A stretch of 64,000 bases of DNA, from IMG/VR virus record IMGVR_UViG_3300045988_164075, one strand, 5' to 3'. This DNA comes from a virus. The position numbers were made by a program, and so were the translations under genes. The notes below the pieces were generated by a model that did no database searches, was not told where the DNA came from, and worked only from the letters and a program-made list of their open reading frames with translations. Shown here one piece after another: positions 1-64,000 of this stretch; within the stretch, counting starts at the first letter, position 1, and the number at the start of each line of letters is the position of its first letter.

Positions 1-155
1 ATTTTGCCGTCTATAAAAGTGATTTTATAGATAATGATCGGGCAATATCGGCGAAGGCTAAGTTTTGGATCAATAACTATTTTAAAATAGATTTTGATAA
101 AGAATATGCTAACGCCGAGATAACTAAAGAAATTAAAGAATCTTTAGTATCGTAA
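1..155 (+). CDS. 3' end of an ORF inside an intron (possible homing-endonuclease C-terminus), partial
   Basis: Open frame from position 3 reads FAVYKSDF...KESLVS and ends at TAA 153-155. Intron-like RNA sequence follows directly. Confidence 0.3.
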   Translation, partial: FAVYKSDFIDNDRAISAKAKFWINNYFKIDFDKEYANAEITKEIKESLVS

Positions 156-305
156 CGCATAGGAAATGAAACTTAAATTAAGAATATAATTTTCCCACGA
201 GTGTCCGATGCCCTTAACAAATAAAGTTGTGGGGGGTGAAAACATATGCTGACCTTATAGGAAACTATAAGAAGTAAAGGATAAAAAGCCTTTACGATAA
301 CAATG
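1..305 (+). mobile_element. group I-type intron, 3' portion (5' end outside window)
   Basis: 156-305 parallels the 3' domains of the polB intron at 28346-28607 and the RNAP intron at 40586-40942: hairpin cttatagg-aaa-ctataag, hairpin taaagg-ataaaaa-cctttа-like, then gataaca...G. It ends in G at 305. Confidence 0.5.
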
Positions 306-532
306 TGAAAACAGGACGTATTTTAGCTTCTAAAAGCGATGCAATTGGGTATTTGTATCGCGATGATGAATCTAACACTATTTTAAGCTTCAATACTAAT
401 GATAAATTTGTTGAATGTGGAGCAAGACCTGCTCATCTTAGAAATAAAGATATTGTTTTAGGTAAATATCAAGAAGATGGAACAGTTGTTTATGATTGGA
501 CTCAAATTTATCCTTCGTTAAGAAATGCTTAA
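306..532 (+). CDS. downstream exon of an unidentified split gene
   Basis: Open frame continues from the intron 3' G (KTGRILASKSDAIGYLYRDD...) to TAA at 530-532. No TGA in frame. Confidence 0.4.
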
Positions 533-1046
533 AATATCATTTGATTTTGATGAAACAACTAAAAAGGTATCAAATTTAACTGTTACTAATTCGACTTCTG
601 TTACTGTTAAACGAGATACTACTGGAAAAGCTATTGTAGAAGTTACTGCAAATAAATTAATTATTTCAGATACGGCTTTAGCTTTCCTAGATGCTAATCC
701 TGAAGATAGAATATCTATCAATTATTTTCAGGAATCAAAAGAAAAAACATTTCCTGTAATTGCTAAATCTGAATACTTTACAGATAAAAAAGCAGGAAAT
801 AAATTAACAAAATCTAATACTGTGTCTTTTAGAGGAAATCAAAGGACAATATTATTAGAATATGGAACTGTTTTTGAATTACAACCATTTAAAGAACATA
901 TATTTAAACTAGCTCCTTTGAACGATAGTGATTCAGAAATAGTTTCAGAAGAATTAAAAGATGAAGAAATTGAGTTAGAAGATATTGCAAACGAAATTAT
1001 TACTAACTCTACAGTTTCTGATGAAGAAGATTCTCTTCCGTTTTAA
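525..1046 (+). CDS. acidic hypothetical protein with SSB-like C-terminal tip (EEDSLPF)
   Basis: Complete ATG-to-TAA ORF. The C-terminus SDEEDSLPF resembles the acidic D-D-D-I-P-F tail of bacterial SSB. Confidence 0.6.
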   Translation: MLKISFDFDETTKKVSNLTVTNSTSVTVKRDTTGKAIVEVTANKLIISDTALAFLDANPEDRISINYFQESKEKTFPVIAKSEYFTDKKAGNKLTKSNTVSFRGNQRTILLEYGTVFELQPFKEHIFKLAPLNDSDSEIVSEELKDEEIELEDIANEIITNSTVSDEEDSLPF

Positions 1047-1088
1047 TTAATACAGAAAAATTAATAAATTATTATAAATTAATATACT

Positions 1089-1775
1089 ATGGGAAATATG
1101 TTTGATATGGGTGCAGTTGCAACTGCACGAGTGGTAGAAAATAATCGTCTTAAATGTGGAATTCATGATGTAATATTTAAAGGGATTGAACGTGGAGAGG
1201 ACTTTGGTCCTAATGCAGTAGGTACTATTGATATTCATTTTGAAGCTGTAGACGGTTCTGGTATTTTCGATGATAAGATGTTTGAGCCAACTTCGGCTGA
1301 ACGTAAGACTACAACTGATCGTAATGGAGTTGAACGTGAACAGGCTTCTCCTGCTGAACAATTTATGGCTAAATGTAAACAACTTATTATGGCCTTGAAT
1401 CCTGAAGCTGGTGAAAAAATTGAAAAAGGAGAGGCTCAGTTTAAAGCAAGTTCGTTTGATGGTATCGTAAAACTTTTGAAAAAGATTCTTGATTCAAAAG
1501 TTGGTACGCAAACTCAAATTAAACTGCTTCCAAATAAAAATGGATACGCAAGTCTTCCTAGTTATGTAGCTAGTATTAATAGAGAGGGGATTGTTTATAT
1601 TAGTTCTAAAGTAATTGGCAAGGATTTGACTCTTTCTTCATATGAAATGTCTCGAATTCAAGCTGCTGCGACTGCAACTCCAACAAATATGACAAAATCT
1701 GATAACGTACTAAGTGATATGAAATCAGATTTTGGAGCAGCAGATGCAAATGAAGATGACGACCTTCCTTTCTAG
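1089..1775 (+). CDS. single-stranded-DNA-binding-like protein (C-terminal NEDDDLPF)
   Basis: Complete ATG-to-TAG ORF. The acidic C-terminal tip DDDLPF is the SSB partner-recruitment motif. Confidence 0.55.
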   Translation: MGNMFDMGAVATARVVENNRLKCGIHDVIFKGIERGEDFGPNAVGTIDIHFEAVDGSGIFDDKMFEPTSAERKTTTDRNGVEREQASPAEQFMAKCKQLIMALNPEAGEKIEKGEAQFKASSFDGIVKLLKKILDSKVGTQTQIKLLPNKNGYASLPSYVASINREGIVYISSKVIGKDLTLSSYEMSRIQAAATATPTNMTKSDNVLSDMKSDFGAADANEDDDLPF

Positions 1776-1791
1776 TATTTAAATATATTTA

Positions 1792-2841
1792 GTGAATTAT
1801 ACATTAGAACCGACAGTTACCAAAGAATTGATTTTATCAAAAGTGCGAGAAGAAACTCTAATGGAGCATTATTTAGGTATTCCTGTCAAAAAAGGCTTAT
1901 TTAAGTCTCCACTTAGAGTTGATTCTCGTCCAACTTGTGCTTTTTACAGAAATAAAAAAGGCACAATTATCTTTAAAGATTTTCGAGGAGATTTTTCTGG
2001 AGATTGTGTATCGGTAGTAATGTATAAATTTGGCTGCTCCTTTTACAAAGCATTACAAATAATTGCAAATGATTTTGGAATAATCTCTAGAAAAGATTTA
2101 ACCATTAATCCATCAAAAATTAAGAAATATTCTGAAACGAAGTTTGAAGATAAAGGTAATGCTATTATTCAAGTAGAGTTAAAAGATTGAAATAGATTTG
2201 AATTAGATTGGTGACAATCGTTTGGAATCTCGCAGGAAACTTTAAAGAAATTTAGAGTTTACTCGTGTAAAAATGTGTTTTTAAATGGAGAAATATTTCA
2301 CTTATATAAAGAAAACCAGCTAGTATTTGGATATTTTGGAGGAATAAAAGATGATATAGAACAATGAAGAATCTACTATCCAGGTAATAGAAAATATAAG
2401 TTTATTTCTAATTGAAAGCAAATTCAATTACAAGGTGCTAAACAACTTCCAAGAAATGGCGGAGAATATTTAGTTATTACAAAATCTCTAAAAGATGTAA
2501 TGACTATATATGAATGTAGTAATCTTCCAGCTATTGCTCCAATTTCTGAAAACTGTTTTATAACTGATTCACAATATCAACGTTTAAAAGCTAAGTTTAA
2601 GAAAATTGTTTTATTCTATGATTCGGACATTGCTGGGATTTCTAGTATGAATAAGATTAGAAAAAAATATCCAGATTTATTTATTGTATTTATTCCGAGA
2701 AAGTATCATTGTAAAGATATTTCAGATTTTTATAAAAAGTACGGATTAGATAAAACAATTAACTTAATTAATACAGCAAAACAATATATTGATGAAGAAG
2801 ACAGTATCAGAAGAAATAAAACCAAAGAGGAAACGATCTAA
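1792..2841 (+). CDS. DnaG/TOPRIM-type DNA primase
   Basis: GTG start. ORFs 1792-2190 and 2500-2841 share a frame and are joined through 5 in-frame TGA. LVITKSLKDVM and VLFYDSDIAG resemble the TOPRIM E...DxD region. The N-terminus has a Cys-containing finger-like segment. Confidence 0.6.
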
Positions 2842-3193
2842 AGGATATTCTAGAGTCAAAGGACATTCGTATGAAGTTAGAATAGCTAAGGAGTTAAGAG
2901 AACTAGGATTTACTGGAATAGTAACTTCAAGATCTGAAAGTAAAAGAGCAGATGATAATAAACAGGATTTAATTGATACAGAACAAAAACTACCTTTAGG
3001 AATACAACTGAAATGTGTACAAAATACTCCTAGTTATTTTAAGATTAGAGAAGAATCGTCTATTAATAACGAAGATTTCGTATTAATTTGAAATAAACAA
3101 GAAAAGAAGGAAATAAATATTTGTTCTGTTGGAGAAGCTGTTATTATGGATAAGAAACTATTTTATAAGCTTATTAAAAAATATTATTTGTAA
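2789..3193 (+). CDS. small basic protein, possible PD-(D/E)XK-type resolvase/nuclease
   Basis: ORF 2789-3091 continues through TGA 3089-3091 to TAA 3191-3193. The pattern GHSYEVRIA...DLID...IQLKC is nuclease-like. Weak call. Confidence 0.35.
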
Positions 3194-3196
3194 ACT

Positions 3197-3230
3197 AAAT
3201 AGGAGATCTTTTGATCTCCTATTTTTATTT
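3197..3230 (+). terminator. rho-independent terminator-like hairpin
   Basis: aaataggagatc-tttt-gatctcctattt followed by a T-rich run. Confidence 0.6.
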
Positions 3231-3239
3231 TATTAAAAT

Positions 3240-3716
3240 ATGAAAATTATTATTCAATCTTTTGGAGATATTATAACTAATTCTAGTACTGAAACCTTTT
3301 GTATAAGTAATGGTTCAGTTAGCGACCTACAATTACTTATTGATACTATTTTAAAAGTTTATGGTATAAATAATTCATCGATTATTGTTAAAGAAATAGT
3401 TGATTATGATTCATTAAGTGATTTGTCTAGTGGCCAGGTAGAAACTCTAGCTGAAATTGTCTATGAAAATTCTGGTATTGATTCTAATACTTTTCTAGAA
3501 TATGCTAGTTTAGGCAAATGGAATCTACTTGAAAATATGCTCTCAAATGTAGGTAGTAGTCTTTTAGAAATGGCTAAAATATATAATGATACTGTACAGT
3601 ACGGTTTAATTTTTACTCGTTATACAATTGAAACTACTATACCTAATACAGATGCATTAAAACAGCAAATTGAAAATTTGTCGGATTTATTTAGTTTCGG
3701 AGAATATGAATACTAA
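3240..3716 (+). CDS. QS-x2-DIITNSS family paralog 1
   Basis: N-terminus MKIIIQSFGDIITNSSTETFC. TAA stop, no in-frame TGA. Confidence 0.75.
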   Translation: MKIIIQSFGDIITNSSTETFCISNGSVSDLQLLIDTILKVYGINNSSIIVKEIVDYDSLSDLSSGQVETLAEIVYENSGIDSNTFLEYASLGKWNLLENMLSNVGSSLLEMAKIYNDTVQYGLIFTRYTIETTIPNTDALKQQIENLSDLFSFGEYEY

Positions 3717-4218
3717 AATTTTATTTGAATTTAATATTCAATCTATAACTGATATTATTACAAATAGTTCTAGCGAATTATTTGTATTTAAAAATAGAGA
3801 GCTTGAAGATTTAGTATTAATTCTTTCTTTAATTCATCCTTGTTGGAACCTGGAATATAATGAACCAATACAGGTTAATAGAATGCGTGATGATGAATTA
3901 GTTACATATTTAGAATGGGTATATGGTGGGTCAGATTTTGATTATGAAATTAGAAATATTCCTATTACTAAGGAAAATACAAAACGTACAGGAGTTGCTA
4001 AACATTTTGGATTAAAACCAAAATTTGTTTATGAAGATTACGAAAATTGGGATCCTAATATAAATAAACTTAGTCTTAAATATCTGCCTGAAGGTTTAAG
4101 AACAATTCGAGCAATGATCCCTGATACTACCTTTGCAATGTATTCTAAAGACGATAATCCTACATGGGAATATCAAGAAAAATTTGAACGACTTGGTAAA
4201 CGTTATCATCTAGGTTAA
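3706..4218 (+). CDS. QS-x2-DIITNSS family paralog 2
   Basis: ATG at 3706 gives MNTKILFEFNIQSITDIITNSSSELFVF. It overlaps paralog 1 by 11 nt. TAA stop. Confidence 0.7.
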   Translation: MNTKILFEFNIQSITDIITNSSSELFVFKNRELEDLVLILSLIHPCWNLEYNEPIQVNRMRDDELVTYLEWVYGGSDFDYEIRNIPITKENTKRTGVAKHFGLKPKFVYEDYENWDPNINKLSLKYLPEGLRTIRAMIPDTTFAMYSKDDNPTWEYQEKFERLGKRYHLG

Positions 4219-4219
4219 A

Positions 4220-4612
4220 ATGAAAATAATTATTTTAAAAACTCAATCTTTCTCGGATATTATTACTAATAGTAGTAGTGAATTATTTGTAGTTAAAGGA
4301 GATAGATATAGCAGTGCATTTGAAGATTTTTTATATGTAGAAAATATAGGAGACCTTCAGTGGTATCTTGAACGAAAAGAAATACTCTTACCTGAAATAA
4401 GAAAATATCTTAAAAATCCACCTAAAACAATATGTGACGGGTTTGATATAGATGACTATCGAAACGCGCTACGAGAAGCAATTAAAAACAATGATTTAGA
4501 TAAGTATAAAAATTGTTCTTTTGTAGTTTTAGGGGATCATATGGATTATGATACATGGCAATCTATAAAAGATTCTTTATATCCGAATATATATTATGAA
4601 AGTTGGCATTAA
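4220..4612 (+). CDS. QS-x2-DIITNSS family paralog 3
   Basis: MKIIILKTQSFSDIITNSSSELFVV. It starts 1 nt after the previous stop. Confidence 0.75.
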   Translation: MKIIILKTQSFSDIITNSSSELFVVKGDRYSSAFEDFLYVENIGDLQWYLERKEILLPEIRKYLKNPPKTICDGFDIDDYRNALREAIKNNDLDKYKNCSFVVLGDHMDYDTWQSIKDSLYPNIYYESWH

Positions 4613-4907
4613 TATTCAGTCTTATGTTGATGTAATTACTAATTCATCAACTACTGTGTTTTGCTCTATAGAAAGTGATTTTGAGACGATAATTCAAAAT
4701 ATTGAAGATTATTTAAATTCTTTTCTTCCATTTAAAGTTAAATATCATAGATCGTGTATTATTAAAACATATTCAATTACATTTGAGGTGGAATATGGAG
4801 AAAATGAAGAACTTACTGAAAATATATGTGCACTAATTGAACAATTGCTTTCTGAGCATTTTCCGAATGGAGGATATTTTGTAACAAGTGGATATGAATA
4901 TAATTAA
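4596..4907 (+). CDS. QS-x2-DIITNSS family paralog 4
   Basis: MKVGINIQSYVDVITNSSTTVFCS. It overlaps the previous gene by 17 nt. Confidence 0.75.
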   Translation: MKVGINIQSYVDVITNSSTTVFCSIESDFETIIQNIEDYLNSFLPFKVKYHRSCIIKTYSITFEVEYGENEELTENICALIEQLLSEHFPNGGYFVTSGYEYN

Positions 4908-5190
4908 TATACAAAGTATTACTGATATAGTTACAAATAGCAGTACAGAGGTATTTATTCGTGTAAAGGAGACTGCTATTAACACAGTTAAAGAGCTTAT
5001 TAATGATCTTCTTAAAATAAGCGGATCTACACTTCAAGCAGATGATTTATTTACAATTGAAATATTATATGATGATAGTTCAGATTTAATGGTTACTCCA
5101 AAACAAGATACAACAGAGTGTATTGAAGCGGCTGTAATTCTTTCTTCTTTAAGAAGTTTATTTAATTATGAAGTACATGAAGATCGATAA
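4888..5190 (+). CDS. QS-x2-DIITNSS family paralog 5
   Basis: MDMNIINIQSITDIVTNSSTEVFI. It overlaps the previous gene. Confidence 0.75.
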   Translation: MDMNIINIQSITDIVTNSSTEVFIRVKETAINTVKELINDLLKISGSTLQADDLFTIEILYDDSSDLMVTPKQDTTECIEAAVILSSLRSLFNYEVHEDR

Positions 5191-5545
5191 ATTAATTCCA
5201 ATTCAAAGCTATTCAGATATTATAACTAATAGTTCATCTGAATTATTTTGTACTATAACTTCTGAAAAACATCTTAAAGAAATATATCAGATATTAGATA
5301 GTATCGTTGGATATAGGCAAGAACCAGAAATAGATGTTTGTATTAATTACTGTTCTAAATCTAACATCGAAGAATCAGAACTAAAAAGTCAGTTTTATAA
5401 AGAATTGCCAGATAAATGGATTGAAGTAGATTATCCTTATTATAAGAATTCCGTAAAAGAATTTTATATTTCTGGTTTTGAAGGAATTTTAAATAAGAAA
5501 ATAGGTAAAGCAAATTATAAAATTAGATATTATTTAGGAGATTAA
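5168..5545 (+). CDS. QS-x2-DIITNSS family paralog 6
   Basis: MKYMKIDKLIPIQSYSDIITNSSSELFCT. It overlaps the previous gene and ends 3 nt before the radical SAM start. Confidence 0.75.
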   Translation: MKYMKIDKLIPIQSYSDIITNSSSELFCTITSEKHLKEIYQILDSIVGYRQEPEIDVCINYCSKSNIEESELKSQFYKELPDKWIEVDYPYYKNSVKEFYISGFEGILNKKIGKANYKIRYYLGD

Positions 5546-5548
5546 ATT

Positions 5549-5839
5549 ATGAAAGATTGGACAAGTTGGGGAATTAAAAGAAGAGTATTTCCAGATAAAA
5601 ATTATAATGCAATATGGTATAATCTCAAAACACTCCGATTAGGAACAGGACAGGCTAGCGAACTTGATTATCCTGAGTTTTATGATATTGGAATTAATAC
5701 TAAGTGTAATCTTAATTGTCCAATGTGTTATGTTAGTGCTAAAAGTTCGGGAGTAAATTATACCGATATTTGTGAAAAGGCTAAATTCTTTTTTGGACAA
5801 ATGACAGGAAATGAAAGGCCATTTCAAGTGGCAATTGGT
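5549..5839 (+). CDS. radical SAM enzyme, exon 1
   Basis: CNLNCPMCYV is the CxxxCxxC Fe-S/SAM motif. The standard ORF dies at TAA 5843-5845 just after QVAIG. The exon ends in U. Confidence 0.8.
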
Positions 5840-5872
5840 GAATAATAATTTTAGTATTAATTTATAAGTATA

Positions 5873-5904
5873 TTTGGTTGTAGTGTAAATACTGCCTATT
5901 TTTG
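5873..5904 (+). promoter_or_regulatory. Bacteroidota-type promoter (-33 TTTG / -7 TAnnTTTG) inside the intron
   Basis: TTTG at 5873-5876, a 20-nt spacer, then TATTTTTG at 5897-5904, upstream of the endonuclease ATG at 5929. Confidence 0.5.
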
Positions 5905-5928
5905 TATTATAATAAAAATAAATATATT

Positions 5929-7062
5929 ATGATACAATGTGGAATTTACAGGATCCTCAATACTATTAATAATAAGTTTTATATAGGATCGTCAGTAAAC
6001 TTAAGAAAAAGGCTTTATGAACATCGAAGATTACTTCGTTTAGGTAAACATGAGAATTATCATCTACAAAACGCGTTTACTAAATACGGAGAAGAAAATT
6101 TCAAGTTTGAAATTATAGAAGTTTTAAAAGAAGTACCAAAAGATATTAGAGTATTAAGAGATTTAGAAACAGATTATATCCAAAAGTTTAAATCTTATGA
6201 TCAGTCTATTGGATATAATGTAATTAAAGGAGGAATAGGTACAATTAATACTCCTTGTTCAGAAGAAAAACGACAAAAAATTTCAGAAAGTAATAAAGGT
6301 AAGTCTGCGTGAAACAAAAATGTTCCTATGACTGAAGAACAAAAACAATTACTGAAAAAAATTCAAACTAGCGCCCGAGGGAAATCTATTGACGTTTATA
6401 CTTTAGAAGGAGAATTTATTGAAACTATTGGATCGATTAGAGAAGCTAACCGTAAATATTGTTGTGGACGAAATACAATCAAAAATTGCTGCGAAGGTTT
6501 AACATTACCTAAAAAACATATTTTTGTTTATCATGGAGATTCGTTAGATATTATAGCCAAAAATAGAGTTACAATATCAGATGAAGATAAACGATTAAAT
6601 ATTGAGAAAAGTAGAGAATGCCGTGGATATACAGTTGATGTATACAATATGTCTGGAGAATTGGTAGATGTTGTAAAGGGGCTTGAAGCTGCATCAGAAA
6701 AATACGGAATGATTTCGCATAATATTTCTAAACAGATGCGAGAAAAAATAAATGGGAAAGGTCCATATACGTTTAGGCATCATAATGATTTTTCAGTTTA
6801 TGTATATTCTATATATAACAATAATGATTTACTTTATCGGTCTTTTTCTAAAAAATGTATTCGCGAATATTTAAGCAAAAATAAAATTCGTCTTGGACAA
6901 GCATTTAGTAGATTAATTTCTGAATCTTTAACTTCTATTTCAAAATATACTTATCAAATTAAATACGAAATCGCCCATACTGGAAGTAATTCTGGTATTG
7001 AATCGCGCCAATCCGAAGAAATAAATTCGGAGGTCTCTAATGAGGCTAACGGTGAAACCTAA
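5929..7062 (+). CDS. GIY-YIG homing endonuclease (I-TevI-like)
   Basis: GIYRILNTINNKFYIGSSVNLRKRLYEHRR is the GIY-YIG motif. ORFs 5902-6312 and 6328-7062 are one frame joined through TGA 6310-6312. The C-terminal half is repeat-like. Confidence 0.85.
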
Positions 7063-7231
7063 GTCAGAAGTGATATGGTAACACCGTGCTAACTTTAAAG
7101 GTAATATGTTAAAGTAGTGTAACGAGTATGGATGAACCTTCTAACGAAGAATATAAAACTTTGAAGGGCGCGACATCCTTTATAGGATGAAAATGTACTC
7201 TGTGGTAATAGAAATATTACTGTCGCCAACG

Positions 7232-7843
7232 TCAACAGGCGAACCAAGTTTGCACGAAAGCTTCTGTGAATTTCTTGAAACGTTGTTTTACTTAGGAATT
7301 GTTCCAAACTATACAACGAACGGTATTACTATAGCAGAAGACTCTGATCTTAGTACTAAAATACTTGACTATACCTCTCGTTTTGTTGGAGGAGTTGCTG
7401 TTTCTGCTAATGAGTGGTCAGAACATATTGGTAAAGCATGGAGGAGAGCTATATATAAATTAGATACTTTTGGGAATACAAATATTAATATTCACTATAT
7501 TATTAAAGATATTGAAAGTGTTAATAAATTCTTAGATATTTATAAAGAATTTAAATATACAGTATTATACTTTGTGTTACTACCTCTTATGCCATCTGGT
7601 AGATCAAAAGAAAAGTATAGTGAAGATGCATTTGAATATTTACTTCAACAAGATTTAGATTGGGGTAAAATTGCATTTGGTGCACATTTTTATAATTCAT
7701 TACTCAATCAAAATAAAATTAAATGCTATTTATATCCTCCTGAGAGTCTATCTAAAAATCTTCTTTTAGATAGTACTATTAAAGTAACACCATCGTCATT
7801 TAACTTAAATCCTATAAAAGAAATTAAATATGAATACATGTAA
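7232..7843 (+). CDS. radical SAM enzyme, exon 2
   Basis: STGEPSLHESF...VPNYTTNGITI matches the GEP and TNG motifs of the radical SAM core. No Cys-rich SPASM tail. TAA stop. Confidence 0.75.
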   Translation, partial: STGEPSLHESFCEFLETLFYLGIVPNYTTNGITIAEDSDLSTKILDYTSRFVGGVAVSANEWSEHIGKAWRRAIYKLDTFGNTNINIHYIIKDIESVNKFLDIYKEFKYTVLYFVLLPLMPSGRSKEKYSEDAFEYLLQQDLDWGKIAFGAHFYNSLLNQNKIKCYLYPPESLSKNLLLDSTIKVTPSSFNLNPIKEIKYEYM

Positions 7844-8048
7844 AGTTACATTTGAAAATTCAAATGGGCAACAAGTTATTGTAATACTTTCTTTAAATAA
7901 AGAAAAGAACGAACTTGATATGAAACTTGGATTTTCTCCAAAAGTTGATCCTCATACTGATCTCGGATTAGCTGGACAATTTGCAGATATTTTCTGTAAA
8001 GCTCTTGGAGCTAATAATGAATCTACTCCATCTGAAAAACAACAATAA
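7830..8048 (+). CDS. small hypothetical protein, last gene of the operon
   Basis: ATG overlaps the radical SAM 3' end by 14 nt. TAA stop, then a terminator hairpin. Confidence 0.55.
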   Translation: MNTCKVTFENSNGQQVIVILSLNKEKNELDMKLGFSPKVDPHTDLGLAGQFADIFCKALGANNESTPSEKQQ

Positions 8049-8061
8049 TATATTATACTTA

Positions 8062-8096
8062 AGTCCGCGTTAGACCTTTTTAACGCGGACTATTTA
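8062..8096 (+). terminator. terminator-like hairpin
   Basis: agtccgcgtta-gaccttt-ttaacgcggact, an 11-bp perfect stem. The trailing T run is weak. Confidence 0.5.
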
Positions 8097-8108
8097 TAAT
8101 CTTTTAAT

Positions 8109-9404
8109 ATGAATAATCAATCTGTTCAAAAACCATTAAATTTTATTTCAGATACACTTGCTTCTTATTTATCACAAATCACAGAATGATTTGATGATGA
8201 AATAGCTACTGAATTACTAACTATTAAAACATTTTCATCTATTTCGGAAATGTGAGGTAAAGCAGAATTAGCTAGTAGGATTACCGATTATGCACGTTAT
8301 CTAGATTTTGATCCTAATGCATTTATGTTAAGTTTTTTACCTAAAGGTAAAAATTTAGTTTATTCGAATGGCAATTTAACTAAAAAGAACTGAATATCTG
8401 GGAAAATATCTAGAGTTTTACATAAAATACTTATTAAGCAATATACAGATCATAGTTATGAGGTATTTAATAATCACTTAAAAGCAATTGTATTAGGTGC
8501 AGATTATAAATGAAATATTGTAACAGGAAAAAATATTGCATATTGGTATGATGAAACTCATTATAATAGATCAGGAGGAGGTACACTAAGTAACAGTTGT
8601 ATGCGTCACATAGGTAGTCAAGATTGGTTTGAAATATATACTAGTAATCCATATTGTTCTATGTTGATTTTAACTAAATACAATCGATTAGTTGGAAGAG
8701 CTCTACTATGAACTATAGACAATAATGTTTATATGGATAGAGTTTATTATTCTGCAGATGAAATTTATTCTAAATTTATTCAATATGCCAAAAAGAATAA
8801 ATGAAGAATAAGATATGATAATAGTTTACTTAGCGATGAAGAAGATTGTTTTTTTAAATATTTAGATGATGGGAAAACATGGCAATATGAGTATTCTGAA
8901 TTGAAAATACCCGTAAAATCAGATTATGATTGATTTCCATACTTAGATTCTTTTCGTTATTTTTATCGTTTAGAAGGTCATTCTTATTTAAGTAATGTTT
9001 ATAATGATAATTTAAAAGATTGTATTAGGTTTTTATCAGATTCTGATGGGAGTTATACTTCTTATAACACTTGTTGTTGCTGCGGAACTCATATATTATC
9101 TGATGAAGGTATGTGATCAGATTATTTAGATGATTATTTGTGTGAAAATTGTGCTATTTATAGTGAATATCAAGATTCTTATATTGCAATAGATACTGCA
9201 GTAAAAGTTTTTTATGATAGATCTTTTGACACATACGACTATGTTGATCAAGACTGTGTTGATGCAGCGTTTGATAGTTTTGCAAATATAGGTGACGATT
9301 GGTTTTTTATTGATAATGAAGAAATGATAAAAATTGATGATAATTGGTATTGGATAGACGAATGTGAATGTGATGAAAACGGAGAATATAAACCTATAGA
9401 ATAA
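8109..9404 (+). CDS. Cys-rich hypothetical protein (431 aa with TGA=Trp)
   Basis: ATG at 8109 is in frame with ORF 9138-9404. Many in-frame TGA occur in Trp-like contexts (TEWFDDE, SEMWGK, YKWNIV, LLWTID). It has a CCCCG...CENC cluster. Confidence 0.7.
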
Positions 9405-9405
9405 C

Positions 9406-10170
9406 ATGGATATTAGATACGATTTAGTTCCAACTCATGGTATTAAAGAAATTTCTAAAATACTTACTCATAAATTAAGTAAATATAATAAAAATCAATG
9501 GAAGTACGGAATGAGTTGGACAGAAGTATTATCTTCTCTTAAAAAGCATTTAAATGAGTTTGAATTAGGAAAGGATTATGTAGATATTAACGAAAAGTTA
9601 CTACATATTGCAGAAGTTGCAACTAATGCGCTTATTCTTTGTGAATTTTATCATATTTATCCTCAGGGTGATGATAGAATAATTGCACCAGTAGTTAAAC
9701 CATGTGTTGCCTTAGATCTAGATGATTGTGTATTCGATTTCTTAGGATCATATACTAAACGCTTTGGAGTTAATATTTCAGATTATTGGAATGGAGATTA
9801 TAATATGTCAGAAAACTTAAAAACACTTAAGGAAGATAAGGATTTCTGGATTAATATGCCTATTATAAATCGTCCAACATTTGAAGTAGATTATTACGTA
9901 ACTGCTCGATCAATTCCTATTGAATGGACTCAAGAAGCTATTCAACGTAATAATTTACCTAAAGCAAAAATATACACTTTACCTTGGAATGTATCTAAAA
10001 TCGATACATTAAAAGAACTCAAAGTAGATATTATGATTGACGATAAAGCTGAAACATTTAAGGAATGTCTTAGTAATGGGATTTTTTGTTACTTAATGGA
10101 TGCTCCTCATAATAGATACTATGATGTTGGACATCATAGAATATATGATTTAAATCTTACAATAAAATAA
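9406..10170 (+). CDS. two-domain nucleotide hydrolase: N-terminal dNTP-pyrophosphohydrolase-like domain plus HAD 5'(3')-deoxyribonucleotidase-like domain
   Basis: RYDLVP...KYNKNQWKYGMSW...KKHLNEF pattern at the N-terminus. VALDLDDCVFDF is a DxDx(V/T) HAD motif I. Complete ORF with no TGA. Confidence 0.6.
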   Translation: MDIRYDLVPTHGIKEISKILTHKLSKYNKNQWKYGMSWTEVLSSLKKHLNEFELGKDYVDINEKLLHIAEVATNALILCEFYHIYPQGDDRIIAPVVKPCVALDLDDCVFDFLGSYTKRFGVNISDYWNGDYNMSENLKTLKEDKDFWINMPIINRPTFEVDYYVTARSIPIEWTQEAIQRNNLPKAKIYTLPWNVSKIDTLKELKVDIMIDDKAETFKECLSNGIFCYLMDAPHNRYYDVGHHRIYDLNLTIK

Positions 10171-11208
10171 TTGAAAAAGATATCTCTATCTTCTTTTAAC
10201 ATTAAACCTATTATATCTTCAGCATATCACCTCGATATATCAGACGAGGAGTATTTTGGACCTAATTATAGAAATTTCATAAGTAATTCTAAGCTTAAAT
10301 TAATTAATCCTGATCAAGGAGGAACTCCTGAAAGTTATAAAAACGGACTAAAATCTGAAGATACTGCATCATTGCGTTTAGGAAGTGCTATTCATGAATT
10401 GTTTTTACAAAGTGAATCATTTAGATTATGTGAGAACCTACACAAGCCTACAGCAAAACTTGGCGAGGTAATTGACAGAATTCGACATCATAGATCTAAT
10501 AATGAAACAGTTTGAGATTCAATTCATTTAGCTTGTAAGGATGTTAAATACTACGTAAATAGTCTAACTCTAAATAGAATTAGAAGTATTATTAAAAAAG
10601 GTTTAGAATATTATATAAACTCTAAATATATTCAGTCAAACGATGTAGTATTATCTGATAAGGATACTGAAGTTTGTAAAGCATGTTTATCTTCACTATA
10701 CTCGAATAAAAAAGTAGTAGAAGTAGTTAAACCTAATAATGAATTCTATTTAGAAGTAGAAACATATAACGAAGATTCTATATTTTTAGATATTATTGTA
10801 ACCTATAAAGATAAGGAGATCGTATTACGTTTAAAAATGAAAGCAGATAATTGAACATTTAATCATGATACAAAAACAATAGTTTTAAATGATTTAAAAA
10901 CTACTTCTAAACCTTTTCCTTTCTTTATGAAAGAATACGGTAGTTTTGTTCATTATCACTATGCTAGACAAATTGCAATGTATTTATGAATGTTAAAACA
11001 ATATTGTGTTAATACATATAATATTGATTCCAGTTATAAATTTCTATCTAATATTATTGTTGTTGAAACATTTGGAGAGTTTCGATCTCATTGTTATAAT
11101 ATCCCAAATCGGCTTGTAAAACAAGGATTTGAAGAATTAACAAAGTTATTAAAAATGGTTGCATATTACGAGATTTATGGTTACGAGGAAATTGTTGAAT
11201 TTGTATAA
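10171..11208 (+). CDS. PD-(D/E)XK family exonuclease (RecB/YqaJ-like)
   Basis: TTG start. Three in-frame TGA join 10171-10515 to 10990-11208. Motifs GSAIHELF, LKMKADNW and VLNDLKTTS fit a D...D/E-x-K pattern. Confidence 0.55.
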
Positions 11209-11256
11209 AATCCAAATCAAAGAATAAAAATTAAATGTAATTTTTTTATTTTTCTA

Positions 11257-11288
11257 TTTGTATTTTAATATTATCAATAGTATCTTTG
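11257..11288 (+). promoter_or_regulatory. Bacteroidota-type promoter
   Basis: TTTG at 11257-11260, a 20-nt spacer, then TATCTTTG at 11281-11288. Confidence 0.55.
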
Positions 11289-11348
11289 TACCACTAACAA
11301 AAAGAGATAATAAGAATTAATGTTTAATATTTAAAATTTTTTAAAATT

Positions 11349-11876
11349 ATGAAAAAGTTTACAGTAAACGCTTACAGTTTGGAAGAAGCAAAGAATTTAG
11401 CAGAAGAGAATGGTTTGAAAATTGTAAAAAATGTAACTCAATCTTGGAAGAATGCTAAGTGTCCTATTGAAGGAAAGAATTTGGAGGTATTTTGTACAGA
11501 AGCTCTAAGTAAGAATGGTCTTGCTGGTCTTGCTGGCGCTGGCCTCGTTATTGCAGTAGCTCCTGGTTCTAAAGATACTCGGGAACGTCCTTATAAGTTT
11601 GTTAATAATGTTGTTGAAGGAAAACGTAAGACACAACGAGTTATTAAGATTTGTCTGACTCGAAACGATGAAGTAGTAGGAACTGCTTCAAAGAAGTCTG
11701 ATGCAGAGAAGCTTGCTAAAGAGTTGATGGTTAAGTATCGTGAAGATATGTATGCTCAGATCGTTTATGAGGTTAAGGACGGTAAGGATATTGCATTTGA
11801 GTTGAAGTATGCACCTTCGACTTCCGCAAAGAAAGGCACATATGTTGTATTTGGAACAGAAGCTTCTTCTTTCTAA
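11349..11876 (+). CDS. hypothetical protein in its own promoter-terminator cassette
   Basis: Complete ATG-to-TAA ORF of 175 aa, Lys-rich, with no TGA. It is flanked by a consensus promoter and a strong terminator. Confidence 0.8.
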   Translation: MKKFTVNAYSLEEAKNLAEENGLKIVKNVTQSWKNAKCPIEGKNLEVFCTEALSKNGLAGLAGAGLVIAVAPGSKDTRERPYKFVNNVVEGKRKTQRVIKICLTRNDEVVGTASKKSDAEKLAKELMVKYREDMYAQIVYEVKDGKDIAFELKYAPSTSAKKGTYVVFGTEASSF

Positions 11877-11910
11877 CATATAGTTAATAAATAACTGATT
11901 CAATACCTTT

Positions 11911-11949
11911 AAAAGGGAGATATACTAGTTGTATCTCCCTTTTCTTTTT
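11911..11949 (+). terminator. rho-independent terminator
   Basis: aagggagata-tactagttg-tatctccctt followed by ttcttttt. Confidence 0.7.
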
Positions 11950-12519
11950 ATGGATATAAAATTATTTTCTACTATTTTAAAGAAAAATAACTTCAATTAT
12001 ACAATTGATTATCAAATAAAACAGGTGAATGTCGATACAATATTCCAATTTAGAGAGGATTCCTTAAGAGATAGTACTGTTTATTTATACTTAGATTCAT
12101 GAAATAAAGTTTCTCAACGGTTTTGTTGATGAACCTTAAAATATCAATTAGTTTATATAGGCAGTGGATTATTTACTTCTGATAAACCATCTCGACCCTG
12201 ATGTAGTCGCCCAACAGGACATAAAAAAGATTTTATTAAAGCATTTACTGAAAAATATCCTGGAAGATTAATTATATGTACAGTTAATGATAATTTAACA
12301 GAAAATGAATCTAGAGTTTTAGAAGCTTACATGATAAATGCAGCTCTAGATGAATATAATTATCAATTAACTGGTTTCAATGATTATTCGCTAGATTTAA
12401 AATCAAATCAATTAATCAATAAAAAGAGAGGTCTTAAGCAACCAGTATTAAGAGCTATTAACTTAATAAAACCAATGTATTTAAATGGAAATTACCCTTG
12501 AGAAACTACTAGAAGGTAA
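11950..12519 (+). CDS. hypothetical protein, possible GIY-YIG-like fold
   Basis: ATG at 11950. Four or more in-frame TGA (DSWNK, FCWWTL, RPWCS). The LVYIGSG...R...E pattern is a weak match. Confidence 0.45.
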
Positions 12520-13243
12520 AGCTACTATTATTAAAAATAAAGAATATCTTCCGACTTCTGATTATGTTTCTCCGTTTTTGGATCAAATGTCTAAATTTAC
12601 AGACAATTTTACTGTTCAAGTTAAACTTCCTACTCAGATTACAACAACTGCTGAATCGGACGATGTAACATATAATAGAGTATGAATTCAAGCAATATTA
12701 CCAGAAAAATATTGTATTGAAAATCATGATGAAGTATATGGTTTAGTATACGGTTTAGATGTACGTACTCCTGTTTATAAAGTATATCGTGGAATGTTAA
12801 ATCGCGCATGTACAAATTTATGTGTTTTTGATCCATCTTGAATGGAAGTAAACGAAATTAAACCAGGAGAAAATTTTGTATATCATATTACTGCTTTAAT
12901 GGAGAAAGTATCTCATTTTGAAGCAACAATTAAGAAAATGAAAAATACAGTTCTTTCTAGTGATGTAGAAGAACGACACAATAGATTAGGTAATTGAATT
13001 GAAAAATGTGTTTTAGAAGAATATACTGGAACTGGAGGAAAAGTTAAACTTTCCCCATCTACAGTTATAGATGCTTATAATGGAGTTTACTTCGATTCTT
13101 CTTCTAAATATTATGTTGGCAATGAAGATTCAACTGTATTCAATTTCTATAATGCATTTACAGAAATCATTAAGGACGATAAGAAAGATATAATCAATAA
13201 GTTTGAAAAAACATTGCTTATTAACTCTTTATTTGAATTATAA
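12485..13243 (+). CDS. DUF932-like conserved phage protein
   Basis: ORF 12485-12685 extends through 3 TGA to TAA 13241-13243. YRGMLNRACTNLCVF resembles the DUF932 C-x-N-L core. Confidence 0.5.
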
Positions 13244-14122
13244 TGTTTATTATTAAACGAAACGGTACTAAACAAGAGTTTGATTCTTCAAAAATCGATA
13301 AAGCTATCTTATCTGCACTAAAAGCTTCTGGATGTAATACTGAGATCAATCAACCCTCAAAATATATTACAGTTGATAATGGAGATACTGTTGAAGTTAT
13401 TCAAGATCGAATTGAAAATTGATTGATGTCTATATGTCCTAGCGCAGCAAAAGCATTCATTTTATATAGAGAAAAACATAAAAATATTCGAGATTGAGTA
13501 AGTAAAAAAGAAAAATTCATTGAAAGATATAAACAATCTTCTAATACAGCTAATGCAACAATTGATGACAATTCTAACGTAAGTGGCAAAAATATAGGAA
13601 TATTAAACGCTGAAATACATAAATCAGATAATATTCTTATTAGTCGAGCAATGATTGAAAAAAAGTTAAAGGAATTATATCCAGAATTTGATTGCAAAAA
13701 CTATACTAAAGATCTATCTAATCATATTATATATAAGCATGATGAATCAGGATTTGCAGGAGCAATAGCACCATACTGTTGTAGTATAACTATGTATCCT
13801 TTTTTAAATGAAGGGATTAAAAAAATCGGTGGACTATCTGCATATCCAAAGAATCTTGATTCATTTTGTGGAATGTACATTAATTTAATTTTTGCTACTG
13901 CTGCTCAATTTGCTGGAGCTGTTGCAACTTCAGAATTTTTATTGTATTTTGATTATTTTGCCAAAAAAGAATGAGGTAAAAACTATTATACTATTCCAGA
14001 TACCATTATTACCTGTAATAGTTTAAGAAATAAAACAATTAGAAATCAAATTCATCAGTATTTTCAGCAAGTAATATACTCAATCAATCAACCTGCCGCT
14101 GCAAGAGGAATGCAAGCAGCGT
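13243..14122 (+). CDS. nrdD: anaerobic ribonucleoside-triphosphate reductase, exon 1
   Basis: The N-terminus MFIIKRNGTKQEFDSSKIDKAI is an ATP-cone. It continues through TGA codons to ...NQPAAARGMQAA. The exon ends in U. Confidence 0.8.
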
Positions 14123-15451
14123 CAATATAAAATTTTATTGCTTTTCTTAATTTTCTTCTGGATGTTTTAAATATTTTACTTATCTTTGTATATAATTTTA
14201 AAATAAAGTTTATATGGCAAAGAAAAGAAAATTTAACAAATCAAAAGAATGACTTATAGAACAATATGTTATTTTTGATCGTCCACGAAAAGAAATAGCG
14301 GCGGAATGTGGTTTATCAGAAGCGGGATTAAAATCTCTTCTTGCTGAATTTAAAATACTTAAAAATAAATTTACAATAGATAAAAAAGAATTAGAAAATT
14401 TAGTAAATCAAAAATTATCTGTAGAAAAAATCGCTAAACAATTAAATTGTTCTGAGACAAGTGTTTATAGATACTTGAAAAAATATAATTTAAATATATT
14501 AGCTGATCCAAAAATTTATAAACAGTATGATTCATCTAACGATGAAGAAATCATTAAAATGTACAATTCTGGTAAATCTTCAACTGATATCGCAAGATAT
14601 TTTGGAATTACTCATAATACTGTTTTGACTCACCTAGATCATTGCGGGATTAAGCGAAGAAATTATTCTGAATCTCAATGAATGTATAATCAAAAAGAAT
14701 TTCCACAAGATCTTAGGAATAAAGATTTAGTTTATGATTTATATATTAATCAAAAGTTAAGTAAAAAAGATCTTGGAGAAAAATACAATTGTGATCCAGA
14801 TGTAATTGATAGAATTCTTCACGAGTTTAAAATTCCAGTTAGAAATAATTCAGAATCTAAAATAGGATTACGAATTGGAGAAAATCATCCTAATTGACAA
14901 GGAGGAATTACTGGATTACATTACAGACTTAGAGAAGCTTTTTATGTACAACAAGTTCCAAAAGTATTGTATCGTGATAGATATAGGTGTCAGTTGTGTG
15001 GAAGTAAAAAAGATTTACACGTTCATCATATAAAACATTTTAGAGATATTTTTCATAGAATTTTAAATGAACATAAAGATTTAGATTTGATTAATGATCA
15101 AGATCAGTTATATAAAATAGCATTACAAGATAAAGAATTTACTAATTTAAATAATCTTATTACCTATTGTAAAGATTGTCATTTTTACAAAATACATGGT
15201 TATCAAAGAAAAGAAGAAAAGTTACAGGCGCTGCAAAAATCTCCTGAATTGCTGGAAACTCCAGAAATGGACAATCAGCAGCCGAGTATTATAAATACGG
15301 GTTCAACGACTATCTCAAATGAGAGTACATCTAAGCAGATGGAAGTAGGAGACACTTTAAATAGTGATGATATAGTCTAATCTATATAGTAATATATAGC
15401 AGTTCATAAGAGAACGCAAGATAATTAGCGACTATCTTGGAATTAAAATTG
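14123..15451 (+). mobile_element. group I-type intron carrying an HNH endonuclease gene
   Basis: Removal joins ...RGMQAA to FVNFSYFDKPFF. Core elements are gctggaaactcc...gacaatcagcagc...ggttcaacgactat...gatatagtctaa...ctatatagtaatatatag. It ends in G. Confidence 0.75.
14214..15380 (+). CDS. HNH homing endonuclease with repeated HTH-like modules
   Basis: ORFs 14475-, 14682- and 14967-15380 share a frame with ATG 14214 and are joined through TGA. HNH pattern is CQLCGSKKDLHVHHI...CKDCH. Confidence 0.85.
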
Positions 15452-16698
15452 TTGTTAACTTTTCATACTTTGATAAACCGTTTTTTGAGGGAATGTTTGG
15501 AGATTTTTGTTTTCCTGATGGGACTAAACCAGAATGAAGTTCTTTAAGTTGATTACAACAAGAATTTATGACATGATTTAATGCAGAAAGATTAAAAACT
15601 ATAATCACGTTCCCTGTTGAATCGTTTGCGCTTGTTTATAAAGATGACAAATTTATTGACCCAGAATCAGCGAAATTTGTAGCTGAAGAATATGCTAGAG
15701 GTCATTCGTTTTTTACTTATATTAGTGATAGTGTTGATAGTCTCTCATCTTGCTGTCGTTTGAAAAACATGGTTCAAACAAAAGAATTTAATTTTACTAA
15801 TGGCAATATGGGAGTTCAAACTGGAAGTAAAAGTGTTATTACATTAAATCTTAATCGAATTGTACAAGATAAATGTAAAGAACACAATCCTAGTGAAAGA
15901 ACTGTATGAAAAGAAGAAATGAAAGAATATTTGATTAATATTCTTAGTAGAGTTTATAAATATCATACAGCATATAATGCATTGTTACACGATATGTTCG
16001 ATGCGAATCTATTGCCTGTCTATAAAGCAGGATTTATTAATTTGGATAAACAGTATTTAACAATTGGAATTAACGGTTTAAACCAAGCTGCTGAATTTTT
16101 AGGTATTTCTTGTAATGATAACTTAGATTATAAAGAGTTTTGTCAGTTTATATTTAGTATTATTAAAGAACAGAATATTTTACATAAAACTAAAACTGAA
16201 ACATATAATACAGAATGCGTTCCTGCAGAAAGTTTAGCAATTAAAAACTACAATTGAGATAAAGAAGATGGATATTGAGTTCCAACCGACACTAATTTAT
16301 ATGCTAGTTATATTTTTAAACCGAATGATAAAAAACTTAGTGTATTAGAGAGAATAAAACTTCATGGAGCAGAATATATAGGAGAGTATCTAGATGGAGG
16401 TAGTGCAGCACATATAAATTTAGAGGAACATCTTTCAGCTAAACAATATGAAAAACTTTTGAAATATGCTGCTGAAGTAGGTTGTCAATATTTTACCTTT
16501 AATATACCTAACTCTGAATGTGAAGAGTGTGGTTTTATTTCAAGGATAGCGATTACAAAATGTCCAAAATGTGGATCAACAAATATATCTCTATGAGATA
16601 GAATTATTGGATACTTAACTAAAATAAAAAACTGATCTTCTGGAAGACAAATAGAACAAAAGACTAGAGTTTATTCTAAAAATATAGAAAATGGTTAA
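15452..16698 (+). CDS. nrdD: anaerobic ribonucleoside-triphosphate reductase, exon 2
   Basis: C-terminal Zn ribbon CEECG...CPKCG followed by DRIIGYLT, the glycyl-radical RxxGY motif. Several in-frame TGA. TAA at 16696-16698. Confidence 0.9.
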
Positions 16699-17155
16699 AT
16701 ATGTAGATACTCAGGTTGTTTTTAGAGAAATTCCTGATGAGATCGCACTAGCAATTAATATTTCAGGATGTCCAAATCATTGTGAAAATTGTCATAGCTC
16801 TTATCTTGCTAACGATATTGGAACTGAATTATCTTTCAATAATCTTTTTAAATTGATTACAAGTAATTCTGGAATTACATGTGTTGTGTTTATGGGAGGA
16901 GATCAAAATCCAAGTTATATTAATTTGTGTGCAGAAGTTATTAAACAGAGTGATCTTTCTTTGAAGACGGCTTGATATAGTGGAAAACAAGAACTTAATC
17001 CTGAAATCAATATAAACAATTTCAACTATATAAAACTCGGTCCGTATGTTCCTAATAAAGGGCCTTTAGATAATCCAAATACTAATCAAAAAATGTTTTT
17101 AGTTAAAGACAATAATCTAATTGATATTACATATAAATTTTGAGGAAAACAATAA
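16691..17155 (+). CDS. nrdG: anaerobic RNR activating enzyme (radical SAM)
   Basis: CPNHCENCHS is a CxxxCxxC motif. The start overlaps the nrdD stop. Two in-frame TGA. TAA at 17153-17155. Confidence 0.85.
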
Positions 17156-17205
17156 ATAATTTAGCTTATTTAAATTATAATTTGATAATTGTTTATATAT
17201 GATAT

Positions 17206-17415
17206 ATGTCTGATTTAAAAATAAAACAGTTTACGTTAAGTATTCCAATTAAAGGATGTTTAACTATGACTTTAAATGCAAAAGATGCTCAAGCTGCTGT
17301 AGAATCTTTTTTAGAGCATCAAGATGAATTTTTAGATCATCCTTATTGTGGTAAATTAGAACCTATTTTATCAGCAGCTTATATATATGAAACTAACATC
17401 AAATATGGAGATTAA
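17206..17415 (+). CDS. small hypothetical protein
   Basis: Complete ATG-to-TAA ORF of 69 aa. Confidence 0.5.
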   Translation: MSDLKIKQFTLSIPIKGCLTMTLNAKDAQAAVESFLEHQDEFLDHPYCGKLEPILSAAYIYETNIKYGD

Positions 17416-17893
17416 AATTAAAAAACTTGACAAAAACGCTGTTATACCTAAATATTCAAAATATGGAGATGCTGGAATGGATTTAGTAGCTACTTCTGTT
17501 GATTATAGTAATGAATATTATATTGAATATGGTACTGGATTAGCTATTGAAATCCCTGAAGGTTATGTTGGGTATGTATTTCCACGTTCTAGCAACTCTA
17601 AGTATGATTTACAGCTTTGTAACAGCGTTGGAATAATAGACTCTGGTTATAGAGGAGAAATTAAGCTACGTTATCGAAGAATTATCAATCCTCAGCCAGG
17701 AAGAAACTTTATAGTTAGTGATAACAATATACCTCCAATTCAATGGATAAAAGCTGATTTTGCTTGTTATGAGATTGGAGATAAAGTAGGACAAATTATG
17801 ATTCTTCCCTATCCCAAAGTCGAATTTAAAGAGGTAGAAGAACTTTCTCAAACTGAACGAGGAGAAGGTGGTTTTGGATCAACTGGAAAATAA
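17405..17893 (+). CDS. dut: dUTP diphosphatase
   Basis: GDAGMDL, GIIDSGYRGEI and RGEGGFGSTGK are dUTPase motifs. An alternative upstream ATG lies at 17387. Confidence 0.9.
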   Translation: MEIKIKKLDKNAVIPKYSKYGDAGMDLVATSVDYSNEYYIEYGTGLAIEIPEGYVGYVFPRSSNSKYDLQLCNSVGIIDSGYRGEIKLRYRRIINPQPGRNFIVSDNNIPPIQWIKADFACYEIGDKVGQIMILPYPKVEFKEVEELSQTERGEGGFGSTGK

Positions 17894-19299
17894 TGAATTT
17901 AGAAGAGTTAATAGAAACTTTACAAAACAAATATTTAGATTTTAAACTTGGAGAGGAACAAAAAGATGTTCTTCTTCAAGTTTTTTCTATTTTAATAAAC
18001 AAAGAATGAATAACTCTATCTATTTCTGGTGCAGCGGGTTCGGGAAAAAGTTCAATATGTAAATTAATTACAAGGTTCTTAGAAATAAATCAAATTCCAT
18101 ATGTTTTAGCTACACCTACGCATAAAGCTAAGGGAGTATTAGCTAATTATACAGAACGTGATGTTACAACAATACATCAGTTGCTACAATTACGTCCAAA
18201 TGTAGATATAATGGAATTAGATTATAAAGATCTTAAATTTGTATCAAATACTATCGATAATAGTATTCCAACAAATGGAGTATTAATTGTTGATGAATGT
18301 AGTATGATTAATGATACATTGTTTGATTATATAATAGAAAGAGCTAAAGATCGAAATTGTAAAGTTTTATGACAGGGAGATGAAAAACAATTATATCCTG
18401 TTAAATCAAATACTCTATCAAAATCTTTTCAGACTACAAACGATTTTCATCTAAATAAAGTTTATCGCCAACAAGAAGATAATCCATTATTAGAAATTAT
18501 TACAGAATTAAGAGATAAGCCTAAAAATAGATTTTATAATATTACTTCAAATAATGGAACTCTTAAGTGCTATAATAATTGAAGAAAATTTATATCAGAA
18601 TATATTCCTCTATTTAAAAAAGTAATAGAAACCCAAGATCCAACTTTAATCAAACTATTAGCTTTTACTAACCGACGAATAGAGGCTTTTAATAAAGTTA
18701 TTAGAGATTCATTATTTAATGATAAGGAAGAATACCATATTGGAGAAATTTTAGTTGGATATGATAACTCAGAATATGGAAAAGCGAATTTTCTAAAAAA
18801 TACTATTATTAACTCTTCTGAATATGTTATTAAACAGATTACTAAATGTCACCGCTATGTTGGATTAGACAATTATCCTGGATATTTATTAAATCTGTAT
18901 TCATTAGATTTTAATGAATGTTTTGATATATTTATTTTATCGAGAGATCTTTCTGATGATAAGTTAAAAGGTCTATCGGTTATGATTGAAAGTATTCGCC
19001 TATCAGCAATTCAAACTAAATCAAAACTACAAGCTAACAAAATTTGAAGAGAGTATTTTAATTTAATGAGTTCGTTTTTAACTCCTGTTGACCTAACTTA
19101 TCAAGGAAGAATAATTAGACGAAAAAGCTTAGATTATGCATATTGTATGTCTGTACACAAAAGTCAAGGCTCAAATCTAAATACTGTACTAGTTGATATG
19201 GATAATATTTTAACTTGTCATAATTATGAACTACTTCGTCAATTACAATATGTAGCTCTTTCAAGAACTCGTAAAGATATAGGTATGTTAATTAAATAA
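17893..19299 (+). CDS. SF1 helicase (RecD/Dda-like)
   Basis: Walker A GAAGSGKSS, Walker B VLIVDECSM, WQGDEKQLYPV and SVHKSQGSNLNTVLV. Four in-frame TGA. ATG overlaps the dut stop (TAATG). Confidence 0.8.
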
Positions 19300-19304
19300 A
19301 TATT

Positions 19305-20465
19305 ATGCACGATATATTAATCACACGTGATAGTAGAGGTAAAATTAGAATTGTAGATATTAGTTGTGAGTGAGAAGATGCTCTACATGGATTTGCTTTA
19401 GTTAGAAAAACAAGTCAAATGGGAGGAAAAATTACAGAACAACCAATAATAAATATAGATCGTGGGAAAGCAGGAAGAACTGTTACTGAACAAGCTAAAT
19501 TAACATATAATAGTCATATTAAGAAGTATCTTGATAAAGGGTATAAAAATCTAGCTGATTTTGGAGTTAACAGTTTAGAAAATTGTGATGTAGATAAACT
19601 ATTGCCATTAGAAGTTACTGATACAAATGGAATACGTAAACCTATGTTAGCGAAATCAGCAGATGATTGCGCAATATCTGTTTTCGAACATGACTTTTTT
19701 GGATCTCGTAAATTAGATGGAGTTAGATGTCTTATGTATTATTCTGAAGGCGAAATACATACTGCGTCTAGAGGAGGAAATAATTATGATATTGCGGCTA
19801 CTCATATTATTTCGGACCCAAAATTAATTGCGTATTTTAAGGAAAATCCTACAGTAATGTTAGATGGGGAATTATATATTCATGGCAGATCTCTACCTTA
19901 TATTTCTGGATTATGTAGACTACAAACTCTTGATGAAAAACATTCCGAATTAAAGTATTGAATTTATGATTTAGCTATTCCAGAAGTAGTGTTTAAAGAT
20001 CGATTAATAATGCTTGATGAATTAAAAATTGCTGTTGATGGATCTGATAAAATAGTAATTGTTGAACATATTCCTGTTAGCTCTTGAAGCAATATAAAGA
20101 AACTTCATGATAAATTTGTTAAGGAAGGTTTTGAAGGCTGTGTAATTAGAAATCCTGAAAAGGAATATGGCTTTAATAAAAGAGATAACCGTATGATTAA
20201 AGTGAAAGAATTTCAAGATGGTGAGTTTAAAATAGTCGGAATTACTGAAGGATTACGTCCTGAAGATATGTGTTTTTCTCTTGAGGCTTCAAATGGAAAG
20301 TTATTTGACGCTAAGCCAATTGGCGATCGACAATTAAAAGAATGATATCGTAATAATATCGATAAGATAATTGGTAAGTATGGGACTGTAAAATATTTTG
20401 GTTTAACACCATATGGTGTTCCAAATCTTCCAGTTTTTAAAGCTATTAGAGATATATTAGAATAA
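19305..20465 (+). CDS. ATP-dependent DNA ligase
   Basis: Motif I is SRKLDGVRC (KxDG). EGCVIRNP and MIKVKEF are motifs IV and V. Four in-frame TGA. Confidence 0.8.
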
Positions 20466-20794
20466 TGACCTTTACCGAATTCAAAAATATTGTTGAAAAT
20501 TTTCAGCAATATTTAAATAAATGTTCTAAACTACACCAAGAAGGAATAAATATATATAATTCTGATCTTTATAAACCTATAGTAAGTGCTTTCTACGATT
20601 TATTTGAATCAAAGTTCGATGAAGATAGAAGAAATACTTTACATTGGTATATAAATGATGCAAATCCTGAAGATTGTAATATAAGAGAACTTTACGCACT
20701 TATTGTACTAAATAAAGATATGTATAATGATCCTGTAAATGGGAGATATTTTGAGCTAAATTCTGAAGAAATTCAACAACTATATAATTCTTAA
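20465..20794 (+). CDS. hypothetical protein
   Basis: Complete ORF. ATG overlaps the ligase stop (TAATG). Confidence 0.6.
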   Translation: MTFTEFKNIVENFQQYLNKCSKLHQEGINIYNSDLYKPIVSAFYDLFESKFDEDRRNTLHWYINDANPEDCNIRELYALIVLNKDMYNDPVNGRYFELNSEEIQQLYNS

Positions 20795-20945
20795 CTATAT
20801 CATCTGATAAAATTAGTGTGTAAATTTTAATTAAATAGTGAAAATAATATAGTTATATCATATAATATTTTAGTAAAAATTTACATGCTAATTTTAATAA
20901 ATTTTTATGTATGCAAAAAATCACATTTAAAAAGGAGGATTTAGA

Positions 20946-21529
20946 GTGTCGCAAGGTATTTTTTACCAGCGACACTCATTAGCTATTTTAAACATGGAAA
21001 TATAATCAAATACTGTAATCGTCCATTTGAATCATCTTCTGATATGAATAACGCTTTAGTATCAAATTGGAACAAAGTTGTTGCTCCTAATGATATTGTG
21101 TTTCATCTTGGAGATTTCTGTTTTGGTGATAGAAAAACTTGGAAAAGTTTTTGTAGCAAATTAAATGGAACTAAATATCTAATTCAGGGTAATCATGATC
21201 GAGAAAATGAAATTTATTATGAAGGTTTTGAATTAGTTTGTGATATAGCTCAAGTTGCAATTTATGATAATGAATTGGAGGATTATAGTACATTAATATT
21301 ATGTCATTATTGTTTAACAACTTGACCAGGACAATGAAATGGAGCAGTACATTGTTTTGGACATAGTCATACAAGTCCTTATAGTCAAAATCAGGCTGAT
21401 TACGATTATATTCAACATAGGGCTTTACCAAGTTATGATGTAGGAGTAGATAATAACAATTTTACACCTATATCTTATGATGAATTGAAAACAATTTTTA
21501 CAAAACAATTATTATATGGACATCATTAA
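20946..21529 (+). pseudogene. calcineurin-like metallophosphoesterase with a disrupted 5' end
   Basis: AAGGAGG then GTG 20946. The FTSDTH motif and the SYFKHGNIIKYCNRPF...LGDF...GNHD...GHSH region lie in three different frames. The frames are separated by single extra T residues near 20964 and 20980, and TAG occurs after DTH. Confidence 0.5.
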
Positions 21530-21707
21530 AAAAGCTTCAGCATTGACTGCAGAATATATGAATAATTATCAATCTCCAGATTGGTTAACTTCAAAAGGCA
21601 TAAATTCTAAATACAAAGATATTTATGATATAGCCTACGAATATTATTATCGACAATTAACCCAAGTAGAAGGAGATATTATATTAGGACAACAAATATG
21701 GATGTAG
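21516..21707 (+). CDS. small hypothetical protein
   Basis: Complete ORF overlapping its neighbours. Confidence 0.45.
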   Translation: MDIIKKASALTAEYMNNYQSPDWLTSKGINSKYKDIYDIAYEYYYRQLTQVEGDIILGQQIWM

Positions 21708-22090
21708 GATTAATATTATCATCATATAATAATACATTTAAGTATTATATACAACAACTATTTAATATTTGGAAGGATAAAGGTAGTATAAGTATATTAG
21801 TTGATCTTGATTTAAAATCAAATGAAACTAAACATTCTATTAATGATGCTATAATGATTATTAAAAACGCTCAGGAATTAGGCGCTAAAATTATAGTAAA
21901 TTCTAAAGAACCTAACAAATATACTTTATATAAAAATTATTTAGAAGTATTTGATAGCTTCTGCATAAGTTCTCCTGCAAAATATGATATTATATTAAGT
22001 AGTAATGCTGGACTAGAGCAAGCTATGTTAATACTTCAAGAAACAGCCAGATATTATAAATTATATAAAAATGAAACTAACAATAAGTAA
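21698..22090 (+). CDS. hypothetical protein
   Basis: Complete ORF of 130 aa. Confidence 0.55.
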   Translation: MDVGLILSSYNNTFKYYIQQLFNIWKDKGSISILVDLDLKSNETKHSINDAIMIIKNAQELGAKIIVNSKEPNKYTLYKNYLEVFDSFCISSPAKYDIILSSNAGLEQAMLILQETARYYKLYKNETNNK

Positions 22091-23330
22091 AAATGCTAAC
22101 ATTAATTATTTAGCTCGAATTGTACAAGTTGATACATTTCATCCGCATCCTAATGCAGATAAACTAAAATTATGTACAGTAGAAGGATATATAATTTCTA
22201 CAGGAATTGATAGCGTTGAAGGAATATATATATATATTTTCCCGTTGAATGTGTAATTAATCCAAAATTTTTAAAATATCATAATTTATATAGGAAGAAG
22301 GAATTGAACCAAAATCCTGAACAATCTGGATTTTTTGAAGAATCGGGAAGAGTTAAATGTATTAAACTCAGGGGGATTGCTTCTGAAGGTTTTATTATGC
22401 CTATAAATTCCTTAATTTCTTATATAAACGATAATGTTAGTTTTGATTATCCTATTGGAACAGAATTTGACACAATTAATGATGAACTATTTGTTTGGAA
22501 ATATGTTATTAAAACTAATATTTCTAATTCAAAATTAGGTGTTAAACAACCTAAAAAGGTACTCAATATAGTTGAAAATCAATTTCGATTTCATGTGGAT
22601 ACTGTTCAATTGCAAAAAGCAATTACTAATATTAATCTAGAAGATATTATTCAAATATCCAATCTTTCCAGAAGAACATTACTACAAATTTTGTTCATCT
22701 CGTAAAGTTATTAAGGATTGCAAATTAAACCCTAATTTAACAAAAGGGTATTATGATTGTGATATATGGAATATTGCGTTTAATGTAATCGAAGAGTATT
22801 TACAAAAAGGATTAACCGTATATGCATAAATCGTTGGATATATGCCTAATGGACAAATGATTCAAAAAGACTACGATTATAAATGTGTATATAATCCTAA
22901 ATCGTTTGATTATCAAAAAATGACCCCTAAACAAATGTATCATGCAAGATTGTTTGATATTATTGTTTATCGAATAACTTATACAAATGTTGATGGAAAA
23001 GTATTTGAATTTTCAACACAACAAGTTAAAGAATTTTGTAAAAAATACAGTTTGCATTCAGTTAAGGAACTCTATTATGGTAGAGCAGAAAACCTCTTTC
23101 CTAATTTAAATATTAATGAACATTGGCATGAGGAATTTTTAACTAATCTAAGAAACATGTATCTTGAACAAAGATCTGTATTATGTAATAATAATGTTCC
23201 TGAAGAAGGTATTGTACTTCGTCGAGAAGTAAATGGTATAGATGTATATAAACTTAAATCAATTAATTTCCTTGAAAAAGAATCTAAAATGTTAGATAGA
23301 GGGGAAATTGATATTGAATCAAATCAATAA
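22071..23330 (+). pseudogene. RNA ligase (OB-fold N-domain plus nucleotidyltransferase) disrupted by frameshifts and an in-frame TAA
   Basis: N-terminus is INYLARIVQVDTFHPHPNADKLKLCTVEGY, then KLRGIASEGFIMP. EGIVLRRE and YKLKSINF match motifs IV and V. The frame changes at (AT)7 22224-22237 and again near 22650-22700. TAA 22827-22829 sits where YAEIVGY is expected. The motif I lysine region is degenerate. Confidence 0.6.
22224..22237 (+). repeat. (AT)7 dinucleotide repeat at a frameshift point
   Basis: atatatatatatat. Loss of one AT unit would fuse ORF 22071-22256 to the frame of ORF 22304-22705. Confidence 0.8.
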
Positions 23331-23334
23331 TTAT

Positions 23335-23859
23335 ATGGAAATAAAGGATAAAGTTGAACTTCCTATAATGGACGATCGTATTTGGAAGTTATTTAATATT
23401 TTAATTAATACTGAGCCTAAGTGCGTATGCTCTAATATTTTAGTATATAATATCAACGATATAGATATTAAATTAATTTGGGAATATGAGAAAGAAGAAG
23501 ATAAATTTAAACCATACACTTTTGTAAACCCAATTAATGAATATTGCAATGATTCTAATTATGTTATTTCTGCTATAACCTGCAGTTATTCTCCAAGCTT
23601 AGTTACAACAGGAAAAATTAAGTTTTTTATTGATACTCCCTATAAAAAATATTGTGTCCGAAAACTTACTTTTGAAGAACAGTATGTTTATCAAAAGAAA
23701 TTATACGGAATCTATTTTAATTATGATATAAACTATCTAAATCAATTTTTGCCTAAATCTGATTTATCTGGAATAGATTTGGATGCACCTGGGTATGAAC
23801 AAGTATTAGGCTATGAACAAAAAATTATTGAAGATTCTGAAAGAGTCAAAAAGGATTAA
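23335..23859 (+). CDS. hypothetical protein
   Basis: ATG at 23335 lies within track ORF 23308-23859. TAA stop. Confidence 0.55.
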   Translation: MEIKDKVELPIMDDRIWKLFNILINTEPKCVCSNILVYNINDIDIKLIWEYEKEEDKFKPYTFVNPINEYCNDSNYVISAITCSYSPSLVTTGKIKFFIDTPYKKYCVRKLTFEEQYVYQKKLYGIYFNYDINYLNQFLPKSDLSGIDLDAPGYEQVLGYEQKIIEDSERVKKD

Positions 23860-24310
23860 ATATATTTATAGAATAGCTAATTCTTTATATAAAGAAGGAT
23901 ATGAATATATAGTTATTGGCGATTTATCACAAGAAGACTTTCTAAAGTCATTTTCTATTCAATCAAACATTGTTCGATATTTTACAATAGATGATTGGTT
24001 TATTAGAATGCAATCAGGAAGTCTTCTTCCTTATGTATGTTCTATTCTTTCTAAAGCAAATAAAATTAAGGAATATTTAAATATATATTCTAAACCAGAT
24101 CTTTTAGCGTTTCGAAAATTAGTTAAATCAGGAATACTTTCTGATAACGAATGTGTACAAGAATGCTTATGAGCAATTCAAATTATTAAAGAATATCGAG
24201 TAAATAGAGTTAATGTTACTAACCAGAATTATATAAAATCTGACATAATCAAAATGTTCTTAGAAGAAGTAAACCCAATATACAAATCAAGTTTAAATAA
24301 AACTATATAA
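23813..24310 (+). CDS. hypothetical protein
   Basis: ORF 23813-24172 extends through TGA (ECLWAIQ) to TAA 24308-24310. Confidence 0.55.
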
Positions 24311-24379
24311 ATTAAGTATTACTTCATCTATTTGCATAATTTTAAATTATAGTAATGAAACAAAATAAATTAAATAATA

Positions 24380-24423
24380 GGAGGACCCTGTATGTCTAAG
24401 ATATTAGTATTACAGGGTCCTCC
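24380..24423 (+). promoter_or_regulatory. 13-bp perfect hairpin enclosing the SD-like sequence and start codon of the Pnkp gene
   Basis: ggaggaccctgta (24380-24392) pairs with tacagggtcctcc (24411-24423). The ATG lies at 24392-24394. Confidence 0.5.
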
Positions 24424-25290
24424 ATAAATCTAGCTTCTGGAAAATCTACCTGCGCTAGAGGACTCATTAAAAATAACAAAGAATGGGTTATAGTTTCTAG
24501 GGATTCTATTAGAGAATCTAGAGGAGATTATTGGGTTCCCGAACAGGAGGATTATATATCTTCTGTTGAAGAATTTTAAATTCGATCTGCTATTCAACAT
24601 AATTTAAATGTAATTATAGATGCTACAAATCTTAATCCAAAAACTATTAAAAAATGGAACAATTTAGCAACAGAATTAAATTGTAGTATCGAATATAGAG
24701 AGTTTTATATTCCATTTGAAGAAGCGTTAGAAAGAGATCGAAATCGAGAAAGACCTGTTGGAGAGAAAGTACTTAAACGTTTTTATCAAAGATATTATAA
24801 AGAAAAATATTTAGAAGAAACTAAACGTACTGATAATAGAAAGATCCTACCTCCAAACTCTAATCTCCCAAATTGCATTATCTGTGATTTAGATGGAACA
24901 CTTAGTATCATGAAAGATCGCAATCCTTACGATTTAACAAAAGTTAAAGAGGATCGTTGTGATCCAAGATTACAATATTTATTAAACTTAATTAACTCGT
25001 ACTTTAAGAATAACATACATATATTCTTCTTTAGTGGAAGAGAGGGTACAGAGCAATGTTATACTGATACATTTGAATGGCTATCTAAATATATAGACTT
25101 TCCTATTACTTTATTTATGCGTAACGAAGGCGATTATCGTCCAGATGAAATTATTAAAATAGAGCTTTATAATAAAGTAATTAAAGATAAGTATAATGTT
25201 TTATGTGTTTTTGATGATCGAGATAAGGTAGTTAAAGCTTGGAGAGAATTAGGATTATTAACGTTACAAGTATATTATGGAAACTTCTAA
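24392..25290 (+). pseudogene. polynucleotide kinase/phosphatase (T4 Pnk-like) with an interrupted P-loop
   Basis: MSKILVLQGPP is followed by the 8-nt stretch taaatcta (24425-24432), then ASGKSTCARGL. Removing the 8 nt gives GPPASGKST (Walker A). An in-frame TAA lies at 24577-24579. The phosphatase half (CDLDGTL, DxDGT) is intact as ORF 24910-25290. Confidence 0.65.
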
Positions 25291-25462
25291 TAAAAACATT
25301 AAAATTGGAGTAACTAGCAATAATATTAACGCAACTTTTGAATTACCGTGGGATGCTAGTTATGAAGAAATAATAAGAGTATTTCGATTAATTTCACTAG
25401 GTTTAGAATATTTACCTAATACAATTGACAAATATTTAACAATTCCGAAAGATGACGAGTAA
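25277..25462 (+). CDS. small hypothetical protein
   Basis: Complete ORF of 61 aa. Confidence 0.45.
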   Translation: METSNKNIKIGVTSNNINATFELPWDASYEEIIRVFRLISLGLEYLPNTIDKYLTIPKDDE

Positions 25463-25721
25463 TGAATTTAATGAGAAGTATAAAGATCATTTAGAAGAAG
25501 GTTTTGAAGGATTGGTTTTTCTAAACGAAGAAATTATAGACTATTGTGATAAAATATTTCAGATTCTCCTTATAACAAATCCTAATTTTACGTATAGCCA
25601 AATTAAACGTAAGTGAGGAACAAGTAGGGTGTACATAAATAATGTAGATATTCGGATATGTAAAATAATAGAAGATAATATTGATCGTATTATTCTTAAA
25701 CTTCAAGGAAATGAAATCTAA
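25452..25721 (+). CDS. small hypothetical protein
   Basis: ATG 25452, one in-frame TGA (KRKWGTS), TAA 25719-25721. Confidence 0.45.
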
Positions 25722-25890
25722 ATTTGTAATTGTAGAATGACCAGAAATACAATCTTATATAGATAAAGAAGGATTTGATAATAATTGTTGCCTTATTAAT
25801 GATGATACTTGACTTGATCAATATGGGGCACTTAGTTACTTTGTCAATGAAGAGTGGAAACACAAAGTAGATGAAAAAATATATTCTTAA
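25711..25890 (+). CDS. small hypothetical protein
   Basis: ATG 25711, two in-frame TGA (VEWPE, DTWLD), TAA 25888-25890. Confidence 0.45.
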
Positions 25891-25913
25891 AGTTATCATA
25901 AACTATAGAAATC

Positions 25914-26456
25914 ATGTCTACGCACTGTACACTTACAATTAAATTATCTAATAGAAATTACAAAGGGATATATTGTCATTTTGATGGAGATATTGCTTTA
26001 GAAACTTTAAATAAATTTTGAACAAAAGAAGAAGATGTTCAAAAACTAATAGATAAAGGGCATATAAGTAGTTTAGGTAAAAATATTAGTAGTACTGCAT
26101 TTTATACAGACCGAGGACAAGATCTAAATTTTTATTCTGGAGATACTATTAAGTGAAGAGAACCTTATAATTATATTTATATACCTAACAAACAGCAATG
26201 ATATTTATATAAAATGAATATAAGTGATATTAACGCTCCATACTTAGAAAAAACTATTTTCTTTAAATATATCTTATATACAACTATCAATAATATAGAA
26301 TTCACAAGTGATATATTAAATGGGGTAGTTATTACTGATTCTTCGAGTTATTCTTCAATTATCTCGTCTTATATAACAGATATTCATCATGATTTAATGT
26401 TAGATTATGATGCATCTTTTGTAATACTTTCTACCGAATGCGATACAAAATATTAA
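25914..26456 (+). CDS. hypothetical protein
   Basis: ATG 25914 is in frame with ORF 26214-26456 through 3 TGA (KFWTK, IKWRE, QQWYL). Confidence 0.5.
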
Positions 26457-26647
26457 CTTCAGAAATAGATGCTACTTCAATGGACAAATATACATATCTT
26501 AAAGATATTGAGAAGGTACCTATCCAACATCTAGAAAATAAACGCATTAAAGGATTCTACTGTAATTGAAACGAGTATACGTTTTGAATAAGTGAAAATG
26601 ATTTTAACAAAATATGTATAATAGAAAAATATGATAAAGAAATATAG
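26438..26647 (+). CDS. small hypothetical protein
   Basis: ATG 26438, two in-frame TGA, TAG 26645-26647. Confidence 0.35.
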
Positions 26648-26897
26648 AAAGAAACCTGTTGAAATAGACGCTATTCAATATACAGGTAATAACGTTAGCG
26701 AAATTGAAAATTTTGTAGGAACTAATCTTTTACATTATAATACTCAAGAAGAAAATAATTATCAACTAGGAATTCCAACTTTAGAAGGTATAATGAAAGC
26801 TTCTATAGGAGATTACATTATTAGAGGAGCTAAAGGTGAATTCTATCCTTGTAAGCCTGATATATTTAAAATAACATACGATGAAGTACAATGTTAA
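26631..26897 (+). CDS. hypothetical protein
   Basis: Complete ORF of 88 aa. Confidence 0.55.
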   Translation: MIKKYRKKPVEIDAIQYTGNNVSEIENFVGTNLLHYNTQEENNYQLGIPTLEGIMKASIGDYIIRGAKGEFYPCKPDIFKITYDEVQC

Positions 26898-27134
26898 TTA
26901 GAAATAAAACAGTATATATATTTGATATAGAGGTGTTTCCAAATGTATTTCATTGTTCTGTTAAAAATACTGAAACAAAAGAAATAACGCATTTAGAAAT
27001 TTCTTCTAAACGTAATGATTTGATGAAAATTGTAGATCTCTTTTGGCAAATTAAAACAGAAGACCAGAAGAGTATTTGAAACAAAAATTATACTACTGAT
27101 CTACAATTTAATGTCGATAAAATAATGTGCGGAT
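26891..27134 (+). CDS. family B DNA polymerase, exon 1
   Basis: YIFDIEVFPN is the Exo I DxE motif. One in-frame TGA. The exon ends ...KIMCG plus a U. Confidence 0.85.
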
Positions 27135-27398
27135 AAATTTGAAATTTTCTAAATGTCCCTGTTACTATGTAACAGAAAATCGGGTGAATTGCTGGAAACT
27201 CCCTCTGGGACAATCAGCAGCGAAGCTACAGAAGTACATAAAAGTATGTAGAACGTTCAACGACTAATTCTTGAGTAGTACAAACAATAATAGAAACACG
27301 AGCGCCCGACTTAATCTTTTATAGATTAAGATGATATAGTCTGAACTATATAGTAATATATAGAATTATTAGTTAAATGATAATAAGTTAACAAATTG
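27135..27398 (+). mobile_element. ORF-less group I-type intron (264 nt)
   Basis: Removal gives CGYNILHYDTP. It contains gctggaaactcc...gacaatcagcagc...gttcaacgactaa...gatatagtctgaactatatagtaatatatag and ends in G. Confidence 0.75.
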
Positions 27399-28345
27399 AT
27401 AATATTTTGCATTATGATACCCCAATTATCAATTATATTATCGATTATCATCAAATCATGCAATATAAGACATATAGAGAAATCTGTCAATCAATTTATA
27501 ACTTAAATCGTCTTATAATTACATCTACTGATGGAAATTTTACATCCTGAAGTAAATGAAAATATAAAGTTTATTTTGAGTCATTAGATCTATTAACAAT
27601 GTTATATTCTCAAAAGCTAAGAGTAGGATTGAAAGAAATGCAGGTAACTATGCAGTATCATAATGTCCAAGAATATGATGGGGATTTTTGCTCTGATTTA
27701 CCTGTTTCAGAAATTCCAAATATGGTTAGTTATTGTGATAATGATGTTAATAGTACTGAAGCACTACTTTATAGATGTAAAAAAGATATTGATTTAAGAA
27801 TTGCTATTGAAGATGAATATGGAGTAAAGGTATTAAATAAAGATGGAGTAAACATTGGAATGAAAATTATTACTCAAAAGTACCTCGAAAAAACAGGACA
27901 AACTTGGAATCAAATTAAAGATTTAAGATCTCCTTGTGATCAAATTCCATTAAAAGATGTTATACTTCCTTTTGTGAAATTTAACACTCCAGTTCTTCAA
28001 AATTTATTATCTGAAATTAAAGAACTTACCGTTTCTCCAGGGCGTAAAGGTCTAGAAAAGAAATTTATCCTTGGAGGAGTTGAACACTTATTTTCAGTAG
28101 GCGGATTGCATTCTGTTAACAAACCAGAAGAGATAATTCCTAATGAAAATCAAATATTAGTCGATAAAGACGTAACGAGTCTTTATCCTAGTATGATTAT
28201 AGAACATGAATTTTACCCTAAACACCTTGGTCGGGAATTCCTTGAAGTATATAAACAAATTAAAGATGAACGTGTTGCAGCAAAAAAAGCGGGTGATAAA
28301 ATTAAAAATGAAACACTAAAATTAGCTCTTAACGGACTCTCAGGT
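27399..28345 (+). CDS. family B DNA polymerase, exon 2
   Basis: DKDVTSLYPS is motif A (DxxSLYPS). It ends in ETLKLALNGLSG, the start of motif B. Confidence 0.9.
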
Positions 28346-28607
28346 TGAGTTTTATAATCAGCCCCTTCATTCAGGAATGGATGATGTGAATGAACCAAAA
28401 TCGGTGAACATCTGAAACGATAACACCGAGGTAACAGTAGAATGTAACAATTCTTCTGCACCGTACAGCGTAGAAACTGAAACTTCTAATGAAGAATAAA
28501 ATGTTTCCAAGAGTGGTTCTCTCCAGAACGGAGTAAAATGTACGCGGGACTGCATAGAACAGAAATATGCAGAAGTTAAGATAAAAAGCTTAACGATAAC
28601 ACAATCG
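28346..28607 (+). mobile_element. ORF-less group I-type intron (262 nt)
   Basis: It lies between ...NGLSG and NLQNEHNF. The 5' exon ends in U and the intron ends in G. Its 3' domain is homologous to 156-305. Confidence 0.7.
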
Positions 28608-28660
28608 AACCTTCAAAATGAGCATAATTTTTGTTATAGCCCCTTTACCGTTATGCAGAT
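28608..28660 (+). CDS. family B DNA polymerase, 53-nt micro-exon
   Basis: Encodes NLQNEHNFCYSPFTVMQ(I). It is in frame with both neighbouring exons only after both introns are removed. Confidence 0.7.
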
Positions 28661-29470
28661 TAAATTTTAGTCTGGCTATATAGTAATATATAGATTAATT
28701 AACTCTTTTAATTGCTGAAAACTCTGACCGTGAAAGACGAAGACAATCAGCAGCCAAGTTATACTATATGATTTTAAAAAATAAGGAACTTAATCTTGAA
28801 AATGAATATTTTAAAGTAGTAGCATTTGATGAAGAACGCTACAAAGAATCAAATAGACGACGTTTATACTATTTGATACAATGTAAAAGATGTGGCAAAG
28901 TATTTTCTAGAAGAAAAGAAGCTATTATAAATGGATTTAATATAAAATGTCCAAATTGTATTAGAACAAGATTTGGTGCTACATTAAATACACTATTGTA
29001 TAACGTATATATTCATTATAAAAATAATGCAGCACAACGTAATATAAATTTTAATTTATCAGAAAAAGACTTTAAAGTTTTAGTTAAACAGAATTGTTAT
29101 TATTGTGGACAAGCGCCTACTAAAACTAAAACTGCTAGTTATAAAAATGAATATGAAGAAATAAACGGAATAGATCGAATCGATTCGTCAAAAGAGTATT
29201 CTTTAGATAATTGTGTTCCTTGTTGTGAAATGTGTAATAAAATGAAAAACACTTATACACAAGATGTGTTTTTTGAAAAAATTACTCAAATATATAATCA
29301 TAGTATAAAAGGTTCAACGACTATCCTGCAAGGGAGTACATTACAAGCTAATGGTAATGGAAATAGAGAGTATCCAAAAATGGATAAAGATATAGTCTAA
29401 TCTGTATAGAAATATACAGCAGTTCATAAAAGAACGTATATAGGATTTGCGACCTATATAGAATATAATG
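28661..29470 (+). mobile_element. group I-type intron carrying an HNH endonuclease gene
   Basis: Contains tagtctggctatatagtaatatatag, gctgaaaactc...gacaatcagcagcc, ggttcaacgactat and gatatagtctaa. Removal gives VMQIRINGQLL. Confidence 0.75.
28768..29400 (+). CDS. HNH homing endonuclease
   Basis: CYYCGQ...NGIDRIDSSKEYSLDNCVPCCEMCNKMK is an HNH pattern. Complete ORF. Confidence 0.85.
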   Translation: MILKNKELNLENEYFKVVAFDEERYKESNRRRLYYLIQCKRCGKVFSRRKEAIINGFNIKCPNCIRTRFGATLNTLLYNVYIHYKNNAAQRNINFNLSEKDFKVLVKQNCYYCGQAPTKTKTASYKNEYEEINGIDRIDSSKEYSLDNCVPCCEMCNKMKNTYTQDVFFEKITQIYNHSIKGSTTILQGSTLQANGNGNREYPKMDKDIV

Positions 29471-30176
29471 TAGAATTAACGGTCAACTATTGTTATTAAT
29501 GTTAGCTGAAAGGCTAATAAGTGTTGGAGCACGCATTATAAACACAAATACGGATGGTATATTCTATTTAATTGATAAGAATCGGCTTAAAGATGACGAA
29601 AAAGTTTGTAAAGAGTGAGAAACTATAACTAAGCTTAATCTAGAAGCTGATTATTTTGAAGCAATGTTTCAATTTGCAATTAATGATTATTTAGCTATTA
29701 AAGAAGGTTATTCAAAAACACATGATCCTAGTTTACTTAAAACAAAGGGATTATTTATAGATCAAGTAAAACTTGGTAAAGGGATGGCAGCTACTATTAT
29801 ACCTGAAGCTATAATTAAACGATTAGCTGATAATATTCCTGTTGAGGAGACAATTAGAAACTGTCAAGATATTCATAAGTTTCTAACTTATCAAAAAGTT
29901 AGTAAGGATTACTCAGTAGAATATGATGGAAAACTTATACAGCGAATAAATCGCTATTATGTATCGACCGATGGCCCTTGGCTTTATAAATGTAAAATTG
30001 ATCATAACGGCAACCGTTATAAATATATTAAACTATTAACTGATTCAGGAGTAACTATTTTAAATAAGATTGAACCTAACATGCCTTTGCCAAAAAATAT
30101 AAATTATCGTTATTATATTGCCGCTGCTCAGAAAATAGTTAACTGCTTTAAACAAAAACAACTAACACTATTTTAG
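29471..30176 (+). CDS. family B DNA polymerase, exon 4
   Basis: RINGQLLLLMLAERLISVGARIINTNTDGIFY contains motif C (DTD-like). One in-frame TGA. TAG stop at 30174-30176. Confidence 0.85.
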
Positions 30177-30494
30177 ATGATTAATAAGAACTTCATTCAA
30201 TCTCTTCTTGAATCAGATAATTATTATTTCAGTGGAATTTAAACAACTACTGCTCTATCTACAGATAAAATTCAAGTTTCTTGATTTATAATTAAGTTAG
30301 CTCATAGAGGAACAGTTATCAAAGGGCAACATGTATTAATAAATAAGGTATATGGATCATGGACTCTTCAAGTTAGATTCTGTGATCCATATTCTGCTGA
30401 TGAAATAGATTTATTTGAAGAACCGATATCTATATCCGAAGAAGATATTGAATTAATTAAACAACTTAAAGTAACTCAAAATAAACATGACTAA
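30177..30494 (+). other. coding-looking region with an in-frame TAA (possible pseudogene or two short ORFs)
   Basis: ATG 30177, then TAA at 30240-30242. The same frame stays open with no ATG through one TGA to TAA 30492-30494 and overlaps the trx start. Confidence 0.3.
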
Positions 30495-30741
30495 GCTAAT
30501 TAAATTTGGTGCAGAATGATGTAACCCTTGTAAAGCACTAGCTCCTATCTTAAACGAAATTAAAAATCTAATTGAAATTGTAGAATACGATGTTGATGAA
30601 ACTCCAATTGAAGTACTTCAGCAGTATAAAATTAGAAATATTCCTGTTTTAGTTATTGAAAAGGATGGAGTTGAAATATGGAGGCATGTTGGTACTATTT
30701 CTAAAGAAGATTTAGAAAGTAAAATAAAAGAATATATTTAA
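30487..30741 (+). CDS. thioredoxin
   Basis: The active site is read A-E-TGA-C-N-P-C-K, which is WCNPC only if TGA 30517-30519 is Trp. NIPVLVI matches the cis-Pro region. Confidence 0.85.
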
Positions 30742-30756
30742 TTATATTGACTAGAT

Positions 30757-31704
30757 ATGAGATTAATTAAACCATCTTTTGAAATAATTGAACAAGAACC
30801 AGGTTTAGAAGGAATATATAAGGCTATTGAACTTGCAGGGAGAAATTGCTACAAATCTGAATCTAATATAAAAGAAGGAAGCGCAAAAGAATTTGTAGAT
30901 CGTATGGTTAAATCTAAACACCTTGCCATGTGTGAACATGGTACTGTATATTTAAAGAATGAAAATACTGATTCTAACGAATTATCTAAATATATAAATA
31001 ACAAATATTCTATCTATAAAAATAAATATATAGGAAAGAAAATTTTTCAGAGTGATATAGATTATTACTCTGAGTACATTACTACAAACTATAGATGTTT
31101 AGTAGAAAATAATTGGCTTGACGATTTACAATATCTCTGTGATCCTACAGAATTTCATGAAAAAAGAATCATGGTACGTTTTATTTGCGATCGTGGCGTA
31201 TCTCATGAGTTTGTACGTAATAGAGGGGCGTTTGGTAATGCTTTTGCCCAGGAAAGTACTCGTTATTGCAATTATTCTAAGAATAAATTTGGTAATGAAC
31301 TTACTTTTATTATTCCCTGTTGGATGGATGTTAATAAATTTCCAAAACATACTATTATTAGTCATGATGACTATGGAGATTTAATTAGTGAATATTATTT
31401 TCATCTTAATGGAAAGGAAACTTCTTATTTTAAACCCTATAAAATTACTCCTGAAGCTAATTTTATAACTGCTTTACAAATATCAGAACAACTTTATTTA
31501 GAATTATTACTTCAAGGCCAAACTCCTCAACAAGCAAGAGCAATATTACCTAATGCCTTAAAGACGGAACTTATAATGACAGGATATATTTCCGATTGGA
31601 AACATTTCTTCAAACTAAGAGATTCCAAAGCAGCTCATCCTCAAGCTTATGAATTAGCTCATCTTTTACACGAAGAGTTTATTAAAAGAGGTTATCTAAA
31701 CTAG
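30757..31704 (+). CDS. thyX: FAD-dependent thymidylate synthase (ThyX/Thy1-like)
   Basis: AIELAGRNCYKSE, HLAMCEHGTVYL and SHEFVRNR...QESTRY fit the ThyX pattern. Complete ORF, TAG stop. Confidence 0.75.
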   Translation: MRLIKPSFEIIEQEPGLEGIYKAIELAGRNCYKSESNIKEGSAKEFVDRMVKSKHLAMCEHGTVYLKNENTDSNELSKYINNKYSIYKNKYIGKKIFQSDIDYYSEYITTNYRCLVENNWLDDLQYLCDPTEFHEKRIMVRFICDRGVSHEFVRNRGAFGNAFAQESTRYCNYSKNKFGNELTFIIPCWMDVNKFPKHTIISHDDYGDLISEYYFHLNGKETSYFKPYKITPEANFITALQISEQLYLELLLQGQTPQQARAILPNALKTELIMTGYISDWKHFFKLRDSKAAHPQAYELAHLLHEEFIKRGYLN

Positions 31705-31712
31705 ATATAAAA

Positions 31713-32714
31713 ATGTTAGAATTACTACTAAAAATAGCGCAAGAAAAAGTAGGTTGCGATTTTGATTATTATAAAGGTTATAATTTACTTAAAGATAGTT
31801 TAGAAGGACTTGATGAACAAACTATTAATAAATTATTAATTGGAGAATATTCGTTAAAATATACTGATAATAACAAAGGAGAAGTTGTAGATGTACCTCA
31901 AACAAATCCCTTGAATATTTTATCTTTAATAGAATGTAAGCTTAATAGTATTGCTGATGCTTATAAAGATATTCAATTTGGACAATTTGTTTACTGGAAG
32001 AAAAGCATTACTATTGATATTACAGATTATATTAAATTAACGGATTCATCTCAGAACTATATTACCACACTATTAGATGATCCGATTATATACGCTTATA
32101 ATAGTCTAAAAGAAAGTTTAGATAAAGATCTATTTACATTTGCTAATATTAGTATAATTATTGAGAAATTATTTCCTAATAATACTGATATATCGGATCG
32201 AGTTTCTAAAGCTTCTAAACAACTACGAGAGATTATTTATAAGCTAAATCATCCAAGTAGTATTGCAACATTATATGATAAAGGAAAACTTGATCGATAT
32301 ATTACTACTCAACTAGAATTAGATAAATTAAGTGAAATACATCCGTCTTTACTTTGTTGTAATGCAGGATATTTTGCACCTGATGGAAAATATTATGGTT
32401 TAAATGGAACTAAAGCAAATTTTTTACATATAAAGATTGCAGATTTACTTCAACAACAAGAGATTATTCCAAAGGATTGTAATACTCCAGATAGGTGGTT
32501 AGAAGAACATGGATGGATTAAACAATCAGGTTCGATGTTGTTATATGGTGGGTATTTTTATAATATATCTATTACTAAAGAACAGATAACTTCTATAGAA
32601 CGAATCCTTAGCCAAAGTTATAATTATATTGAACTTCAACATATTGAAAATTCAATTCCTGTAACAAGATTATCCGAGATAGAGGATATTCAATTACGAA
32701 AACATTTTAGTTAA
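31713..32714 (+). CDS. hypothetical protein (333 aa)
   Basis: Complete ORF with no TGA. Confidence 0.7.
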   Translation: MLELLLKIAQEKVGCDFDYYKGYNLLKDSLEGLDEQTINKLLIGEYSLKYTDNNKGEVVDVPQTNPLNILSLIECKLNSIADAYKDIQFGQFVYWKKSITIDITDYIKLTDSSQNYITTLLDDPIIYAYNSLKESLDKDLFTFANISIIIEKLFPNNTDISDRVSKASKQLREIIYKLNHPSSIATLYDKGKLDRYITTQLELDKLSEIHPSLLCCNAGYFAPDGKYYGLNGTKANFLHIKIADLLQQQEIIPKDCNTPDRWLEEHGWIKQSGSMLLYGGYFYNISITKEQITSIERILSQSYNYIELQHIENSIPVTRLSEIEDIQLRKHFS

Positions 32715-33433
32715 TGCAAAAAATAATCTCCGTTCAGGGGAACAAGTGAAGTGGTAAGGATACTGTAGCAAAAATGTTACAATATCTTCTTAGTACTCCT
32801 AAAATATTACATAAATATGATTTATACTGTAGATTAAAATGATTTAAAAAAGATTATAAAATCGTACGTTATGCTGATAAAATGAAAGAAATGTTAGCAA
32901 TATTATTAAATACAAACGTACAAAATTTTGAAGATAGAGAGTTTAAAGAGCAATATTATGTAGATTTTAATACGTTGCAGTTAATTCACGTTGATGAATC
33001 TAATATTAATGCTTTTAAAGATAAAATATTGTCAGATACAAGATTTACAAAAGAAATCAAACGTGTAAATCCAAATTTGACAAAAAACTATTTTCTATCT
33101 ATTAGACAAATATTACAATATTTTGGAACAGAAATTATGCGTTTTTATTTTGGAGATAGGTTATGAATTCTGTCTACTTTAAATAATAGAGGATCGAATA
33201 TTATTATTTCTGACCAAAGATTTATTATTGAAAATATTACTACATATAATTTAGGTGCTGTTATTATTCATATAACTCGACCTGGCTGTGAAAAAAGTTC
33301 TCATTCTTCTGAAACAGAATTAGATAAACTTTATCAAGATAAAGCCTATTCTTATTTAATTGAAAATAACGGAACATTGAGAGATTTATTTAATAATTGT
33401 AAAAAATTAGTTCAAGATGGCTTGTTCGATTAA
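32714..33433 (+). CDS. deoxynucleoside monophosphate kinase (T4 gp1-like)
   Basis: IISVQGNK-TGA-SGKDTVA gives the P-loop G-x-K-W-SGKD. ISDQRF motif present. Three in-frame TGA. In frame with ORF 32882-33166. Confidence 0.7.
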
Positions 33434-33575
33434 AAGATGTCCTATTTGTGAATCAAATAAAATTTCTCATGAATATCAAGATGCAGTTTATGGGAAATAT
33501 ATACGTGTATTTAATCAAGGCACTAAAGTTGAGAAATGTACAGTTTGTAATAATGGTACTCCAAAACGAAAATAA
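33417..33575 (+). CDS. small zinc-ribbon protein
   Basis: MACSIKRCPICES...CTVCNN has two CxxC pairs. TAA stop. Confidence 0.5.
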   Translation: MACSIKRCPICESNKISHEYQDAVYGKYIRVFNQGTKVEKCTVCNNGTPKRK

Positions 33576-33590
33576 TAACATATAAAATAA

Positions 33591-33629
33591 AAATACCCTA
33601 CATGCTTCGGCGTGTAGGGTATTTTTTTT
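33591..33629. terminator. bidirectional rho-independent terminator at the convergence point
   Basis: ataccctacatg-cttcgg-cgtgtagggtat has a UUCG-type loop. It is flanked by an A-run upstream and T8 downstream, so it can serve both strands. Confidence 0.75.
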
Positions 33630-36600
33630 AAAATATAGATATAGATGTACCTAAACCTCGAAGTGCTCCAAAATTTTCAGTTACTCCTACTCATAATTCT
33701 CTATCTCCTGTTAGTACTTCTCCAACATTATTAAACATGTTTTTAAATATACTATATGCGGGAGGATTTAGATCTCCAATCATTCCACTTATAATATTTT
33801 GTACAGGACCATCTTGAAAAGATCCATAAAGAGCACTTGCAGTTCAACGTTTTATTCACGGTTCCTCTTTGATATCATCTCAAGAAAATAGAGCTTTTAC
33901 TAATAAACCTAATAATAACATAAGTAACATATCATGTAAGAAAAGGAATAGATTTGCTCTTTTTATATCGTCTTTTCATAGTTTATTAAACTCAGATGTA
34001 TTAAGAGTAGATAATGCTTTTAAATACGAAAACATAGACCACATTATTCCTTCCTGAGGTCTACCTACTCATTCATAGAAATATTCTCATTTATCTCCTT
34101 CTTTAAGTTCATTCTCAAGTATAATATCTACTATAGGCTGTCCATTTTCATCAAACGTAATTCGTCTTACAAATTTATTTCCATTTTCATCGACTGCTAT
34201 TTTATAACTCCCCTGATCATAGGTACCAGGCTTTAGTACTCATTGTTCTAGTTTTGCAGATATAAAAGTTCGGAATTGTAGAAAAAAAGATCCTAAAAAC
34301 ATGTGCTTTGCTAACATCTGAGTATTTTTATCGTAATGTCCAAAACACATATCTGCAAATGATTTAATACTAGCAGATTCTCTTGCTGTATAAGCTTTAG
34401 GCAAAGCGTCTCCATCTTTTAAGTTATATCCTTCTCTATTAAACTGTTCTAGCATCGTGATATATAAAGCATGTTGTTTACGGTATTCTTCGCTATTTAC
34501 GTTAGGATTAGCAGAATGTAATAAGCTGAAACGTTTATCCTTTTTAAAATCATATACTAATTCTTCATTAACAACACTGTGCGCATCAAAACATCCATCA
34601 TGCATCATCTTTGCAACTAATATTGTCATTCGATGTAACATATCAGGAGCTCTTGAAAACATATATAACTGATTACTATCAAAGTTTAATATTCCCATTT
34701 TACTTAAACTCATCTCTCGATGTAATTGATCAGCATCAGAATTTGCCATACCGTATTGTCAATTCATATACTCTAACAGTGTAATTTTTCCAATAGACTT
34801 TGGAGCTTCCTTTAATACTGTCGTCATTGCTTTAGTAAAATCTTTCATAGTAAATTGATCCTTACCATAAATTCCAGCAGCAGTTCTAGATAATCCAATT
34901 CAAATGCCCTGTAATGTTTCTCTAGTACCTGATTTAAGGTTAAATCCAAGTGTAGTAGCTGTTGCTACTTGTTTTAGCATAGCCATAAACTTATATGCTG
35001 GTTGAAGTCCCTCGTCCATTATAGGTTCGTTATAGATATTTAATTGAGTATACTTTTTTATAAATTCAATCAGATTATCTACCTTTTGACCATAAAAGAA
35101 TTCTTGACACAATAATCCAATTTTAAATCCTTGAATTAAAGGAAGAAATTTAGAACTTACCTCTTCTGTTACGTATACATGTAAATAACTTCTAATAAGA
35201 TCTTCAAGATTAGTTTCCATACTCTCTACACCTTCATCATTAAGTATCTTGTTACGTGTAGATTGATCAATTCTGAATTTATTATATACTTCTAAACTAT
35301 CTCGTTCATAATTAGTTTTTTCCTCCTCTTGAGCATTAAAAAGTTGTCTAAAATTAGTTGCTTCTTGATAACTAAATTTTAAAGCTTTTCATACTCCTCC
35401 TTGTTTAGCTTGAGATTGAAATGAACCAATCATTAATGGAACTTGATAATATTCTCCAGATGCTTTTGCCTCTTCAATCGCAGTCTCATTACCTCTAAAT
35501 TTAATTTCATTAACTATTTCTAGAAATGTTGAAACTAATTCTTTGTCTGCTCCTGTTAATTCTTCAGGATGTTTTAAAGAAAATTCTTTTGCGATTTTTC
35601 CATTAGCATCTTTAACAAATAGATCATCATAAAATCTAATTTCCCCTCCAAATGCTTTTATTTGATGATGTGCCTTATAAAAACGTTGAAATACTCCTTG
35701 AATTTTTTTATTTCATTTTAATTCTTCTTTACGAATCTGTTCCTCATGTAATGCAATCAATCTACCCATTTCTTGGATATTTTTTGAATCAGCATTACTA
35801 ATACTAGTTATATTGATTCCTAAACTTACTCCTCCTTTAAATCCAATTCAATTACTCGGGTCTTTTTCAATATAGTATCTGTATCCATTTAACTGATTTA
35901 ATGCTTTTAATAATAAACTGTACGATACTCATATTGGATCATTAGGATTAGGCTTTTCGTTTACTAATTTGCGATATTTATTACGTAGTGCTTTAATTCT
36001 ACTAAGCACTCATTCTTTTTTACTTTCTAAGGTATTTTCATCAGGACCTATAGTTCAATTCATTAATTTATTTCATTCTTCCTCTTGAATTAAGTCATTA
36101 ACTGTAAATAATACAGATTCTAATGTATTTAGAAAGTTATTTGATGATAAATTGTTTTTAATGTTTGCAATTCTACAAAGTCTACTAAAATTATCTAGTA
36201 AAGTTTCATTATATTCTTCTACTCCTTGTGAAGTTCAAATATTTAAACTTTTAATTCGGCTAATTTTAGTTCCAGAAATTAAATTACTGTACTCATTTAA
36301 GTAAATCATTACTTTCATTAAATCAATATTACCATTAGTAGCAGGTAAAACAGTCTTAGGATCAATACCTTTATCTGTTAGAAAAGTACCTAATATAGAT
36401 GTACCTTTAGCTAATTTAAGGGTTTGATTTAATTCATTATTAGTAATAGAAACAATCTCTGTAACTCCTTCTTTTTCAAAAATAAATATACCTAAATCGT
36501 TTAAAATACTATTTTTTCTAAATAGCCATTTTTGATCAATATACTGTTTAAAATGTTTTTCTAAAAATACATCTTTATTAACACTATCGTCTGGAGAAAG

Positions 36601-38073
36601 TTCGCTTGTTGTTATTTCCCCACGTATCGCAGCTTCAATTCGATCTGCTAATGTTGCTAGTTCTCCTGCTTTACGTTCATTAATTCTATTAATATATGAT
36701 AACAGTTCTTTTTCTAATTCAGATTCATTTTTAGCATAATATACTTTGCGATTATATTTATCTCAAAATTTATATATACCCTTAGCAGATTCTTCTGTAT
36801 TTTTTGGAATACGTTTTACAAAAGTTGGAGAGTTCCTATAATACTCGTATGTTGAATTAGTAGTTTGAACTTTTCTAGATAAGGTTACATCGGGGAATAG
36901 TGTATTAAATGGTTTGGCTATTTTATCAATTAAATCAATATTTGTATCTTCATTTGGACGAATTGGAACAATTTTCTTAACATTTTCGTAAATTTTTCCA
37001 CCAGGCTCCGTGCCTCTAGGATTTCTTACAATTTTTGTAGAATCAAAAATAATTTCATTTAAATTCTCTACTGTTAAACCATTAGTATTGTAAGATAAAT
37101 CTAATTGAATTGGAACTACATTTATATCTGCGGTTTTAATTCCATATTGTTCTAAAATCATCTTGTAGAAGGTCATTTGATATGATGCAGAAAGTTTTTT
37201 AGTACTATGTCAAGTATTATTTAACTTATTAATATCATTTCGCATCATATCTCAGTCTCCAACTCCTTTACGGGATACTTTGAAATCATATATATGCGCT
37301 ATTCCATTCTCATCTATAACTAACATATCGATTCGTCCGTTAATAGAATTAATTGGACTGTTATCTTCAATAACTTTCCCATTATTATCTATTAAATAAC
37401 GATTACCTTTACGATAATTTTCATTAAGTTCCCGAGATTTAACAGCTAATTCTGTAAATATTTTTGCTTCATTGCCGTATCTACGTTTTATATCAGCAAT
37501 AAATTCTTTAAATTCACTAACAAATTCTTCCTGCTGTTCTATACTAAATAAGGAACTTTTAAAATTAGATTCTCTGCCTTCAATAACAGCTTGTGCTAAA
37601 TTATGAATTTCTGTTCCATAATTAGTAAGTTGTTTTCAAGAAGTTTCTTCCTGTAATACTAAATCTTTAGCTGTACTTTCAGATAAACCCGTAGCTAATC
37701 ATTCTTTGATACGCTTTTCTCTTCAAGCTTTAATATTAAATGGAGTAATAATATGTTTACTTAAGTCAGTAGGATCTCCAAATTCAGTAATGGCTCTAGT
37801 AACAGAAATAGAATTAGGAATTTTTAATATAACTTCACTATCTCCATCTTCGTTAATACGGATATTTTCTACAGCACTTTCTTTATATTCTAATTTAGCA
37901 AAATTCAAGTTATTTAAAGTTGCTGCTTGTGGAGTAGTTGAAAATGTTCTATCTAATTTAACAGTAACATTTTTATCCGCATATTGTGATTTAAGAAAGG
38001 AGTCCAACTCAAAATCAGAGTTGAACGTCCTTTCCTTTCCATCTATATTAATTGTAAATATACATTTACTCAT
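33628..38073 (-). CDS. giant virion-block protein (1481 aa) with a PD-(D/E)XK-like nuclease motif
   Basis: ORFs 37723-38073, 36763-37176, 34900-35220 and 34240-34749 share one frame and are joined through many TGA. The motif GRIDMLVIDENGIAHIYDFKVSRK lies near 37270-37340. TAA at 33628-33630. Confidence 0.75.
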
Positions 38074-40585
38074 AGCAATCCTCTTTTATTGTTTTATCTG
38101 AAATTAAACTATTTTTAATAGTAGCTAATTTTTGATTCAATTTTATATATTCTATATTAACTAGATCTGTAAATCCTCCCGATATAATTCCACTACTAAA
38201 AGTTTCTAATAAATTTTCTAATGAAGAATTCATTAAACTTTGTATATTAATATCTCCTGTATTAATATCGAATACCTGATTAATTACAGTTTTAGTAATA
38301 TTGTCTGTATCAGTTAATAAATTATTCTCGGGTCATTCGTAAACCTTATTTTTAAAATATTCTCCTAATATTGTTGCAAATACTTCTTCGTCAAGATCAG
38401 ATCCATGTTTATTTGCATACATCGGATTACTTGCGATCTCGTTGTATTTTGGATGCGTAACAATACTAGATAATATATTATAATAAACCTCTGGACTATT
38501 CTCTTTAATTCCTGCTAATACTAAATGTGTAAACTCGTGTAATGGAGCAGTTATACTAGCTTTATCTATGTTAATAAATACAATTCCATCTTGTATAAAA
38601 GCTTCAGAGTTTCGAATAGATATATCGTCACTAGTATTTATATCATTATCTGTAATAACTTGTATTTGTGATTCAGGATATATATTTCTTAGTCGACTTG
38701 TTATTGCATTTAGAATTTCTGCTGAATTTAACTCTTGATGATAATAAGAAGTTGTCCTAGGTTTAATTTCAACCAGTTTGTTCTTAGCTAAATTTGCATT
38801 GTTACCTTCTAGAAATGGCATATTTAAAGTAAAATATGAAGTATCTATATTATGCAAATTAACTTCTTGTCTATTTACAGATATTATTCCAGCGTCATTA
38901 TCTCGTTCAATATTTAACTTTTTTGGATTATTAGTAACAATACCTAAACGATACTTAGCATCTCTAATATCATAATTAATAGATTTATTCATGGAATAAT
39001 CTAAATTTGATAAATATGAATAAAATTGAGTTGCTAATAAATTACTTGAATTAATTTTTGTAATATCTTCAAATAACCTCGTAAATGATCTTTGTCCAAA
39101 TGCATCTTTGTTCACAACTAAATTATATAAATAGAATAAATCGATAACGTTTCATCCATCAAACGTCTTTCCATTTAACAAGTTAAAATCGTGTAATATT
39201 GCTTCATACAATGTTTGATTTCTTAAAGACTTATCTATTTGCATCATATTTAGAGGTAACTTATAAAATACATTTGGTTTATCGGAGTATGGATTATTTA
39301 TAGTTCCTCATGTTAATAATTTAATAAATAAATTATTTGCAAAATTTGGATCAGATTTTAAAGTTGGAATAATATATTCGTCCATTAAACGTTTAAATGT
39401 TGCTATATTTTCAACATTATTTAGATTAATTTCAAATCCTTCAATAGAGTTTGTTTTAACTATTCCAAATTTATTTGCAAAATATTTTTGTCCAATAGGA
39501 ATGTGTATTGATCTATCTAGAGTTTGAATTCAATTATATATAAATACATCATTTATATATTTAGATAATTCTCTATATTCGATTGCATTTAATTTATTAT
39601 CTGGAGAAACTAGTTCGTTAGCTATTTTAGTTTCAAAATAATTTTTTGCTGCTAAACTATCAATTGCAGTTCTATCTAGATATAATACCTGAAACATTTC
39701 TTTGAAATGTGGAACTGTAGTAATAGCTTCCAATATATTAAATGTTGATTTAACTTTTTCGTATCTATTTATATATTCTTGCTGTTTTATAGGATCATTT
39801 AAGAATAGCATTAAATCAAAGTTAGGATTCTGATCAAATCGCTTATTAACAAAGGCTTCAATTCTTTTAATGTAATTATATTTATCAAAAGAACTAGTTC
39901 TGATACCTTGATTTATTCCTGCCATTGCTCCAAGAATAGATTGTTCCTCAGTTGCAGGTAATACTTTATTTACAATAAATCGCAGATTATCAATTTGTTC
40001 CTGTAAGTTAGGAGTATTATCTAGTTGAAGTTTTCTTGTTATAAAAGATTTAACTACTTTATATGCATTAATATAATCCTCTTTAGTTAATTTAATATTC
40101 AAATTAATATTTACTCCATCTTCAGACTCATCGAAGAATTCATCAAAGAATTCTTCAGAATAATCACTATATTCTGCGAATAGTTCTTCATCAACATCTT
40201 CACTTAGATAAGCAGATTTACGTTTAGGAATATTATTTAAGATATTATTTTCAAGTTCTTCTAACTTATTAGCATCGTTAATAACAGTTTCTCAAAAATA
40301 TTTCCTATCTACAAACGGCTCAATTAGTTTAAAGAAAGACGTTTCACTTAAATAAGGTAATATATGTTCTCCTAAATAAAAATTAATTGCAGATTCGATG
40401 GAAAATTTATACGTACTTTTATCAAATATATCTCCATCCGTAACCTTTACCACATAATTAAATATAGGGGAAGTCATTATATCTGCAATTTGATCGAATG
40501 ACATACCAGTTATCAACAAATGTGTATAAATATCTACGAACTTAGCACTTGCATTAATTTTTGCTAATATAAGCTCTTTAGCATT
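38066..40585 (-). CDS. giant RNA-polymerase-like protein, exon 3 (C-terminal part with HExxH)
   Basis: It starts NAKELILAKINA. ORFs 40292-, 39530- and 38333- share a frame through TGA. APLHEFTHLV is a zincin HExxH motif near 38524-38538. TAA at 38066-38068. Confidence 0.7.
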
Positions 40586-40942
40586 CAATGATGTTACAAA
40601 TATACCGTTTCCGTATATTTTCTTATAGTTTCCTATAAGTTCAGACTATATCTTCACATAAATGTGTCTCGCACTTCAGATTCACTTGAATCTTACGTTA
40701 AAATAACTAGTCGTTGCTCTTTTTTCCAAGTAATTGGAAACTTAGATCAGGATTGTCCAATCTTTAACCTTGTTACTATACATGAATAATTAATTCATCC
40801 ACAATATTATTACTAACATTGTTTAGTAGTTAAAGCTCTAAGGAGTTTCCCTGAATTCACGAGATTTTACACGGACATTATAAAAAATCTTGTATATATT
40901 TTAATTTATACAAAAATTTTATCTGCAGCGTTAAAAATTTCT
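40586..40942 (-). mobile_element. ORF-less group I-type intron (357 nt)
   Basis: Removal joins ...LSAATD to NAKELIL. The minus strand contains ttcagggaaactcc, gacaatcctgat, agcaacgactag and gatatagtctgaacttataggaaactataag. The 5' exon ends in U and the intron ends in G. Confidence 0.7.
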
Positions 40943-41836
40943 ATCCGTTGCTGCTGAAAGAAGAGCACTTATAGATAAAGAAGCATCAGATACATTTGCA
41001 GTATCTCTAAGTTGCTCTATTTGTTGTTTAATATTAAATACAGTTCCATTACTTAACGTAATAGTTTCAATTTGATTATCTTTTAAGAATTTTACAATAG
41101 GGTCTAGATTAATATTTGCTACAATTCCATGATTGTGTATTCGAGTAGTAAACATTAACCGATCAAGTAATTCTACGGCTTCATCATTCCTTCCTGTTTT
41201 TAATAGATCAATAAGTTCACGATATTTCGTATTGTAATAGTTAGAAAGTAAGAAATATACTTTAAGCGATACCGCAGTAATACCAATCACTTCTTTACCT
41301 ACCATATTTTGTTCTTGCATAACAAACTTACTTGCGGGATTATCAGAAGTTCTTAATTTTTCTTCTTTTCCTAATGCTGATTTCTGAGCAGCCTTTTGAG
41401 GATCATCCATATTAATAGGAATGTGTAGATTAATTTGATTCTTTGGATTTAAAACTACATCTAAAATTCCATCAACAACCCTATTTTTTAAACCCTCGTT
41501 TATTTGCTCTGTAGTAAGTTCTGTTTGTGCATGTTTATTTAAGTCTCTCAAAAATATATAGCGACTGTTTGGTTCTACCGATTCGTCAAATGCAATACTA
41601 TTGTAGTCTCCTTCTAAAATCGATTTAAATATTTTTAAATTTCCATTTAACAGTACATCATCTACTTCCTCTTTCGTTACATAATATCCATTTTCATTAT
41701 CAATAGTATAGTGTTTGTGATTTGGTAAAGGAAGTTGTCTAACTTCATTTAAATCATATGTATCTGCTAATCTTGAAGGATAATATAAAGTTCCATCGTT
41801 TTTAACAGAACATCCAAGTATATACTGTTTATCAAT
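40943..41836 (-). CDS. giant RNA-polymerase-like protein, exon 2
   Basis: It begins IDKQYILGC, the second half of DYD|IDK, and ends ...LLSAATD. Confidence 0.75.
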
Positions 41837-42778
41837 CATGGTGTTAGCTGTATATTTCTATACAGATCAGACTATATCTTATCTTAATATATTATTCATT
41901 AAGACCTCTCCATTTCCACTTTTTCAAGTGTACCTTCGACAGTATTTTCATCTGTCTCTTTTAATAACTTCATATATTTTTCACACTCTATTTTATCAGG
42001 AATTACCTTATACATCATATGGGGACACATATAAGGTTTAATTATTTCTATTAGCTTTCGTCCTTCTCTAGCGCAAAAACTAATTATATAAGATTGTTGT
42101 CGTTTATCAAAAACCTTTGTAGGATATAAATCTCACTCAGTATTAAAATATTTAATTATATCCTCAGCTTGTTCTAATTTGCAATAAGTAGATATAGTAA
42201 TATAAAATCCTGCATAAACTCTATCTCCATTTTTATTAATTCTAGAACGTCTTGATAACGAACCGTCGTCCATAATTCAAATTGCTAAACCTTGAGGACC
42301 AAGTCTTTTCAATAATTTACTATTATATTTTGTTCTTCCGTTTTCATACTCAACTCTTCGAAGAACTTTACAAAAATCTGATACAGAAGTTTGAAATCCG
42401 TATCTAGTTACTACTTTACCTTTAGAATAACCATTTACTTGTTCTCATTCTCTAAAAATACCTACTTTAACTCCATTATCCTTAAGTAGTTTTCATTTTC
42501 AGTAACAGTATTCTTTTTGTGCTTTGCAATGATTTATATTTAAATAACCTTTTGTATGTATATGTCCATCCCCAATAGACATAGCAATTATTAAATTTCT
42601 TCCTGTTTTATTTAAGCGTGTTTTTAATTGTTTCATACTATTAAAGTCGAATTATTAAGTTATTAATATTAGTCGTTGAACCTTCCATTTTTATATGGCT
42701 TGGCTGCTGATTGTCTTCGCCATAACGCGGTCAGAGTTTCCAGCAATTAAAAGAGTTTTAATACGACATGATAAGTTT
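41837..42778 (-). mobile_element. group I-type intron carrying a LAGLIDADG endonuclease gene, inserted inside the DxDxD motif
   Basis: The upstream exon ends WMEGSDYD and the downstream exon starts IDKQY. The minus strand has gctggaaactctgacc...gacaatcagcagcc, ggttcaacgacta and gatatagtctgatctgtatagaaatatacag. It ends in G. Confidence 0.75.
41899..42636 (-). CDS. LAGLIDADG homing endonuclease (two-motif)
   Basis: Hand translation with TGA=Trp gives 245 aa with LIIAMSIGDGHI and LAIWIMDDGSL. It contains 5 in-frame TGA and lies in a different frame from the host exons. Confidence 0.8.
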
Positions 42779-45700
42779 ATCGTAATCGGAGCCTTCCATT
42801 CACGTAACTACTTTAGCTACATAAACATCATTTACTTCACTATCTGTAAATATTACAATCTCCATAGGAGCAAATGACTGCATTGATTGTGACGGTATGC
42901 GAGTACCTACATGAAGTAAAGACTTTTCAAATGCTTCATATTGATTAAACGCTAATTGTTTTATTCTTTGATTAAAGTTATATATTTCATTTTGATTTAA
43001 ACTTACGTAACTAATATCTGCTGTTGGATTGATTTTAGCTTCATGTAAGTTTCCTTCACTATCTCTAGTATGTAAAGCAATAGGAATATTATTTTCTATA
43101 TTGTAACGAAATTGATAAGGTAATAATTTTTTAGTATTTTCGCTAGTATAATTAAATTGATATGTATTAATTAATCCTGATTTTCTTAATTCACCTAATC
43201 GATCTATAGAATTTATAATAATTAAATCATGAACATTTCCATTTGTATCCGTATACTTATAAAATTGTTTCTCATCATTTGTTGAAAATTCTTTTTCATT
43301 ATAGTATACAATATTATCAATAATTTTAAAATCAGGATTTGGAGTAATACTACCTGTAAATGCTTTTGGAACTTCTTCTGTTCTTAAAACTTTTACATAG
43401 AATTGTTTTCCTGTTCCATCAAATAATACAATATCATATGTTAATTTATCTGGATTTCCAATGTTATAGTTACTTTGCATTCGATTATAAAAGAAATTTT
43501 CTTTTTCTTGTCTAATCTGAGCAATAGAGTCTCCTTTTTGCAATCCAAATTGTTGAGCTTGCCTTTTCCCCATTACAATTTGAGTTGGAGTAACATTAAC
43601 ATTAGATACTTTAACAACTCTAACATTTGGATTAGTAATACCAAAAGCAGTATTATTAATAATAGATTGATTGTCAGCTAAACTATTTAGTTGTAATTGT
43701 ATCTTTTGTTGTAAATCAGATAATAGACTATCTATGTTTAACGGTATATTATCGATTGGATGTAAACCTAATGCAGATGATAGTAATGTTTTTTCATACT
43801 CTGTTAAATCCTCCCAGTTCTTTAATTGTTTTCTACGAGAACTTAAATAATAAGATGCTCTTACTGCATCTAAGTCATATATACTAAAACGTTTATTTAT
43901 TTCATTTCCAAATCCATCTAAGCCTACAACTACATCAAAAAATGTATTTGACTGTTTTAGATTTTTAGGTTTAATTGTTCAGTTATAGTATTGTTGTCCT
44001 AAAGTTGCTTGGTGCTTATATAAATCATATTTTTCTAAGGAATCGATTTTAATAACAGTAGGATTATCTTCTTCATTAAATATTACAATTGTATCTTCGA
44101 AATCAATATCATTTGGCTCAATTGGAATTATAAAAGGATTTATTTCTCCATCAATAATAGGTTCTGTTAAAGCACGTTCAACTTTACTTTTTATAATATT
44201 TCCGTTTTCATCGTATAAATGATCAATACCTTTTGTATTTACTAAATTATATAATTCTTCATACTGATAATTAAGTCCATCAATATTATAGTATTGAATC
44301 ATATTATGAGAAGGAACTAGTACAGATGCTATACCAGAATATTTACGTCTAATTCCACTTTTAACTAAGTTAGATGTTGTAGTAGCAATAAAAGCTCCAT
44401 TAATTGTTGCTGCGCTAAATGGTAATTTATAATCTAAATTTGCATTTTTAAAACTTTCATTAGCTAAATAAACAAATGATTGTGCTAACCCTAAAGTATC
44501 TTTGTCATCATTCATAAAAGCTTTAATTAATGATCTACCTAATATAGTATACAGTTGATCTTTATCTTTAGCTTTAATTGTTTCTGACAAATCATTCATG
44601 GATTCTTTAACAATCTGACCAATTTCTTTATAAATCTGAGTTACTAACTCATGTGTAAATCCATTTTGCTCTAAAGCACTAATCATTTGCGTCATTTCAG
44701 TAACCTCTGACATGTCTAAATGGTGGTCAGCGTTCATTTGAACTCCTCCAAACTTAGTAGACATTTCAATAGTAGTAAATGCATCAGAGTTACTTCATTT
44801 ACTTGAATCATTTATATTTCCTGCTCCAACTTTGATTGCAGATTTATTAACTAAATAAGCAATAAACTTATCTTTTAATTGCTCTTTGTTAACAATATTT
44901 TCAAGTATATCAATATTAGATTCAGAATATTCTAAACGATTTATGTCTTCATTAAATTTCATTGCTCAAGATCCACCAAATACTTGATCAATATCGTATA
45001 ATGTATTTATTATATGAGTTGTCTGAATAGTATTGTTTGTTTCTAATCCATTAGATTCAACTTCAGTTAGATCTCTAACAACTTCAATTAATCCATTCGG
45101 ATCTAAAATCGTTTTGATTGAATTTATTTTATAATATTTATTAGTTCGAATATCTTTAAAATATATAGGATCAAATGTATTATAATAATTTTCTAAAATA
45201 ATAGATTTGTTAATTGGAATACTATGCATTTTTTTAAAGATATTTTCTAATGAAATATCTGAACCATAAGAAATACGTCTTCTTTCATTACTTATATCAA
45301 AAACAGCCCATTTTAATAAAGTTGGTCTACCATACCGAGAATCGATATCATGCATAATAGTTTTTTTATCGCGCCCAACTCTTGCATCTAAGAGTGAATT
45401 ATTTTCTGCTCTAGATTCAAGTGGACTTGATAAACCAGATCCATCCATAGTATCTAATCCAGTATTTTCATCTCCTAACATATTTCAGGCTGTTCCCGCT
45501 TCATCGTTAATTACAGCAATTTTAATATTTGAAGCAACTCCATTTTCTAAATTTTGAGCAAATGGATGGTAAGTAGCTCCAAATATTACCATACGTTTAT
45601 ATTGAGCAATTAGTCGATTAGCTTCACTAAATTCAAAATATTCTTTGCTATCTAACTTTCCATCTTTGTTTTTATTCGGATGTGCATAAACACCTCCTAT

Positions 45701-48463
45701 CATCATATTATTATACTCATTTGATAATAGAGTATCAGTAATAAAATATGATTCTAAAATGGGATTTAGTTTAACTTTTCATTTTGGATTAAGTAAAGCA
45801 TCAAAATCAACTATTTTATTGAGATTAATTCTTTTACCTTTTTCATCAGTTACTTCAGCTAATGTAATTTCTCCATTTCTTTTATTAACTAATGATTTAA
45901 ATTCAGGTTTATTAAATGTTTGAGAAATAAAACTATCCTGATTAATATTTAAATTAAAGTTATTTACAAGTAAGTCCTTTAGGAATTTTCTTTTTTCTCT
46001 ATCTAAACGTTCTAACGTTTTATTTTGATCATTATAGACTTTAAAAAAGTTTTTAATAGTTTCGTTAGTTCGAGGGTATTTACTTAAGGCAGTTTTATAT
46101 GCATGTATATCTAAAAAGAAATCAACTCCCTTAGCATTAAATGCAGATTGAATACTTTTTAAACTGTGATTATATTTCGCAATGAATTCATCAATCTGTT
46201 CTAATGATGTAAATTCTGTATCAAAAGCAAGACTATAGTCAAACAATATATTCTGAACTAATGCATTTATTTGGTTTTTTCTAGTTTCTCCTAAAAGATG
46301 ATATAAAGGATCTAAAGTTCCATCTCCTTTTAAATAGTTATTTAAAATTTCTTTAATGTTTACTTCTCCTAGAGAAGTATTGATGGTTTTACCTATATTA
46401 TATGTTATTAGAAAATGTTTATTTTTATCAGAAAAAGTAGTCGGTTGTAAATAAATTAATCCCTCTAAATTATCTACTAGATTTTGATAAAAATCGTGCA
46501 TGATAGATAATCTTGCAACTTCACTAACTTTTAAATTAGCAGGTTTTTTAATTTTTCCATTAATGTTTATATCCGATCGAATTCTAGGAGATAATAAAAA
46601 ACCGCTTTCAATATTTTGTACTATTAAATTATGTGCAGCTACATTATTTGGATGTTCAATTGTTTCTGTAGGTGGATTAATTAGTCTATCAAATATTTCG
46701 TTATGATTATATACCAAACTAATAATTTGATATAATGGCAAGTTATTTCCCTCTGCATTTTTAATAATATTAATAGTATCCGAACCATTTGTTACACTTA
46801 ATACATTAGCTACTTTTCATATATCTTCTGTAAATGGAACTAAATTAACAAGATCGTGTTCTTTAGTTAAAATATCACTATTGTTTCCATCTAATAACGT
46901 CGTAGCTAACAATGGAACAAATAGTTCTGTTTTTGTATATTTTTCAACAGGATATACCTGAGGAATAATTTCAGCTATATTTTCTGGAATTATAAAAGAC
47001 ATAAAGTTATATATCAGATCGTTCAAAGATTGATCATTAATTTCTCCAAACGATCTATATATCATTTTGCCATTTTGATTTAATTCATAAGTAATAGTAA
47101 ATGTAATAGGTATATTATCTATAATAGATTCAATAACAATTCTATCATTACCTATAGTAATTCCGTACTGATTTAATTTTTCTTTAAATAAATCAGGATT
47201 AGATCTTCAATAAAAACCTGATGCCTGAATTAAACTTCTAATATCGTATGCTTGCTGCGATACTGGTCGTTCTTTTAAATCTCTGCTAGCAATTGTCTTT
47301 TTTTGTGGATCAAAGCCATATGCTGTATATTGCGATGGCACTGTTTTAAAAGCCATTTGAGTAAACATAGCTTTTATTTCAGAAGACATTTGAGGCGAGT
47401 ATATAAATTTCTTAATACCTCGTAATTTATCTAATAAATATGTTCTATAATTTTTAGATATAATTCGGTTTGAAAGTATATTATTTATATATGCGTCTAT
47501 TAACACAGACATATCTGCTTTAACTCCTTTGTTTAATTCTGAACGATATTCTATTAAATTTTCATTTTCTTGAATAGTCTTAATAAGTTTTGTCATTACA
47601 GAATTAAATCCTGTTAAAGTAATACTAGTATTATCTATTTCTAAACCAACTGCATTTACTTCAGGAAAGTAGTCTAACAATATTTTTGATAAATCACTAG
47701 CATGGTCTTCCGCGTTTGTATCTTCATTAGTACTAAAGCCAGTATAGTGTATTACATTAGGACCTCTGTATATATAACGATCTACATAAGACGAATTTGT
47801 CTTTGTATATTTTGGATTAATAGTAATAAACGGAATCTCACTCTGCAATAACTTATCAAACTGAGTTAAAATTACATATGCGTCATATGCATTATTAAAA
47901 GCACTATTACGATCAATTAATTCTGAATTAAATACAGTTTCAAAATTAGTTAATATTTCTGAAACTCTATTATCAAAATTTGCAAGATTCTCTAAATTTA
48001 ATGTTATAGATTCAGAATTACCTAAATATTTTGAAATATTAGAAGCTAATGTTTTTTTATAATTTAAAATAGAATCATTTAAAAAAGTGATATCAAATTC
48101 TTGTTTCTTTTCATTAGCATTAATAAACTCTCCAGAATATCTATTAAATATAGAACTTTCGATTAATTTAGCTCGAAATTGTCTTAACATATTTGAATAC
48201 TGTCCATTATTTCCGATGTAAAAATCAGGAGTAGAATCAGTTTCTGTATTTAATTTTAATCCTAGTTTATTATCTACTTGATCTATGTTATTAATAGTTA
48301 ACGGAGAGGTGCTAATAATAGCACCTTCCGTAAACATATTATATAACCTATCTGAGTCATTAAAGAATTCATCTAGAAACTCTTTAAATGATTCAGGTTT
48401 AGTTGTTTGCATCCGTTTTACTAACGGCAAAAATTTTGCAGAGTAATTACATTTAGCACTCAT
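42779..48463 (-). CDS. giant RNA-polymerase-like protein, exon 1 (1895 codons)
   Basis: ORFs 47207-48463, 46817-, 45779-, 45485-, 44966-, 43979- and 42800- are all in one frame and are joined through TGA. It ends in GSDYD. Confidence 0.75.
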
Positions 48464-51400
48464 TATTCTTTAATCTTTCTAATAAATAATTTTGAACATA
48501 TTCATCTAATACAAGCAAGTTTTCACCTAATAGTTCAGGTTGTTTAAATATTTGATAATACATATTAGCTGTTTCAGCAGATATTTCTTTATTAGAAAAT
48601 AGATCACTTAAATAGTTTGTTATAGACTTTCTTATATTAGAAGGTATTATATCTTTAATACTAATAAAGTATTCATACATTTGTTTATAACTGTTAAATG
48701 AATCAAATCTAAGTAATTCTCACTTATTATTGATCTTTGTTATTGTATACCCACTAGTTTCATTTTGCAAAGATATATAAAATGGAATAAAATTCAAAGT
48801 ATATGTTGGATTATCCTGAATCCGAACAAAATTATTTGAAGGTAAATTTGCGTTTTCTAATTTATTTTTAATTAGATTATCCATATCCTTTACAGTAATA
48901 AGCCTATATTCACCTGTTATAGAATCTATTTCTATTTGAGAATATGTGATATCGTTAGTTAAACGTTTTAATCTATCATTAATTTTTTCAATATTTTGAT
49001 TAATATCTAAACTAGTCTCAGGAGATAGATTATTTTCTTTTAAAAACGTATTAAATCTATTTAATTGTTCAACTTGTTCTTTTTGTTGATTAATTTCTTC
49101 TTGTTGAATAGATGTTTTAATAATTTGTGTTTTATCAATTGCATATATAGGTCCATGAAATTTAGATATATCTACTTTATAGTCTTTACGAGGATCTGTT
49201 AGGCCAAATATGTATCGAGTAATTGGTTCTTTAGTCTTGTGATCCTGTGCATAAATGCCATTTTTAAATAGACTAGAAGTAGACATAATACTATTCAGAA
49301 TATCTAAATTTTCAACTCCTGTAGATAAAGTATCTAATATTTCATTTGCTGTATGTTGTCATACAGAATTAACAGGAACTCATTTATATGTTCCATTAGA
49401 TTTTATATATTTTTGATAATTGTGTTGAGCTAAATAAGTTTGTAAAGTTTTGGGATCAATATGTTCTTTAAAATCTAATCCGTACATATTTCCTATTTTC
49501 TCAACTAATAAATAAATATTATCAATCGAATTACTTGAAACAGAAGTTATTTTCTCATCAATACTTTTAACTTTTTTATTGTCGAGACTATATAATACAA
49601 ATTGATCATACTCTTGTTTTACTAAGAATGATTTTATTTCATTTTGTCCAGTATCCTTATTTAAATAATTTAATGTAAACATAATTCCAGGAACTCTCCT
49701 ATAACTATTTTCCTTGGGAGTTCTATTAGACGAAGTATCTCGTTCTTTAGTTATGTGTAATCTTAGGTTATTAAATAAGATTTTTCTTATTTCTGAATTA
49801 GATTTTGCTAAGTTTAATATTTCTGTTGTAATTTGCCCTGCTCTAGTAGCGTAGACAACTTGATAATCTTGTCGAGCATGTTCGTTATAAATAGGGTTAG
49901 TTGATATACCCATTTCCTTAGCTTTTTCTATCTCTATACTTCTTTTTGCTATTTTAGCTCTAGACTCGATAATAATTTCAGATAATTGTTTTACTTGTTG
50001 AACTCCAAATAATACAAAACGCGCGTCAGACTGGACTAAATATGTAACATTGTTTTCAGAATCTAAAGTTGGATGCATATCCTTCTTAAATTCCATACTA
50101 TTAAGCATAAGATCACTACTAATTAAACCCATTGCCTTACCAGTAATTGCTTTTGCAACGGTGCGAGTGCGTTCATCTTTAATAGAATCTAACTCTTCAT
50201 CTTTAACTACAAAGGTAATATAATAGGGAAGTATTGTAAAATAATTATTAGCATTTAAATTATAAACGTCTCGATTTACTATACCATCAGAATCGTACGT
50301 TATATCTTGAATCATTTTAATGTCGCCATTATAATCTCCAAAACTATTAATAGTTAAAAGAATTGGAATACGTACATTTCGAACTCCTTTATTATCGTTA
50401 ATTGATATATCAGCTACTAATAAGCCTTGCTTACCTCTATTATATGGAACGATCTTTAACTTAGCGTCTTGTAACGAATTAACAATAGCTTTGTTTTTAT
50501 CTCTATTACTAGGTGCTAATAGATTTAATGAAATTTCTAGACGATTTTTTGTTTGATTATGTGTTTTATGATGCCCATGTAAAAAATAATTTGATAAACG
50601 ATAAACATACTGTATATACTTTGATTTAGGAATAGATTTTCTAAATTCAAATTGTTTATAAATAGAATTATCATTCTCATTTACATCATAGTCTCATAAA
50701 TTATTTGTAAATCAATCTAAGGTTAAATCAGATTCTATTGTTATATCTGTATTACTTGGTCTTAATAATGGAGCACTTTTTACAATAGAAGTAGTCTCAT
50801 CAGTTTTAGAATAAACTTTTGGTTTAGATTCTAAATTTGTTTCAGAAACAGTATCTTCAATTGCATTCTCTAGTGGAACTTCTCCTGACGGAACTGTATT
50901 TTGAGATGATAATTGGGTTTCGTTTAGATTACGTTCACCAATATCACTATTAGCAATAGTTGGTTCTGATTTTTGAGATTTATCAATAGGAGTATTTACT
51001 ACTGTAGGTTGATTCTCCTTTTGATCTTTATCAATTGTTGTTTGAGCAATAGGAGTTTCAGGCGTAGAAAACTCTGGTTCATAAGTTAAGTTAGAATATA
51101 CTGGATTACTTTCAATATTTAAAAGCGATCGTAGTCTTCAATTTTTAAACGCATCAATATCATTTTGTTTAATTTCAATGTTATTATTAACCGTTTCATC
51201 AAACTGTGTAGTTATATTTAAAGTATTTCTAAGATATTTATCGCTATCTAATATAACTGATCCTAGTGTTGAACGTTGTGTTAAAGTATATAGATTACGT
51301 AATGTACCTCACTCTTGAGCTTTATTTCTTCATTCTTTATCAATAACAACATAGTCAAATTCAGATCCTTGAACTGCATCTAAATTAATAACTTTAGCAT

Positions 51401-54400
51401 TTTGTGGCAATCCTGTATATTTTTTAGGATTATCTGTTATGATTGCTATATCATTTGATAAATGTGATAATTTGTTAATATAGTCTAAAAGTTGATCATT
51501 TGTATCTACAATTTTCTCTCCAACAAAAGTATTATTGTTTTCGTAATATTCTAATTTAATTCCGCTATTTCAATAAGATTTTGTATGATTCGACAACTGG
51601 ATTGAATCAATATCGGGATTATCTTCATAGTATTTAATTCCTTTTTCTAATATTGCATTTAATGTTATATAATTATCATTTTTTGCAATATTATTTGGAC
51701 GTAAAGTAGCGGTTAGATTTGGAGATTTAATTAGATATGTATCTTCAATCCCTCCAACTACAGTTTTTGAATTAATTGTAATTATAGAACTATCTTGTTT
51801 TTTATCTCCAAATGCATATACCATTACATTATTTGTAATAGCTCAATTAGATATTAATTCTAATTCAGGGCGAGTAAAATGACTTATCTCATCAATAAAT
51901 AAAATTTTATTTGGAGTATTATCAAATAAACTAGTTACCTTTGGAATTATAAAGTCTTTTAATGTGATATAATCATTATGTAATTCATAATCGTCGGTAG
52001 TTAACTCTCTTCCAAGGATAGCTTTAATAAAATCAGCTTTATTAAATATTTTACTATTATCTGCTTTAATTGAAGTTGCTAACTTACTAGCTTGCTCAGA
52101 AGTTGGGGCTAATGAAATAAAGGAACTTGTTTCATTAAACAGTGTTTTTAATAAATAACCTACAGCAGTAGTTTTACCTGTTCCTGCTCCTCCAAATGTG
52201 CAATAAAAATTATATAGCTTTAATTTATTTTTAATATAGTCGCTTAAATTTGGATCACTTGGAACTAAACCATTAATAATTTTATTAAATAGTTCCTTGT
52301 TGTAATTCATTGCGTATCCGATTCTTACAGCATGTTCCTGTGAAAAAATTGGAATTTTATCAAACTCATCACTAGATATAATTGGTTTTAGAGCTGCATA
52401 AAAATTTTGGCTCGGAGTAATTATAATAGATGCTAAATACATTAATACATCATAATCAGTTATAATATTATCATTATTAGTATTTAGATCAGTAGATTTT
52501 TGTTTATACAACTCTTTATCGTCAAATAATGCAATTAATTTATTCGCTAAATCATCATTAGTAAGTTTCTGTTCATAAATTGTTTCAAATACCTCTGTCT
52601 CAAATTTAATTGCCGAATCCTCAAAAGTATTAAAATTTTCTTCAGTAACTTCTTCTGTGGGTTTATACTTATTTCAAATTTCATTTAAATTAATATGAAA
52701 CATATCAAATACTCTTTGTTTAATAAGACTATTCTCATTTGTTAAAGAATTAACAAATAATTGTTTCATATTAATTGTAATATCTTTTTGAACACGAGCT
52801 TTTTGTTCTTGATTTTTCTGTGATACTTCGAGTAAAATATTTAGTTTATTTTCTAATAATTCAATATCGTTTGATAGATTATAAAATGTTTCAAAATCAA
52901 TTTCAGGTAAAGATAAATTTCCTAGGTATTTATTAATAGAATTATTTATACCTTCTCCATCAAAGTTTACACTAGCATTTAATATAGATTTTATTCCTTT
53001 AAGAAATAATAATAATTGTTCTAATTGAGTTTTAGCGTTTTTATCCTGAATAATATAATCTTTAATGTTTTTACTTGCTATAAATTTGTTATGTTCATTT
53101 GCAATAATGTTTAATAATTGGCTAGGTTGCCCACCTAAACTAATTGCAAATACATTCAATAATTCATATATAGGAGATGCCTTAACTTGGGATCTAATAT
53201 TATAATATTCATTTAAATATTCATCTAAACGATAAGTTCCAATTCTTGGAAATACATAATTAAAGAAATCTTCAATTTGATTTTCATCTAAATCAGTTTG
53301 TTCTAATTGATTCCTTATTTCAGCAAATTTAGATAACACTTGTTCAGGATCCTCATCTAAAGATGCTTGTAATTCATCTAACAAATTATTGAAGTTTTCA
53401 TATCCAGTTATACTATAGTCAAATGAAACTGGATTTCCCATTAACTCTAAGTCGGGATTATTTTTATATAAATTTTGAAGTCAGGTAATATAACGTTGTT
53501 TATAAGACAAACTATTTTCGTCTTGCTGTTTTTTAACAGAGCGTAATAAAGTTAATACGTCTAAATCTCCAAAATCTGCTGATAAATTATTATTTTTTAG
53601 ATAACTATAAAAATTTAATATTGACTGAGCATAATTATCTATATCAGTTGTTGTAGATGATATTGGACGATGTAATATATCTTGTCCTTCAGTAGATATT
53701 GGATTAGTAATAAGTAATGCTGTATTTTCAGTATATTGTTTTTGAATATTCTGGAGTATTTCTTTTTCCGAAATTAGTCTATTTATTTCCTCAGAATTTT
53801 TTTCCTCATTACTTTTAAGTTCCTCTATTTTAGCATTAATAGCATCTAAGTTATTTGCAATTCTACCTAATGTAGAATAACGTAAACCGTATATATTATC
53901 TGCAACTTTTGTTTCGTCATTTATTTTTAGTAGAGAGTCTTTTAACTGTTGACTTAAATTTAAAAATAAATCGTATGCTTTATAAACTTTAGCTTTTTCA
54001 TCTAATTGCGTATACGCACTAAAGTTTTCTTTAGCTGTTTTTTGTAAATCTTCATTTAGTAAATCTAAGTCTTTTCCATACATGGTTTTTACATAATCGT
54101 GCAGACCCATATTTACAAATGCCTGATTTATAGCACTATTAGTTGCAAAAATAGCTTGTCCAAAATAATATCCAGTACGTTCTCCATTTAATATAGCGTC
54201 TCTACGTGCACGTAAATTATTGATTTCTTGATTTAATTTTTGTATTTCTAAATTTTGTGCATTTTGTTCTGCAATTGCTTTTTGCGTTTCATTAGTAATA
54301 GGAGTGTTTGGAGTAGGTTGATTTAATTTAGATAATTCTGCAGATTTACGAACAATTTGTTCTGTAATGTTATTAAAATCACTAAATATTTGTGTAGTAA

Positions 54401-56501
54401 CTCCTGATGCTAGTGCGGCTTCGGCTACTTTATCATAAGGTCTCCCTTCTTGATCATATACTTGAAGTTTTTTTAATGTTTCATCAGATACTTTTAAACC
54501 TTCTGATGACATTAACTTATCTACTCTATCAATGTAATCAAGTAATTGATCATATACAACATCGTTTTGACTTTCTTCCTCCTCTGCATTATGAAACTTA
54601 ATTTGAGTTTCATCTCCAGTGTTTACTAACTCATATGTTTTTCCTGATAAGTTTACATCGCCTAATTTGCCCTTTTTATGTAAACGAGCTAATTCATTTC
54701 TTATATCATCAGTACGTCCTTGACGTATTAAATAAACAATTTCTTGAGCAGTTTGATTATCAGATGTAGTAGCTAAATTACTACTAATTCCGTGTAATCT
54801 ATTTTGTCATTTTCCATGTAATTGAAATACGGGTCCTCCAATTGCACCTCCAAAGAAAGACATAGCATAACGTTGAGCAGCATCGCTAGCTGATCAACCA
54901 AAATCTAAACGTCTTTCACTTTCAGTCATATCAATGCCTAAAGCATCTCCTGCAGCAAACAAAGCTTTGGTTAAATCAGAAGTTACTTCTTCCATTACCT
55001 CTTCTGTTGCTTCATTTAATGCAGAATCAACTAATTCATTACTACTATACTTTGCAAATTGATTTTGAAAAAATTGCTTTCCTCTAACGATAAAATTGGC
55101 AGCTTGTTTAGGAGTTGTAACAGATCATTTTGTTAAGTTTTCTTTTACCTCTTGCGCTAAATCTTTAACTGCTTTTTTAGCTGGATTTTGGTCTAAATAC
55201 GTTCCTTTGAATAAGAAATTTCTAAAGTAATCCATATTCATCAATCCATACATTCCTCCCATAACACTTAACATACCTAAACCTGCAACAGCATCAGTTG
55301 CCCCAGCATTTTTAAATTCTGAATAAGCTTGTTGAGAAGATGTACCTGCCATATAAGCAAGTGCTAGATTTCTACCTAATTTTTGTACTCGAACTGATTC
55401 TGGAGCTCCAGTTAAAATTCTTGGTATTTGTCCAATAACTCTTTGTTGGAAAAGTTGTAAAGATGTATCTTCAATCATCTTTCCAAGATTTTCTCAACTA
55501 AACATATTTTGTTGAGAATAATCAGAAACGTTAGAATCAAACCTAGCTGCATAACCTTCTATTTGATTTAATTTTTTAATAAAATCTGAATCATTATCTC
55601 CTCCAATAATTCCGTTAATACTTTTCATTAAAGTAGGAATTAATTGCGCTAATTCAGTTCCTGCAGATAAAGCTCCATACACTGATCCAACATATGGTAT
55701 TAACATAGGACCTACCTTAAATACTAGTTTTGATATAGTTCCTCCTAAACTTTTATCTAAACCATCAGAATCAAAAAAATCATATTTGTTTCACGCAGAT
55801 CCGTCTACTGTTAAAGTATCTTCAATACCTAAAACTTGCTTACCATATATTTCTCGATTACCTAATGTTTCATAATAAGTATCCCCATCTTCATTAAATT
55901 TGAGATCTCCTTTTTTATGCTGTAACGTTCGTCCATCAACTACATGTGTTCCATCTTCATCTCATGTAGCTAATACTAATGTAGGTCTATTTAAAGCTTT
56001 TCAAATTCCACCTTTTTCATTTGGAGTTCAATCTTCAAACTTCTGAGTTTCTCAATTAAATACTTTATTCTGTTGAGCTATTTCTCTAAAACTCATTGTT
56101 TGATTACCTCTACCAAATACATATTCTAATCCAGCAGAACGTCTTTCAGGATTTGCAACCTTTTGTATTGAAGGCAAATTATCTTTTACTTTACTTCCTG
56201 CAGGAGCAAAATAATCGAATGGATCATATTCATAAGTTTCTAAGAGTTTATTTTCAAACTTATTATTTGCATAATCATTATAGACAGTTAAGGCACTCTG
56301 ATAGAAACGATTAAATTTATTTTCATCAAATTGTCCATTCTCATTTTTAAAAGCATCAATTACTTCAGGAATATTTTTATAATATTCTCTAGTATTTATA
56401 CTTGTATTATCTGGAGTAATATCATTATTAGCAAAATCCTGTAGAGTCATATTAGGTTGGAATAGCAGTGTTGCAAACCAATCATTCTTCTTATTCTCCA
56501 T
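48453..56501 (-). CDS. giant virion-block protein (2682 aa) with an embedded SF1-helicase-like ATPase region
   Basis: Eleven track ORFs from 56501 down to 48453 share one frame and are joined only through TGA. Motifs are FGGAGTGKTTAV (Walker A, near 52170-52200), ILFIDEISHF, YAFGDKKQ and AVQGSEFDYVVID. TAA at 48453-48455. Confidence 0.75.
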
Positions 56502-56514
56502 ATTATTGCTTAAA

Positions 56515-58335
56515 TTAAAAATTTGTTTTTATTGCATTTTGATTACGTTTAGCAATTGCTTGATTTAATATATCTCTATAGTTAGATGTTGGAACTAATT
56601 CATTATTTGATTGATATGTCGCTATTTTTGTATCTACGATAGGCATAAATATAGAAGATTTATACATACTTCACCTACTAGACTTAGCTTCATTTGCTGG
56701 TTTTTTAGATTTAGTGGAGAAACCCTCTCCATAATTGATTTGCGTATCATAATAATCGGTAATTTCTTTACCTTGTTCTGTAGGTAAATGGCTAATTCAT
56801 TTCGAATCTTCATCTAAAGGCATTACTCTACTATTTGCATACCCAGTCATTATAATAAATGGTTTAACTGCGTTTGTATTAAATACAAAATTTCCTGTTT
56901 GTGAATCATAAGTTACATCTAAACCTAGAGTTTTCGCCTTTTCAAATTTTTCAACATTGGTAATATCAGGGAAATCATTTAAAAATTTTTGAAATTCTTC
57001 AAATCGTTCTTGAGATTCAAAATCAGGTTTATATGATCCATCTTGCTCAATAGTATATGGAAGTAGTACTCTATTAACCTGACTCGTACCGTCTCACAAT
57101 ACTTTATTAATATCTATATCTCTCACTTTTTGATCTCCAAAATATATAGATGATTTATCTACAATTTTCCCGATATCTGCTTTATCAAGTAATTGTTGTA
57201 AATTGGTTTGAGGTACTATATTGCCATTTTTATCTACAGGAGCACCATATGATTGAGCATAAGCACTAATTGCTATTTTTGAATCTGCTGGACTTAGTAA
57301 CATTTGACGACCTTCAATAATTCTTCCATTTGCAAGAGCTTCCAATTGACTAAGCTCTGTTTCATCTGGTTTTTTAGAACTACCACTACCACTACTTAAA
57401 CTATCGGTCATTTCTTTTTGGAATGCTAATTCTCTAGAATGTGTAGTATGTTCAGTTAACGCTAATCCAAGTAAATTTAATACTTCTGTTTTTGAATTTG
57501 GATTTCCGCCTTCTGCCGCAGTTTTAACTCTTAAAGCATGTAACATGTTACTAGGAAGTGTAGTATATAGATACTCTAATGCTCTTTCTGTACCTTGATC
57601 TTTATTTGTTATTTTATAATATCCATCAGGTCCTCCCATTAATAAACTTCTAAAACCATCTTCGATTTGTTCCTTGTTTTTTAAGGTATATCCTTCAATC
57701 GTTTTAGTTCCAAAATCTTTTATAACACCTTTCAGATAATTAACAATACTTTCCATTCCAACTGAATTAGAAAGATTATTTAATATATCTTGTCGATATG
57801 CTAATTCAGGTTGATGTTCTCTTAAACTTAAGAGCTGTGAATTAGTTAAAGCTTGGTATTTATCTTTATTAGAATAATATTCTGAAGGATCTACTGTTGA
57901 AATTCCATCATTTTCAGAATATACATACATTCTACCTTTATCATCAACAGCTGCTTCTGCTCATGATCTTTCTTTGGATAGCTGTTCTGTAGCAGCATCA
58001 TATAATTGTTTATTAAATTTAGTTCTATTTGCTAATGAACGTAGTTTAATAATATCTGAAACATTATAACTTTGATTAGTCGCCCCAAATAAGTTAGCAG
58101 AAAAATTTTTACTTTTATCTAATACAGCATTTGCTTGACGCAAAAATGTATCTACATCTGTTGGAATTCCATTTTCTGATATAATTTCTAATGCCTCTTT
58201 TGTAAATGTATCATCATTTGACAAGGTATTATTTGAAGTAGCAGTAGATATATTTCCTTGAACATTCTCATATGCATTATTAGGAATAAAGGGGGTATAG
58301 TATATACCCCCTGCATTATATTTTCTTATTTTCAT
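56515..58335 (-). CDS. virion-block protein (606 aa)
   Basis: ORFs 57961-58335 and 57094-57930 share a frame through TGA. Hand translation continues to TAA 56515-56517. The N-terminus is MKIRKYNAGG. Confidence 0.7.
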
Positions 58336-61300
58336 GAGATGTTGCTTTTATAAATAATCTAACTATATTATTATTAAGTGATTTAACTGCTTCATTAGCA
58401 GCCTTATTCTGTTGTATTCATATTTCTTCGTGTGCAGGTCTGTGATAACGATTATATGAACTTACTTTTCCTCCTTTTCTTTGAGATAAAACGTTAGTAT
58501 ATGTTTCCGCATTAAATTGTGGACGCTTAAACAATGAATTATAGTAAGGAATTAATGATTTAACCTTTAAATTATAAAGTTGATTTTGGATACTATTATA
58601 TTCTTCAGGTTTATATTCACTTAATCAGCTTTCAAAGGAATAATTATCTCGTATGTCTTTGTTAGCATCATCTTTGTATCAGGTATCAAACTGGTCTCTA
58701 TAAGGCTTCATCAAATCTCTCATTTGTCCGCTTAACTCATGTTCTAATTTTCCTTGTAATAAAGTTGAATTAATAGCATTACGTTTTTCTTCATTTAATG
58801 CATTTTTAGCTCTTTTTTCCATTAATCAATTATTAAAGGATGTAAAATCATTAGCTAATTTGGAAGCTTTATTTTGTGCTAACAGCATATTAACATTAGC
58901 AATTATTTGTCTATTTTGATTAGCAACATCTGCTCTTACTTGAGCATAACGTCTTTTTAAATCATTATTTCTGTTTAAATAATCGCTAAATAATTCAGAA
59001 GTTTTTAATCTTCCTTCCAATCGAGTTTGATTTGCTTGAGATTGACCTTGTTGTTCTAAAGCATTTGCTAATACAGCATCAGAAGTGACAGGTTTATAGT
59101 TTTCTTCTCTAACTGCTTTATTTTCATAAGCAATAGGTACTCCATAAGTATTAAAACTATCGTAAATTTCTTGAGGTGCACTTAATGTAGCATTGTATCC
59201 AGATCTAATTCCCTTTTCTATTTCATCATGGAATTTACGATTATAAACTCTTGATCCTATTAATCCTGTTAAACTATATAAACTATCCTGATCAATTTTT
59301 GGAAGTTTTGCATTTATTGTTTGAATTCCTCGTCCTAATTTTGAAACAAAATCAAATAATCCTCCAGGAGCAAATTTCTGGATTTTACCTCCACTTTTAT
59401 GTGAACGTAAATATTGTATTAATTCCTTCATATCATCAGTTTCGTATTCTATACCGCGAGGTGTATTTACAAAATATCTATAAGTTAAATTGCCTTCACT
59501 GTCTAGACCATCCTGTATTTTAGTTGGAACTATTTGATTTTTTATAGCTTTTTCTGTTGCTTTTTTTGATAAACCAATAGGTGTAAAGGATTGTTCTCTT
59601 CCAGCATAAGGTGAATGAAACAATAAAAATCCATTATTTAATGTTGTATTATTTCGCACCTGTCCATATACAGGAACTTGTTCTCCAGTCCATCCACTTT
59701 CTTTAGATCCAATAACAAATCTTGTTCCGAACTTGTCGGGGTTATCTATTTGATAACGAGCAATTGCTCTATTTCGCATAGTTTGCATCATACGTGGTCA
59801 AAAGCCTTTCGCAGTATATTGTGCTTCTCTAATCTCTCTTGGAGCTGCTTTGAAACGGTTAATAAACTTTTTACCTCTTTGTTTAGCAGAATCTGTTATT
59901 TTACTTACATTTAGTTTTGCTAATTCTGATTTACTAATTAATTCTTTACTTGCTTTATCATAATCAACTTTTCCATTCTCTCCAACATATTTTTCAGCTA
60001 ATGCGGCATCATTTTTTAGTTTTTCATCAACTAAAGCTTGTTTTCTTGTTTCTATATTATTAACTGGCGTTACCTTATTTTCTTTTGGAAGTTTTTTAGT
60101 TGCTAAACGTTTATCAAATGCTAAACGTTTTAATCCTATCACAGATTGTAAACCAGTTGCAACATTTCTAAGATCATTTATAGTTCATTCTTTTCCATCT
60201 TCTGTTAAATTAGATAATGATTGTGCAGCATTTACAAGTCCTGCCGCCGCAAAAGTGCTTCCGATTAATTTAGCAGAATTTTTAAGGACTTTAATAGTTT
60301 TAGCTGTTTTGCCAGCAATTCCTACGCCTGGAATTAAAGTAATTGCATCTAATCCTAAGCTACCCAATGCTCTTCCAGCATCACCTCAATCAAGACCATC
60401 ACGCTTTACGTCGCTAACAAACTGTGAAATTGTTGAACCAAATCCTAATCCTGCAGCAACTGGATTTCCTCCTGTTGGAATTGAAGCAATCAAAGCACTT
60501 AAATCTCCAGCAATAGCTCCTAATTGTCATTTATCTGCAGGTGTTAGTTCTCCTTCTTTAAAGATATTTTTAACAGATGCTCCTTGTGTAATATCTGATA
60601 GATTATTAATAACAGTTTGCTTAGGTTCAGAGTTTACGCCTTTAGTTGTAATTTCTTTAAATACATTTCCAAATTGATATTTTGGAATTTTACCTCCAGT
60701 TTTATATTGTTGTTGAACGTAATTTGTATTAGCCTGTTGTAAGGCAGTACGTCCTTTATATTCATTAGAACTCCCTTTTGGACCTTCAAATAACATATTT
60801 ATATTAGCTCTAGTAGCTGGAACTCTTCTATCCTTTATAGCACTAAATAAATCTAAGTTTTTAACTTGTTTATAATCATTCCCAACTTGTATATAAATAG
60901 CTCCGTCATCACCCCTATAAATTCCATAATTAATCTTATCGTTTTGATCTATAAGTTCTCCGTAACGAGCTACTTTTAAATTATTAGAAACTTTTTGTCA
61001 ATCAAAACGATTAAACTTTGCAGGATTTCCTTGATTAATTGCAGAACGCAATTTATACGGAATTTGTGATGCATCAGTATATTCAAAGTAATGTGATCCA
61101 TCGGTATTTTCTCTATTAGGATCATAAGCAATATAATGAATTTTTTGAGGGATACCTGATAAATGTCTAGGATCATTAGGATTTATATATGCCTGTAAAC
61201 TTGCTCCGTTTGGTAAATCATATGCGTTACTTAATGTTGTTGCATATAAAGATTGCCCTGGATTTAGTTTAACATTTCGAGTAGCAGTTCACAGTGTAGG

Positions 61301-62458
61301 ATGATAATGTTGTTCTCTATTAAATTCACTTCATGTAACATTATTTGGTCAGTATTGTACTCCTGCTGAATTAATTGCATCAAAATCAAACTTATTTCAG
61401 GCATTTCTAAATGGCTGAAAAATAGTTCCGATGTTATCTACATTTCGTTCTACTTCTTCTGGAGAATATAAAAATCCATTGTATCCAAATCAATTTTGAT
61501 ATTTAGTTCCAGCTAATGGAGACGATTCTGTAAATACTGCCTTATCATACCCATTAAACAAGTCTTGTCAATTATCTATTCTTATTCTTCCGTTAATATT
61601 TGAAAATTTTGCATCTTTTCAAGTATCCTTCTTTAATCCTAGAGCCTGTCGAATTTTCTGAGACTCAATTTCTTCTTGTTGTGAAGAAGTAAGTATTTGT
61701 TCATTTGATTGATTCTGAAGAATACGAAGATCATTTAATACTTTTCAGTCATTTTCAGTTAATGTTCCAGATTGAATTCTATCTCTAATTGCAGCTAATT
61801 CTCCACTATATTTATTATAATAATCTCTAACCGCATTAGTATTAATTCCAGATACATTATAAGATTCGTCTCCTTTATCTCCTAATTCAAAATAATTAAT
61901 AAGATTATTAATATCACTAATTATAGCTGTATTAGATGGACGATTAGAATATATCTTTTTTCCATTTTTGTCAGTAATATAGTCTATATATCTATCTGTA
62001 AAATTAATATTTGTTTTTTCTAAAGGTTGTGCTTTAGGTGCTTCTGGAGCAATATACCGAAAGTTTCGCAATGAATCTAAAGCTCTAGCAGCGTTATCTA
62101 CTTTTGAACCAAATATAGAATCAAATCACATTCCAGCTTTAGAACGATCGCGATTCATTCGACGTTCCTGTCTGTTATTCAAACCTTGTAATTGAACATT
62201 TGGACTAACCTCATTATTTAATGAACTGAATGTAACGTCTTCACCTCGATTTAAAGCATCAATAACTCCTTTAAAATATGGCTGTTGAGAAGAATTTAAG
62301 TTAGATTTGCCAAAATTTAATAATTGATCTATAAATCCTTCGTTATTTGCATCATACGAAGTTCCATCAATTATCAAGTGACCTCTCTTAGGGGGCATTT
62401 GATTACTTGCTACTGCCATTGGCCCCCCATTATCAAATTTTCTTATTACTTGTGACAT
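58316..62458 (-). CDS. virion-block protein (1380 aa), Gly-rich hydrophobic central region (possible ejection or tape-measure-like protein)
   Basis: Six track ORFs (62126-62458 ... 58826-59791) share one frame. The tail was hand-translated codon by codon to TAA 58316-58318. It has Gly/Ala/Ile-rich stretches such as GLGFGSTIS and GSLGLDAITLIPGVGIAGK. Confidence 0.75.
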
Positions 62459-62475
62459 AATTATTGTAGCTATAT

Positions 62476-62514
62476 ATTAAAAATGGAAGACTAGAACAGA
62501 TCCAATCTTCCATT
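62476..62514 (-). terminator. rho-independent terminator (minus strand)
   Basis: aatggaaga...tcttccatt forms a 9-bp stem, followed on the minus strand by TTTTT. Confidence 0.6.
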
Positions 62515-62526
62515 TTATCTGTTGTA

Positions 62527-62805
62527 TTACTTCTTACAACCACCTTTACGTTTCATTTTACCACCTTTTTTAAATACAGGTTCTCCTTGTGGTGCGCCAA
62601 CTTCTCCTGCTCCATTTTGAGCTTGTTGTACAATCATTATAAACCCTTGGCAAACTCCCATTGCAGCTTGGCAATCTTGAGTTTGTAAAGCTTGTACTGC
62701 AAGTTGATATAGTTCCATTAAAGGATCTTGTACAGTTTGTTCTGGTGCTGGTTGTACTTGTCCAGCAGGCATTTGGCCACCTGATTGAAATTTTTTTATA
62801 AGCAT
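62527..62805 (-). CDS. small Gln/Ala-rich protein with a basic C-terminus
   Basis: Complete ATG-to-TAA ORF of 92 aa with its own promoter and terminator. The N-terminus is MLIKKFQSGG and the C-terminus is KKGGKMKRKGGCKK. Confidence 0.75.
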   Translation of the reverse strand: MLIKKFQSGGQMPAGQVQPAPEQTVQDPLMELYQLAVQALQTQDCQAAMGVCQGFIMIVQQAQNGAGEVGAPQGEPVFKKGGKMKRKGGCKK

Positions 62806-62887
62806 ACTTAAAATTTTTAATTTATATTGTTATTTACTAAATATCTCTAACCATTTGTCAATTGCATCTATTCTGATATTTGATTTT

Positions 62888-62918
62888 CAAAATTAGTAAT
62901 ATTTTCAGTAAATACAAA
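62888..62918 (-). promoter_or_regulatory. Bacteroidota-type promoter (minus strand)
   Basis: On the minus strand, TTTG (62918-62915), a 19-nt spacer, then TAATTTTG (62895-62888). This lies about 80 nt upstream of ATG 62805. Confidence 0.5.
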
Positions 62919-63057
62919 GTAAAAATAGTTTAATTCTCGATTTTTTGAAAGTTAACTATTTTTTATTATATTTGCACTATAACCTAAAAATAATAATCAG
63001 AATGTATTTCATTCTCTACGGAGATGCTACATTAATAATATAAAACAAATAGGTTAG

Positions 63058-63092
63058 TCGAAAAGCCGAGTATTTTTACTCGGCTTTTTTCA
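63058..63092 (-). terminator. terminator hairpin overlapping the stop codon
   Basis: agccgagta-ttttt-tactcggct with A/T runs on both sides. Confidence 0.55.
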
Positions 63093-63663
63093 TTTCTACA
63101 TAACTAGGATCGTTATTATCTTGTATTTTTAAATATTTAAAGACTTGTTTCCCAAGACGCTTGTAGTCTGAATCTTTTTTAGATTTATATGCTCGCCGAG
63201 CGCCTTTAACTAATATTCTAGTATTTGGTCTACTAAAAATACGTTCTCCTCCGAGTAATTCAAATTGAGAAGTTCCATCAGATCCAATTACATGCATTGT
63301 AGACAGACTTTCTTCTCAGTCTTCATCATCAAAGTCAACATCATCTCCAGGTTTTATCCCTGAGTTTTGATTTACTTCTAAAACGTATTTAACATTATCT
63401 TCACTTATAAATTCTTCTGAAAACGGAATCCCCTGTTTAACAGATATTACTTCTTCGTCTTCATCGATAAAAACAATATCTAAAGGTATTTCTGTATCTT
63501 TCATCCAAAAATCTACATGCTGCGGATTATCATATACAAATAACATTCCTTCATCATCGTCCATTTCAATAACATCTTGTAAACCTTTTACTTTCTCTTC
63601 TTCGGTTTCAGCTACTAGAACTTCATATTCTTTATCTTCTATTTCGATTGTTATTTGTTTCAT
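63076..63663 (-). CDS. DUF192-like domain protein with a C-terminal extension (195 aa)
   Basis: ORFs 63316-63663 and 63076-63297 share a frame through TGA. The pattern VAETEEEKVKGLQ...MLFVY...FWMKDTEIPLDIVFID is DUF192-like. Confidence 0.6.
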
Positions 63664-64000
63664 TTAAAATAGATTTTGTTTTATCTTCAGTATCTTTTAT
63701 CAAAGCTATAGATAATAATTTGCCAGCTTTGATCGTTGCTTCTTCAGTTCCCTCTTTATATAATTGTTCGAGTTGTTCTGTTAGCTCTTTATTTAGTATT
63801 AATTCACCGCCTTCTATTTCTGCGTGTTGTATAATATTACCATCAGAATATGAAATGACAGGAATACCTTTTTTAGTAATACATCCTTTTAAATTTGAGT
63901 TAGTATTTTCTAAATTATTTTTTCGTGCATGTAACGAACCTTCAACAATTATGTTTAGTTTACCTCCAGTTTTATATATTGGTAAATTCGTTGTTAAATT
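63632..64000 (-). CDS. 3' part of an upstream virion-block gene (partial)
   Basis: The minus-strand frame reads ...YKTGGKLNIIVEGSLHARKNN...AEIEGGELILNKELTEQL...SILNETNNNRNRR and ends at TAA 63632-63634. Confidence 0.5.
   Translation of the reverse strand, partial: NLTTNLPIYKTGGKLNIIVEGSLHARKNNLENTNSNLKGCITKKGIPVISYSDGNIIQHAEIEGGELILNKELTEQLEQLYKEGTEEATIKAGKLLSIALIKDTEDKTKSILNETNNNRNRR

Follow-up and report, generated by a model that had tools for sequence, protein, structure and literature searches.

TGA as a tryptophan codon, graded by module, in a probable Zeta-group crAss-like phage

Identity of the phage

Most genes of a phage that is already published and very common in the human gut use TGA for tryptophan, and the recoding is graded by module. 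The window (the whole 64,000-nucleotide stretch analysed, IMG/VR record IMGVR_UViG_3300045988_164075) is very probably a piece of a Zeta-group crAss-like phage of the same species as the cMAG OLWB01000021 (clade zeta_13), with TGA encoding Trp. This confidence applies to identity and codon meaning jointly and does not cover the decoder. The window matches IMG/VR contig 3300045988_154970 at 98-99.6% identity (blastn), and that contig matches OLWB01000021 at 99.1% across 11.7 kb; because this bridging contig links both at 98-99% DNA identity, they are likely to be one species. A crAss_MUZ (muzzle) gene adjoins the window region in same-species scaffolds of 161-163 kb (ENA). The phage is lytic and intron-rich, and the window represents about 40% of its ~162 kb genome. 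Its GC content is low (28%).

OLWB01000021 is listed as TGA|w, zeta_13, 162,190 bp and without Sup tRNA in the Supplementary Data of Yutin et al. (2021; Nat Commun 12:1044, PMC7886860), and the text to their Fig. 7c uses it to illustrate a PolB that is split and has TGA codons. Stop-codon recoding, known from crAss-like phages as the preliminary description remarked, has thus been published even for this species. The two phages share a length of about 162 kb, TGA|w translation, the lack of a listed suppressor tRNA and an intron-split PolB with TGA in exons and intron ORFs alike. Nothing essential differs; intron presence varies by strain, as does tRNA number, with about 20 detected by ARAGORN in other strains and 9 in the OLWB01000021 listing.

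TGA encodes tryptophan

When TGA is taken as sense, the longest stop-to-stop ORF in the window lengthens from 441 aa to 2691 aa and coding density, measured on the coding strand, goes up from 0.58 to 0.91, so both quantities that were to be compared between the codes rose. Making TAG sense instead brings no gain in ORF length in the same stop-to-stop test. None of the 55 window genes ends in TGA (TAA 52, TAG 3), which bears out the earlier statement that genes end in TAA or TAG. In-frame TGA codons number 150, spread over 30 genes, and frames run on up to 2682 aa. Real stops, as decaying pseudogenes, an assembly artefact, rare programmed read-through or selenocysteine, are a formal possibility of negligible probability given this continuity. 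Moreover, independent assemblies with 97-99% identity keep TGA at these sites (TGA 138 vs TGG 6), the phage is present on hundreds of 50-200 kb contigs, and a SECIS-like requirement is implausible for 150 sites. Conservation and ORF continuity effectively refute this reading.

The following replication and nucleotide-metabolism genes contain TGA.

1861-2841, plus strand: Toprim primase (Pfam Toprim_2; 4 TGA, 1 TGG; TGG 48 at these sites in relatives)
13243-14130, plus strand: 5' part of nrdD (Pfam ATP-cone and NRDD N-terminus; 3 TGA)
15493-16698, plus strand: 3' part of nrdD (Pfam NRDD, E = 1.5e-55; solved-structure alignment; 8 TGA, 0 TGG)
16691-17155, plus strand: NrdG-like activase (weak Pfam Fer4_12 match; 2 TGA; relatives TGG 70, TGA 7)
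17893-19299, plus strand: SF1 (Dda/RecD-like) helicase (Pfam AAA_30 and UvrD_C_2; tblastn matches to Dda-like helicases; 4 TGA)
19305-20465, plus strand: ATP-dependent DNA ligase (Pfam DNA_ligase_A_M; 4 TGA)
26891-30176, plus strand: family-B DNA polymerase in three pieces (26891-27136, 27458-28357 and 29499-30176, with 1, 3 and 1 TGA)
30487-30741, plus strand: thioredoxin (Pfam Thioredoxin, E = 1.6e-15; TGA at 30517-30519 supplies the active-site Trp of W-C-x-P-C)
32714-33433, plus strand: dNMP kinase (Pfam DNMK, E = 3e-17; 3 in-frame TGA)

NrdD, NrdG, PolB, primase, helicase and ligase do need TGA read-throughs, as had been noticed (3+8, 2, 1+3+1, 4, 4 and 4, respectively). PolB was assigned from the polymerase motifs FDIEV and DVTSLYPS in the translations; a Pfam search with its 299-aa piece found no family.

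The codons under the TGA sites of the window are overwhelmingly TGG in relatives, both at 60-90% identity (TGG 294, TGA 37, TAT 23, TTT 13) and below 60% (TGG 354, then TTT, TAT and TTC, with Gly not enriched). The 3' part of nrdD shows the same order (TGG 404, TGA 41, then TAT, TTT and TTC). In thioredoxin, the proposed active-site reading A-E-TGA-C-N-P-C is present (GCA GAA TGA TGT AAC CCT TGT), and the TGA, when masked as X, falls on the Trp of WCGPC in all of the top solved thioredoxins. In the late 1481-aa gene, the 24 TGA columns hold W in 215 of 408 homolog cells, with F, Y and L coming next. These codon-level data strongly support TGA = Trp and agree with the earlier proposal to align TGA with Trp columns. 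The dNMP kinase is a partial exception: the P-loop motif GNK-TGA-SGKD exists, but its TGA pairs with Asn in the homolog of the related genome L140, and the position is therefore variable and no conserved Trp column; the third TGA of this gene pairs with a conserved W in the same alignment. Phages in which TGA is glycine (code 25, as in those of Absconditabacteria/Gracilibacteria) occur in human microbiomes. Such a meaning, or any other residue, is nevertheless exceedingly improbable here: Gly codons are negligible in relatives, where Phe/Tyr codons come next after TGG, and the thioredoxin active-site position is an invariant Trp. TGG in relatives and this Trp effectively refute TGA = Gly. The +4 context of TGA is only weakly biased (T 15% vs 23% overall, p ~ 0.02), and the preference for A at +4 is similar for TGG codons.

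Recoding is graded by module

TGA was first described as decoded as Trp across the whole window. This holds for 30 of the 55 genes and is overstated because 17 use TGG alone; the other 8 have no Trp. The choice between TGA and TGG is far from random and bimodal between genes (heterogeneity statistic 139; over 20,000 permutations the mean was 46 and the highest value 80). The forward block is readable in the standard code over its first ~18 kb, which hold about 20 tRNA genes and use TGA for 9% of Trp codons. TGA accounts for about 50-56% of Trp codons in the genes of replication and nucleotide metabolism (window 1-33.5 kb among them), where the split is gene by gene, and for 71-100% in the giant genes for virion, tail and packaging (window 33.6-64 kb among them). 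Several loci of the window use TGG only.

3240-5845, plus strand: TGA-free stretch with six small paralogs in tandem (sharing the motif IQSxxDIITNSSxELF) and the 5' part of a radical-SAM gene
9406-10170: dATP/dGTP diphosphohydrolase-like gene
17387-17893: dUTPase
30757-32714, plus strand: ThyX (Thy1) and an unknown 333-aa ORF, each TGA-free with 3 TGG

Another TGA-free island comprises seven genes adjoining an intron-laden putative capsid gene. This capsid-side island is at odds with a simple switch in which late genes become recoded.

On the minus strand, large ORFs appear when TGA is sense, as had been observed, but they are six (1481, 812, 1901, 2682, 606 and 1380 aa) rather than five, and none reaches the reported size of about 3032 aa.

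33628-38073, minus strand: virion-block protein of 1481 aa (24 TGA, 2 TGG; PDDEXK_1 in homologs)
38066-40504, minus strand: 812-aa ORF (5 TGA, 0 TGG; no family match)
40931-48463, minus strand: split giant gene (42758-48463, 1901 aa, 8 TGA; 40931-41839, 302 aa)
48453-56501, minus strand: 2682-aa ORF (21 TGA, 1 TGG) with an internal AAA_30/AAA_19 ATPase region, known from precomputed Pfam for the identical gene in ENA scaffolds
56515-62458, minus strand: 606-aa ORF (4 TGA) and 1380-aa ORF (18 TGA, 1 TGG), with matching gene calls in ENA scaffolds

Because no family database searched recognised the giant ORFs, the roles suggested for them (RNAP, tail) follow from position only.

Host of the phage

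Three Bacteroidota-type two-box sites (TTTG ... TAnnTTTG) had been taken to indicate a Bacteroidota host, and all three are present.

5873-5904, plus strand: promoter-like site 24 nt upstream of a GIY-YIG ORF
11257-11288, plus strand: promoter-like site 60 nt upstream of the TGA-free gene 11349-11876
62888-62918, minus strand: promoter-like site 82 nt upstream of the TGA-free gene 62527-62805

Over the whole window the two-box motif is not in excess (8 observed vs 5.3 +/- 2.4 expected), and the raw count on which that argument relied is at chance level. Enrichment is confined to the sense strand of intergenic DNA, where TAnnTTTG occurs 26 times in sense and 13 times in antisense (12.4 +/- 3.2 in shuffles) and the two-box motif 6 times vs 0.4 expected; TATAAT and TTGACA are not enriched in the intergenic test. 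A Shine-Dalgarno core precedes 7% of the genes, a pattern that resembles that of the Bacteroides phage control crAss001 (18-23%) and is unlike that of the C. difficile phage control phiCD119 (44-46%). Bacteroidota use the standard code. From the graded recoding, the enriched TAnnTTTG elements and the absence of Shine-Dalgarno sites, we infer a standard-code host, and Bacteroidota is probably its phylum. The earlier proposal of a standard-code Bacteroidota host is thus supported by stronger tests than the raw motif count, namely the intergenic motifs, the scarcity of Shine-Dalgarno sites and TGA/TGG bimodality, and opposed by published Firmicutes predictions. The published predictions for the subclade (CRISPR, iPHoP) name Firmicutes, against Bacteroidota: OLWB01000021 has a CRISPR match to the Firmicute Intestinibacter bartlettii, which the authors themselves doubted, with sister genomes matching Chlorobi (Yutin et al., 2021, PMC7886860), and iPHoP assigns Holdemanella and Faecalibacillus to related opal-recoding polB Zeta phages (PMC12386605).

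A native code-4 host, itself reading UGA as Trp and merely mirrored by the phage, would make any switch unneeded. A phage genome without a suppressor tRNA, its low GC and the fact that TGA is never a stop would all suit such a host, but it would impose no constraint on codon choice, whereas TGA use is bimodal and the 18 kb early block nearly TGA-free. In addition, relatives at NrdD identity of 75% or less translate these genes with the standard code, L140 recodes late genes only, and promoter and Shine-Dalgarno features fit standard-code Bacteroidota. We know of no code-4 lineage among abundant human-gut bacteria, and we regard such a host as very unlikely.

Search for the decoder

The preliminary description found no tRNA in the window, and ARAGORN and the Rfam tRNA model likewise detected none there. 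It also supposed a phage-supplied tRNA(UCA). Same-species contigs were tiled over ~162 kb, and the tiling circularises. Although it contains about 20 tRNAs, neither tRNA(UCA) nor tRNA-Trp was found in the window or the tiling by four methods (ARAGORN default, ARAGORN intron-permitting, the Rfam tRNA model and a custom relaxed scan), so the supposed gene did not emerge from the whole-genome search either. The tiling is a mosaic of strains (identity 97% or more) with tRNA content varying from 9 to about 20, and therefore a strain-specific suppressor could have been missed. Domain searches of the window and early block gave no release-factor, TrpRS/aaRS or tRNA-editing genes.

Infection would begin with the standard-code genes, and UGA-as-Trp decoding would then be switched on in competition with host RF2. 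Tentatively, we infer that the decoder may be the host's own Trp-tRNA(CCA), reading UGA after a phage-induced change such as RF2 neutralisation or a tRNA change. The evidence bearing on this host-tRNA/RF2 mechanism is all negative.

Ranked close behind, and nearly as likely, is a phage-encoded opal suppressor that evades detection as a divergent, split, permuted, very-long-intron or strain-limited tRNA. It would act classically, through early expression, charging by host TrpRS and out-competing RF2. The relatives L127 and L132 (about 61% protein identity) have a canonical tRNA(UCA) of 72 nt in their forward block; the syntenic position in the window phage is empty. Unusual tRNA genes do exist in this phage, including a tRNA-Leu(UAG) split by a 789-bp HNH intron in one strain, a tRNA-like gene with a 6-nt anticodon loop and a D-armless relic, and tRNA content varies among strains. 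Undetected suppressors have been suggested by Yutin (PMC7886860) and Borges (bioRxiv 2021.08.26.457843). On the other hand, the four methods detected none over the closed tiling, tRNAscan on complete OLWB01000021 listed neither Sup nor Trp tRNA (PMC7886860), and use by host TrpRS, EF-Tu and ribosome demands a fairly canonical tRNA.

Comparison with other recoded systems

Cellular code 4 needs tRNA-Trp(UCA) and RF2 loss and is uniform over all genes. The window phage shares with Mycoplasma/Spiroplasma UGA = Trp and stops of TAA and TAG only, but its TGA use is bimodal between genes and no tRNA-Trp(UCA) was found encoded. The code-4 phages of Borges (e.g. Jade and Agate; bioRxiv 2021.08.26.457843, Nat Microbiol 2022) likewise keep early genes in the standard code and recode TGA in later ones, and tRNA(UCA) is detectable in only about 35% of code-4 genomes in that study. 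Jade differs in having a "code-change module" (Sup tRNA, TrpRS, RF1) upstream of lysis genes, with nothing comparable found in the window phage, where lysis genes are not the focus of recoding.

Opal-recoding Zeta phages such as Lera/ct1yV3 and c815351 (proposed family Echekviridae; PMC12386605) are similar in length (160-180 kb), in TGA = Trp and in genome plan, with a forward replication block opening with a tRNA block, a reverse virion block and many homing endonucleases. The suppressor tRNA went undetected in 4/5 opal polB members, and predicted hosts differ (Parabacteroides, or Holdemanella and Faecalibacillus) (PMC12386605). Lera has a tRNA-Sup(TCA) and recodes about 18% of its ORFs, mostly structural (PMC12386605), whereas in the window phage 30/55 window genes are recoded, including replication genes, the capsid-side island is spared and no Sup tRNA was found.

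Introns and mobile inserts

Several genes are interrupted, some by inserts that carry TGA themselves.

5840-7231, plus strand: mobile insert in the radical-SAM gene, with a GIY-YIG/NUMOD3 endonuclease ORF at 5929-7062 (Pfam GIY-YIG)
14121-15451, plus strand: mobile insert (intron) in nrdD, with an HNH/HTH endonuclease ORF at 14214-15380 (Pfam; 3 TGA)
27109-27363: ORF-less group I intron in PolB (Rfam Intron_gpI, 98 bits)
28768-29400: Cys-rich, zinc-finger-like, putative HNH ORF in the PolB insert (Pfam search, no family)
41899-42636: LAGLIDADG endonuclease ORF in the giant-gene insert (PHROG LAGLIDADG homing endonuclease, E = 2.4e-18; 5 TGA)

The PolB split matches that in Fig. 7c of Yutin 2021 for OLWB01000021. 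A TAnnTTTG element sits 25 nt upstream of the nrdD-insert ORF, and this insert is missing from the near-identical strain L001 (blastn presence/absence). The radical-SAM insert separates exons at 5549-5845 and 7187-7843 and is missing from strains L073 and L085 (blastn).

Phage identity and previous description

A search with the 3' part of NrdD recovered many relatives, several of them contigs that match the window at 97-99.6% identity. IMG/VR contig 3300045988_154970 and the window share 98-99.6% identity, and this contig is itself 99.1% identical to the published Zeta crAss-like genome OLWB01000021; membership of the Zeta group (zeta_13; proposed Echekviridae) rests on near-identity to this classified genome, reached via the bridging contig. 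An outward walk from the window through same-species contigs, combined with one metagenome scan, closed the tiling into a full circle, the two ends of the walk overlapping at 99.1-99.5% identity. Same-species assemblies, OLWB01000021.1 (162,190 bp) among them, measure 161-164.7 kb. In same-species scaffolds the gene immediately right of the window matches crAss_MUZ (Pfam), and other crAss signature genes gave weak matches only (P22_portal and CrAss_Ring_2). Against GenBank phages, megablast of 33.6-58.4 kb returned no match and tblastn of the helicase only relatives at 40% identity or less. The phage is abundant. Of the collection blocks, 1266 index one of its proteins, and 489 of these have 50-200 kb contigs.

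The published entry for OLWB01000021.1 reads TGA|w, zeta, zeta_13, 9 tRNAs and no suppressor, and the genome serves as the example in Fig. 7c of an intron-split PolB in which PolB-coding and intron ORFs alike contain TGA (Yutin et al., 2021, PMC7886860). The preliminary description noted that stop-codon recoding is already described for crAss-like phages; it is in fact published for this same species. The reading of TGA as Trp correctly rediscovers what had been published about this genome, and the recoding itself therefore adds nothing new. What deserves note is that a very common human-gut phage depends on UGA as Trp in most of its genes, replication genes included, that its closed tiling has no UGA-reading tRNA, and that TGA is avoided in the capsid-side genes and in an early block of 18 kb.

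TGA as a tryptophan codon

Genes of the window (28.1% GC) lie on the + strand to ~33.5 kb and on the - strand thereafter. Between translation tables 11 and 4, ORF length and coding density both rise: with TGA as sense, the longest stop-to-stop ORF grows from 441 to 2691 aa and the density on the coding strand from 0.58 to 0.91. Treating TAG as sense brought no gain in the longest ORF of the window. If translation stops only at TAA and TAG, the window is covered by 55 genes, ending in TAA (52) or TAG (3) and never in TGA, which bears out the earlier assignment of gene ends. The five minus-strand ORFs of 606 to about 3032 aa reported at that stage are actually six, of 606-2682 aa, and none of ~3032 aa exists. 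Thioredoxin, dNMP kinase, NrdD (in two pieces), an NrdG-like protein, Toprim primase, SF1 helicase and ATP-dependent ligase were confirmed by Pfam; each of these genes carries in-frame TGAs, as had been claimed for the conserved replication and nucleotide genes. The giant ORFs of the window, a LAGLIDADG insert excepted, matched no PHROG or Pfam family. Annotation in the standard code loses ~40% of the coding sequence of the window and shatters all large genes.

The amino acid was determined by masking TGA as X in all window proteins, searching 80 related IMG/VR loci by tblastn, and reading the subject codon opposite each masked site. TGG is dominant outside the closest relatives.

Codons opposite window TGA, by identity of the relative
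90% or more: TGA 138, TGG 6
60-90%: TGG 294, TGA 37, TAT 23, TTT 13
Below 60%: TGG 354, TTT 82, TAT 64, TTC 53

In a 1481-aa late gene with 24 TGA codons, W fills 215 of the 408 homolog cells at TGA columns, followed by F, Y and L, and some of these columns are invariant W among independent homologs down to 25% identity. Because some late-gene homologs are themselves TGA-recoded, the codon-level tblastn result is taken as the primary evidence. The thioredoxin TGA at 30517-30519, within A-E-TGA-C-N-P-C, is the Trp of WCGPC in solved structures, exactly as first proposed, and the NrdD sites stand opposite W, Y or F in solved structures or at variable positions. The other active-site example, the P-loop of dNMP kinase, does contain an in-frame TGA, but this pairs with Asn in one relative and not with a conserved Trp. 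Code 25, in which phages of Absconditabacteria/Gracilibacteria read TGA as Gly, is excluded because Gly codons are negligible at the TGA columns. Judged from homologous sequences, TGA is shown to encode Trp in this phage.

Distribution of recoding

TGA accounts for 150 of the 208 Trp codons in the window and TGG for 58. The preliminary description extended TGA decoding to the whole window; this holds for 30 genes, most of which use TGA nearly exclusively, but 17 of the 55 are TGG-only. The latter include a radical-SAM gene, dUTPase, ThyX, a dATP/dGTP diphosphohydrolase-like gene and six tandem small paralogs (3240-5545). These paralogs, all TGA-free, are 98-170 aa long and have a common N-terminal motif, IQSxxDIITNSSxELF, with no match to a Pfam family. 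Over the tiled genome, recoding is graded by module, from 0.09 to 1.00.

TGA share of Trp codons by genome module (kb relative to window start)
First ~18 kb of the forward block, about -33 to -15 kb, with ~20 tRNA genes: 0.09
Replication and nucleotide-metabolism blocks: 0.51-0.56
Giant virion, muzzle, tail-fibre, portal and packaging blocks: 0.71-1.00

Uniform TGA use would be expected if the phage belonged to a native code-4 host. The between-gene TGA/TGG heterogeneity statistic is 139 against a permutation mean of 46 and maximum of 80 (20,000 permutations), and this value and the module shares rule against such an origin. A standard-code-compatible, presumably early, gene subset is present, comprising the TGG-only window genes and the tRNA block at the 0.09 share; one 451-aa ORF of the early block has 12 TGG and no TGA. 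A run of seven consecutive virion-block genes (L146, a contig of the same-species tiling, 231-8314; about +75 to +83.5 kb), beside an intron-laden putative capsid gene, also uses TGG and is free of TGA, whereas TGA makes up 80-100% of the Trp codons in the tail, muzzle and packaging genes on either side. This capsid-side run does not fit a simple rule that late genes are recoded. In relatives with 75% NrdD identity or less the replication block is readable in the standard code, and in one distant relative (L140) recoding is confined to late genes; the lineage of the window extends recoding beyond most described cases.

tRNA genes and the missing decoder

Neither ARAGORN nor Rfam (E <= 0.1) detected a tRNA in the window, as was first noted. 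The same-species tRNA block encodes Leu(UAA), Pro, Met, Gln, Glu (two), Ser (two), Ile, Asn, Gly, Thr, Asp, Ala, Leu(UAG), Arg(UCU) and Cys. A phage tRNA(UCA) or release-factor manipulation had been implied by the preliminary description. Neither tRNA(UCA) nor tRNA-Trp was found in the ~162 kb tiling by any of four methods (ARAGORN default, the Rfam tRNA model, ARAGORN with introns and a relaxed custom scan), in agreement with the published table, and no intron-split tRNA(UCA) or tRNA(CCA) was found in the tiling with introns of up to 2.5 kb allowed. Likewise, no RF1, RF2, TrpRS or deaminase/tRNA-editing domain turned up when the window and the early block were searched.

A cryptic phage suppressor tRNA is nearly as likely as the host-based explanation considered below. 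Two relatives at ~61% identity (L127 and L132) have a canonical tRNA(UCA), and the syntenic slot holds no tRNA in the species of the window. The relaxed cloverleaf scan gave only marginal candidates (6/7 acceptor pairs, 4/5 T-stem pairs, non-canonical T-loops), one of which is the antisense strand of tRNA-Asp. Two odd tRNA-like genes were rejected as cryptic suppressors, since their anticodon loops cannot read UGA.

tRNA-like genes in related contigs
L139 9452-9524 (also in L135 and L138): conserved, Rfam tRNA 45 bits, 6-nt anticodon loop AUUUUA, encoded CCA end
L134 2284-2341, L138 11804-11861 and L139 11995-12052: D-armless, 58 nt, Rfam tRNA 41 bits

The first, to which ARAGORN assigns no anticodon ("tRNA-???"), may be a Lys-type variant. 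The second derives from tRNA-Ala(UGC), which is intact in strain L136, and its loop is now UAC.

At the place of the L127/L132 tRNA(UCA), contig L088 has a ~300-nt noncoding stretch (1570-1880), seemingly GC-richer than its flanks and without an Rfam match, perhaps a structured RNA or the remains of an intron. The tRNA-Leu(UAG) gene of L134 (IMGVR_UViG_3300029745_000005, ~7877-8755; ~17.6 kb upstream of the window start) has a 789-bp insert at position 37 that encodes an HNH endonuclease, and the tRNA is intact (84 nt) in other strains. The L134 copy is thus a phage tRNA gene split by an intron.

The missing decoder is a gap already recognised in the literature. Recoding and suppressor tRNAs agree imperfectly (Yutin et al., PMC7886860), suppressors occur in only ~35% of code-4 phages (Borges et al., bioRxiv 2021.08.26.457843), and a suppressor is absent from 4 of 5 opal polB Zeta phages (PMC12386605). 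Being abundant and fully tiled, the present genome would suit a test of this problem well.

Possible decoding mechanisms

Infection would begin with standard-code genes, and decoding of UGA as Trp would be enabled afterwards, in competition with RF2. Our leading guess, tentatively held, is that host Trp-tRNA(CCA) is made competent through RF2 neutralisation or a change in the tRNA. The capsid-side genes are probably the ones expressed most strongly, and their avoidance of TGA would agree with a decoding that is competitive and imperfect. The +4 nucleotide context of TGA, taken as a possible trace of RF2 competition, has a weak bias that is common to TGG codons. In a bolder reading, which we regard as rather unlikely, the abundant gut lineage zeta_13 reads ~320 in-frame UGA as Trp with no suppressor tRNA or tRNA-Trp of its own, by a mechanism that would be new to phages. 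Host tRNA-Trp(CCA) might in that case be reprogrammed, for example by wobble-base editing or modification, as in kinetoplastid mitochondria. Alternatively, direct neutralisation of host RF2 might allow a near-cognate Trp-tRNA to read UGA efficiently. The responsible factor would be among the unannotated standard-code early genes.

Host

A Bacteroidota host had been proposed from two-box promoter motifs (-33 TTTG / -7 TAnnTTTG). Over the whole window this motif is at chance level (8 observed, 5.3 +/- 2.4 expected), and an intergenic, strand-aware test was therefore used instead, covering the window and the same-species upstream region. Intergenic TAnnTTTG occurs 26 times in sense and 13 times in antisense orientation, against 12.4 +/- 3.2 in shuffles, and the two-box motif 6 times on the sense strand against 0.4 expected; neither TATAAT nor TTGACA shows enrichment in intergenic sense-strand DNA. 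A Shine-Dalgarno core precedes 4 of the 55 genes (7%; background 11%). By the same scoring the proportion is 18-23%, about background, in Bacteroides phage crAss001, whereas it is 44-46% against a background of 14% in C. difficile phage phiCD119, which has similar GC. The low Shine-Dalgarno frequency, the TAnnTTTG enrichment and bimodal codon use favour a standard-code, Bacteroidota-type host, and these sequence signals make that phylum fairly probable. Published hints disagree. The single queried CRISPR match of OLWB01000021 is to Intestinibacter and its sister genomes match Chlorobi (Yutin et al., PMC7886860), and iPHoP calls for related opal-recoding Zeta phages are Holdemanella and Faecalibacillus (PMC12386605). 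The host first proposed is plausibly correct, on better grounds than those given at that stage: the motif argument stands for intergenic DNA and not for the whole-window count.

Introns, mobile endonucleases and RNA-repair-type genes

Insert presence was compared among strains 97-99.6% identical to the window.

Strain-variable sites in the window
5840-7231: GIY-YIG-bearing insert in the radical-SAM gene, absent from strains L073 and L085
14121-15451: HNH-bearing insert in nrdD, absent from strain L001
15756: second nrdD site, empty in the window, with an extra ~1055-bp insert in strains L008 and L009
20197-20454: length-variable site, 257 bp in the window and 1480 bp in some strains

These inserts look like actively mobile introns. 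The endonuclease ORFs of the radical-SAM insert and the nrdD insert each have a Bacteroidota-type -7 element, TAnnTTTG (at 5873-5904 and ~14181-14188, respectively), ~25 nt upstream of the start codon, which suggests independent transcription of these homing-endonuclease ORFs.

Other introns and insert ORFs
27109-27363: ORF-less group I intron between PolB pieces (Rfam RF00028, 98 bits)
28768-29400: ORF of the second PolB insert, Cys-rich, zinc-finger-like, putative HNH endonuclease, no Pfam match
41899-42636: LAGLIDADG endonuclease ORF inside the giant gene 40931-48463 (-), just after ...MEGSDYD
L088 8931-9154: upstream group I intron (Rfam)
L146 2138-4647 (about +79 to +82 kb): six ORF-less group I introns in 2.5 kb of the putative capsid gene, 53-94 bits
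L152 3329-3558: seventh group I intron of the late half

The intron density of the putative capsid gene is extreme, in line with the description of Zeta MCP genes (Yutin, PMC7886860). In Zeta phages the RNAP genes are interrupted within the DxDxD motif (Yutin, PMC7886860), a split that the break of the giant gene after ...MEGSDYD recalls.

Finally, RNA-repair-type genes at 22842-23330 and 24910-25290 and in a composite upstream ORF at ~-16.7 kb include an RNA-ligase fragment, a PNKP phosphatase domain and a HAD domain of the type found in "Swiss Army Knife" RNA repair proteins. They may act in tRNA-repair counter-defence.

Follow-up and report, generated by a model that had tools for sequence, protein, structure and literature searches.

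A phage operon that may encode a tag-directed radical SAM protein system

What does a radical SAM (rSAM) enzyme do in a phage operon in which it is encoded directly behind six small paralogous proteins? The operon lies near one end of IMG/VR record IMGVR_UViG_3300045988_164075, a 64,000-nucleotide stretch of DNA (the window) from a gut Zeta-group crAss-like phage. A first-pass annotation had proposed that the N-terminal block shared by the six proteins is a recognition element for the enzyme, or that all seven proteins act together. Our preferred reading, to which we assign a probability of about 0.5, is that this putatively early operon specifies a radical SAM protein system directed by a tag.

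Operon borders, recoding and the interrupted enzyme gene

The module is located inside a replication/nucleotide-metabolism block. Its features, all on the plus strand, are as follows.

3197–3224, plus strand: terminator-like hairpin (12-bp stem, 4-nt loop, T-rich tail) that closes the upstream primase/PDDEXK genes and precedes the module
3240–3716, plus strand: tag protein 1, 158 aa, N-terminal block IQSFGDIITNSSTETF, tail ...GEYEY
3706–4218, plus strand: tag protein 2, 170 aa, 'RYHLG-tail' subfamily
4220–4612, plus strand: tag protein 3, 130 aa, tail ...YYESWH
4596–4907, plus strand: tag protein 4, 103 aa, tail ...GYEYN
4894–5190, plus strand: tag protein 5, 98 aa, tail ...NYEVHEDR
5168–5545, plus strand: tag protein 6, 125 aa, tail ...RYYLGD
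5549–5839, plus strand: rSAM exon 1, residues 1–97 (N-terminal β element and CNLNCPMC cluster motif, ending ...FQVAIG)
5840–7231, plus strand: mobile self-splicing intron, 1,392 nt, following U5839 and ending in G7231, with a structured core at about 6971–7231
5929–7062, plus strand: intron-encoded GIY-YIG + NUMOD3 homing endonuclease, 377 aa
7232–7843, plus strand: rSAM exon 2, residues 98–300 (STGEP, YTTNG, GGVAVS and a small C-terminal β domain)
7830–8048, plus strand: 72-aa ORF without the tag, its conservation limited to closer relatives (21 of 80 loci)
8062–8091, plus strand: terminator-like hairpin (13-bp stem with 6 G-C pairs) that closes the module

The two hairpins do bound the unit, as had been proposed; they are two of the three terminator-like hairpins found on the plus strand across 12 kb, and six such sites were observed on both strands compared with 2.2 ± 1.4 in shuffled sequences. 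Between them lie the six overlapping or abutting paralog genes (3240–5545), the rSAM gene and the 72-aa ORF, with the gene packing that had been described: an 11-nt overlap (3706/3716), a 1-nt gap (4218/4220), overlaps of 17 nt (4596/4612), 14 nt (4894/4907) and 23 nt (5168/5190), a 3-nt gap (5545/5549) before the rSAM ATG at 5549 and, at the rSAM stop, a 14-nt overlap with the 72-aa ORF (7830/7843). A family match was sought for the 72-aa ORF and none was found. The module contains no protease or exporter/transporter gene.

The enzyme gene, previously taken as a continuous ORF (5549–7843), is split into two exons exactly at AIG|STGEP. The intron and its homing endonuclease had been missed. 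The intron occurs both with and without the GIY-YIG + NUMOD3 ORF, and its core is structured and covarying; it is probably a divergent group I intron, with a score against Rfam of 18–25 bits, under the gathering threshold of 50. Like the T4 td/I-TevI-type group I introns, it sits in a highly conserved catalytic motif, with a U before it and a G at its end; unlike them, it has no G facing U(-1) in the apparent P1, and the proposed P7-to-P3' stretch is unusually long. The rSAM mRNA would need to be spliced first. The genomes of Zeta crAss-like phages are dense in introns and inteins (Yutin et al., 2021; PMC7886860), and the intron of the window phage fits this pattern.

In this genome TGA is a sense codon read as Trp, and reading TGA through raises the coding capacity of the window from 46 to 75 kb. 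This recoding had also been missed, and it is because of it that the label 'TGA-free operon' carries meaning. None of the module Trp codons is TGA and 15 are TGG, compared with 151 TGA and 45 TGG elsewhere in the window (Fisher p = 1.6e-9). The label thus stands for the module Trp codons and fails for the intron endonuclease, which has an in-frame TGA at 6310–6312 read as Trp (...NKGKSAWNKN...). Twenty-four recoded relatives, with rSAM identities as low as 60%, avoid TGA in the module as well. Such codon usage implies that translation of the module would precede the onset of recoding and that its expression would be early.

The radical SAM enzyme

The enzyme belongs to the radical SAM superfamily. 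The CNLNCPMC, GEP and YTTNG motifs reported by the first-pass annotation are all present, and C53/C57/C60, G-S-x-G-E-P and T-N-G are conserved. A Cys-rich SPASM tail is absent, in agreement with that annotation: the phage rSAM has no further invariant or auxiliary-cluster (SPASM/twitch) Cys, and an RRE/PqqD domain is not detectable in it. Most peptide-modifying rSAM relatives use an RRE/PqqD domain together with SPASM/twitch cysteines, and the lack of both in the phage enzyme weighs against our reading.

A structure model of the enzyme (pLDDT 94) has as its top PDB neighbours SuiB with its precursor peptide (E = 2.4e-10, TM 0.62), SkfB (TM 0.64) and EpeE. PqqE is also among the structural neighbours, and the sugar- or nucleotide-acting DesII, BlsE and MoaA are significant as well (E of about 1e-7 to 1e-6). 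A nucleotide or cofactor pathway, which the first-pass annotation had set against its own proposal, received no confident assignment: the phage rSAM matched no curated nucleotide/cofactor family and reached no curated family cutoff, and its best structural neighbours are peptide maturases. NrdG-type models gave the enzyme only weak scores (TIGR02495, 16 bits where the cutoff is 131); an NrdG-like gene is encoded separately in the window at 16691–17155, as had been noted, adjoining an NrdD-like ORF that ends in RIIGY.

The phage module resembles the SPASM peptide maturases (SuiB/streptide, SkfB/sporulation killing factor, EpeE/epipeptide, PqqE and MftC) in the radical SAM core with CX3CX2C, in the placement of the enzyme beside one or several candidate substrates with a common conserved recognition sequence, and in that a true SPASM domain (TIGR04085, scoring above its cutoff) is present in cellular relatives of the phage enzyme. 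It differs in that the enzyme lacks auxiliary-cluster cysteines and a detectable RRE and falls under the curated family cutoffs, the partners are folded acidic proteins of 100–250 aa, these partners share as their conserved element an invariant polar tag placed at the very N-terminus, and the module is phage-encoded and without a protease or transporter. We regard the enzyme as a stand-alone, SPASM-less offshoot of the SPASM/twitch peptide-maturase branch. Recognition by a small rSAM enzyme of a short, near-invariant motif on a flexible segment of diverse folded proteins is known from the PflA/NrdG activases and from anSME, the latter taking a hydrogen from a Ser or Cys side chain. Glycyl-radical activating enzymes lack auxiliary clusters, as does the phage enzyme. 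In contrast to the PflA/NrdG and anSME systems, the phage tag has neither an RVxG-type Gly nor a C/S-x-P-x-R motif, and the phage rSAM has weak, sub-threshold scores on NrdG-type models.

The tag proteins and their pairing with the enzyme

The N-terminal block is indeed common to the six paralogs, with Q, S, D, T, N, S, S and F invariant, and the phage tag reads h-x-h-Q-S-x-S-D-I-I-T-N-S-S-S-E-x-F. The tag residues Q, D, T, N, S and S are identical in 100% of 232 unique proteins, which outside the tag split into many unrelated-looking subfamilies. The RYHLG-tail subfamily (the type of tag protein 2) is the most widely distributed and is the sole partner in minimal modules. Far from being a novelty of this locus, the 'paralog array' is a set of old subfamilies common to several phage families. 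With a median pI of 4.5, the tag proteins are acidic. In an AlphaFold model of paralog 2 (pLDDT 86, pTM 0.78) the tag is the sole low-confidence segment, with pLDDT below 50 for residues 13–19 in this one model built from a 38-sequence alignment, and a flexible extension is predicted for it. Structure comparison gave no known neighbour for the fold of the tag proteins, and no ligand- or nucleic-acid-binding domain is recognisable in any subfamily. That the partners are folded proteins of 100–250 aa and not peptides weighs against our reading.

The subfamily tails (...RYHLG, ...ESWH, ...EYEY, ...YN) are conserved to the final residue and are rich in Tyr, Trp and His, as in cyclophane-, PQQ- and mycofactocin-type substrates. 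The module might accordingly be RiPP-like, with the tag as leader, the middle domain as an extended leader of the NHLP/Nif11 kind and the tails as core peptides, which the enzyme would cross-link or otherwise modify before release of the active product. Several precursors with a conserved N-terminus beside one maturase-like rSAM, and structural neighbours such as SuiB, SkfB, EpeE and PqqE, would fit this arrangement. We nevertheless consider it improbable, as many members have a different tail or none, each subfamily has a confidently folded middle domain of its own in place of a common leader, neither an RRE nor a SPASM domain is found in the enzyme, the module has no protease or exporter, and a secreted peptide would be odd for a lytic phage operon expressed at the onset of infection.

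The co-occurrence analysis proposed in the first-pass annotation strongly supports a link between enzyme and tag. All 80 rSAM-anchored IMG/VR loci have 2–7 tag genes adjacent on the same strand; conversely, an rSAM is present in 67 of 69 tag-anchored IMG/VR loci, both misses being cut off by contig ends, and in all 41 metagenome tag loci that are flanked on each side by 1.5 kb or more (median gap 90 nt, either gene order), 20 of which are minimal modules of one tag protein plus rSAM. The pairing holds in two jumbo-phage contexts where the gene order differs and other genes are interleaved, and for all close rSAM homologs in MAG contigs, which were binned with very different hosts. The sole exception is one Lak megaphage with six tag proteins and no rSAM within 10 kb.

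Distant cellular rSAM/SPASM relatives have a neighbouring protein of ~132 aa starting MKxKxDFVSNSSSTSF in 56 of 62 loci. When the cellular and phage small proteins are compared with hhalign the tag alone aligns (17 columns, probability 86%, E = 4.8e-6), and the common core reads D-h-h-[S/T]-N-S-S-[S/T]-x-x-[F/Y]. The enzyme–tag pairing is near-obligate across phages and cells. The cellular pair is co-transcribed with a SMEK-nuclease/NACHT STAND NTPase matching Avs2 models, a likeness to Avs-type STAND NTPase defence, and this four-gene cassette is found in unrelated chromosomal contexts, as are defence islands. To our knowledge, described Avs systems contain neither a radical SAM enzyme nor a tag protein; the cassette is absent as a system from PADLOC 2.0 and from the literature searched. 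Unlike Avs systems, the phage module has no STAND NTPase.

The Lak array, the nucleotide-metabolism context and the presence of DesII, BlsE and MoaA among the structural neighbours weigh against our reading. The first two would suit an independent function of the tag, as an autonomous motif for host-target binding or a capsid-targeting/packaging signal like that of T4 internal proteins, with the rSAM performing unrelated nucleotide or DNA-modification chemistry and adjacency reflecting co-regulation only; phage rSAM enzymes are described in DNA hypermodification pathways (PMC8989533). This is quite unlikely in our view, since the pairing persists over unrelated contexts, both gene orders, different phage families and bacterial chromosomes, with the tag alone in common between the small proteins, and co-regulation by itself would not preserve it. 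The avoidance of TGA also argues for early expression and not for virion packaging.

Candidate mechanism and its alternatives

In the mechanism that we favor, the rSAM would recognise and bind the invariant flexible N-terminal tag of the six acidic upstream-encoded proteins, and a 5'-deoxyadenosyl radical would abstract a hydrogen from the tagged protein. The likeliest target would be the Ser/Thr/Asn-rich tag itself, with the short conserved aromatic C-terminal tail as the alternative. The most secure element, which we infer from these comparisons, is physical docking of the tag on the enzyme; modification of the tagged protein is a less secure step, and the site, the chemistry and an effector role are speculative. 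Of the first-pass proposal, the recognition element or joint action of all seven proteins is thus favored by co-occurrence, with the Lak array as an exception and modification as the step that we infer.

The invariant polar motif could equally be part of a composite active site, in which case the tag protein would be a subunit and not a substrate. The tag proteins would then be interchangeable rSAM subunits, the tag folding onto the enzyme to supply active-site or substrate-binding residues and the variable bodies choosing third-party targets (small molecules, nucleotides, DNA or host proteins) for modification. Full (100%) invariance of eight polar residues over very distant lineages is commoner among residues that act in catalysis or ligand binding than in leader peptides, and the SPASM domain that the phage enzyme has lost relative to its cellular relatives might be complemented in trans. 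Like specificity modules, the bodies fall into discrete subfamilies, each conserved separately and with conserved termini; the module lies in a nucleotide-metabolism region, its jumbo-phage versions adjoin a nucleoside 2-deoxyribosyltransferase, and the pairing statistics fit this arrangement as well as they fit substrates. We rate it as somewhat unlikely, though the most serious of the rivals: the nearest solved structures act on a peptide encoded alongside, the subfamilies have no recognisable ligand- or nucleic-acid-binding domain, the acidity of the tag proteins argues against DNA binding, and many partners to one enzyme is the classic precursor-to-maturase pattern.

If the tag proteins are substrates, as we prefer, their modified forms may act as diversified early effectors in phage–host conflict, a role suggested because the tag proteins are acidic and the cellular cassette has an Avs2-like NTPase. 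Hundreds of phages, and a defence-like bacterial cassette, have the pairing of enzyme and tag, which looks like a protein-modification system of phage–host conflict that is as yet undescribed.

Architecture of the module and its split enzyme gene

The module comprises six paralogous genes for tag proteins (named for a common N-terminal block), a radical SAM gene and a 72-aa ORF, arranged as an overlapping or abutting run on the plus strand. Its elements, in window coordinates, are the following.

3197–3224, terminator-like hairpin flanking the plus-strand gene run
3240–3716, +, paralog 1
3706–4218, +, paralog 2 (RYHLG-tail protein, 170 aa)
4220–4612, +, paralog 3
4596–4907, +, paralog 4
4894–5190, +, paralog 5
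5168–5545, +, paralog 6
5549–5839, +, radical SAM exon 1
5840–7231, insert in the radical SAM gene (putative intron)
7232–7843, +, radical SAM exon 2
7830–8048, +, 72-aa ORF
8062–8091, terminator-like hairpin flanking the plus-strand gene run

The two bounding hairpins of the first-pass annotation were found again and its small-gene junctions were reproduced exactly. The radical SAM gene that it had taken for a single ORF is split by a 1,392-nt insert encoding a homing endonuclease; the annotation was thus sound in its architecture but overlooked both the intron and the recoding of TGA. Within the N-terminal block of the six paralogs, Q, S, D, T, N, S, S and F are invariant. Upstream of the module lie a primase and a PDDEXK nuclease and downstream a dATP/dGTP-diphosphohydrolase-like enzyme.

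The reading frame from 5549 ends at a stop at 5845, after '...FQVAIGE', and a second frame (7187–7843) encodes '...STGEPSLHE...YTTNG...'; between the two sits an ORF whose product combines a GIY-YIG catalytic domain with a NUMOD3 motif. Uninterrupted homologs are numerous, and one of them (P0001; 98% identical and exactly 300 aa long) reads 'FQVAIG-STGEPSLHESF', which defines the insert as exactly 5840–7231, with T5839 just before it and G7231 as its last base. The corresponding profile position (99–101, AIG/S-x-GEP) is interrupted, with or without an ORF, in at least nine lineages, and a 25-nt core word retrieved nine viral contigs, every one with its insert at this site of a radical SAM homolog. 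Three forms of the intron occur.

With endonuclease, ∼1.39 kb: the window and loci L019/L089
Without ORF, 314 nt: loci L022/L086 and the divergent L091
With decayed ORF, 1.23 kb: loci L096/L098

An ORF-less copy folds much better than shuffled sequence (z = −4.9), and when six distinct cores are aligned, 28 of 68 predicted pairs are retained via changes on both sides. The insert has no Rfam match at the gathering threshold, and sub-threshold group I matches fall only on the ORF-less copies: against a gathering score of 50, RF00028 gives 18.4 bits for the L086 copy and 25.4 bits (E = 1.3e-4, full-length model) for that of L091. The RF00028 alignment plausibly places P4–P6, J6/7–P7 (AACGAGUA), J8/7–P7' (GAUGAAAAUGUACUCU) and a GAAA-capped P9. 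The hallmarks of group I introns are present, namely a precise in-frame break, a U before the 5' splice site, a terminal G, a structured core and an optional ORF. From these sequence features we conclude that the insert is a putative mobile self-splicing intron, most probably of a divergent group I type. In addition to its 314-nt intron at AIG/SQGEP, the L091 gene (IMGVR_UViG_3300027891_000012, 12940–13030) reads '...VYNIGVQDNHNYYVGNCLVHN/CYTDA...', what looks like an intein C-terminal block (…LVHN/C) directly preceding the third Cys of CX3CX2C. Such repeated colonization by homing elements points to the enzyme's motifs as strongly conserved targets. Odd fusions were also seen: a 2,146-nt Logan contig (P0051) joins paralog 1 to the radical SAM enzyme at ...TRYT/TNG..., another homolog (P0004) carries a flavodoxin-like C-terminus, and in locus L168 the third tag gene continues into the C-terminal part of the enzyme. 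Chimeric assembly or deletion probably accounts for these fusions.

The radical SAM enzyme and the tag proteins

The phage enzyme is a member of the radical SAM superfamily. Its cluster motif C53-N-L-N-C57-P-M-C60 (CX3CX2C) is invariant in 66 homologs, the SAM-binding motifs G97-S-T-G-E101-P102 and T125-T-N127-G128 are conserved, and Pfam PF04055, which scores 21.4 bits on the window protein against a threshold of 29.5, is precomputed for most homologs. The predicted model (pLDDT 94, pTM 0.91) displays an alternation of strands and helices, with a conserved three-stranded β element (residues 10–31) before the barrel and a small C-terminal β domain, and Foldseek relates it to many radical SAM structures with a probability of 1.00. 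The best PDB neighbours are SuiB with its precursor peptide bound, SkfB and EpeE, followed by Tes/GDGT-MAS, NifB, DesII, BlsE, RlmN, MoaA and PqqE. C53, C57 and C60 are the only invariant cysteines of the family (C75 is present at ∼90%), so that the phage enzyme has no SPASM or twitch cluster; together with the absence of a match to TIGR04085 (SPASM), this bears out the first-pass annotation, which had noted that a Cys-rich SPASM tail is missing. No PqqD/RRE domain was matched in Pfam or NCBIfam; the three-stranded β element might be the counterpart of an RRE.

The enzyme reaches the cutoff of no curated family, all 21 of its NCBIfam matches lying far below. MoaA (13.9 bits, cutoff 231) was rejected, as was viperin (pVip), for which the matches cover only the core (PADLOC pVip, 25.7 bits over residues 49–134; NCBIfam viperin, 19.9 against 180). 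An activase of the NrdG/PflA type was rejected as well, since the NrdG2 model gives 16 bits against a cutoff of 131 and the tag lacks Gly and hence an RVxG[FWY] loop; QueE is absent from the 21 NCBIfam matches. The first-pass annotation likewise held that the enzyme is neither NrdG nor an obvious QueE.

Homologs of the enzyme (∼1,500) and of the tag proteins (∼1,400) are plentiful. A tblastn search with the enzyme, paralog 2 and a paralog from a Lak-type megaphage gave no match in 50,697 GenBank phage records. The tag consensus over 232 unique proteins is h-x-h-Q-S-x-S-D-(I/V)-I-T-N-S-S-S-E-x-(F/Y), beginning 5–10 residues past the Met, with Q, D, T, N, S and S at 100%. These 232 proteins are acidic (median pI 4.5) and 49–253 aa long. 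Behind the tag they form recurring subfamilies with conserved motifs of their own, and C-terminal tails are conserved to the last residue (…RYHLG, …(E/D)(S/Y/W)(R/W)H, …YN and …EYEY); an RYHLG-tail protein is not a constant member, many arrays being without one. The paralogs match no significant family in Pfam, PHROGs, NCBIfam or PADLOC, their profile finds only noise among PDB sequences (E > 0.2), and the best 120 of the ∼1,400 tag-protein matches carry no Pfam domain and no functional name. Fusion of the tag to known domains was discarded, as the top matches of ∼400 aa are two neighbouring paralogs joined in frame.

The AlphaFold model of paralog 2 (pLDDT 86, pTM 0.78) is confident apart from residues 1–20. 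Residues 13–19, the heart of the tag, have pLDDT < 50, and a folded α/β domain starts at Glu24. Foldseek found no neighbour for this model in the PDB or BFVD (E > 0.3, TM < 0.3). The RiPP pattern of short leader–core precursors with a protease or exporter does not apply here: the partners are 98–170 aa long in the window (49–253 aa in the family) and confidently folded, and the module contains no protease or transporter gene. A peptide natural product is among the less likely readings.

Co-occurrence, phage identity and a cellular counterpart

Translated loci were searched with an HMM of the N-terminal block, and the pairing of enzyme and tag proceeds in both directions. All 80 IMG/VR loci anchored on the enzyme (50–98% identical) have 2–7 adjacent same-strand tag genes; conversely, 67 of 69 IMG/VR loci anchored on the tag have the enzyme, and the other two end at contig ends. 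Across metagenomes from many environments a same-strand enzyme gene is present in 41/41 loci with at least 1.5 kb on each side, at a median gap of 90 nt. The tag genes precede the enzyme in 38 loci of the metagenome scan and follow it in 20, and 20 loci hold a minimal module of one RYHLG-tail protein and the enzyme. Every close full-length enzyme homolog found on MAG contigs (bins of Clostridia, Mycoplasmatota, Cloacimonadota, Bacteroidales, Methanobacteriaceae and Woesebacteria) likewise has neighbouring tag genes. Two jumbo-phage contexts (399-kb and 96-kb contigs) carry one tag protein on each side of the enzyme, two small ORFs and a further gene being interspersed. The small ORFs (65 and 76–79 aa; L163 9581–10014 and L165 9590–10014) lie between the upstream tag protein and the enzyme, whose start they overlap; their precomputed label PF23835 (DUF7205) was not reproduced by a Pfam search, and no literature on it was found. 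Behind the downstream tag protein, these versions encode a nucleoside 2-deoxyribosyltransferase. The one exception that came to light is an array in a Lak-type megaphage (L081 10001–12886, on a 659,950-bp contig), where six tag proteins have no enzyme homolog within 10 kb on either side. Its tail classes are those of the window (RYHLG, SDYRH, SDWRH, ...YSC and ...FYN), which makes the paralog array an old gene set. The module spans crAss-like, jumbo and environmental phages, and the tag proteins occur also in a Lak megaphage. With pairing at this level, the co-occurrence proposed as a check in the first-pass annotation is borne out, and the reading of enzyme and tag proteins as unrelated genes that are merely adjacent is less likely.

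The window derives from a Zeta-group crAss-like phage (proposed Echekviridae). Its paralog 2 is 100% identical to one in OLWB01000021.1 (162 kb), named as a Zeta-group crAss-like cMAG by Yutin et al. (2021; PMC7886860), who describe for this group genomes of 145–192 kb, reassignment of TGA or TAG stop codons and dense introns and inteins. Giant virion/RNAP proteins are a further trait of the group, and the window contains ORFs of 1,380–2,682 aa. An Rfam group I intron (98 bits, 27109–27363) lies inside a fragmented DNA-polymerase region (∼25.9–30.2 kb), and introns break the PolB of OLWB01000021 into four fragments (Yutin et al., 2021; PMC7886860). A 245-aa ORF between giant minus-strand genes (41899–42636, minus strand; '...IGDGHI...') has the look of a LAGLIDADG-type homing endonuclease and suggests more introns in the structural/RNAP block. 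In phage Lera (PV725988), another Zeta phage, a hypothetical protein and an ADP-ribosylglycohydrolase follow the primase and 'Holliday junction resolvase', and no radical SAM enzyme is listed in that slot (PMC12386605, supplementary table). Tag proteins without an enzyme occur on two short contigs (L083/L084) akin to a 380-kb NCBI contig, whose own gene table places NADAR, PARG and NUDIX genes near tag proteins. The position of the module may be an accessory hot spot.

A genome scan identified ∼60 distant relatives of the enzyme (∼30–35% identity over residues 42–221, some from residue 5), encoded on bacterial chromosomes and, in a few cases, in archaeal MAGs. These are ∼345 aa long and possess a SPASM domain (TIGR04085, 32.7 bits; cutoff 27). 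Directly upstream in 56 of 62 cellular loci is a ∼132-aa protein that starts 'MK(I/V)K(L/F/M)DFVSNSSSTSF(V/I)YI' and ends '…INAY(N/D)NYW'. In profile–profile comparison of the cellular and phage proteins the tag alone aligned (17 columns, probability 86%, E = 4.8e-6), which indicates that the tag, and not the protein behind it, travels with this radical SAM clade, in viruses and cells alike. The pair belongs to a four-gene same-strand cassette with no other conserved surroundings. In Agrobacterium tumefaciens ATCC 4720 (L276 2463–6915) the order is as follows.

Gene 1: SMEK-nuclease/NACHT (Avs2-like) NTPase
Gene 2: ∼129-aa ORF
Gene 3: ∼132-aa DFVSNSSSTSF-tag protein
Gene 4: radical SAM/SPASM enzyme

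The cassette is found at 44 other chromosomal loci as well. Gene 1, an SMEK_N nuclease domain fused to an NACHT/STAND NTPase, matches Avs2 defence models, and the whole looks like an undescribed defence-island module; the literature on SMEK/STAND and radical SAM cassettes yielded no description of it, Ophion being a different radical SAM defence system.

Avoidance of TGA and proposed function

The window has a G+C content of 28%. With TGA read through, ORFs of 100 aa or longer total 75 kb in place of 46 kb, the longest reaching 2,692 aa (2,682 aa from the first ATG), and TGA is a sense codon here, presumably for Trp. It is used as sense also in replication genes (primase, NrdD/NrdG, helicase and polymerase fragments). 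By contrast, the Trp codons of the six paralogs, both enzyme exons and the 72-aa ORF are 15 TGG and no TGA, against 151 TGA and 45 TGG elsewhere in the window (Fisher p = 1.6e-9). In 24 TGA-recoded relatives (enzyme 60–98% identical) the module has 0–2 TGA against 11–18 TGG, and the flanks have 30–70% TGA; the crude classification of 80 loci by stop-codon coding capacity is trustworthy only for L001–L023 and L030, the others being noise in AT-rich DNA. That the avoidance is kept down to 60% identity argues for selection and against recent horizontal import as its cause, a reading that was rejected. The first-pass annotation had called the whole unit TGA-free, which holds for the paralogs, exons and 72-aa ORF but not for the intron endonuclease: its ORF has an in-frame TGA at 6310–6312 (as Trp, '...NKGKSAWNKN...'), and the 377-aa product aligns with homing-endonuclease PHROGs across that position. 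No tRNA gene was found in the 64,000-nt window, so that any suppressor tRNA would be encoded elsewhere in the genome. We infer that the module would have to be translatable by unmodified host machinery before suppressor tRNA accumulates. Other genes that fully avoid TGA lie at 9406–10170, 30757–32714, 21698–23859 and 17387–17893 (for example, 0 TGA and 6 TGG in a dGTP_diPhyd_N/HAD-like gene, and 0/6 in two genes at 30.7–32.7 kb) and may share the module's pre-recoding class of expression.

The safest interpretation of the sequence comparisons is that these proteins would engage the enzyme by way of the tag. Within the protein-modification system proposed in the first-pass annotation, comparative genomics gives strong support to a functional link of enzyme and tag, whereas modification itself is inferred. 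We give a probability of about one half to a substrate relationship, in which the enzyme would dock on the tag, abstract a hydrogen from the tagged protein, probably at the tag itself or possibly at the conserved aromatic tail, and yield a modified protein. This is favoured by the maturase-like structural neighbours, the SPASM ancestry, the pairing of one enzyme with many partners and the flexible, invariant, Ser/Thr/Asn-rich tag. The main rival, in which the tag proteins act as exchangeable subunits, completing the enzyme or directing it to other substrates, fits the invariance of the polar tag residues and the location among nucleotide-metabolism genes; we regard it as the less probable of the two. 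Radical SAM enzymes with cognate tagged substrates are a known kind. What is unusual here is that a phage encodes the enzyme, that it lacks an auxiliary cluster, that its partners are folded proteins and that their universal N-terminal tag recurs in a defence-like cellular cassette; nothing matching was found in the literature on the module or on phage RiPP-like radical SAM systems.

One guess at the biological role is a varied set of effectors deployed early in phage–host conflict, as suggested by the early expression of the module, the acidity and diversification of the tag proteins and their Avs-linked cellular counterpart. More tentatively than the substrate relationship, we raise the possibility that tag-directed modification of proteins by radical SAM enzymes is an unrecognized class of reaction, used by phages and bacteria alike in their arms race: the SPASM-less phage enzyme would mature 'D-I-I-T-N-S-S-S-E'-tagged effectors minutes into infection, before the code switch, and bacteria would couple a homologous pair to an Avs-like STAND nuclease immune cassette, with one system mimicking, decoying or antagonizing its counterpart.

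In the human gut, Zeta-group crAss-like phages rank with the most abundant viruses. The group accounts for 13–18% of crAss-like reads (Yutin et al., PMC7886860). Conserved avoidance of the recoded stop is a simple genomic marker of genes that need translation before the phage code switch. An antiviral-type STAND NTPase accompanies the cellular counterpart of the module. Should the tag serve as a recognition or modification site of the radical SAM enzyme, it would represent a new enzyme–substrate logic (substrates that are folded proteins with an N-terminal tag, and an enzyme without auxiliary clusters), offer an entry point to early crAss-like phage biology and serve as a signature for effector proteins in uncultivated phages.

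Follow-up and report, generated by a model that had tools for sequence, protein, structure and literature searches.

A short Ser-rich N-terminal segment, here called the head, marks a very large, unannotated and phage-only protein superfamily, whose genes adjoin a radical-SAM (rSAM) gene in most of the loci examined. We analysed the family in a 64,000-nucleotide stretch of viral DNA (IMG/VR record IMGVR_UViG_3300045988_164075; the window) and in related loci. In our preferred reading, which we hold at a probability of about 0.45, the rSAM protein docks on or modifies the exposed head, and one maturase would serve many diversified early phage proteins.

Six tandem head proteins with diversified bodies

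Six plus-strand open reading frames at 3240-5545 each carry the consensus IQSxxD(I/V)(I/V)TNSS(S/T)xxF. When the window was translated in all six frames, the strict pattern QS..D[IV][IV]TNSS[ST] matched six times, always on the plus strand within 3240-5545, and it gave no match in 200 shuffles of the sequence. The six genes are as follows:

3240..3716, plus strand: paralog 1, 158 aa; head IQSFGDIITNSSTETF; C-terminal end ...GEYEY
3706..4218, plus strand: paralog 2 (RYHLG class), 170 aa from ATG, with an upstream TTG at 3670 as alternative start; head IQSITDIITNSSSELF; C-terminal RYHLG
4220..4612, plus strand: paralog 3, 130 aa; head TQSFSDIITNSSSELF; C-terminal end ...YYESWH
4596..4907, plus strand: paralog 4 (small class), 103 aa; head IQSYVDVITNSSTTVF
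4888..5190, plus strand: paralog 5 (small class), 100 aa, GTG start; head IQSITDIVTNSSTEVF
5168..5545, plus strand: paralog 6 (small class), 125 aa; head IQSYSDIITNSSSELF

The six motif strings and six N-S-S codon triplets given in a preliminary description of this DNA proved exactly correct on recheck. Ser is encoded now from the TCN and now from the AGY box, in support of selection on the motif at the protein level. The same description proposed an old family under purifying selection, and each paralog indeed has its own orthologous subfamily in other phages at 40-60% identity; orthologs of paralog 1 were found at 54-98% identity. Its further claim, that only the motif is common and that divergence is complete thereafter, holds in part. 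Between different size classes no sequence homology was detectable beyond about residue 60, but some 50 residues are homologous: profile-profile comparison of the small class with the 170-aa class gave a probability of 99% (E = 7e-19) over about 50 columns, which reach from the head through the first beta strand to the first helix. Paralogs 4, 5 and 6 are full-length homologs within one subfamily of 100-130 aa.

Among 870 full-length homologs of the RYHLG class, including Lak megaphage members, residues P45, E50, Y51, S147, N151, P152 and Q157 are invariant and the C-terminal R166, H168, L169 and G170 nearly so. The polar residues of this set (E50, Y51, S147, N151, Q157, R166 and H168) look like an active site of the protein's own, which counts against the maturase reading.

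The head matches no annotated domain

In the preliminary description the motif was not recognised as any known domain signature, in agreement with the absence of significant matches in Pfam, PHROGs, NCBIfam, PADLOC and the PDB. Nothing significant came from HMM searches of the first four databases with the six paralogs, longer members of the family and sister-branch members (see below), and the PDB yielded no match by sequence or by profile. Full-text literature searches on the head motif, and on rSAM in connection with crAss-like, Lak or RB43-type phages, turned up no account of it. Similarity searches revealed no relatives of the window or of paralog 2 among isolate phages; a search with a sister-branch member from IMG/VR likewise gave no match, possibly owing to low-complexity masking. 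The giant virion ORFs were not recognised by PHROGs, so we make no crAss-like assignment. Several known motifs were compared with the head and mismatched at invariant positions: the PP-loop (SGGxDS), GDSL/SGNH block I, HAD motif I, beta-clamp and PIP-box binding motifs, the Bacteroides O-glycosylation site D(S/T)(A/I/L/V/M/T) and pyruvoyl self-processing sites.

AlphaFold2 predicted the bodies confidently but left the head undocked in both of two independent models. The model of paralog 2 reached a pLDDT of 87.8 and a pTM of 0.80, with the head at only about 50 (106 sequences in the alignment). That of paralog 6 reached 83.7 and 0.74, with head residues 13-21 below 50, and its predicted body has a ferredoxin-like beta-alpha-beta-beta-alpha-beta layout. 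Foldseek returned no significant match for either model in the PDB or BFVD (best E = 0.26, 2.3 and 0.49); the non-significant look-alikes of both were ferredoxin-like, those of paralog 6 in the PDB being weak ACT/PII/ABM-like hits at E > 0.2. The models accord with the earlier suggestion that the conserved head is a common module placed before diversified bodies. The head is the most conserved segment and yet the sole part that AlphaFold2 fails to place; a segment whose folding depends on a partner would be expected to behave in this way.

A divergent radical-SAM gene follows the six paralogs

The key neighbour, absent from the preliminary description, is a divergent rSAM gene at 5549-7843, with its start codon 4 nt beyond the end of paralog 6. 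The gene and the apparent limits of the module comprise:

3197..3224, plus strand: terminator-like hairpin, 12-bp stem followed by a T run (consensus scan only)
5549..5839, plus strand: rSAM exon 1, containing CNLNCPMC (CxxxCxxC) and ending ...PFQVAIG
5840..7231, plus strand: intron-like insertion of 1,392 bp with a GIY-YIG and NUMOD3 homing-endonuclease ORF
5902-7062, within the insertion: the homing-endonuclease ORF, with one in-frame TGA (Pfam GIY-YIG, E = 9.6e-10)
7232..7843, plus strand: rSAM exon 2, starting STGEPSLHE and including the NYTTNG motif
7830..8048, plus strand: 72-aa ORF, the last of the apparent operon
8062..8091, plus strand: terminator-like hairpin, 13-bp stem (consensus scan only)

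Joined, the two exons encode a protein of about 300 aa. The insertion boundaries are exact by comparison with an uninterrupted relative (L006), and in another relative (L004) the insertion is only 317 bp long and lacks the endonuclease ORF. The insertion core has a folding z of -4.7, and neither the long nor the 317-nt form matched an Rfam intron family. Inteins and homing-endonuclease introns have invaded the rSAM gene repeatedly; such invasion is generally typical of genes that phages cannot afford to lose.

Membership of the radical SAM superfamily is indicated by CNLNCPMC and G(S)TGEP/NYTTNG, which are invariant across 29 homologs. The match to Pfam PF04055 scored 18.3 bits, under the cut-off, and for many close homologs PF04055 is a precomputed assignment; a profile match to PDB entry 7tol had E = 1.4e-7. 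The weak best matches are protein or peptide maturases (tungsten-cofactor maturase, mycofactocin maturase, SPASM/twitch), in favour of the maturase reading. However, the likeness to characterised rSAM enzymes covers the generic core only, and no PqqD/RRE-like domain was matched in the protein; both count against it. Apart from the three cluster Cys, the gut-branch rSAM has one nearly invariant Cys and so lacks the SPASM/twitch auxiliary-cluster Cys typical of peptide maturases, a further argument against that reading. In a distant branch, typified by D479, weak SPASM (E = 0.12) and twitch (E = 0.0066) matches were seen. The rSAM sequences share 65-96% identity, far above the conservation of the bodies, as expected for one enzyme reading one motif.

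The genes of the module overlap or abut throughout and two hairpins bracket 3240-8048, in support of one functional unit. From its sequence, the hairpin at 3197..3224 likely closes an upstream primase/nuclease unit and marks the 5′ boundary of the module's transcription unit, although no equivalent was found in one relative (L001); that at 8062..8091 is likely the 3′ boundary. Relatives have a small ORF at the position of the 72-aa ORF. The stop codon is TAA in all six paralogs and in-frame TGA is absent from each, so that their translation is identical under the standard code and the phage's TGA-recoded code. Codons of the module include 0 TGA and 15 TGG, against 70 TGA and 41 TGG in the other plus-strand genes (p = 1.6e-6). 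The lack of TGA codons fits expression before the code switch, and on codon usage the module is probably expressed early.

Head genes and rSAM are linked across phages

The gut branch alone, to which the window belongs, comprises at least 2,132 clusters at 50% identity. In a family-centred set (78 IMG/VR loci plus 3), arrays of one to six head genes adjoin rSAM wherever the flank suffices. The pairing is kept in five loci that lack the usual primase/nuclease neighbours (L016, L017, L019, L077 and L079) and occurs in reversed order in two (L053 and L063). In another (L072), rSAM is lost together with all head copies except one, which is truncated. In an rSAM-centred set, one to six head genes adjoin rSAM at all 80 loci, including a 395.6-kb contig whose rSAM is 48% identical. 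A 660-kb Lak megaphage has three head genes and an intein-bearing rSAM, and in L083 an RYHLG-class member comes directly after an intein-bearing rSAM. The linkage has exceptions, which weigh against the maturase reading: there is no rSAM within 8 kb of a second Lak array, which comprises six genes, and none was seen on the short contig L082. Many loci come from one phage clade, so that some of the synteny reflects inheritance and not independent maintenance.

Head arrays are located in replication or early regions, not in head-morphogenesis modules, and have expanded repeatedly to 2-10 diversified copies. Copy number varies, and chimeric head/body forms occur in metagenomes. The preliminary description would have been undercut by a family that was common and never expanded or tied to particular neighbours; profile and neighbour comparison instead revealed one that is common, repeatedly expanded and linked to rSAM.

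At 40 loci from varied environments, genes of a sister branch (MKIRNGFVSNSSSSSF...) stand in arrays of as many as 10. rSAM, at 24 of these loci, is the only other family shared among them; every other occurs at three loci or fewer. The first 16 residues of the sister-branch head are essentially invariant from Met1 and the sequence is free after about residue 18; the conserved Glu of the gut-branch head is Ser here. The branches give a short hhalign match (E = 8e-5 to 5e-4), which, with the shared architecture and homologous rSAM, indicates that they are homologous. A first hint of the sister branch, a 132-aa protein of D479, had E of about 0.05-0.08 among 69 ORFs and was not significant against profiles. 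The branch is present in cultured T4-like phages such as RB16, and head and rSAM occur together in cultured Escherichia and Klebsiella phages (RB16, RB43 and the KP15/KP27 group); in RB16 the two head genes lie about 20 kb from rSAM, a further exception to close linkage.

The head variant tracks the rSAM clade: IITNSSSELF occurs with the 306-aa rSAM, FVSNSSSSSF with the D479-type rSAM (34-48% identity) and FVTNSSSSSF with a third, divergent clade (L170 and L180). This co-diversification argues for the maturase reading.

Candidate roles of the head

Under the maturase reading, the six head genes and the downstream rSAM gene would form a single functional module. rSAM would recognise the exposed, nearly invariant Ser-rich head, h-h-[T/S]-N-S-S-S-x-x-F, on every paralog and most likely modify it post-translationally, a single maturase acting on all of these diversified small alpha/beta proteins. 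The working proteins would be the paralogs themselves, probably as early host-takeover or counter-defence factors. Our data show the family and its arrays, their genomic coupling to rSAM, the match between head variant and rSAM clade, the unplaced head in the AlphaFold2 models, the confinement to phages and the lack of TGA codons in the module; we infer the physical recognition of the head by rSAM, the occurrence and chemistry of a modification and the role of the bodies. A bolder version, which we regard as doubtful, is a phage system in which rSAM installs a protein-derived cofactor, cross-link or warhead in the head and thereby arms rapidly diversifying small early proteins for takeover or anti-defence, common to gut megaphages, recoded gut phages, marine and soil jumbo phages and cultured T4-like coliphages.

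The preliminary description had likened the conserved head and variable body either to leader-plus-core substrates or to a common module fused to diversified domains. The occurrence of rSAM beside the family across unrelated phage lineages favours the latter, with the head as a substrate or docking handle for a shared enzyme. The former fits poorly, because the bodies are predicted to fold and no conserved protease, transporter or RRE partner lies nearby. In its RiPP-like form, with the head as leader and the remainder as an rSAM-modified core released as a peptide natural product, it would account for one rSAM beside tandem genes with a conserved N-terminus and variable remainder, as in multi-precursor RiPP loci. 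We nevertheless consider it highly improbable: the bodies are 100-280 aa long, predicted to be folded domains with pLDDT above 85-95, and constitute conserved orthologous subfamilies; rSAM is the sole conserved neighbour, there is no GG/GA-type cleavage motif and PqqD/RRE searches gave no match. The head could instead be a docking handle, with the paralogs as interchangeable specificity or regulatory subunits that bind rSAM and steer its radical chemistry to different targets, for example metabolites, nucleic acids or proteins of the host. The linkage and co-diversification data fit this model equally, and the genomic data cannot separate it from the substrate model; also in its favour are the undocked head in the monomer models, the confidently predicted diverse bodies and the minimal size of rSAM, about 300 aa, in which no accessory domain for substrate binding is recognisable. 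Arrays can, however, be distant from rSAM, and we know of no precedent for an rSAM enzyme with arrays of up to 10 alternative subunits; we judge this model unlikely.

The two remaining explanations assign rSAM no action on the proteins. The paralogs might be autonomous small enzymes or ligand binders, in which the Ser-rich head and the C-terminal His/Tyr end come together as a site on binding a ligand that rSAM makes or consumes. The additional invariant or near-invariant polar residues of the RYHLG class are suggestive of this, as are the beta-strand-(S/G)(D/E)(D/E)N...H end shared by related classes and the motifs peculiar to other subfamilies, such as GSGMGG; judging from the paralog 6 model, the last strand of a ferredoxin-like fold would lie beside the first and bring the C-terminal end next to the head. 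Yet only the head and first beta-alpha unit are conserved across size classes, the catalytic site would need a tail that AlphaFold2 cannot place even with 106 aligned sequences, and the sister-branch pattern of 16 invariant residues followed by free sequence is that of a recognition tag and not of an active-site loop. This makes independent enzymes quite improbable. A targeting tag for capsid packaging and injection or for timed proteolysis, with rSAM beside it by incidental synteny, would explain an invariant, predicted unstructured N-terminus before diversified small bodies, plastic multi-copy arrays of variable copy number and chimeric head/body forms. We think it a long shot. The arrays lie in replication or early regions, and rSAM is their only conserved partner, where a protease, portal or scaffold gene would fit the model. 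The gut-branch Glu is Ser in the sister branch, so that a cleavage residue common to both is not apparent, and the same head occurs despite the very different virion types of T4-like phages, Lak megaphages and the window's clade.

If the maturase reading is correct, one of the larger unannotated phage protein superfamilies would for the first time have a lead to its function, in a seemingly obligate partnership with a dedicated rSAM. We know of no established role in phage biology for the modification of folded phage proteins by rSAM enzymes. Repeated array expansion, phage-only distribution and code-neutral, probably early expression point to the host-virus interface, and the occurrence of head and rSAM in cultured Escherichia and Klebsiella phages makes the proposal directly testable by standard genetics and mass spectrometry.

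Comparison with known systems

Parallels include known rSAM enzymes that act on protein segments. In the anSME (rSAM/SPASM) and sulfatase system, one maturase serves many proteins with a short Ser-containing motif near the N-terminus and acts on a segment not yet folded into the body; both systems are found in gut anaerobe settings. Unlike sulfatases, the head family has neither the (C/S)xPxR motif in alignments nor a sulfatase domain in Pfam, so we do not assign it to this group; moreover, the gut-branch rSAM lacks the SPASM auxiliary-cluster Cys, and its putative substrates are phage proteins of 100-250 aa encoded in tandem arrays. Ser-to-formylglycine chemistry on the head would be pure conjecture. 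The rSAM RiPP maturases (NHLP/Nif11-leader, SCIFF and streptide/sactipeptide systems) resemble the module in tandem paralogs with a conserved N-terminal segment, a variable remainder and a single rSAM. Here, however, the variable part is a predicted folded domain and not a short core, RRE/PqqD, leader protease and exporter are missing, the conserved segment spans 12-16 residues at the extreme N-terminus, and the system is confined to phages.

Glycyl-radical-enzyme activases (PflA and NrdG) are likewise small rSAM proteins without auxiliary clusters that act on an exposed peptide segment of a folded partner. In contrast to glycyl radical enzymes and spare-part proteins, the head family lacks RVxG[FWY] and falls outside that group, its conserved residues being T/S-N-S-S-S; its C-terminal ends (RYHLG, ...EYEY, ...ESWH and similar) hold no family-wide conserved Gly. 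A distinct NrdD is already encoded in the window, and a distinct NrdG-like gene is present in relatives. T4-type internal proteins have an N-terminal capsid-targeting sequence that is cut by the prohead protease after (L/I)xE. T4 IPI-III are similar to the head proteins in pairing a short conserved N-terminal tag with diversified small proteins in hyperplastic multi-copy loci of large phages. They differ in that the arrays described here are linked to rSAM and not to head genes, and in sharing no evident protease cleavage residue: the Ser that takes the place of the gut-branch Glu in the sister branch speaks against a common Glu-specific site.

Six tandem genes share an N-terminal head

The array consists of six open reading frames (ORFs) whose products share a serine-rich N-terminal block, here termed the head, with the remainder termed the body. 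A radical-SAM (rSAM) gene and a 72-aa ORF follow, and terminator-like hairpins flank the whole set on both sides.

3197-3224: terminator-like hairpin
3240-3716, plus strand: paralog 1
3706-4218, plus strand: paralog 2
4220-4612, plus strand: paralog 3
4596-4907, plus strand: paralog 4
4888-5190, plus strand: paralog 5
5168-5545, plus strand: paralog 6
5549-5839 and 7232-7843: exons of the rSAM gene
5840-7231, plus strand: intron-like insertion of 1,392 bp containing a GIY-YIG/NUMOD3 endonuclease ORF
8062-8091: terminator-like hairpin

All six paralogs carry the motif IQSxxD(I/V)(I/V)TNSS(S/T)xxF, its Gln falling at residue 6-13. In a six-frame translation of the 64-kb window the strict motif is found six times, always inside the array, and not once in 200 shuffles. 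The motif strings and N-S-S codon triplets of the preliminary description are exactly right. Serine codons switch between the TCN and AGY boxes, and the same codon is used at only 27-77% of identical residues, so conservation is at the protein level. Each of the six paralogs has its own orthologs in other phages, at 40-60% identity; the duplications are therefore old, as first proposed, and not recent.

The earlier impression that the paralogs share only the motif is overstated. Paralogs 4, 5 and 6 (the small class) align end to end with a subfamily of 100-130 aa proteins, and a profile-profile comparison between this class and the 170-aa class to which paralog 2 belongs gave 99% probability (E = 7e-19) over ~50 columns, from the head through the first beta strand to the first helix. 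Between the C-terminal halves of the different size classes, no homology was detectable. Nine hybrid metagenome proteins (P0001, P0008, P0014, P0019, P0029, P0034, P0056, P0080 and P0082) pair the start of one paralog, head included, with the body of a second, reflecting either recombination-driven deletion via the conserved head-coding DNA or assembly chimeras. Such recombination, if real, would explain the variation in copy number from 1 to 6.

Structure and distribution of the head family

Searches of the head proteins against Pfam, PHROGs, NCBIfam, PADLOC and PDB sequences gave no significant match, in keeping with the initial view that the motif is no known domain signature. AlphaFold2 models of paralog 2 (106 homologs aligned; pLDDT 87.8, pTM 0.80) and paralog 6 (47 homologs; pLDDT 83.7, pTM 0.74) have confident bodies, that of paralog 6 with a ferredoxin-like beta-alpha-beta-beta-alpha-beta layout. 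No segment of the family is more conserved than the head, yet the head is left unplaced in both models, with pLDDT of ~50 or less. Foldseek comparison of the two models with PDB and BFVD returned nothing significant. The class of paralog 2 (150-200 aa, 870 members detected) has further invariant residues (P45, E50, Y51, S147, N151, P152 and Q157) and a conserved C-terminal end, RYHLG, in which R166, H168, L169 and G170 are near-invariant.

In a set of 1.84 billion representative proteins, a 35-residue profile of the head region picked out 2,132 clusters at 50% identity. Among the 150 matches listed, all but one have the head within the first ~50 residues, and lengths are mostly 90-210 aa. Scanning 185,579 species-representative bacterial and archaeal genomes yielded one locus, on a phage contig wrongly binned with a Methanobacteriaceae MAG; in essence, then, only phages carry the family.

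The rSAM gene is the recurring neighbour

The gene that starts four nucleotides past paralog 6 has the motifs CNLNCPMC, G(S)TGEP and NYTTNG in its ~300-aa product, which is a divergent radical-SAM enzyme. Existing annotations call the enzyme 'putative radical SAM protein', 'Fe-S oxidoreductase' or 'maturase', and the head proteins 'hypothetical'. The SPASM/twitch cysteines were looked for in rSAMs of the window's branch (the gut branch, with IITNSSSELF-type heads) and are absent.

We collected 78 IMG/VR loci centred on the head family and three from another source. These carry 1-6 head genes between a Toprim primase/RusA-like nuclease pair and the rSAM gene, which still adjoins the head genes where the primase and nuclease are missing or the gene order is reversed. 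In one locus (L072, 10010-10621) a truncated first paralog alone remains, the rSAM gene and the other paralogs having been lost together. When loci were instead centred on the rSAM gene, at least one adjacent head gene was present in 80 of 80, three of them with variant heads reading SSTS or SSST; the set includes a 395.6-kb contig. It had been considered that the family might prove common and never expanded or linked to particular neighbours; the loci show expanded arrays and rSAM as the recurring neighbour. The array is real, and considerably larger as a finding than could be seen in the preliminary description.

The 660-kb horse Lak megaphage has a member of the paralog 2 class and two more head genes beside an intein-bearing rSAM homolog. 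Some 200 kb away in the same genome lies another array, of six head genes, that lacks a nearby rSAM gene. L083, an unrelated small contig, has an intein-bearing rSAM gene followed directly by a paralog 2-class member. The two inteins lie at different positions within the CxxxCxxC region (L167 10067-11593 for the Lak homolog; L083 2063-3313). In the window, the insertion falls exactly between ...FQVAIG and STGEP..., and among near-identical relatives the site exists in three states: uninterrupted (L006), 317 bp without the endonuclease ORF (L004) and full (L005). The 317-nt core is strongly structured (z = -4.7); no Rfam intron family matched and no class was assigned. The insertion bears the signature of a mobile intron. 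The two inteins and the intron together show the rSAM gene to be a recurrent target of selfish elements, a fate typical of highly conserved phage genes.

In some large phages, genes of NAD or ADP-ribose metabolism adjoin head genes: a nicotinamidase-like candidate assigned by eye (L053, 10479-11970), and NADAR, PARG and NUDIX, assigned from listed Pfam matches, around metagenome protein P0269. These neighbours may hint at a counter-defence neighbourhood.

A sister branch includes cultured phages

Vibrio phage D479 gave a weak rSAM match, and beside it lies a gene for a 132-aa protein starting MKIRNGFVSNSSSSSF. Searching IMG/VR with this protein gave 40 loci of varied environmental origin (contigs of 9-548 kb), with 132 distinct proteins in which positions 1-16 are almost invariant (M-K-I-R-x-G-F-V-S-N-S-S-S-S-S-F) and consensus is absent past ~residue 18. 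Tandem arrays reach 10 genes per 10 kb. The only other shared gene family is the D479-type rSAM (24 of 40 loci), which has weak SPASM/twitch signals; every further family is limited to three loci at most.

The heads of the two branches align (FVSNSSSSSFII with IITNSSSELFvv; hhalign E = 8e-5 to 5e-4), the match being short and its probability only 32-61%. The rSAMs are homologous (26-32% identity, tblastn E down to 1e-13), and some sister-branch members end ...RFHLG, resembling paralog 2. Head variants follow rSAM clades: VSN heads occur with D479-type rSAMs and VTN heads (L170, L180) with a third clade. These points are evidence that the two branches are related, within a wider superfamily.

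The D479-type rSAM occurs in 173 cultured phage records, including RB16, RB43, Lw1, KP15, KP27, Miro and GAP161. Escherichia phage RB16, a T4-like coliphage, encodes at least two head proteins, both starting MKIRSGFVSNSSSSSF, in the scanned part of its genome (outside 98.5-176.8 kb), with the rSAM homolog ~20 kb from the head genes (L209/L211).

66610-67077: RB16p106, head protein
70488-71000: RB16p111, head protein
90403-91557: RB16p156, rSAM homolog

Records with RB16p111 homologs number 175 and are spread over genera just as those of the rSAM are; ~175 isolate genomes of Klebsiella, Enterobacter, Cronobacter, Citrobacter and Escherichia phages have both. These records are essentially one clade, and the agreement is therefore consistent with a link and not independent evidence for it.

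The module is neutral to the genetic code

The window reads TGA as a sense codon: ORFs of 2691, 1903, 1485 and 1386 aa appear only with read-through.

1783-2841, plus strand: ORF with sense TGA
33628-38085, minus strand: ORF with sense TGA
42758-48469, minus strand: ORF with sense TGA
48453-56528, minus strand: ORF with sense TGA
58316-62476, minus strand: ORF with sense TGA

Assignment to tryptophan fits, TGA largely replacing TGG in long ORFs (e.g. 24:2, 21:1 and 18:1); the window holds no tRNA genes. All six paralogs stop at TAA and are free of TGA, which makes their reading frames valid in either code. Across the array, rSAM exons and 72-aa ORF (3240-8048) there are 0 TGA and 15 TGG, against 70 and 41 in the other plus-strand genes (Fisher p = 1.6e-6). 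Head genes in 72 related loci are likewise depleted (TGA:TGG 115:814 versus 1166:4171, p = 5e-12), and those of the most heavily recoded relatives lack TGA altogether. The module is thus translatable in both codes, which fits expression before the phage code switch or recent import from a standard-code phage.

Other features of the window

An anaerobic ribonucleotide reductase (NrdD-like) gene is apparently split by an ORF with HNH-like features (13243-14130, 14214-15380, 15493-16698), assigned from translations and the NRDD/HNH arrangement in relatives L002 and L003. Two adjacent proteins (525-1046 and 1089-1775) have acidic tails, ...EEDSLPF and ...EDDDLPF, resembling the C-terminal protein-interaction tip of bacterial SSB. 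Gene orientation changes from plus to minus at ~33400-34200, where two gene blocks converge; GC and AT skew flip sign at about 33.5-34 kb, where cumulative GC skew is maximal.

Possible roles of the head and rSAM

In the HMM and PDB libraries, the 7.7 million full-text papers and the bioRxiv preprints searched, neither the head family nor its arrays nor the rSAM link was found described. Any explanation has to accommodate a head that is extremely conserved and apparently undocked, bodies that have at most the first beta-alpha unit in common, and the repeated growth of the family into arrays. It must also cover the fact that only one partner is conserved, the rSAM, with clades that follow the head variants and a sequence far better conserved than those of the bodies. 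Because it accounts for these facts most economically, we favour, at a probability of roughly 0.45, a scheme in which the rSAM would recognise the head and probably modify it: one maturase, many substrates.

Alternatively, the head could be a docking handle, with the paralogs serving as alternative rSAM subunits, though we consider this rather unlikely. The extra invariant residues of the RYHLG-ending class speak for autonomous small enzymes, with an active site formed in part by the head and by the His/Tyr-rich C-terminal end, and with the rSAM in the same pathway; we regard this, too, as unlikely. It seems improbable that the head serves as a tag for packaging or turnover, with only an incidental linkage to rSAM. 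A RiPP leader-core system is the least credible: the bodies, at 100-280 aa, are predicted to be folded, and a conserved RRE, protease and exporter are all absent.

Whether the rSAM acts on the head is directly testable in cultured coliphages. If it is a maturase, it would belong to a type already known, rSAM maturases with protein substrates; its restriction to phages, the folded substrates encoded in tandem arrays and the N-terminal Ser-rich target would be unusual. The proposed system would resemble anSME and the sulfatases in having one maturase for many substrates, and PflA provides a precedent for a minimal rSAM working on an exposed segment of a folded protein, as proposed here for the head.

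Follow-up and report, generated by a model that had tools for sequence, protein, structure and literature searches.

Two group I introns probably interrupt the virion RNA polymerase gene of a TGA-recoded, intron-rich crAss-like phage

Background

How can a polymerase gene that is broken within the codons of its catalytic motif still encode the enzyme? The question is raised by the IMG/VR record IMGVR_UViG_3300045988_164075, of which a stretch of 64,000 nucleotides (henceforth called the window) was analysed. Among phages, group I introns that carry homing endonucleases are known from T4 td, nrdB, and sunY as well as from SPO1-type DNA polymerase genes, and phage AR9 carries an intron in an RNA polymerase subunit gene. 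For crAss-like phages of the Zeta group, intron-rich genomes with TGA recoded to Trp have been reported (Yutin et al. 2021, PMC7886860; phage Lera, PMC12386605), as have polymerase open reading frames (ORFs) with a disruption inside DxDxD, the transcription block being depicted with a LAGLIDADG domain (PMC7886860); both the intron richness and the broken ORFs are thus already known. The DxDxD breaks were described as stop codons and frameshifts, and unknown expression mechanisms were suggested (Yutin et al. 2021, PMC7886860). Here, the broken gene is read as encoding a virion RNA polymerase of the phi14:2 gp66 family, in a TGA-recoded, intron-rich crAss-like gut phage, with two canonical group I introns interrupting the gene; the probability of this reading is put at just under nine in ten. 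The phage most likely belongs to the Zeta group, with which it shares TGA as Trp, a large replication and nucleotide-metabolism block, and a genome very densely populated by group I introns, of which the 64-kb window contains at least five.

Gene layout and reading frame

The gene occupies the minus strand from 48463 to 38066 as three blocks in one frame, interrupted solely by 13 TGA codons, with inserts of 942 nt and 357 nt lying between them:

38066-48463, minus strand: whole virion-RNA-polymerase-like gene, 3032 aa, with three exons, two introns, and 13 in-frame TGA codons taken as Trp
42779-48463, minus strand: exon 1, aa 1-1895 (1895 codons), ending ...VVTWMEGSDYD, from frame and homologue colinearity
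41837-42778, minus strand: intron 1, group I, 942 nt, between codons D1895 and I1896 of DYDID, after a U and ending in G
40943-41836, minus strand: exon 2, aa 1896-2193 (298 codons), IDKQYILG...LSAATD, including the part that aligns with the bridge helix of gp66
40586-40942, minus strand: intron 2, group I (RF00028), 357 nt, ORF-less, between D2193 and N2194 (SAATD/NAKEL)
38066-40585, minus strand: exon 3, aa 2194-3032 (839 codons plus TAA), starting NAKELIL, from frame

Joined and translated with code 4, the three blocks yielded a 3032-aa protein. Throughout the gene frame (48472 to 38068), the in-frame stops were the 13 TGA codons, except in the two insert stretches, where 42760-41860 and 40933-40648 are dense in TAA and TAG. 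The length of each insert is divisible by three, which leaves the three exons in a common frame. Homologues of the giant protein start with MSAKC... and end with ...C-x, and about 30 uninterrupted homologue clusters are colinear with it over both junctions; because these read GSD[YLF]DIDK and SAATDNAKEL unbroken, both junctions are considered exact. One homologue (P0001, 99% identical, 1901 aa) corresponds to exon 1 continuing into KLIMSY and a stop, and a phage contig with 98.6% identity (L009) is without exactly the 942 nt of intron 1, reading ...GGGTCTGATTATGAT/GTAGATAAACAG... at the intron-less site. Judged from the colinear clusters and the contig lacking precisely 942 nt, the three-block arrangement is not a product of chance. 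The preliminary description of this DNA, made from the letters alone, had proposed a TGA-broken giant gene whose DxDxD is split by an insert; its coordinates for exons, junctions, and inserts were confirmed to the base, and the GSDYD/IDK junction that it joined is uninterrupted in the homologues.

At the positions of the in-frame TGA codons, Trp was the most frequent residue among the aligned homologues, and on this alignment TGA is Trp in the polymerase gene. No tRNA genes, including any suppressor, were found within the 64-kb window; translation would require a UGA-reading tRNA-Trp encoded beyond it.

Identity of the gene product

The 3032-aa protein searched alone against Pfam, PHROG, and PDB sequences returned no match, nor did a megablast of the gene against GenBank phages. 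A hmmsearch with the family profile matched phi14:2 gp66 with 53.5 bits (E 4.8e-14, Z = 177,635) over a region that covers DFDID; hhalign of the family against gp66 gave a probability of 97.6%, and tblastn detected the gp66 homology at E 9e-4. The DYDID motif, at aa 1893-1897 of the spliced protein and straddling junction 1, aligned on the catalytic DFDID of gp66 (1361-1365), the aspartates of which are experimentally essential. The gene had been called RNA-polymerase-like beforehand, with alignment against gp66 proposed as a check, and the profile homology together with the DxDxD placed on the essential motif bears this out.

As in gp66, a single giant chain is encoded, in which the GSD[FY]DIDK motif is aligned residue for residue and the RIPxQ strand, the bridge-helix, and the trigger-loop segments can be aligned; also in common are a conserved Cys near the C-terminus and a location among giant virion-protein genes, here a co-oriented block of giant ORFs of 1481, 3032, 2682, 606, and 1380 aa. 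Identity to gp66 is about 26% and confined to the surroundings of the active site, the chain has 3032 aa compared to 2180 aa, and gp66 is without introns, TGA recoding, or HExxH. For structure prediction, the polymerase core was modelled from a segment of a homologue (P0003). The AlphaFold model had a mean pLDDT of 66.9 with the catalytic strands below 50, and Foldseek of this low-confidence model against PDB returned nothing with E < 0.6, with gp66 and QDE-1 not recovered. As the core model is of low confidence and without a Foldseek match, the two-barrel fold is a prediction from sequence homology. The profile homology supports the assignment of the gene product as a crAss-like virion RNA polymerase of the gp66 family, with two putative double-psi beta-barrels; as such, it would be packaged in the virion and transcribe early genes.

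Structure of intron 1 and its nuclease gene

Intron 1 interrupts the codons of the catalytic triad and contains the following elements:

42762-42774, minus strand: internal guide sequence; GTCGTA (42767-42762) pairs with exon TACGAT, and TTATCAT (42774-42768) pairs with exon 2
42668-42748, minus strand: 5' ribozyme core with P4, P5, P6, J6/7, and the 5' strand of P7 (partial RF00028 match)
41899-42636, minus strand: homing endonuclease gene of the two-motif LAGLIDADG type, 245 aa with five TGA codons (Pfam PF03161, phrog_11023)
41848-41911, minus strand: 3' ribozyme core with P3', P8, J8/7 plus the 3' strand of P7, and P9 (partial RF00028 match)

Exon 1 ends in ...TACGAT (42784-42779), the exon strand of P1, and the 3' end of the intron reads ...CCATG. 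In P1, GTCGTA pairs with TACGAT and places a U.G pair at the splice site; in P10, TTATCAT is matched by AT(T)GATAA at the beginning of exon 2. In a related contig (L005), the exon reads CTTGGAT with the guide GTTCAAG, and ATAGA of exon 2 pairs with TCTAT, so that both pairings carry compensatory changes relative to the window. The 5' strand of P3 (CTCTTT, 42755-42750) lies immediately upstream of the 5' core, which matched RF00028 at model positions 57-150 (33.3 bits, E 1.5e-6). In the 3' core, P3' (GGAGAG, 41911-41906), the P8 hairpin (41904-41882), J8/7 with the 3' strand of P7 (AAGATATAGTC, 41880-41870), and the P9 hairpin (41865-41848) were located, and 41880-41850 matched model positions 221-251 (26.6 bits, E 1.6e-4). 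Because the 738-nt ORF splits the core, intron 1 stays below the curated RF00028 threshold of 50 bits as one match. Same-site introns were found in L005 and L010-L015; among six related sequences P4, P5, P6, P7, and P9 were maintained, with P5 and P9 covarying, while P3 and P8 were judged by eye as MAFFT misaligned P3' and P8.

The nuclease ORF runs in the +1 frame relative to the polymerase exons. It is placed between P7 and P3', crosses P3', and ends within P8, and carries its two motifs (LIIAMSIGDG and LAIWIMDDG) on one chain. It matched Pfam LAGLIDADG_2 (PF03161) with 67.5 bits (cut-off 25, E 1.9e-18) as well as phrog_11023, and is 82% identical to the intron ORF of L005. The earlier suggestion of a two-motif LAGLIDADG protein in another frame of the 942-nt insert thus stands.

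These features also bear on whether insert 1 is an intein, or whether the inserts are bypassed at translation or dealt with by another expression mechanism. Such a reading would fit the divisibility of both inserts by 3 nt and the shared frame of the exons, and 'additional, yet unknown expression mechanisms' had been considered for such genes by Yutin et al. 2021. Within insert 1, however, a TAA follows after six codons in the exon frame (KLIMSY, then stop) and many more stops come after it; both inserts hold dozens of exon-frame TAA and TAG codons, the LAGLIDADG ORF is in a different frame, related introns at the same sites measure 926, 350, and 359 nt and are not multiples of 3, and group I hallmarks are present. 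The intein was rejected, and this family of explanations is given an almost negligible probability. The earlier view of the insert as an intron instead of an intein is upheld by the in-frame stops, the frame of the nuclease, the group I core, and the covariation of P1 and P10 with the exons.

Intron 2 and detection of the introns

The position of intron 2 aligns to D1612/N1613 in the trigger loop of gp66. Its guide GTCCGT (40876-40871) pairs with exon ACGGAT in P1, and its 3' end reads ...CATTG with a terminal G. RF00028 matched over 40896-40622 with 57.8 bits, above the 50-bit cut-off, and no ORF was present within the 357-nt insert. Homologous introns were found at this site in L004, L008, and L009; in L008, the exon reads CACTGAT and the guide GTCAGTG, compensatory to ACGGAT/GTCCGT. 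In the family alignment of 67 pairs, 92.4% of the cells were paired compared to 32-44% with the partners slid, and both-sided changes occurred in 37 of the 67 pairs, which was matched by none of 500 shuffles. The second, ORF-less 357-nt intron proposed at the outset was therefore substantiated by both its RF00028 score and strong covariation.

Rfam detected the polymerase introns only in scans of less than 1 kb. A scan of the whole window at the gathering threshold missed both, with a DNA-polymerase intron (27109-27363) as sole match, and so did a scan of 2.6 kb at E<=10; these negatives of the longer scans are due to speed filters. In both introns, a U at -1 pairs with a G of the guide in P1 and the last base is G, and covariation between guide and exon was seen in L005, L004, L008, L002, and L007. 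The core from P3 to P9, with the P3/P7 pseudoknot and J8/7, is conserved and kept up by compensatory changes. By these sequence features, both inserts are canonical group I introns.

Proposed splicing and its alternatives

After transcription, each intron would fold and be attacked by free guanosine at the U.G pair in P1, whereupon exon ligation would be directed by the terminal G. Splicing would leave a single mRNA encoding the 3032-aa protein, with both the Mg-binding DYDID triad and the SAATDNAKEL motif of the trigger loop made whole again.

Alternatively, the inserts could stay in the RNA and the three blocks be translated separately and assemble as a split polymerase. A start-like codon stands in frame at both intron ends, abutting the next exon (...CCATG/ATT and ...CATTG/AAT), the ORF listing gives exon 2 as an ATG-started ORF, and gene callers in public data list the polymerase pieces as separate proteins. 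In a split polymerase, however, one polypeptide would carry two of the catalytic aspartates and a different polypeptide the remaining one. The motif is uninterrupted in about 30 homologue clusters and in the near-identical L009. The inserts moreover hold complete ribozyme cores with guides that track the exon sequence, which is sensible only if the inserts splice; separate translation is accordingly rated as highly improbable. A pseudogene copy of the polymerase, in which the introns have decayed and no longer splice, would be in line with the partial Rfam matches of intron 1, but is very unlikely given that the exons are open across all 3032 codons, that the core helices are all intact with compensatory changes among relatives, and that the nuclease ORF is intact as well. 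Six IMG/VR contigs carry the interrupted allele too, as does a protein cluster with 1630 members, and for the characterised relative the virion polymerase is indispensable.

Under the reading as spliced introns, group I splicing and UGA as Trp would suffice to explain the breaks here and in seven related contigs. In comparison with the account of Yutin et al., the break is attributed to a canonical group I intron, for which the precise ends, the pairings of the guide, and an allele with an empty site are defined. The window would thereby show, to the base, how Zeta-group polymerase genes 'disrupted within DxDxD' can be resolved, and it yields the full-length 3032-aa polymerase sequence of this phage. 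This is of value for annotation, as the polymerase and other core genes of recoded, intron-rich gut phages are now called as fragments.

Proposed intron mobility and insertion sites

The two introns target the codons of the Mg-binding triad and the trigger loop. Like introns of the T4/SPO1/AR9 type, intron 1 comprises a small group I ribozyme, with a nuclease ORF in a peripheral loop, the 3' end of the ORF overlapping core helices; it is sited in the most conserved catalytic codons of an essential enzyme gene, and shows presence/absence polymorphism with a putative flanking co-conversion tract. Unlike in those introns, the host gene encodes a presumed single-chain two-barrel virion polymerase, the ORF uses recoded UGA and lies between P7 and P3', and several intron lineages occupy sites 3 nt apart in relatives.

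Between the window and L009, the differences are concentrated at the insertion point of intron 1, with 12 of the 51 within -32 to +26; together with the empty site in L009, this is indirect evidence of site-specific cleavage. The LAGLIDADG enzyme would cut intron-less DxDxD-coding alleles of co-infecting relatives, and repair would copy in the intron along with some 30 nt of the exon on either flank. This intron-plus/intron-minus pair with 98.6% identity is suited to testing homing and co-conversion.

In relatives, group I introns were located behind GSD, GSDY, or GSDYD, and perhaps also behind GS; the frequency of interrupted alleles in the IMG/VR scan is biased, as one search pattern spans the intact motif. 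LAGLIDADG genes with 52% identity were found in two distinct ribozyme backbones at sites 3 nt apart, and one ORF-less ribozyme family occurred both at the GSDY site and in the trigger-loop codons, in the latter with a re-targeted guide. For an intron of L004, the boundaries are at odds with one of two rules, that of U(-1) or that of the terminal G. Whether the 9-nt stretch coding for the catalytic triad serves as a common landing pad for competing intron lineages is close to an even bet, tilted slightly against; if so, the gene would document, in nature, how nucleases and ribozymes are reshuffled and how guide sequences are retargeted (reverse-splicing transposition).

C-terminal HExxH domain

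Exon 3 additionally encodes a conserved domain:

38336-38737, minus strand: conserved HExxH domain, aa 2810-2943, with residues invariant in 14 homologues

HEFTH spans aa 2876-2880 (nt 38539-38525), and D2923/E2926/E2927 lie at 38398-38384; H2876, E2877, H2880, D2923, E2926, and E2927 were invariant in the 14 sequences. Against Pfam the domain had no significant match (weak, single-member ATLF at 0.0017 and SprT at 0.2), and against PDB neither a profile match nor anything below E 0.6 in Foldseek. In phi14:2, the zincin-like domain resides in the neighbouring gp65, whereas here the HExxH domain is fused to the polymerase; that it represents the gp65 zincin fused on is unproven, as comparisons of its profile with phi14:2 gp65 and gp66 were not significant by hmmsearch or hhalign. 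Thus, of the zincin motif claimed earlier, the invariant HExxH and D..EE residues and a structural resemblance stood, and a match to Pfam or PDB was not obtained. Autoprocessing by this domain is pure speculation.

The domain was modelled with AlphaFold from a TGA-free stretch of the window protein (pLDDT 71-94), with a predicted topology of helix, three strands, HExxH helix, and Glu helix. The BFVD matches in Foldseek included structural proteins from marine crAss-like phages as well as a SprT-like protein at E 1.3e-3, which weakly suggests that the HExxH...D..EE domain is a putative SprT/zincin-like metallopeptidase. Unlike known zincins, it is without a significant sequence or profile match to a Pfam or PDB zincin or to gp65; like SprT-like and minimal zincins, it has its HExxH helix after a small sheet and an acidic helix about 43 residues downstream.

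Reading frame and spliced product

In a scan of the minus-strand frame from 48472 to 38068, TGA was the sole in-frame stop (n = 13) outside two interrupted stretches, and TAA and TAG were dense in the exon frame only at 42760–41860 and 40933–40648 (−). With the boundaries of the preliminary description, three blocks (5685, 894, and 2520 nt) share a common frame and, with TGA read as tryptophan, join into a 3032-aa protein; the exon boundaries and the giant gene of that description were borne out.

Features of the polymerase gene
48463–42779, 41836–40943, 40585–38066 (−), exons 1–3
42778–41837 (−), intron 1 (site 1), 942 nt
40942–40586 (−), intron 2 (site 2), 357 nt

In the joined protein, DYDID (aa 1893–1897) spans junction 1, SAATDNAKEL, broken after SAATD, spans junction 2, and HEFTH occupies aa 2876–2880. 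Across 27 aligned homologues, the positions matching the 13 TGA codons most often hold Trp, and after it Phe, Tyr, and Leu. Use of TGA as a sense codon extends to both strands and is not confined to the virion block (e.g., 8 in 8109–9404, 24 in 33628–38073), and no tRNA genes, hence no suppressor, were found in the 64-kb window. Recoding of TGA as Trp or TAG as Gln is described for Zeta-group crAss-like phages (Yutin et al. 2021, PMC7886860), and the same recoding for phage Lera (PMC12386605).

Splice junctions in homologues

A search of 5.8 billion proteins yielded 55 homologous clusters, about 30 of them full-length (roughly 2600–3980 aa) with uninterrupted GSD[YLF]D[IAG]DK.Y and S(A/L)(A/T)(T/V)DN(A/M)KEL. 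Since these homologues read through both motifs, the predicted spliced product is colinear across site 1 and site 2 with alleles that have no intron there. Another 18 clusters end within the catalytic motif, and P0041 ends at SAATD. Judged by these alignments, both proposed junctions are real.

Clusters ending within the catalytic motif
After GS: P0019, P0055
After GSD: P0006
After GSDY: P0002, P0008, P0014, P0016, P0023, P0043, P0053, P0054
After GSD[YL]D, as in the window: P0001, P0018, P0020, P0021, P0022, P0024, P0042

Identity of the polymerase

The 3032-aa protein alone had no match in Pfam, PHROGs, or PDB; tblastn matched phi14:2 g066 (“Catalytic RNA polymerase subunit”, E 9e-4), which encodes the crAss-like virion RNA polymerase gp66. 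A profile of the 28-sequence family matched gp66 residues 1314–1552 (53.5 bits; E 4.8e-14 with the search space set to the size of PDB), placing GSDYDIDKQY opposite gp66 GSDFDIDKMY, and hhalign aligned residues 891–3031 with gp66 661–2180 at 97.6% probability, in agreement with the RNA-polymerase-like gene first described. In gp66, DFDID (1361–1365) is reported as essential, with the bridge helix at 1529–1559 and the trigger loop at 1598–1636; junction 2 aligned between D1612 and N1613, i.e., within the trigger loop. For the homologous core, AlphaFold returned a model whose catalytic strands had pLDDT below 50, and a Foldseek search with this low-confidence model gave no match. A cysteine 2–3 residues from the C-terminus (...KEDCYE, 38069–38083 (−)) was invariant in 14/14 aligned homologues, and one is also present at the end of gp66 (...KQECK).

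Group I introns and covariation

Matches of both introns to the group I model RF00028 were missed by Rfam in large scans and found on short stretches. Intron 2 matched at 40896–40622 (−) with 57.8 bits (cut-off 50), and intron 1 in two pieces flanking its ORF, 42748–42668 (model 57–150: P4–P6, J6/7, P7 5′ strand; 33.3 bits) and 41880–41850 (model 221–251: J8/7, P7 3′ strand, P9; 26.6 bits). At both introns, the last base of the 5′ exon is T and the last intron base G. In intron 1, the guide GTCGTA (42767–42762) pairs with exon TACGAT, TTATCAT (42774–42768) with the exon 2 start, and P3 is CTCTTT/GGAGAG; the intron 2 guide, GTCCGT, lies 66 nt inside the intron. By model matches, boundary bases, and guide pairing, both inserts classify as group I introns; the preliminary description had called them introns.

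Introns were mapped in seven related contigs (L002–L008), and guide sequences change in step with the exons.

Introns and exon/guide pairs in related contigs
Window: TACGAT/GTCGTA at site 1; ACGGAT/GTCCGT at site 2
L005: 926 nt with LAGLIDADG, at site 1; CTTGGAT/GTTCAAG
L003: 926 nt with LAGLIDADG, after GSD
L002: 350 nt, ORF-less, after GSDY; GTGACTAT/GTAGTCAC
L007: 359 nt, ORF-less, after GSDY; same pair as L002
L008: 1044 nt with LAGLIDADG, after GSDY, GTGATTAT/GTAATCAC; 300 nt at site 2, CACTGAT/GTCAGTG
L004: 1544 nt after GS; 444 nt at site 2, ACTGAT/GTCAGT
L006: broken at site 2, where the contig ends

Five ORF-less introns were aligned for covariation, with the structure taken from the Rfam alignment plus P7. 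Standard pairs filled 92.4% of cells vs 32–44% with slid partners, 37/67 pairs had changes on both sides, and 0/500 shuffles reached any of the measures. Among the relatives of intron 1, P4, P5, P6, P7, and P9 held in 6/6 sequences, with P5 and P9 covarying; P3, read singly, was complementary in each (the window pair, TTTCCT/AGGAAA, TCGGGTG/CGCCCGA, TCTCCTG/TAGGAGA, CCTCGTG/CGCGAGG).

For the L004 intron after GS (7629–9172), no boundary pair meets both group I rules: one choice of boundary gives an intron with a final A (...ATCAGA before GAC), the other an exon with a final C (GGATC before T...). Its 380-aa ORF, upstream of the ribozyme core rather than inside it, has HTH repeats and a C-terminal region that looks PD-(D/E)xK-type by eye.

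The last codon of both window introns is an in-frame start-like codon, ATG before ATT (41837–41839) and TTG before AAT (40586–40588) (−), so that unspliced RNA could in principle initiate on the downstream exon; a start-like codon likewise directly precedes the next exon in L003, L005, L004, and L008.

Homing endonuclease gene and probable intron mobility

The two-motif LAGLIDADG ORF noted in intron 1 was confirmed as a 245-aa frame (42636–41899 (−), five TGA codons) matching LAGLIDADG_2 (67.5 bits) and phrog_11023. It sits between P7 and P3′, crosses P3′, and has its TAA in the P8 5′ strand. The L005 ORF is 82% identical to it, and the L003 and L008 ORFs 32–39%; these last two share 52% identity, yet their host ribozyme backbones differ and are inserted 3 nt apart.

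Six other IMG/VR loci carry intron 1 as the window does. In the same scan L009, a contig with 98.6% nucleotide identity to the window over 5.3 kb, reads GSDYDVDK uninterrupted (DYDVD vs DYDID in the window) and is thus without intron 1, intron 2 being retained. The window exons show 51 differences from L009, 12 of them within −32 to +26 of the insertion point (L009 2614–2700 vs window 42811–42779 and 41836–41811), i.e., 10–20% divergence there vs ~1% elsewhere (Poisson, nominally ~6e-12 for an interval chosen after the fact); at 4 of the 12, in the T, G, S, and Y codons, only the third base changes and the residue stays the same. Such a cluster is what homing-associated co-conversion would produce, as would target-site divergence.

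HExxH domain

Of the C-terminal zincin initially proposed, the motif stood: H, E, H, and D..EE 43 residues downstream were invariant in 14 homologues, and the predicted model of aa 2810–2943 was confident with a zincin-like order of elements. The assignment found no PDB match by sequence or fold, and only isolated weak zincin matches in Pfam. BFVD matches to the model comprised a code-4 phage protein, a crAss-like virus protein, marine crAss-like phage structural proteins, and a SprT-like protein (E 1.3e-3). In phi14:2, a zincin-like domain lies in the neighbouring protein gp65 (HEIMH at residue 245), whereas the window carries its HExxH domain in the polymerase protein; comparison of the two did not show homology, and no HExxH occurs in the neighbouring giant proteins of the window.

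Genome context

The preliminary description was essentially right and the finding is real; its main value is that the DxDxD break is accounted for by ordinary group I splicing. Zeta-group crAss-like genomes are described as having up to 14 introns each, and for their polymerase ORFs, reported as disrupted within DxDxD, “additional, yet unknown expression mechanisms” were suggested (Yutin et al. 2021, PMC7886860); the polymerase gene with two introns is a well-resolved further case of this already known phenomenon.

The plus-strand half encodes a primase, GIY-YIG nuclease, NrdD, Dda-like helicase, ligase, DNA polymerase, thymidylate synthase, and dNMP kinase; one group I intron splits NrdD and two split the DNA polymerase.

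Further features of the window
5929–7062 (+), GIY-YIG homing endonuclease ORF, 377 aa, phrog_7168, E 4e-27
13243–16698 (+), NrdD (anaerobic ribonucleotide reductase), pieces 13243–14130 and 15493–16698
26891–30176 (+), DNA polymerase (phrog_1252), pieces 26891–~27108, 27458–28357, and 29499–30176
33628–38073, 48453–56501, 56515–58335, 58316–62458 (−), neighbouring giant ORFs, 1481, 2682, 606, and 1380 aa

An HNH/HTH homing-endonuclease ORF in the NrdD insert (14214–15380) runs into the group I core (TTCAACGACTA at 15302, GATATAGTCTAA at 15369). The first DNA polymerase intron is ORF-less (Rfam 27109–27363, 98 bits), and the second holds an HNH/EndoVII-like ORF (28768–29400) overlapping the core. 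The giant neighbours carry 4–24 TGA codons each, and overlaps with the polymerase gene are 8–11 nt. The three scanned against PHROGs (1481, 606, and 1380 aa) had no match; homologues of the 2682-aa protein contain AAA_30/AAA_19 domains, and one homologue of the 1481-aa protein has a weak PDDEXK_1 match.
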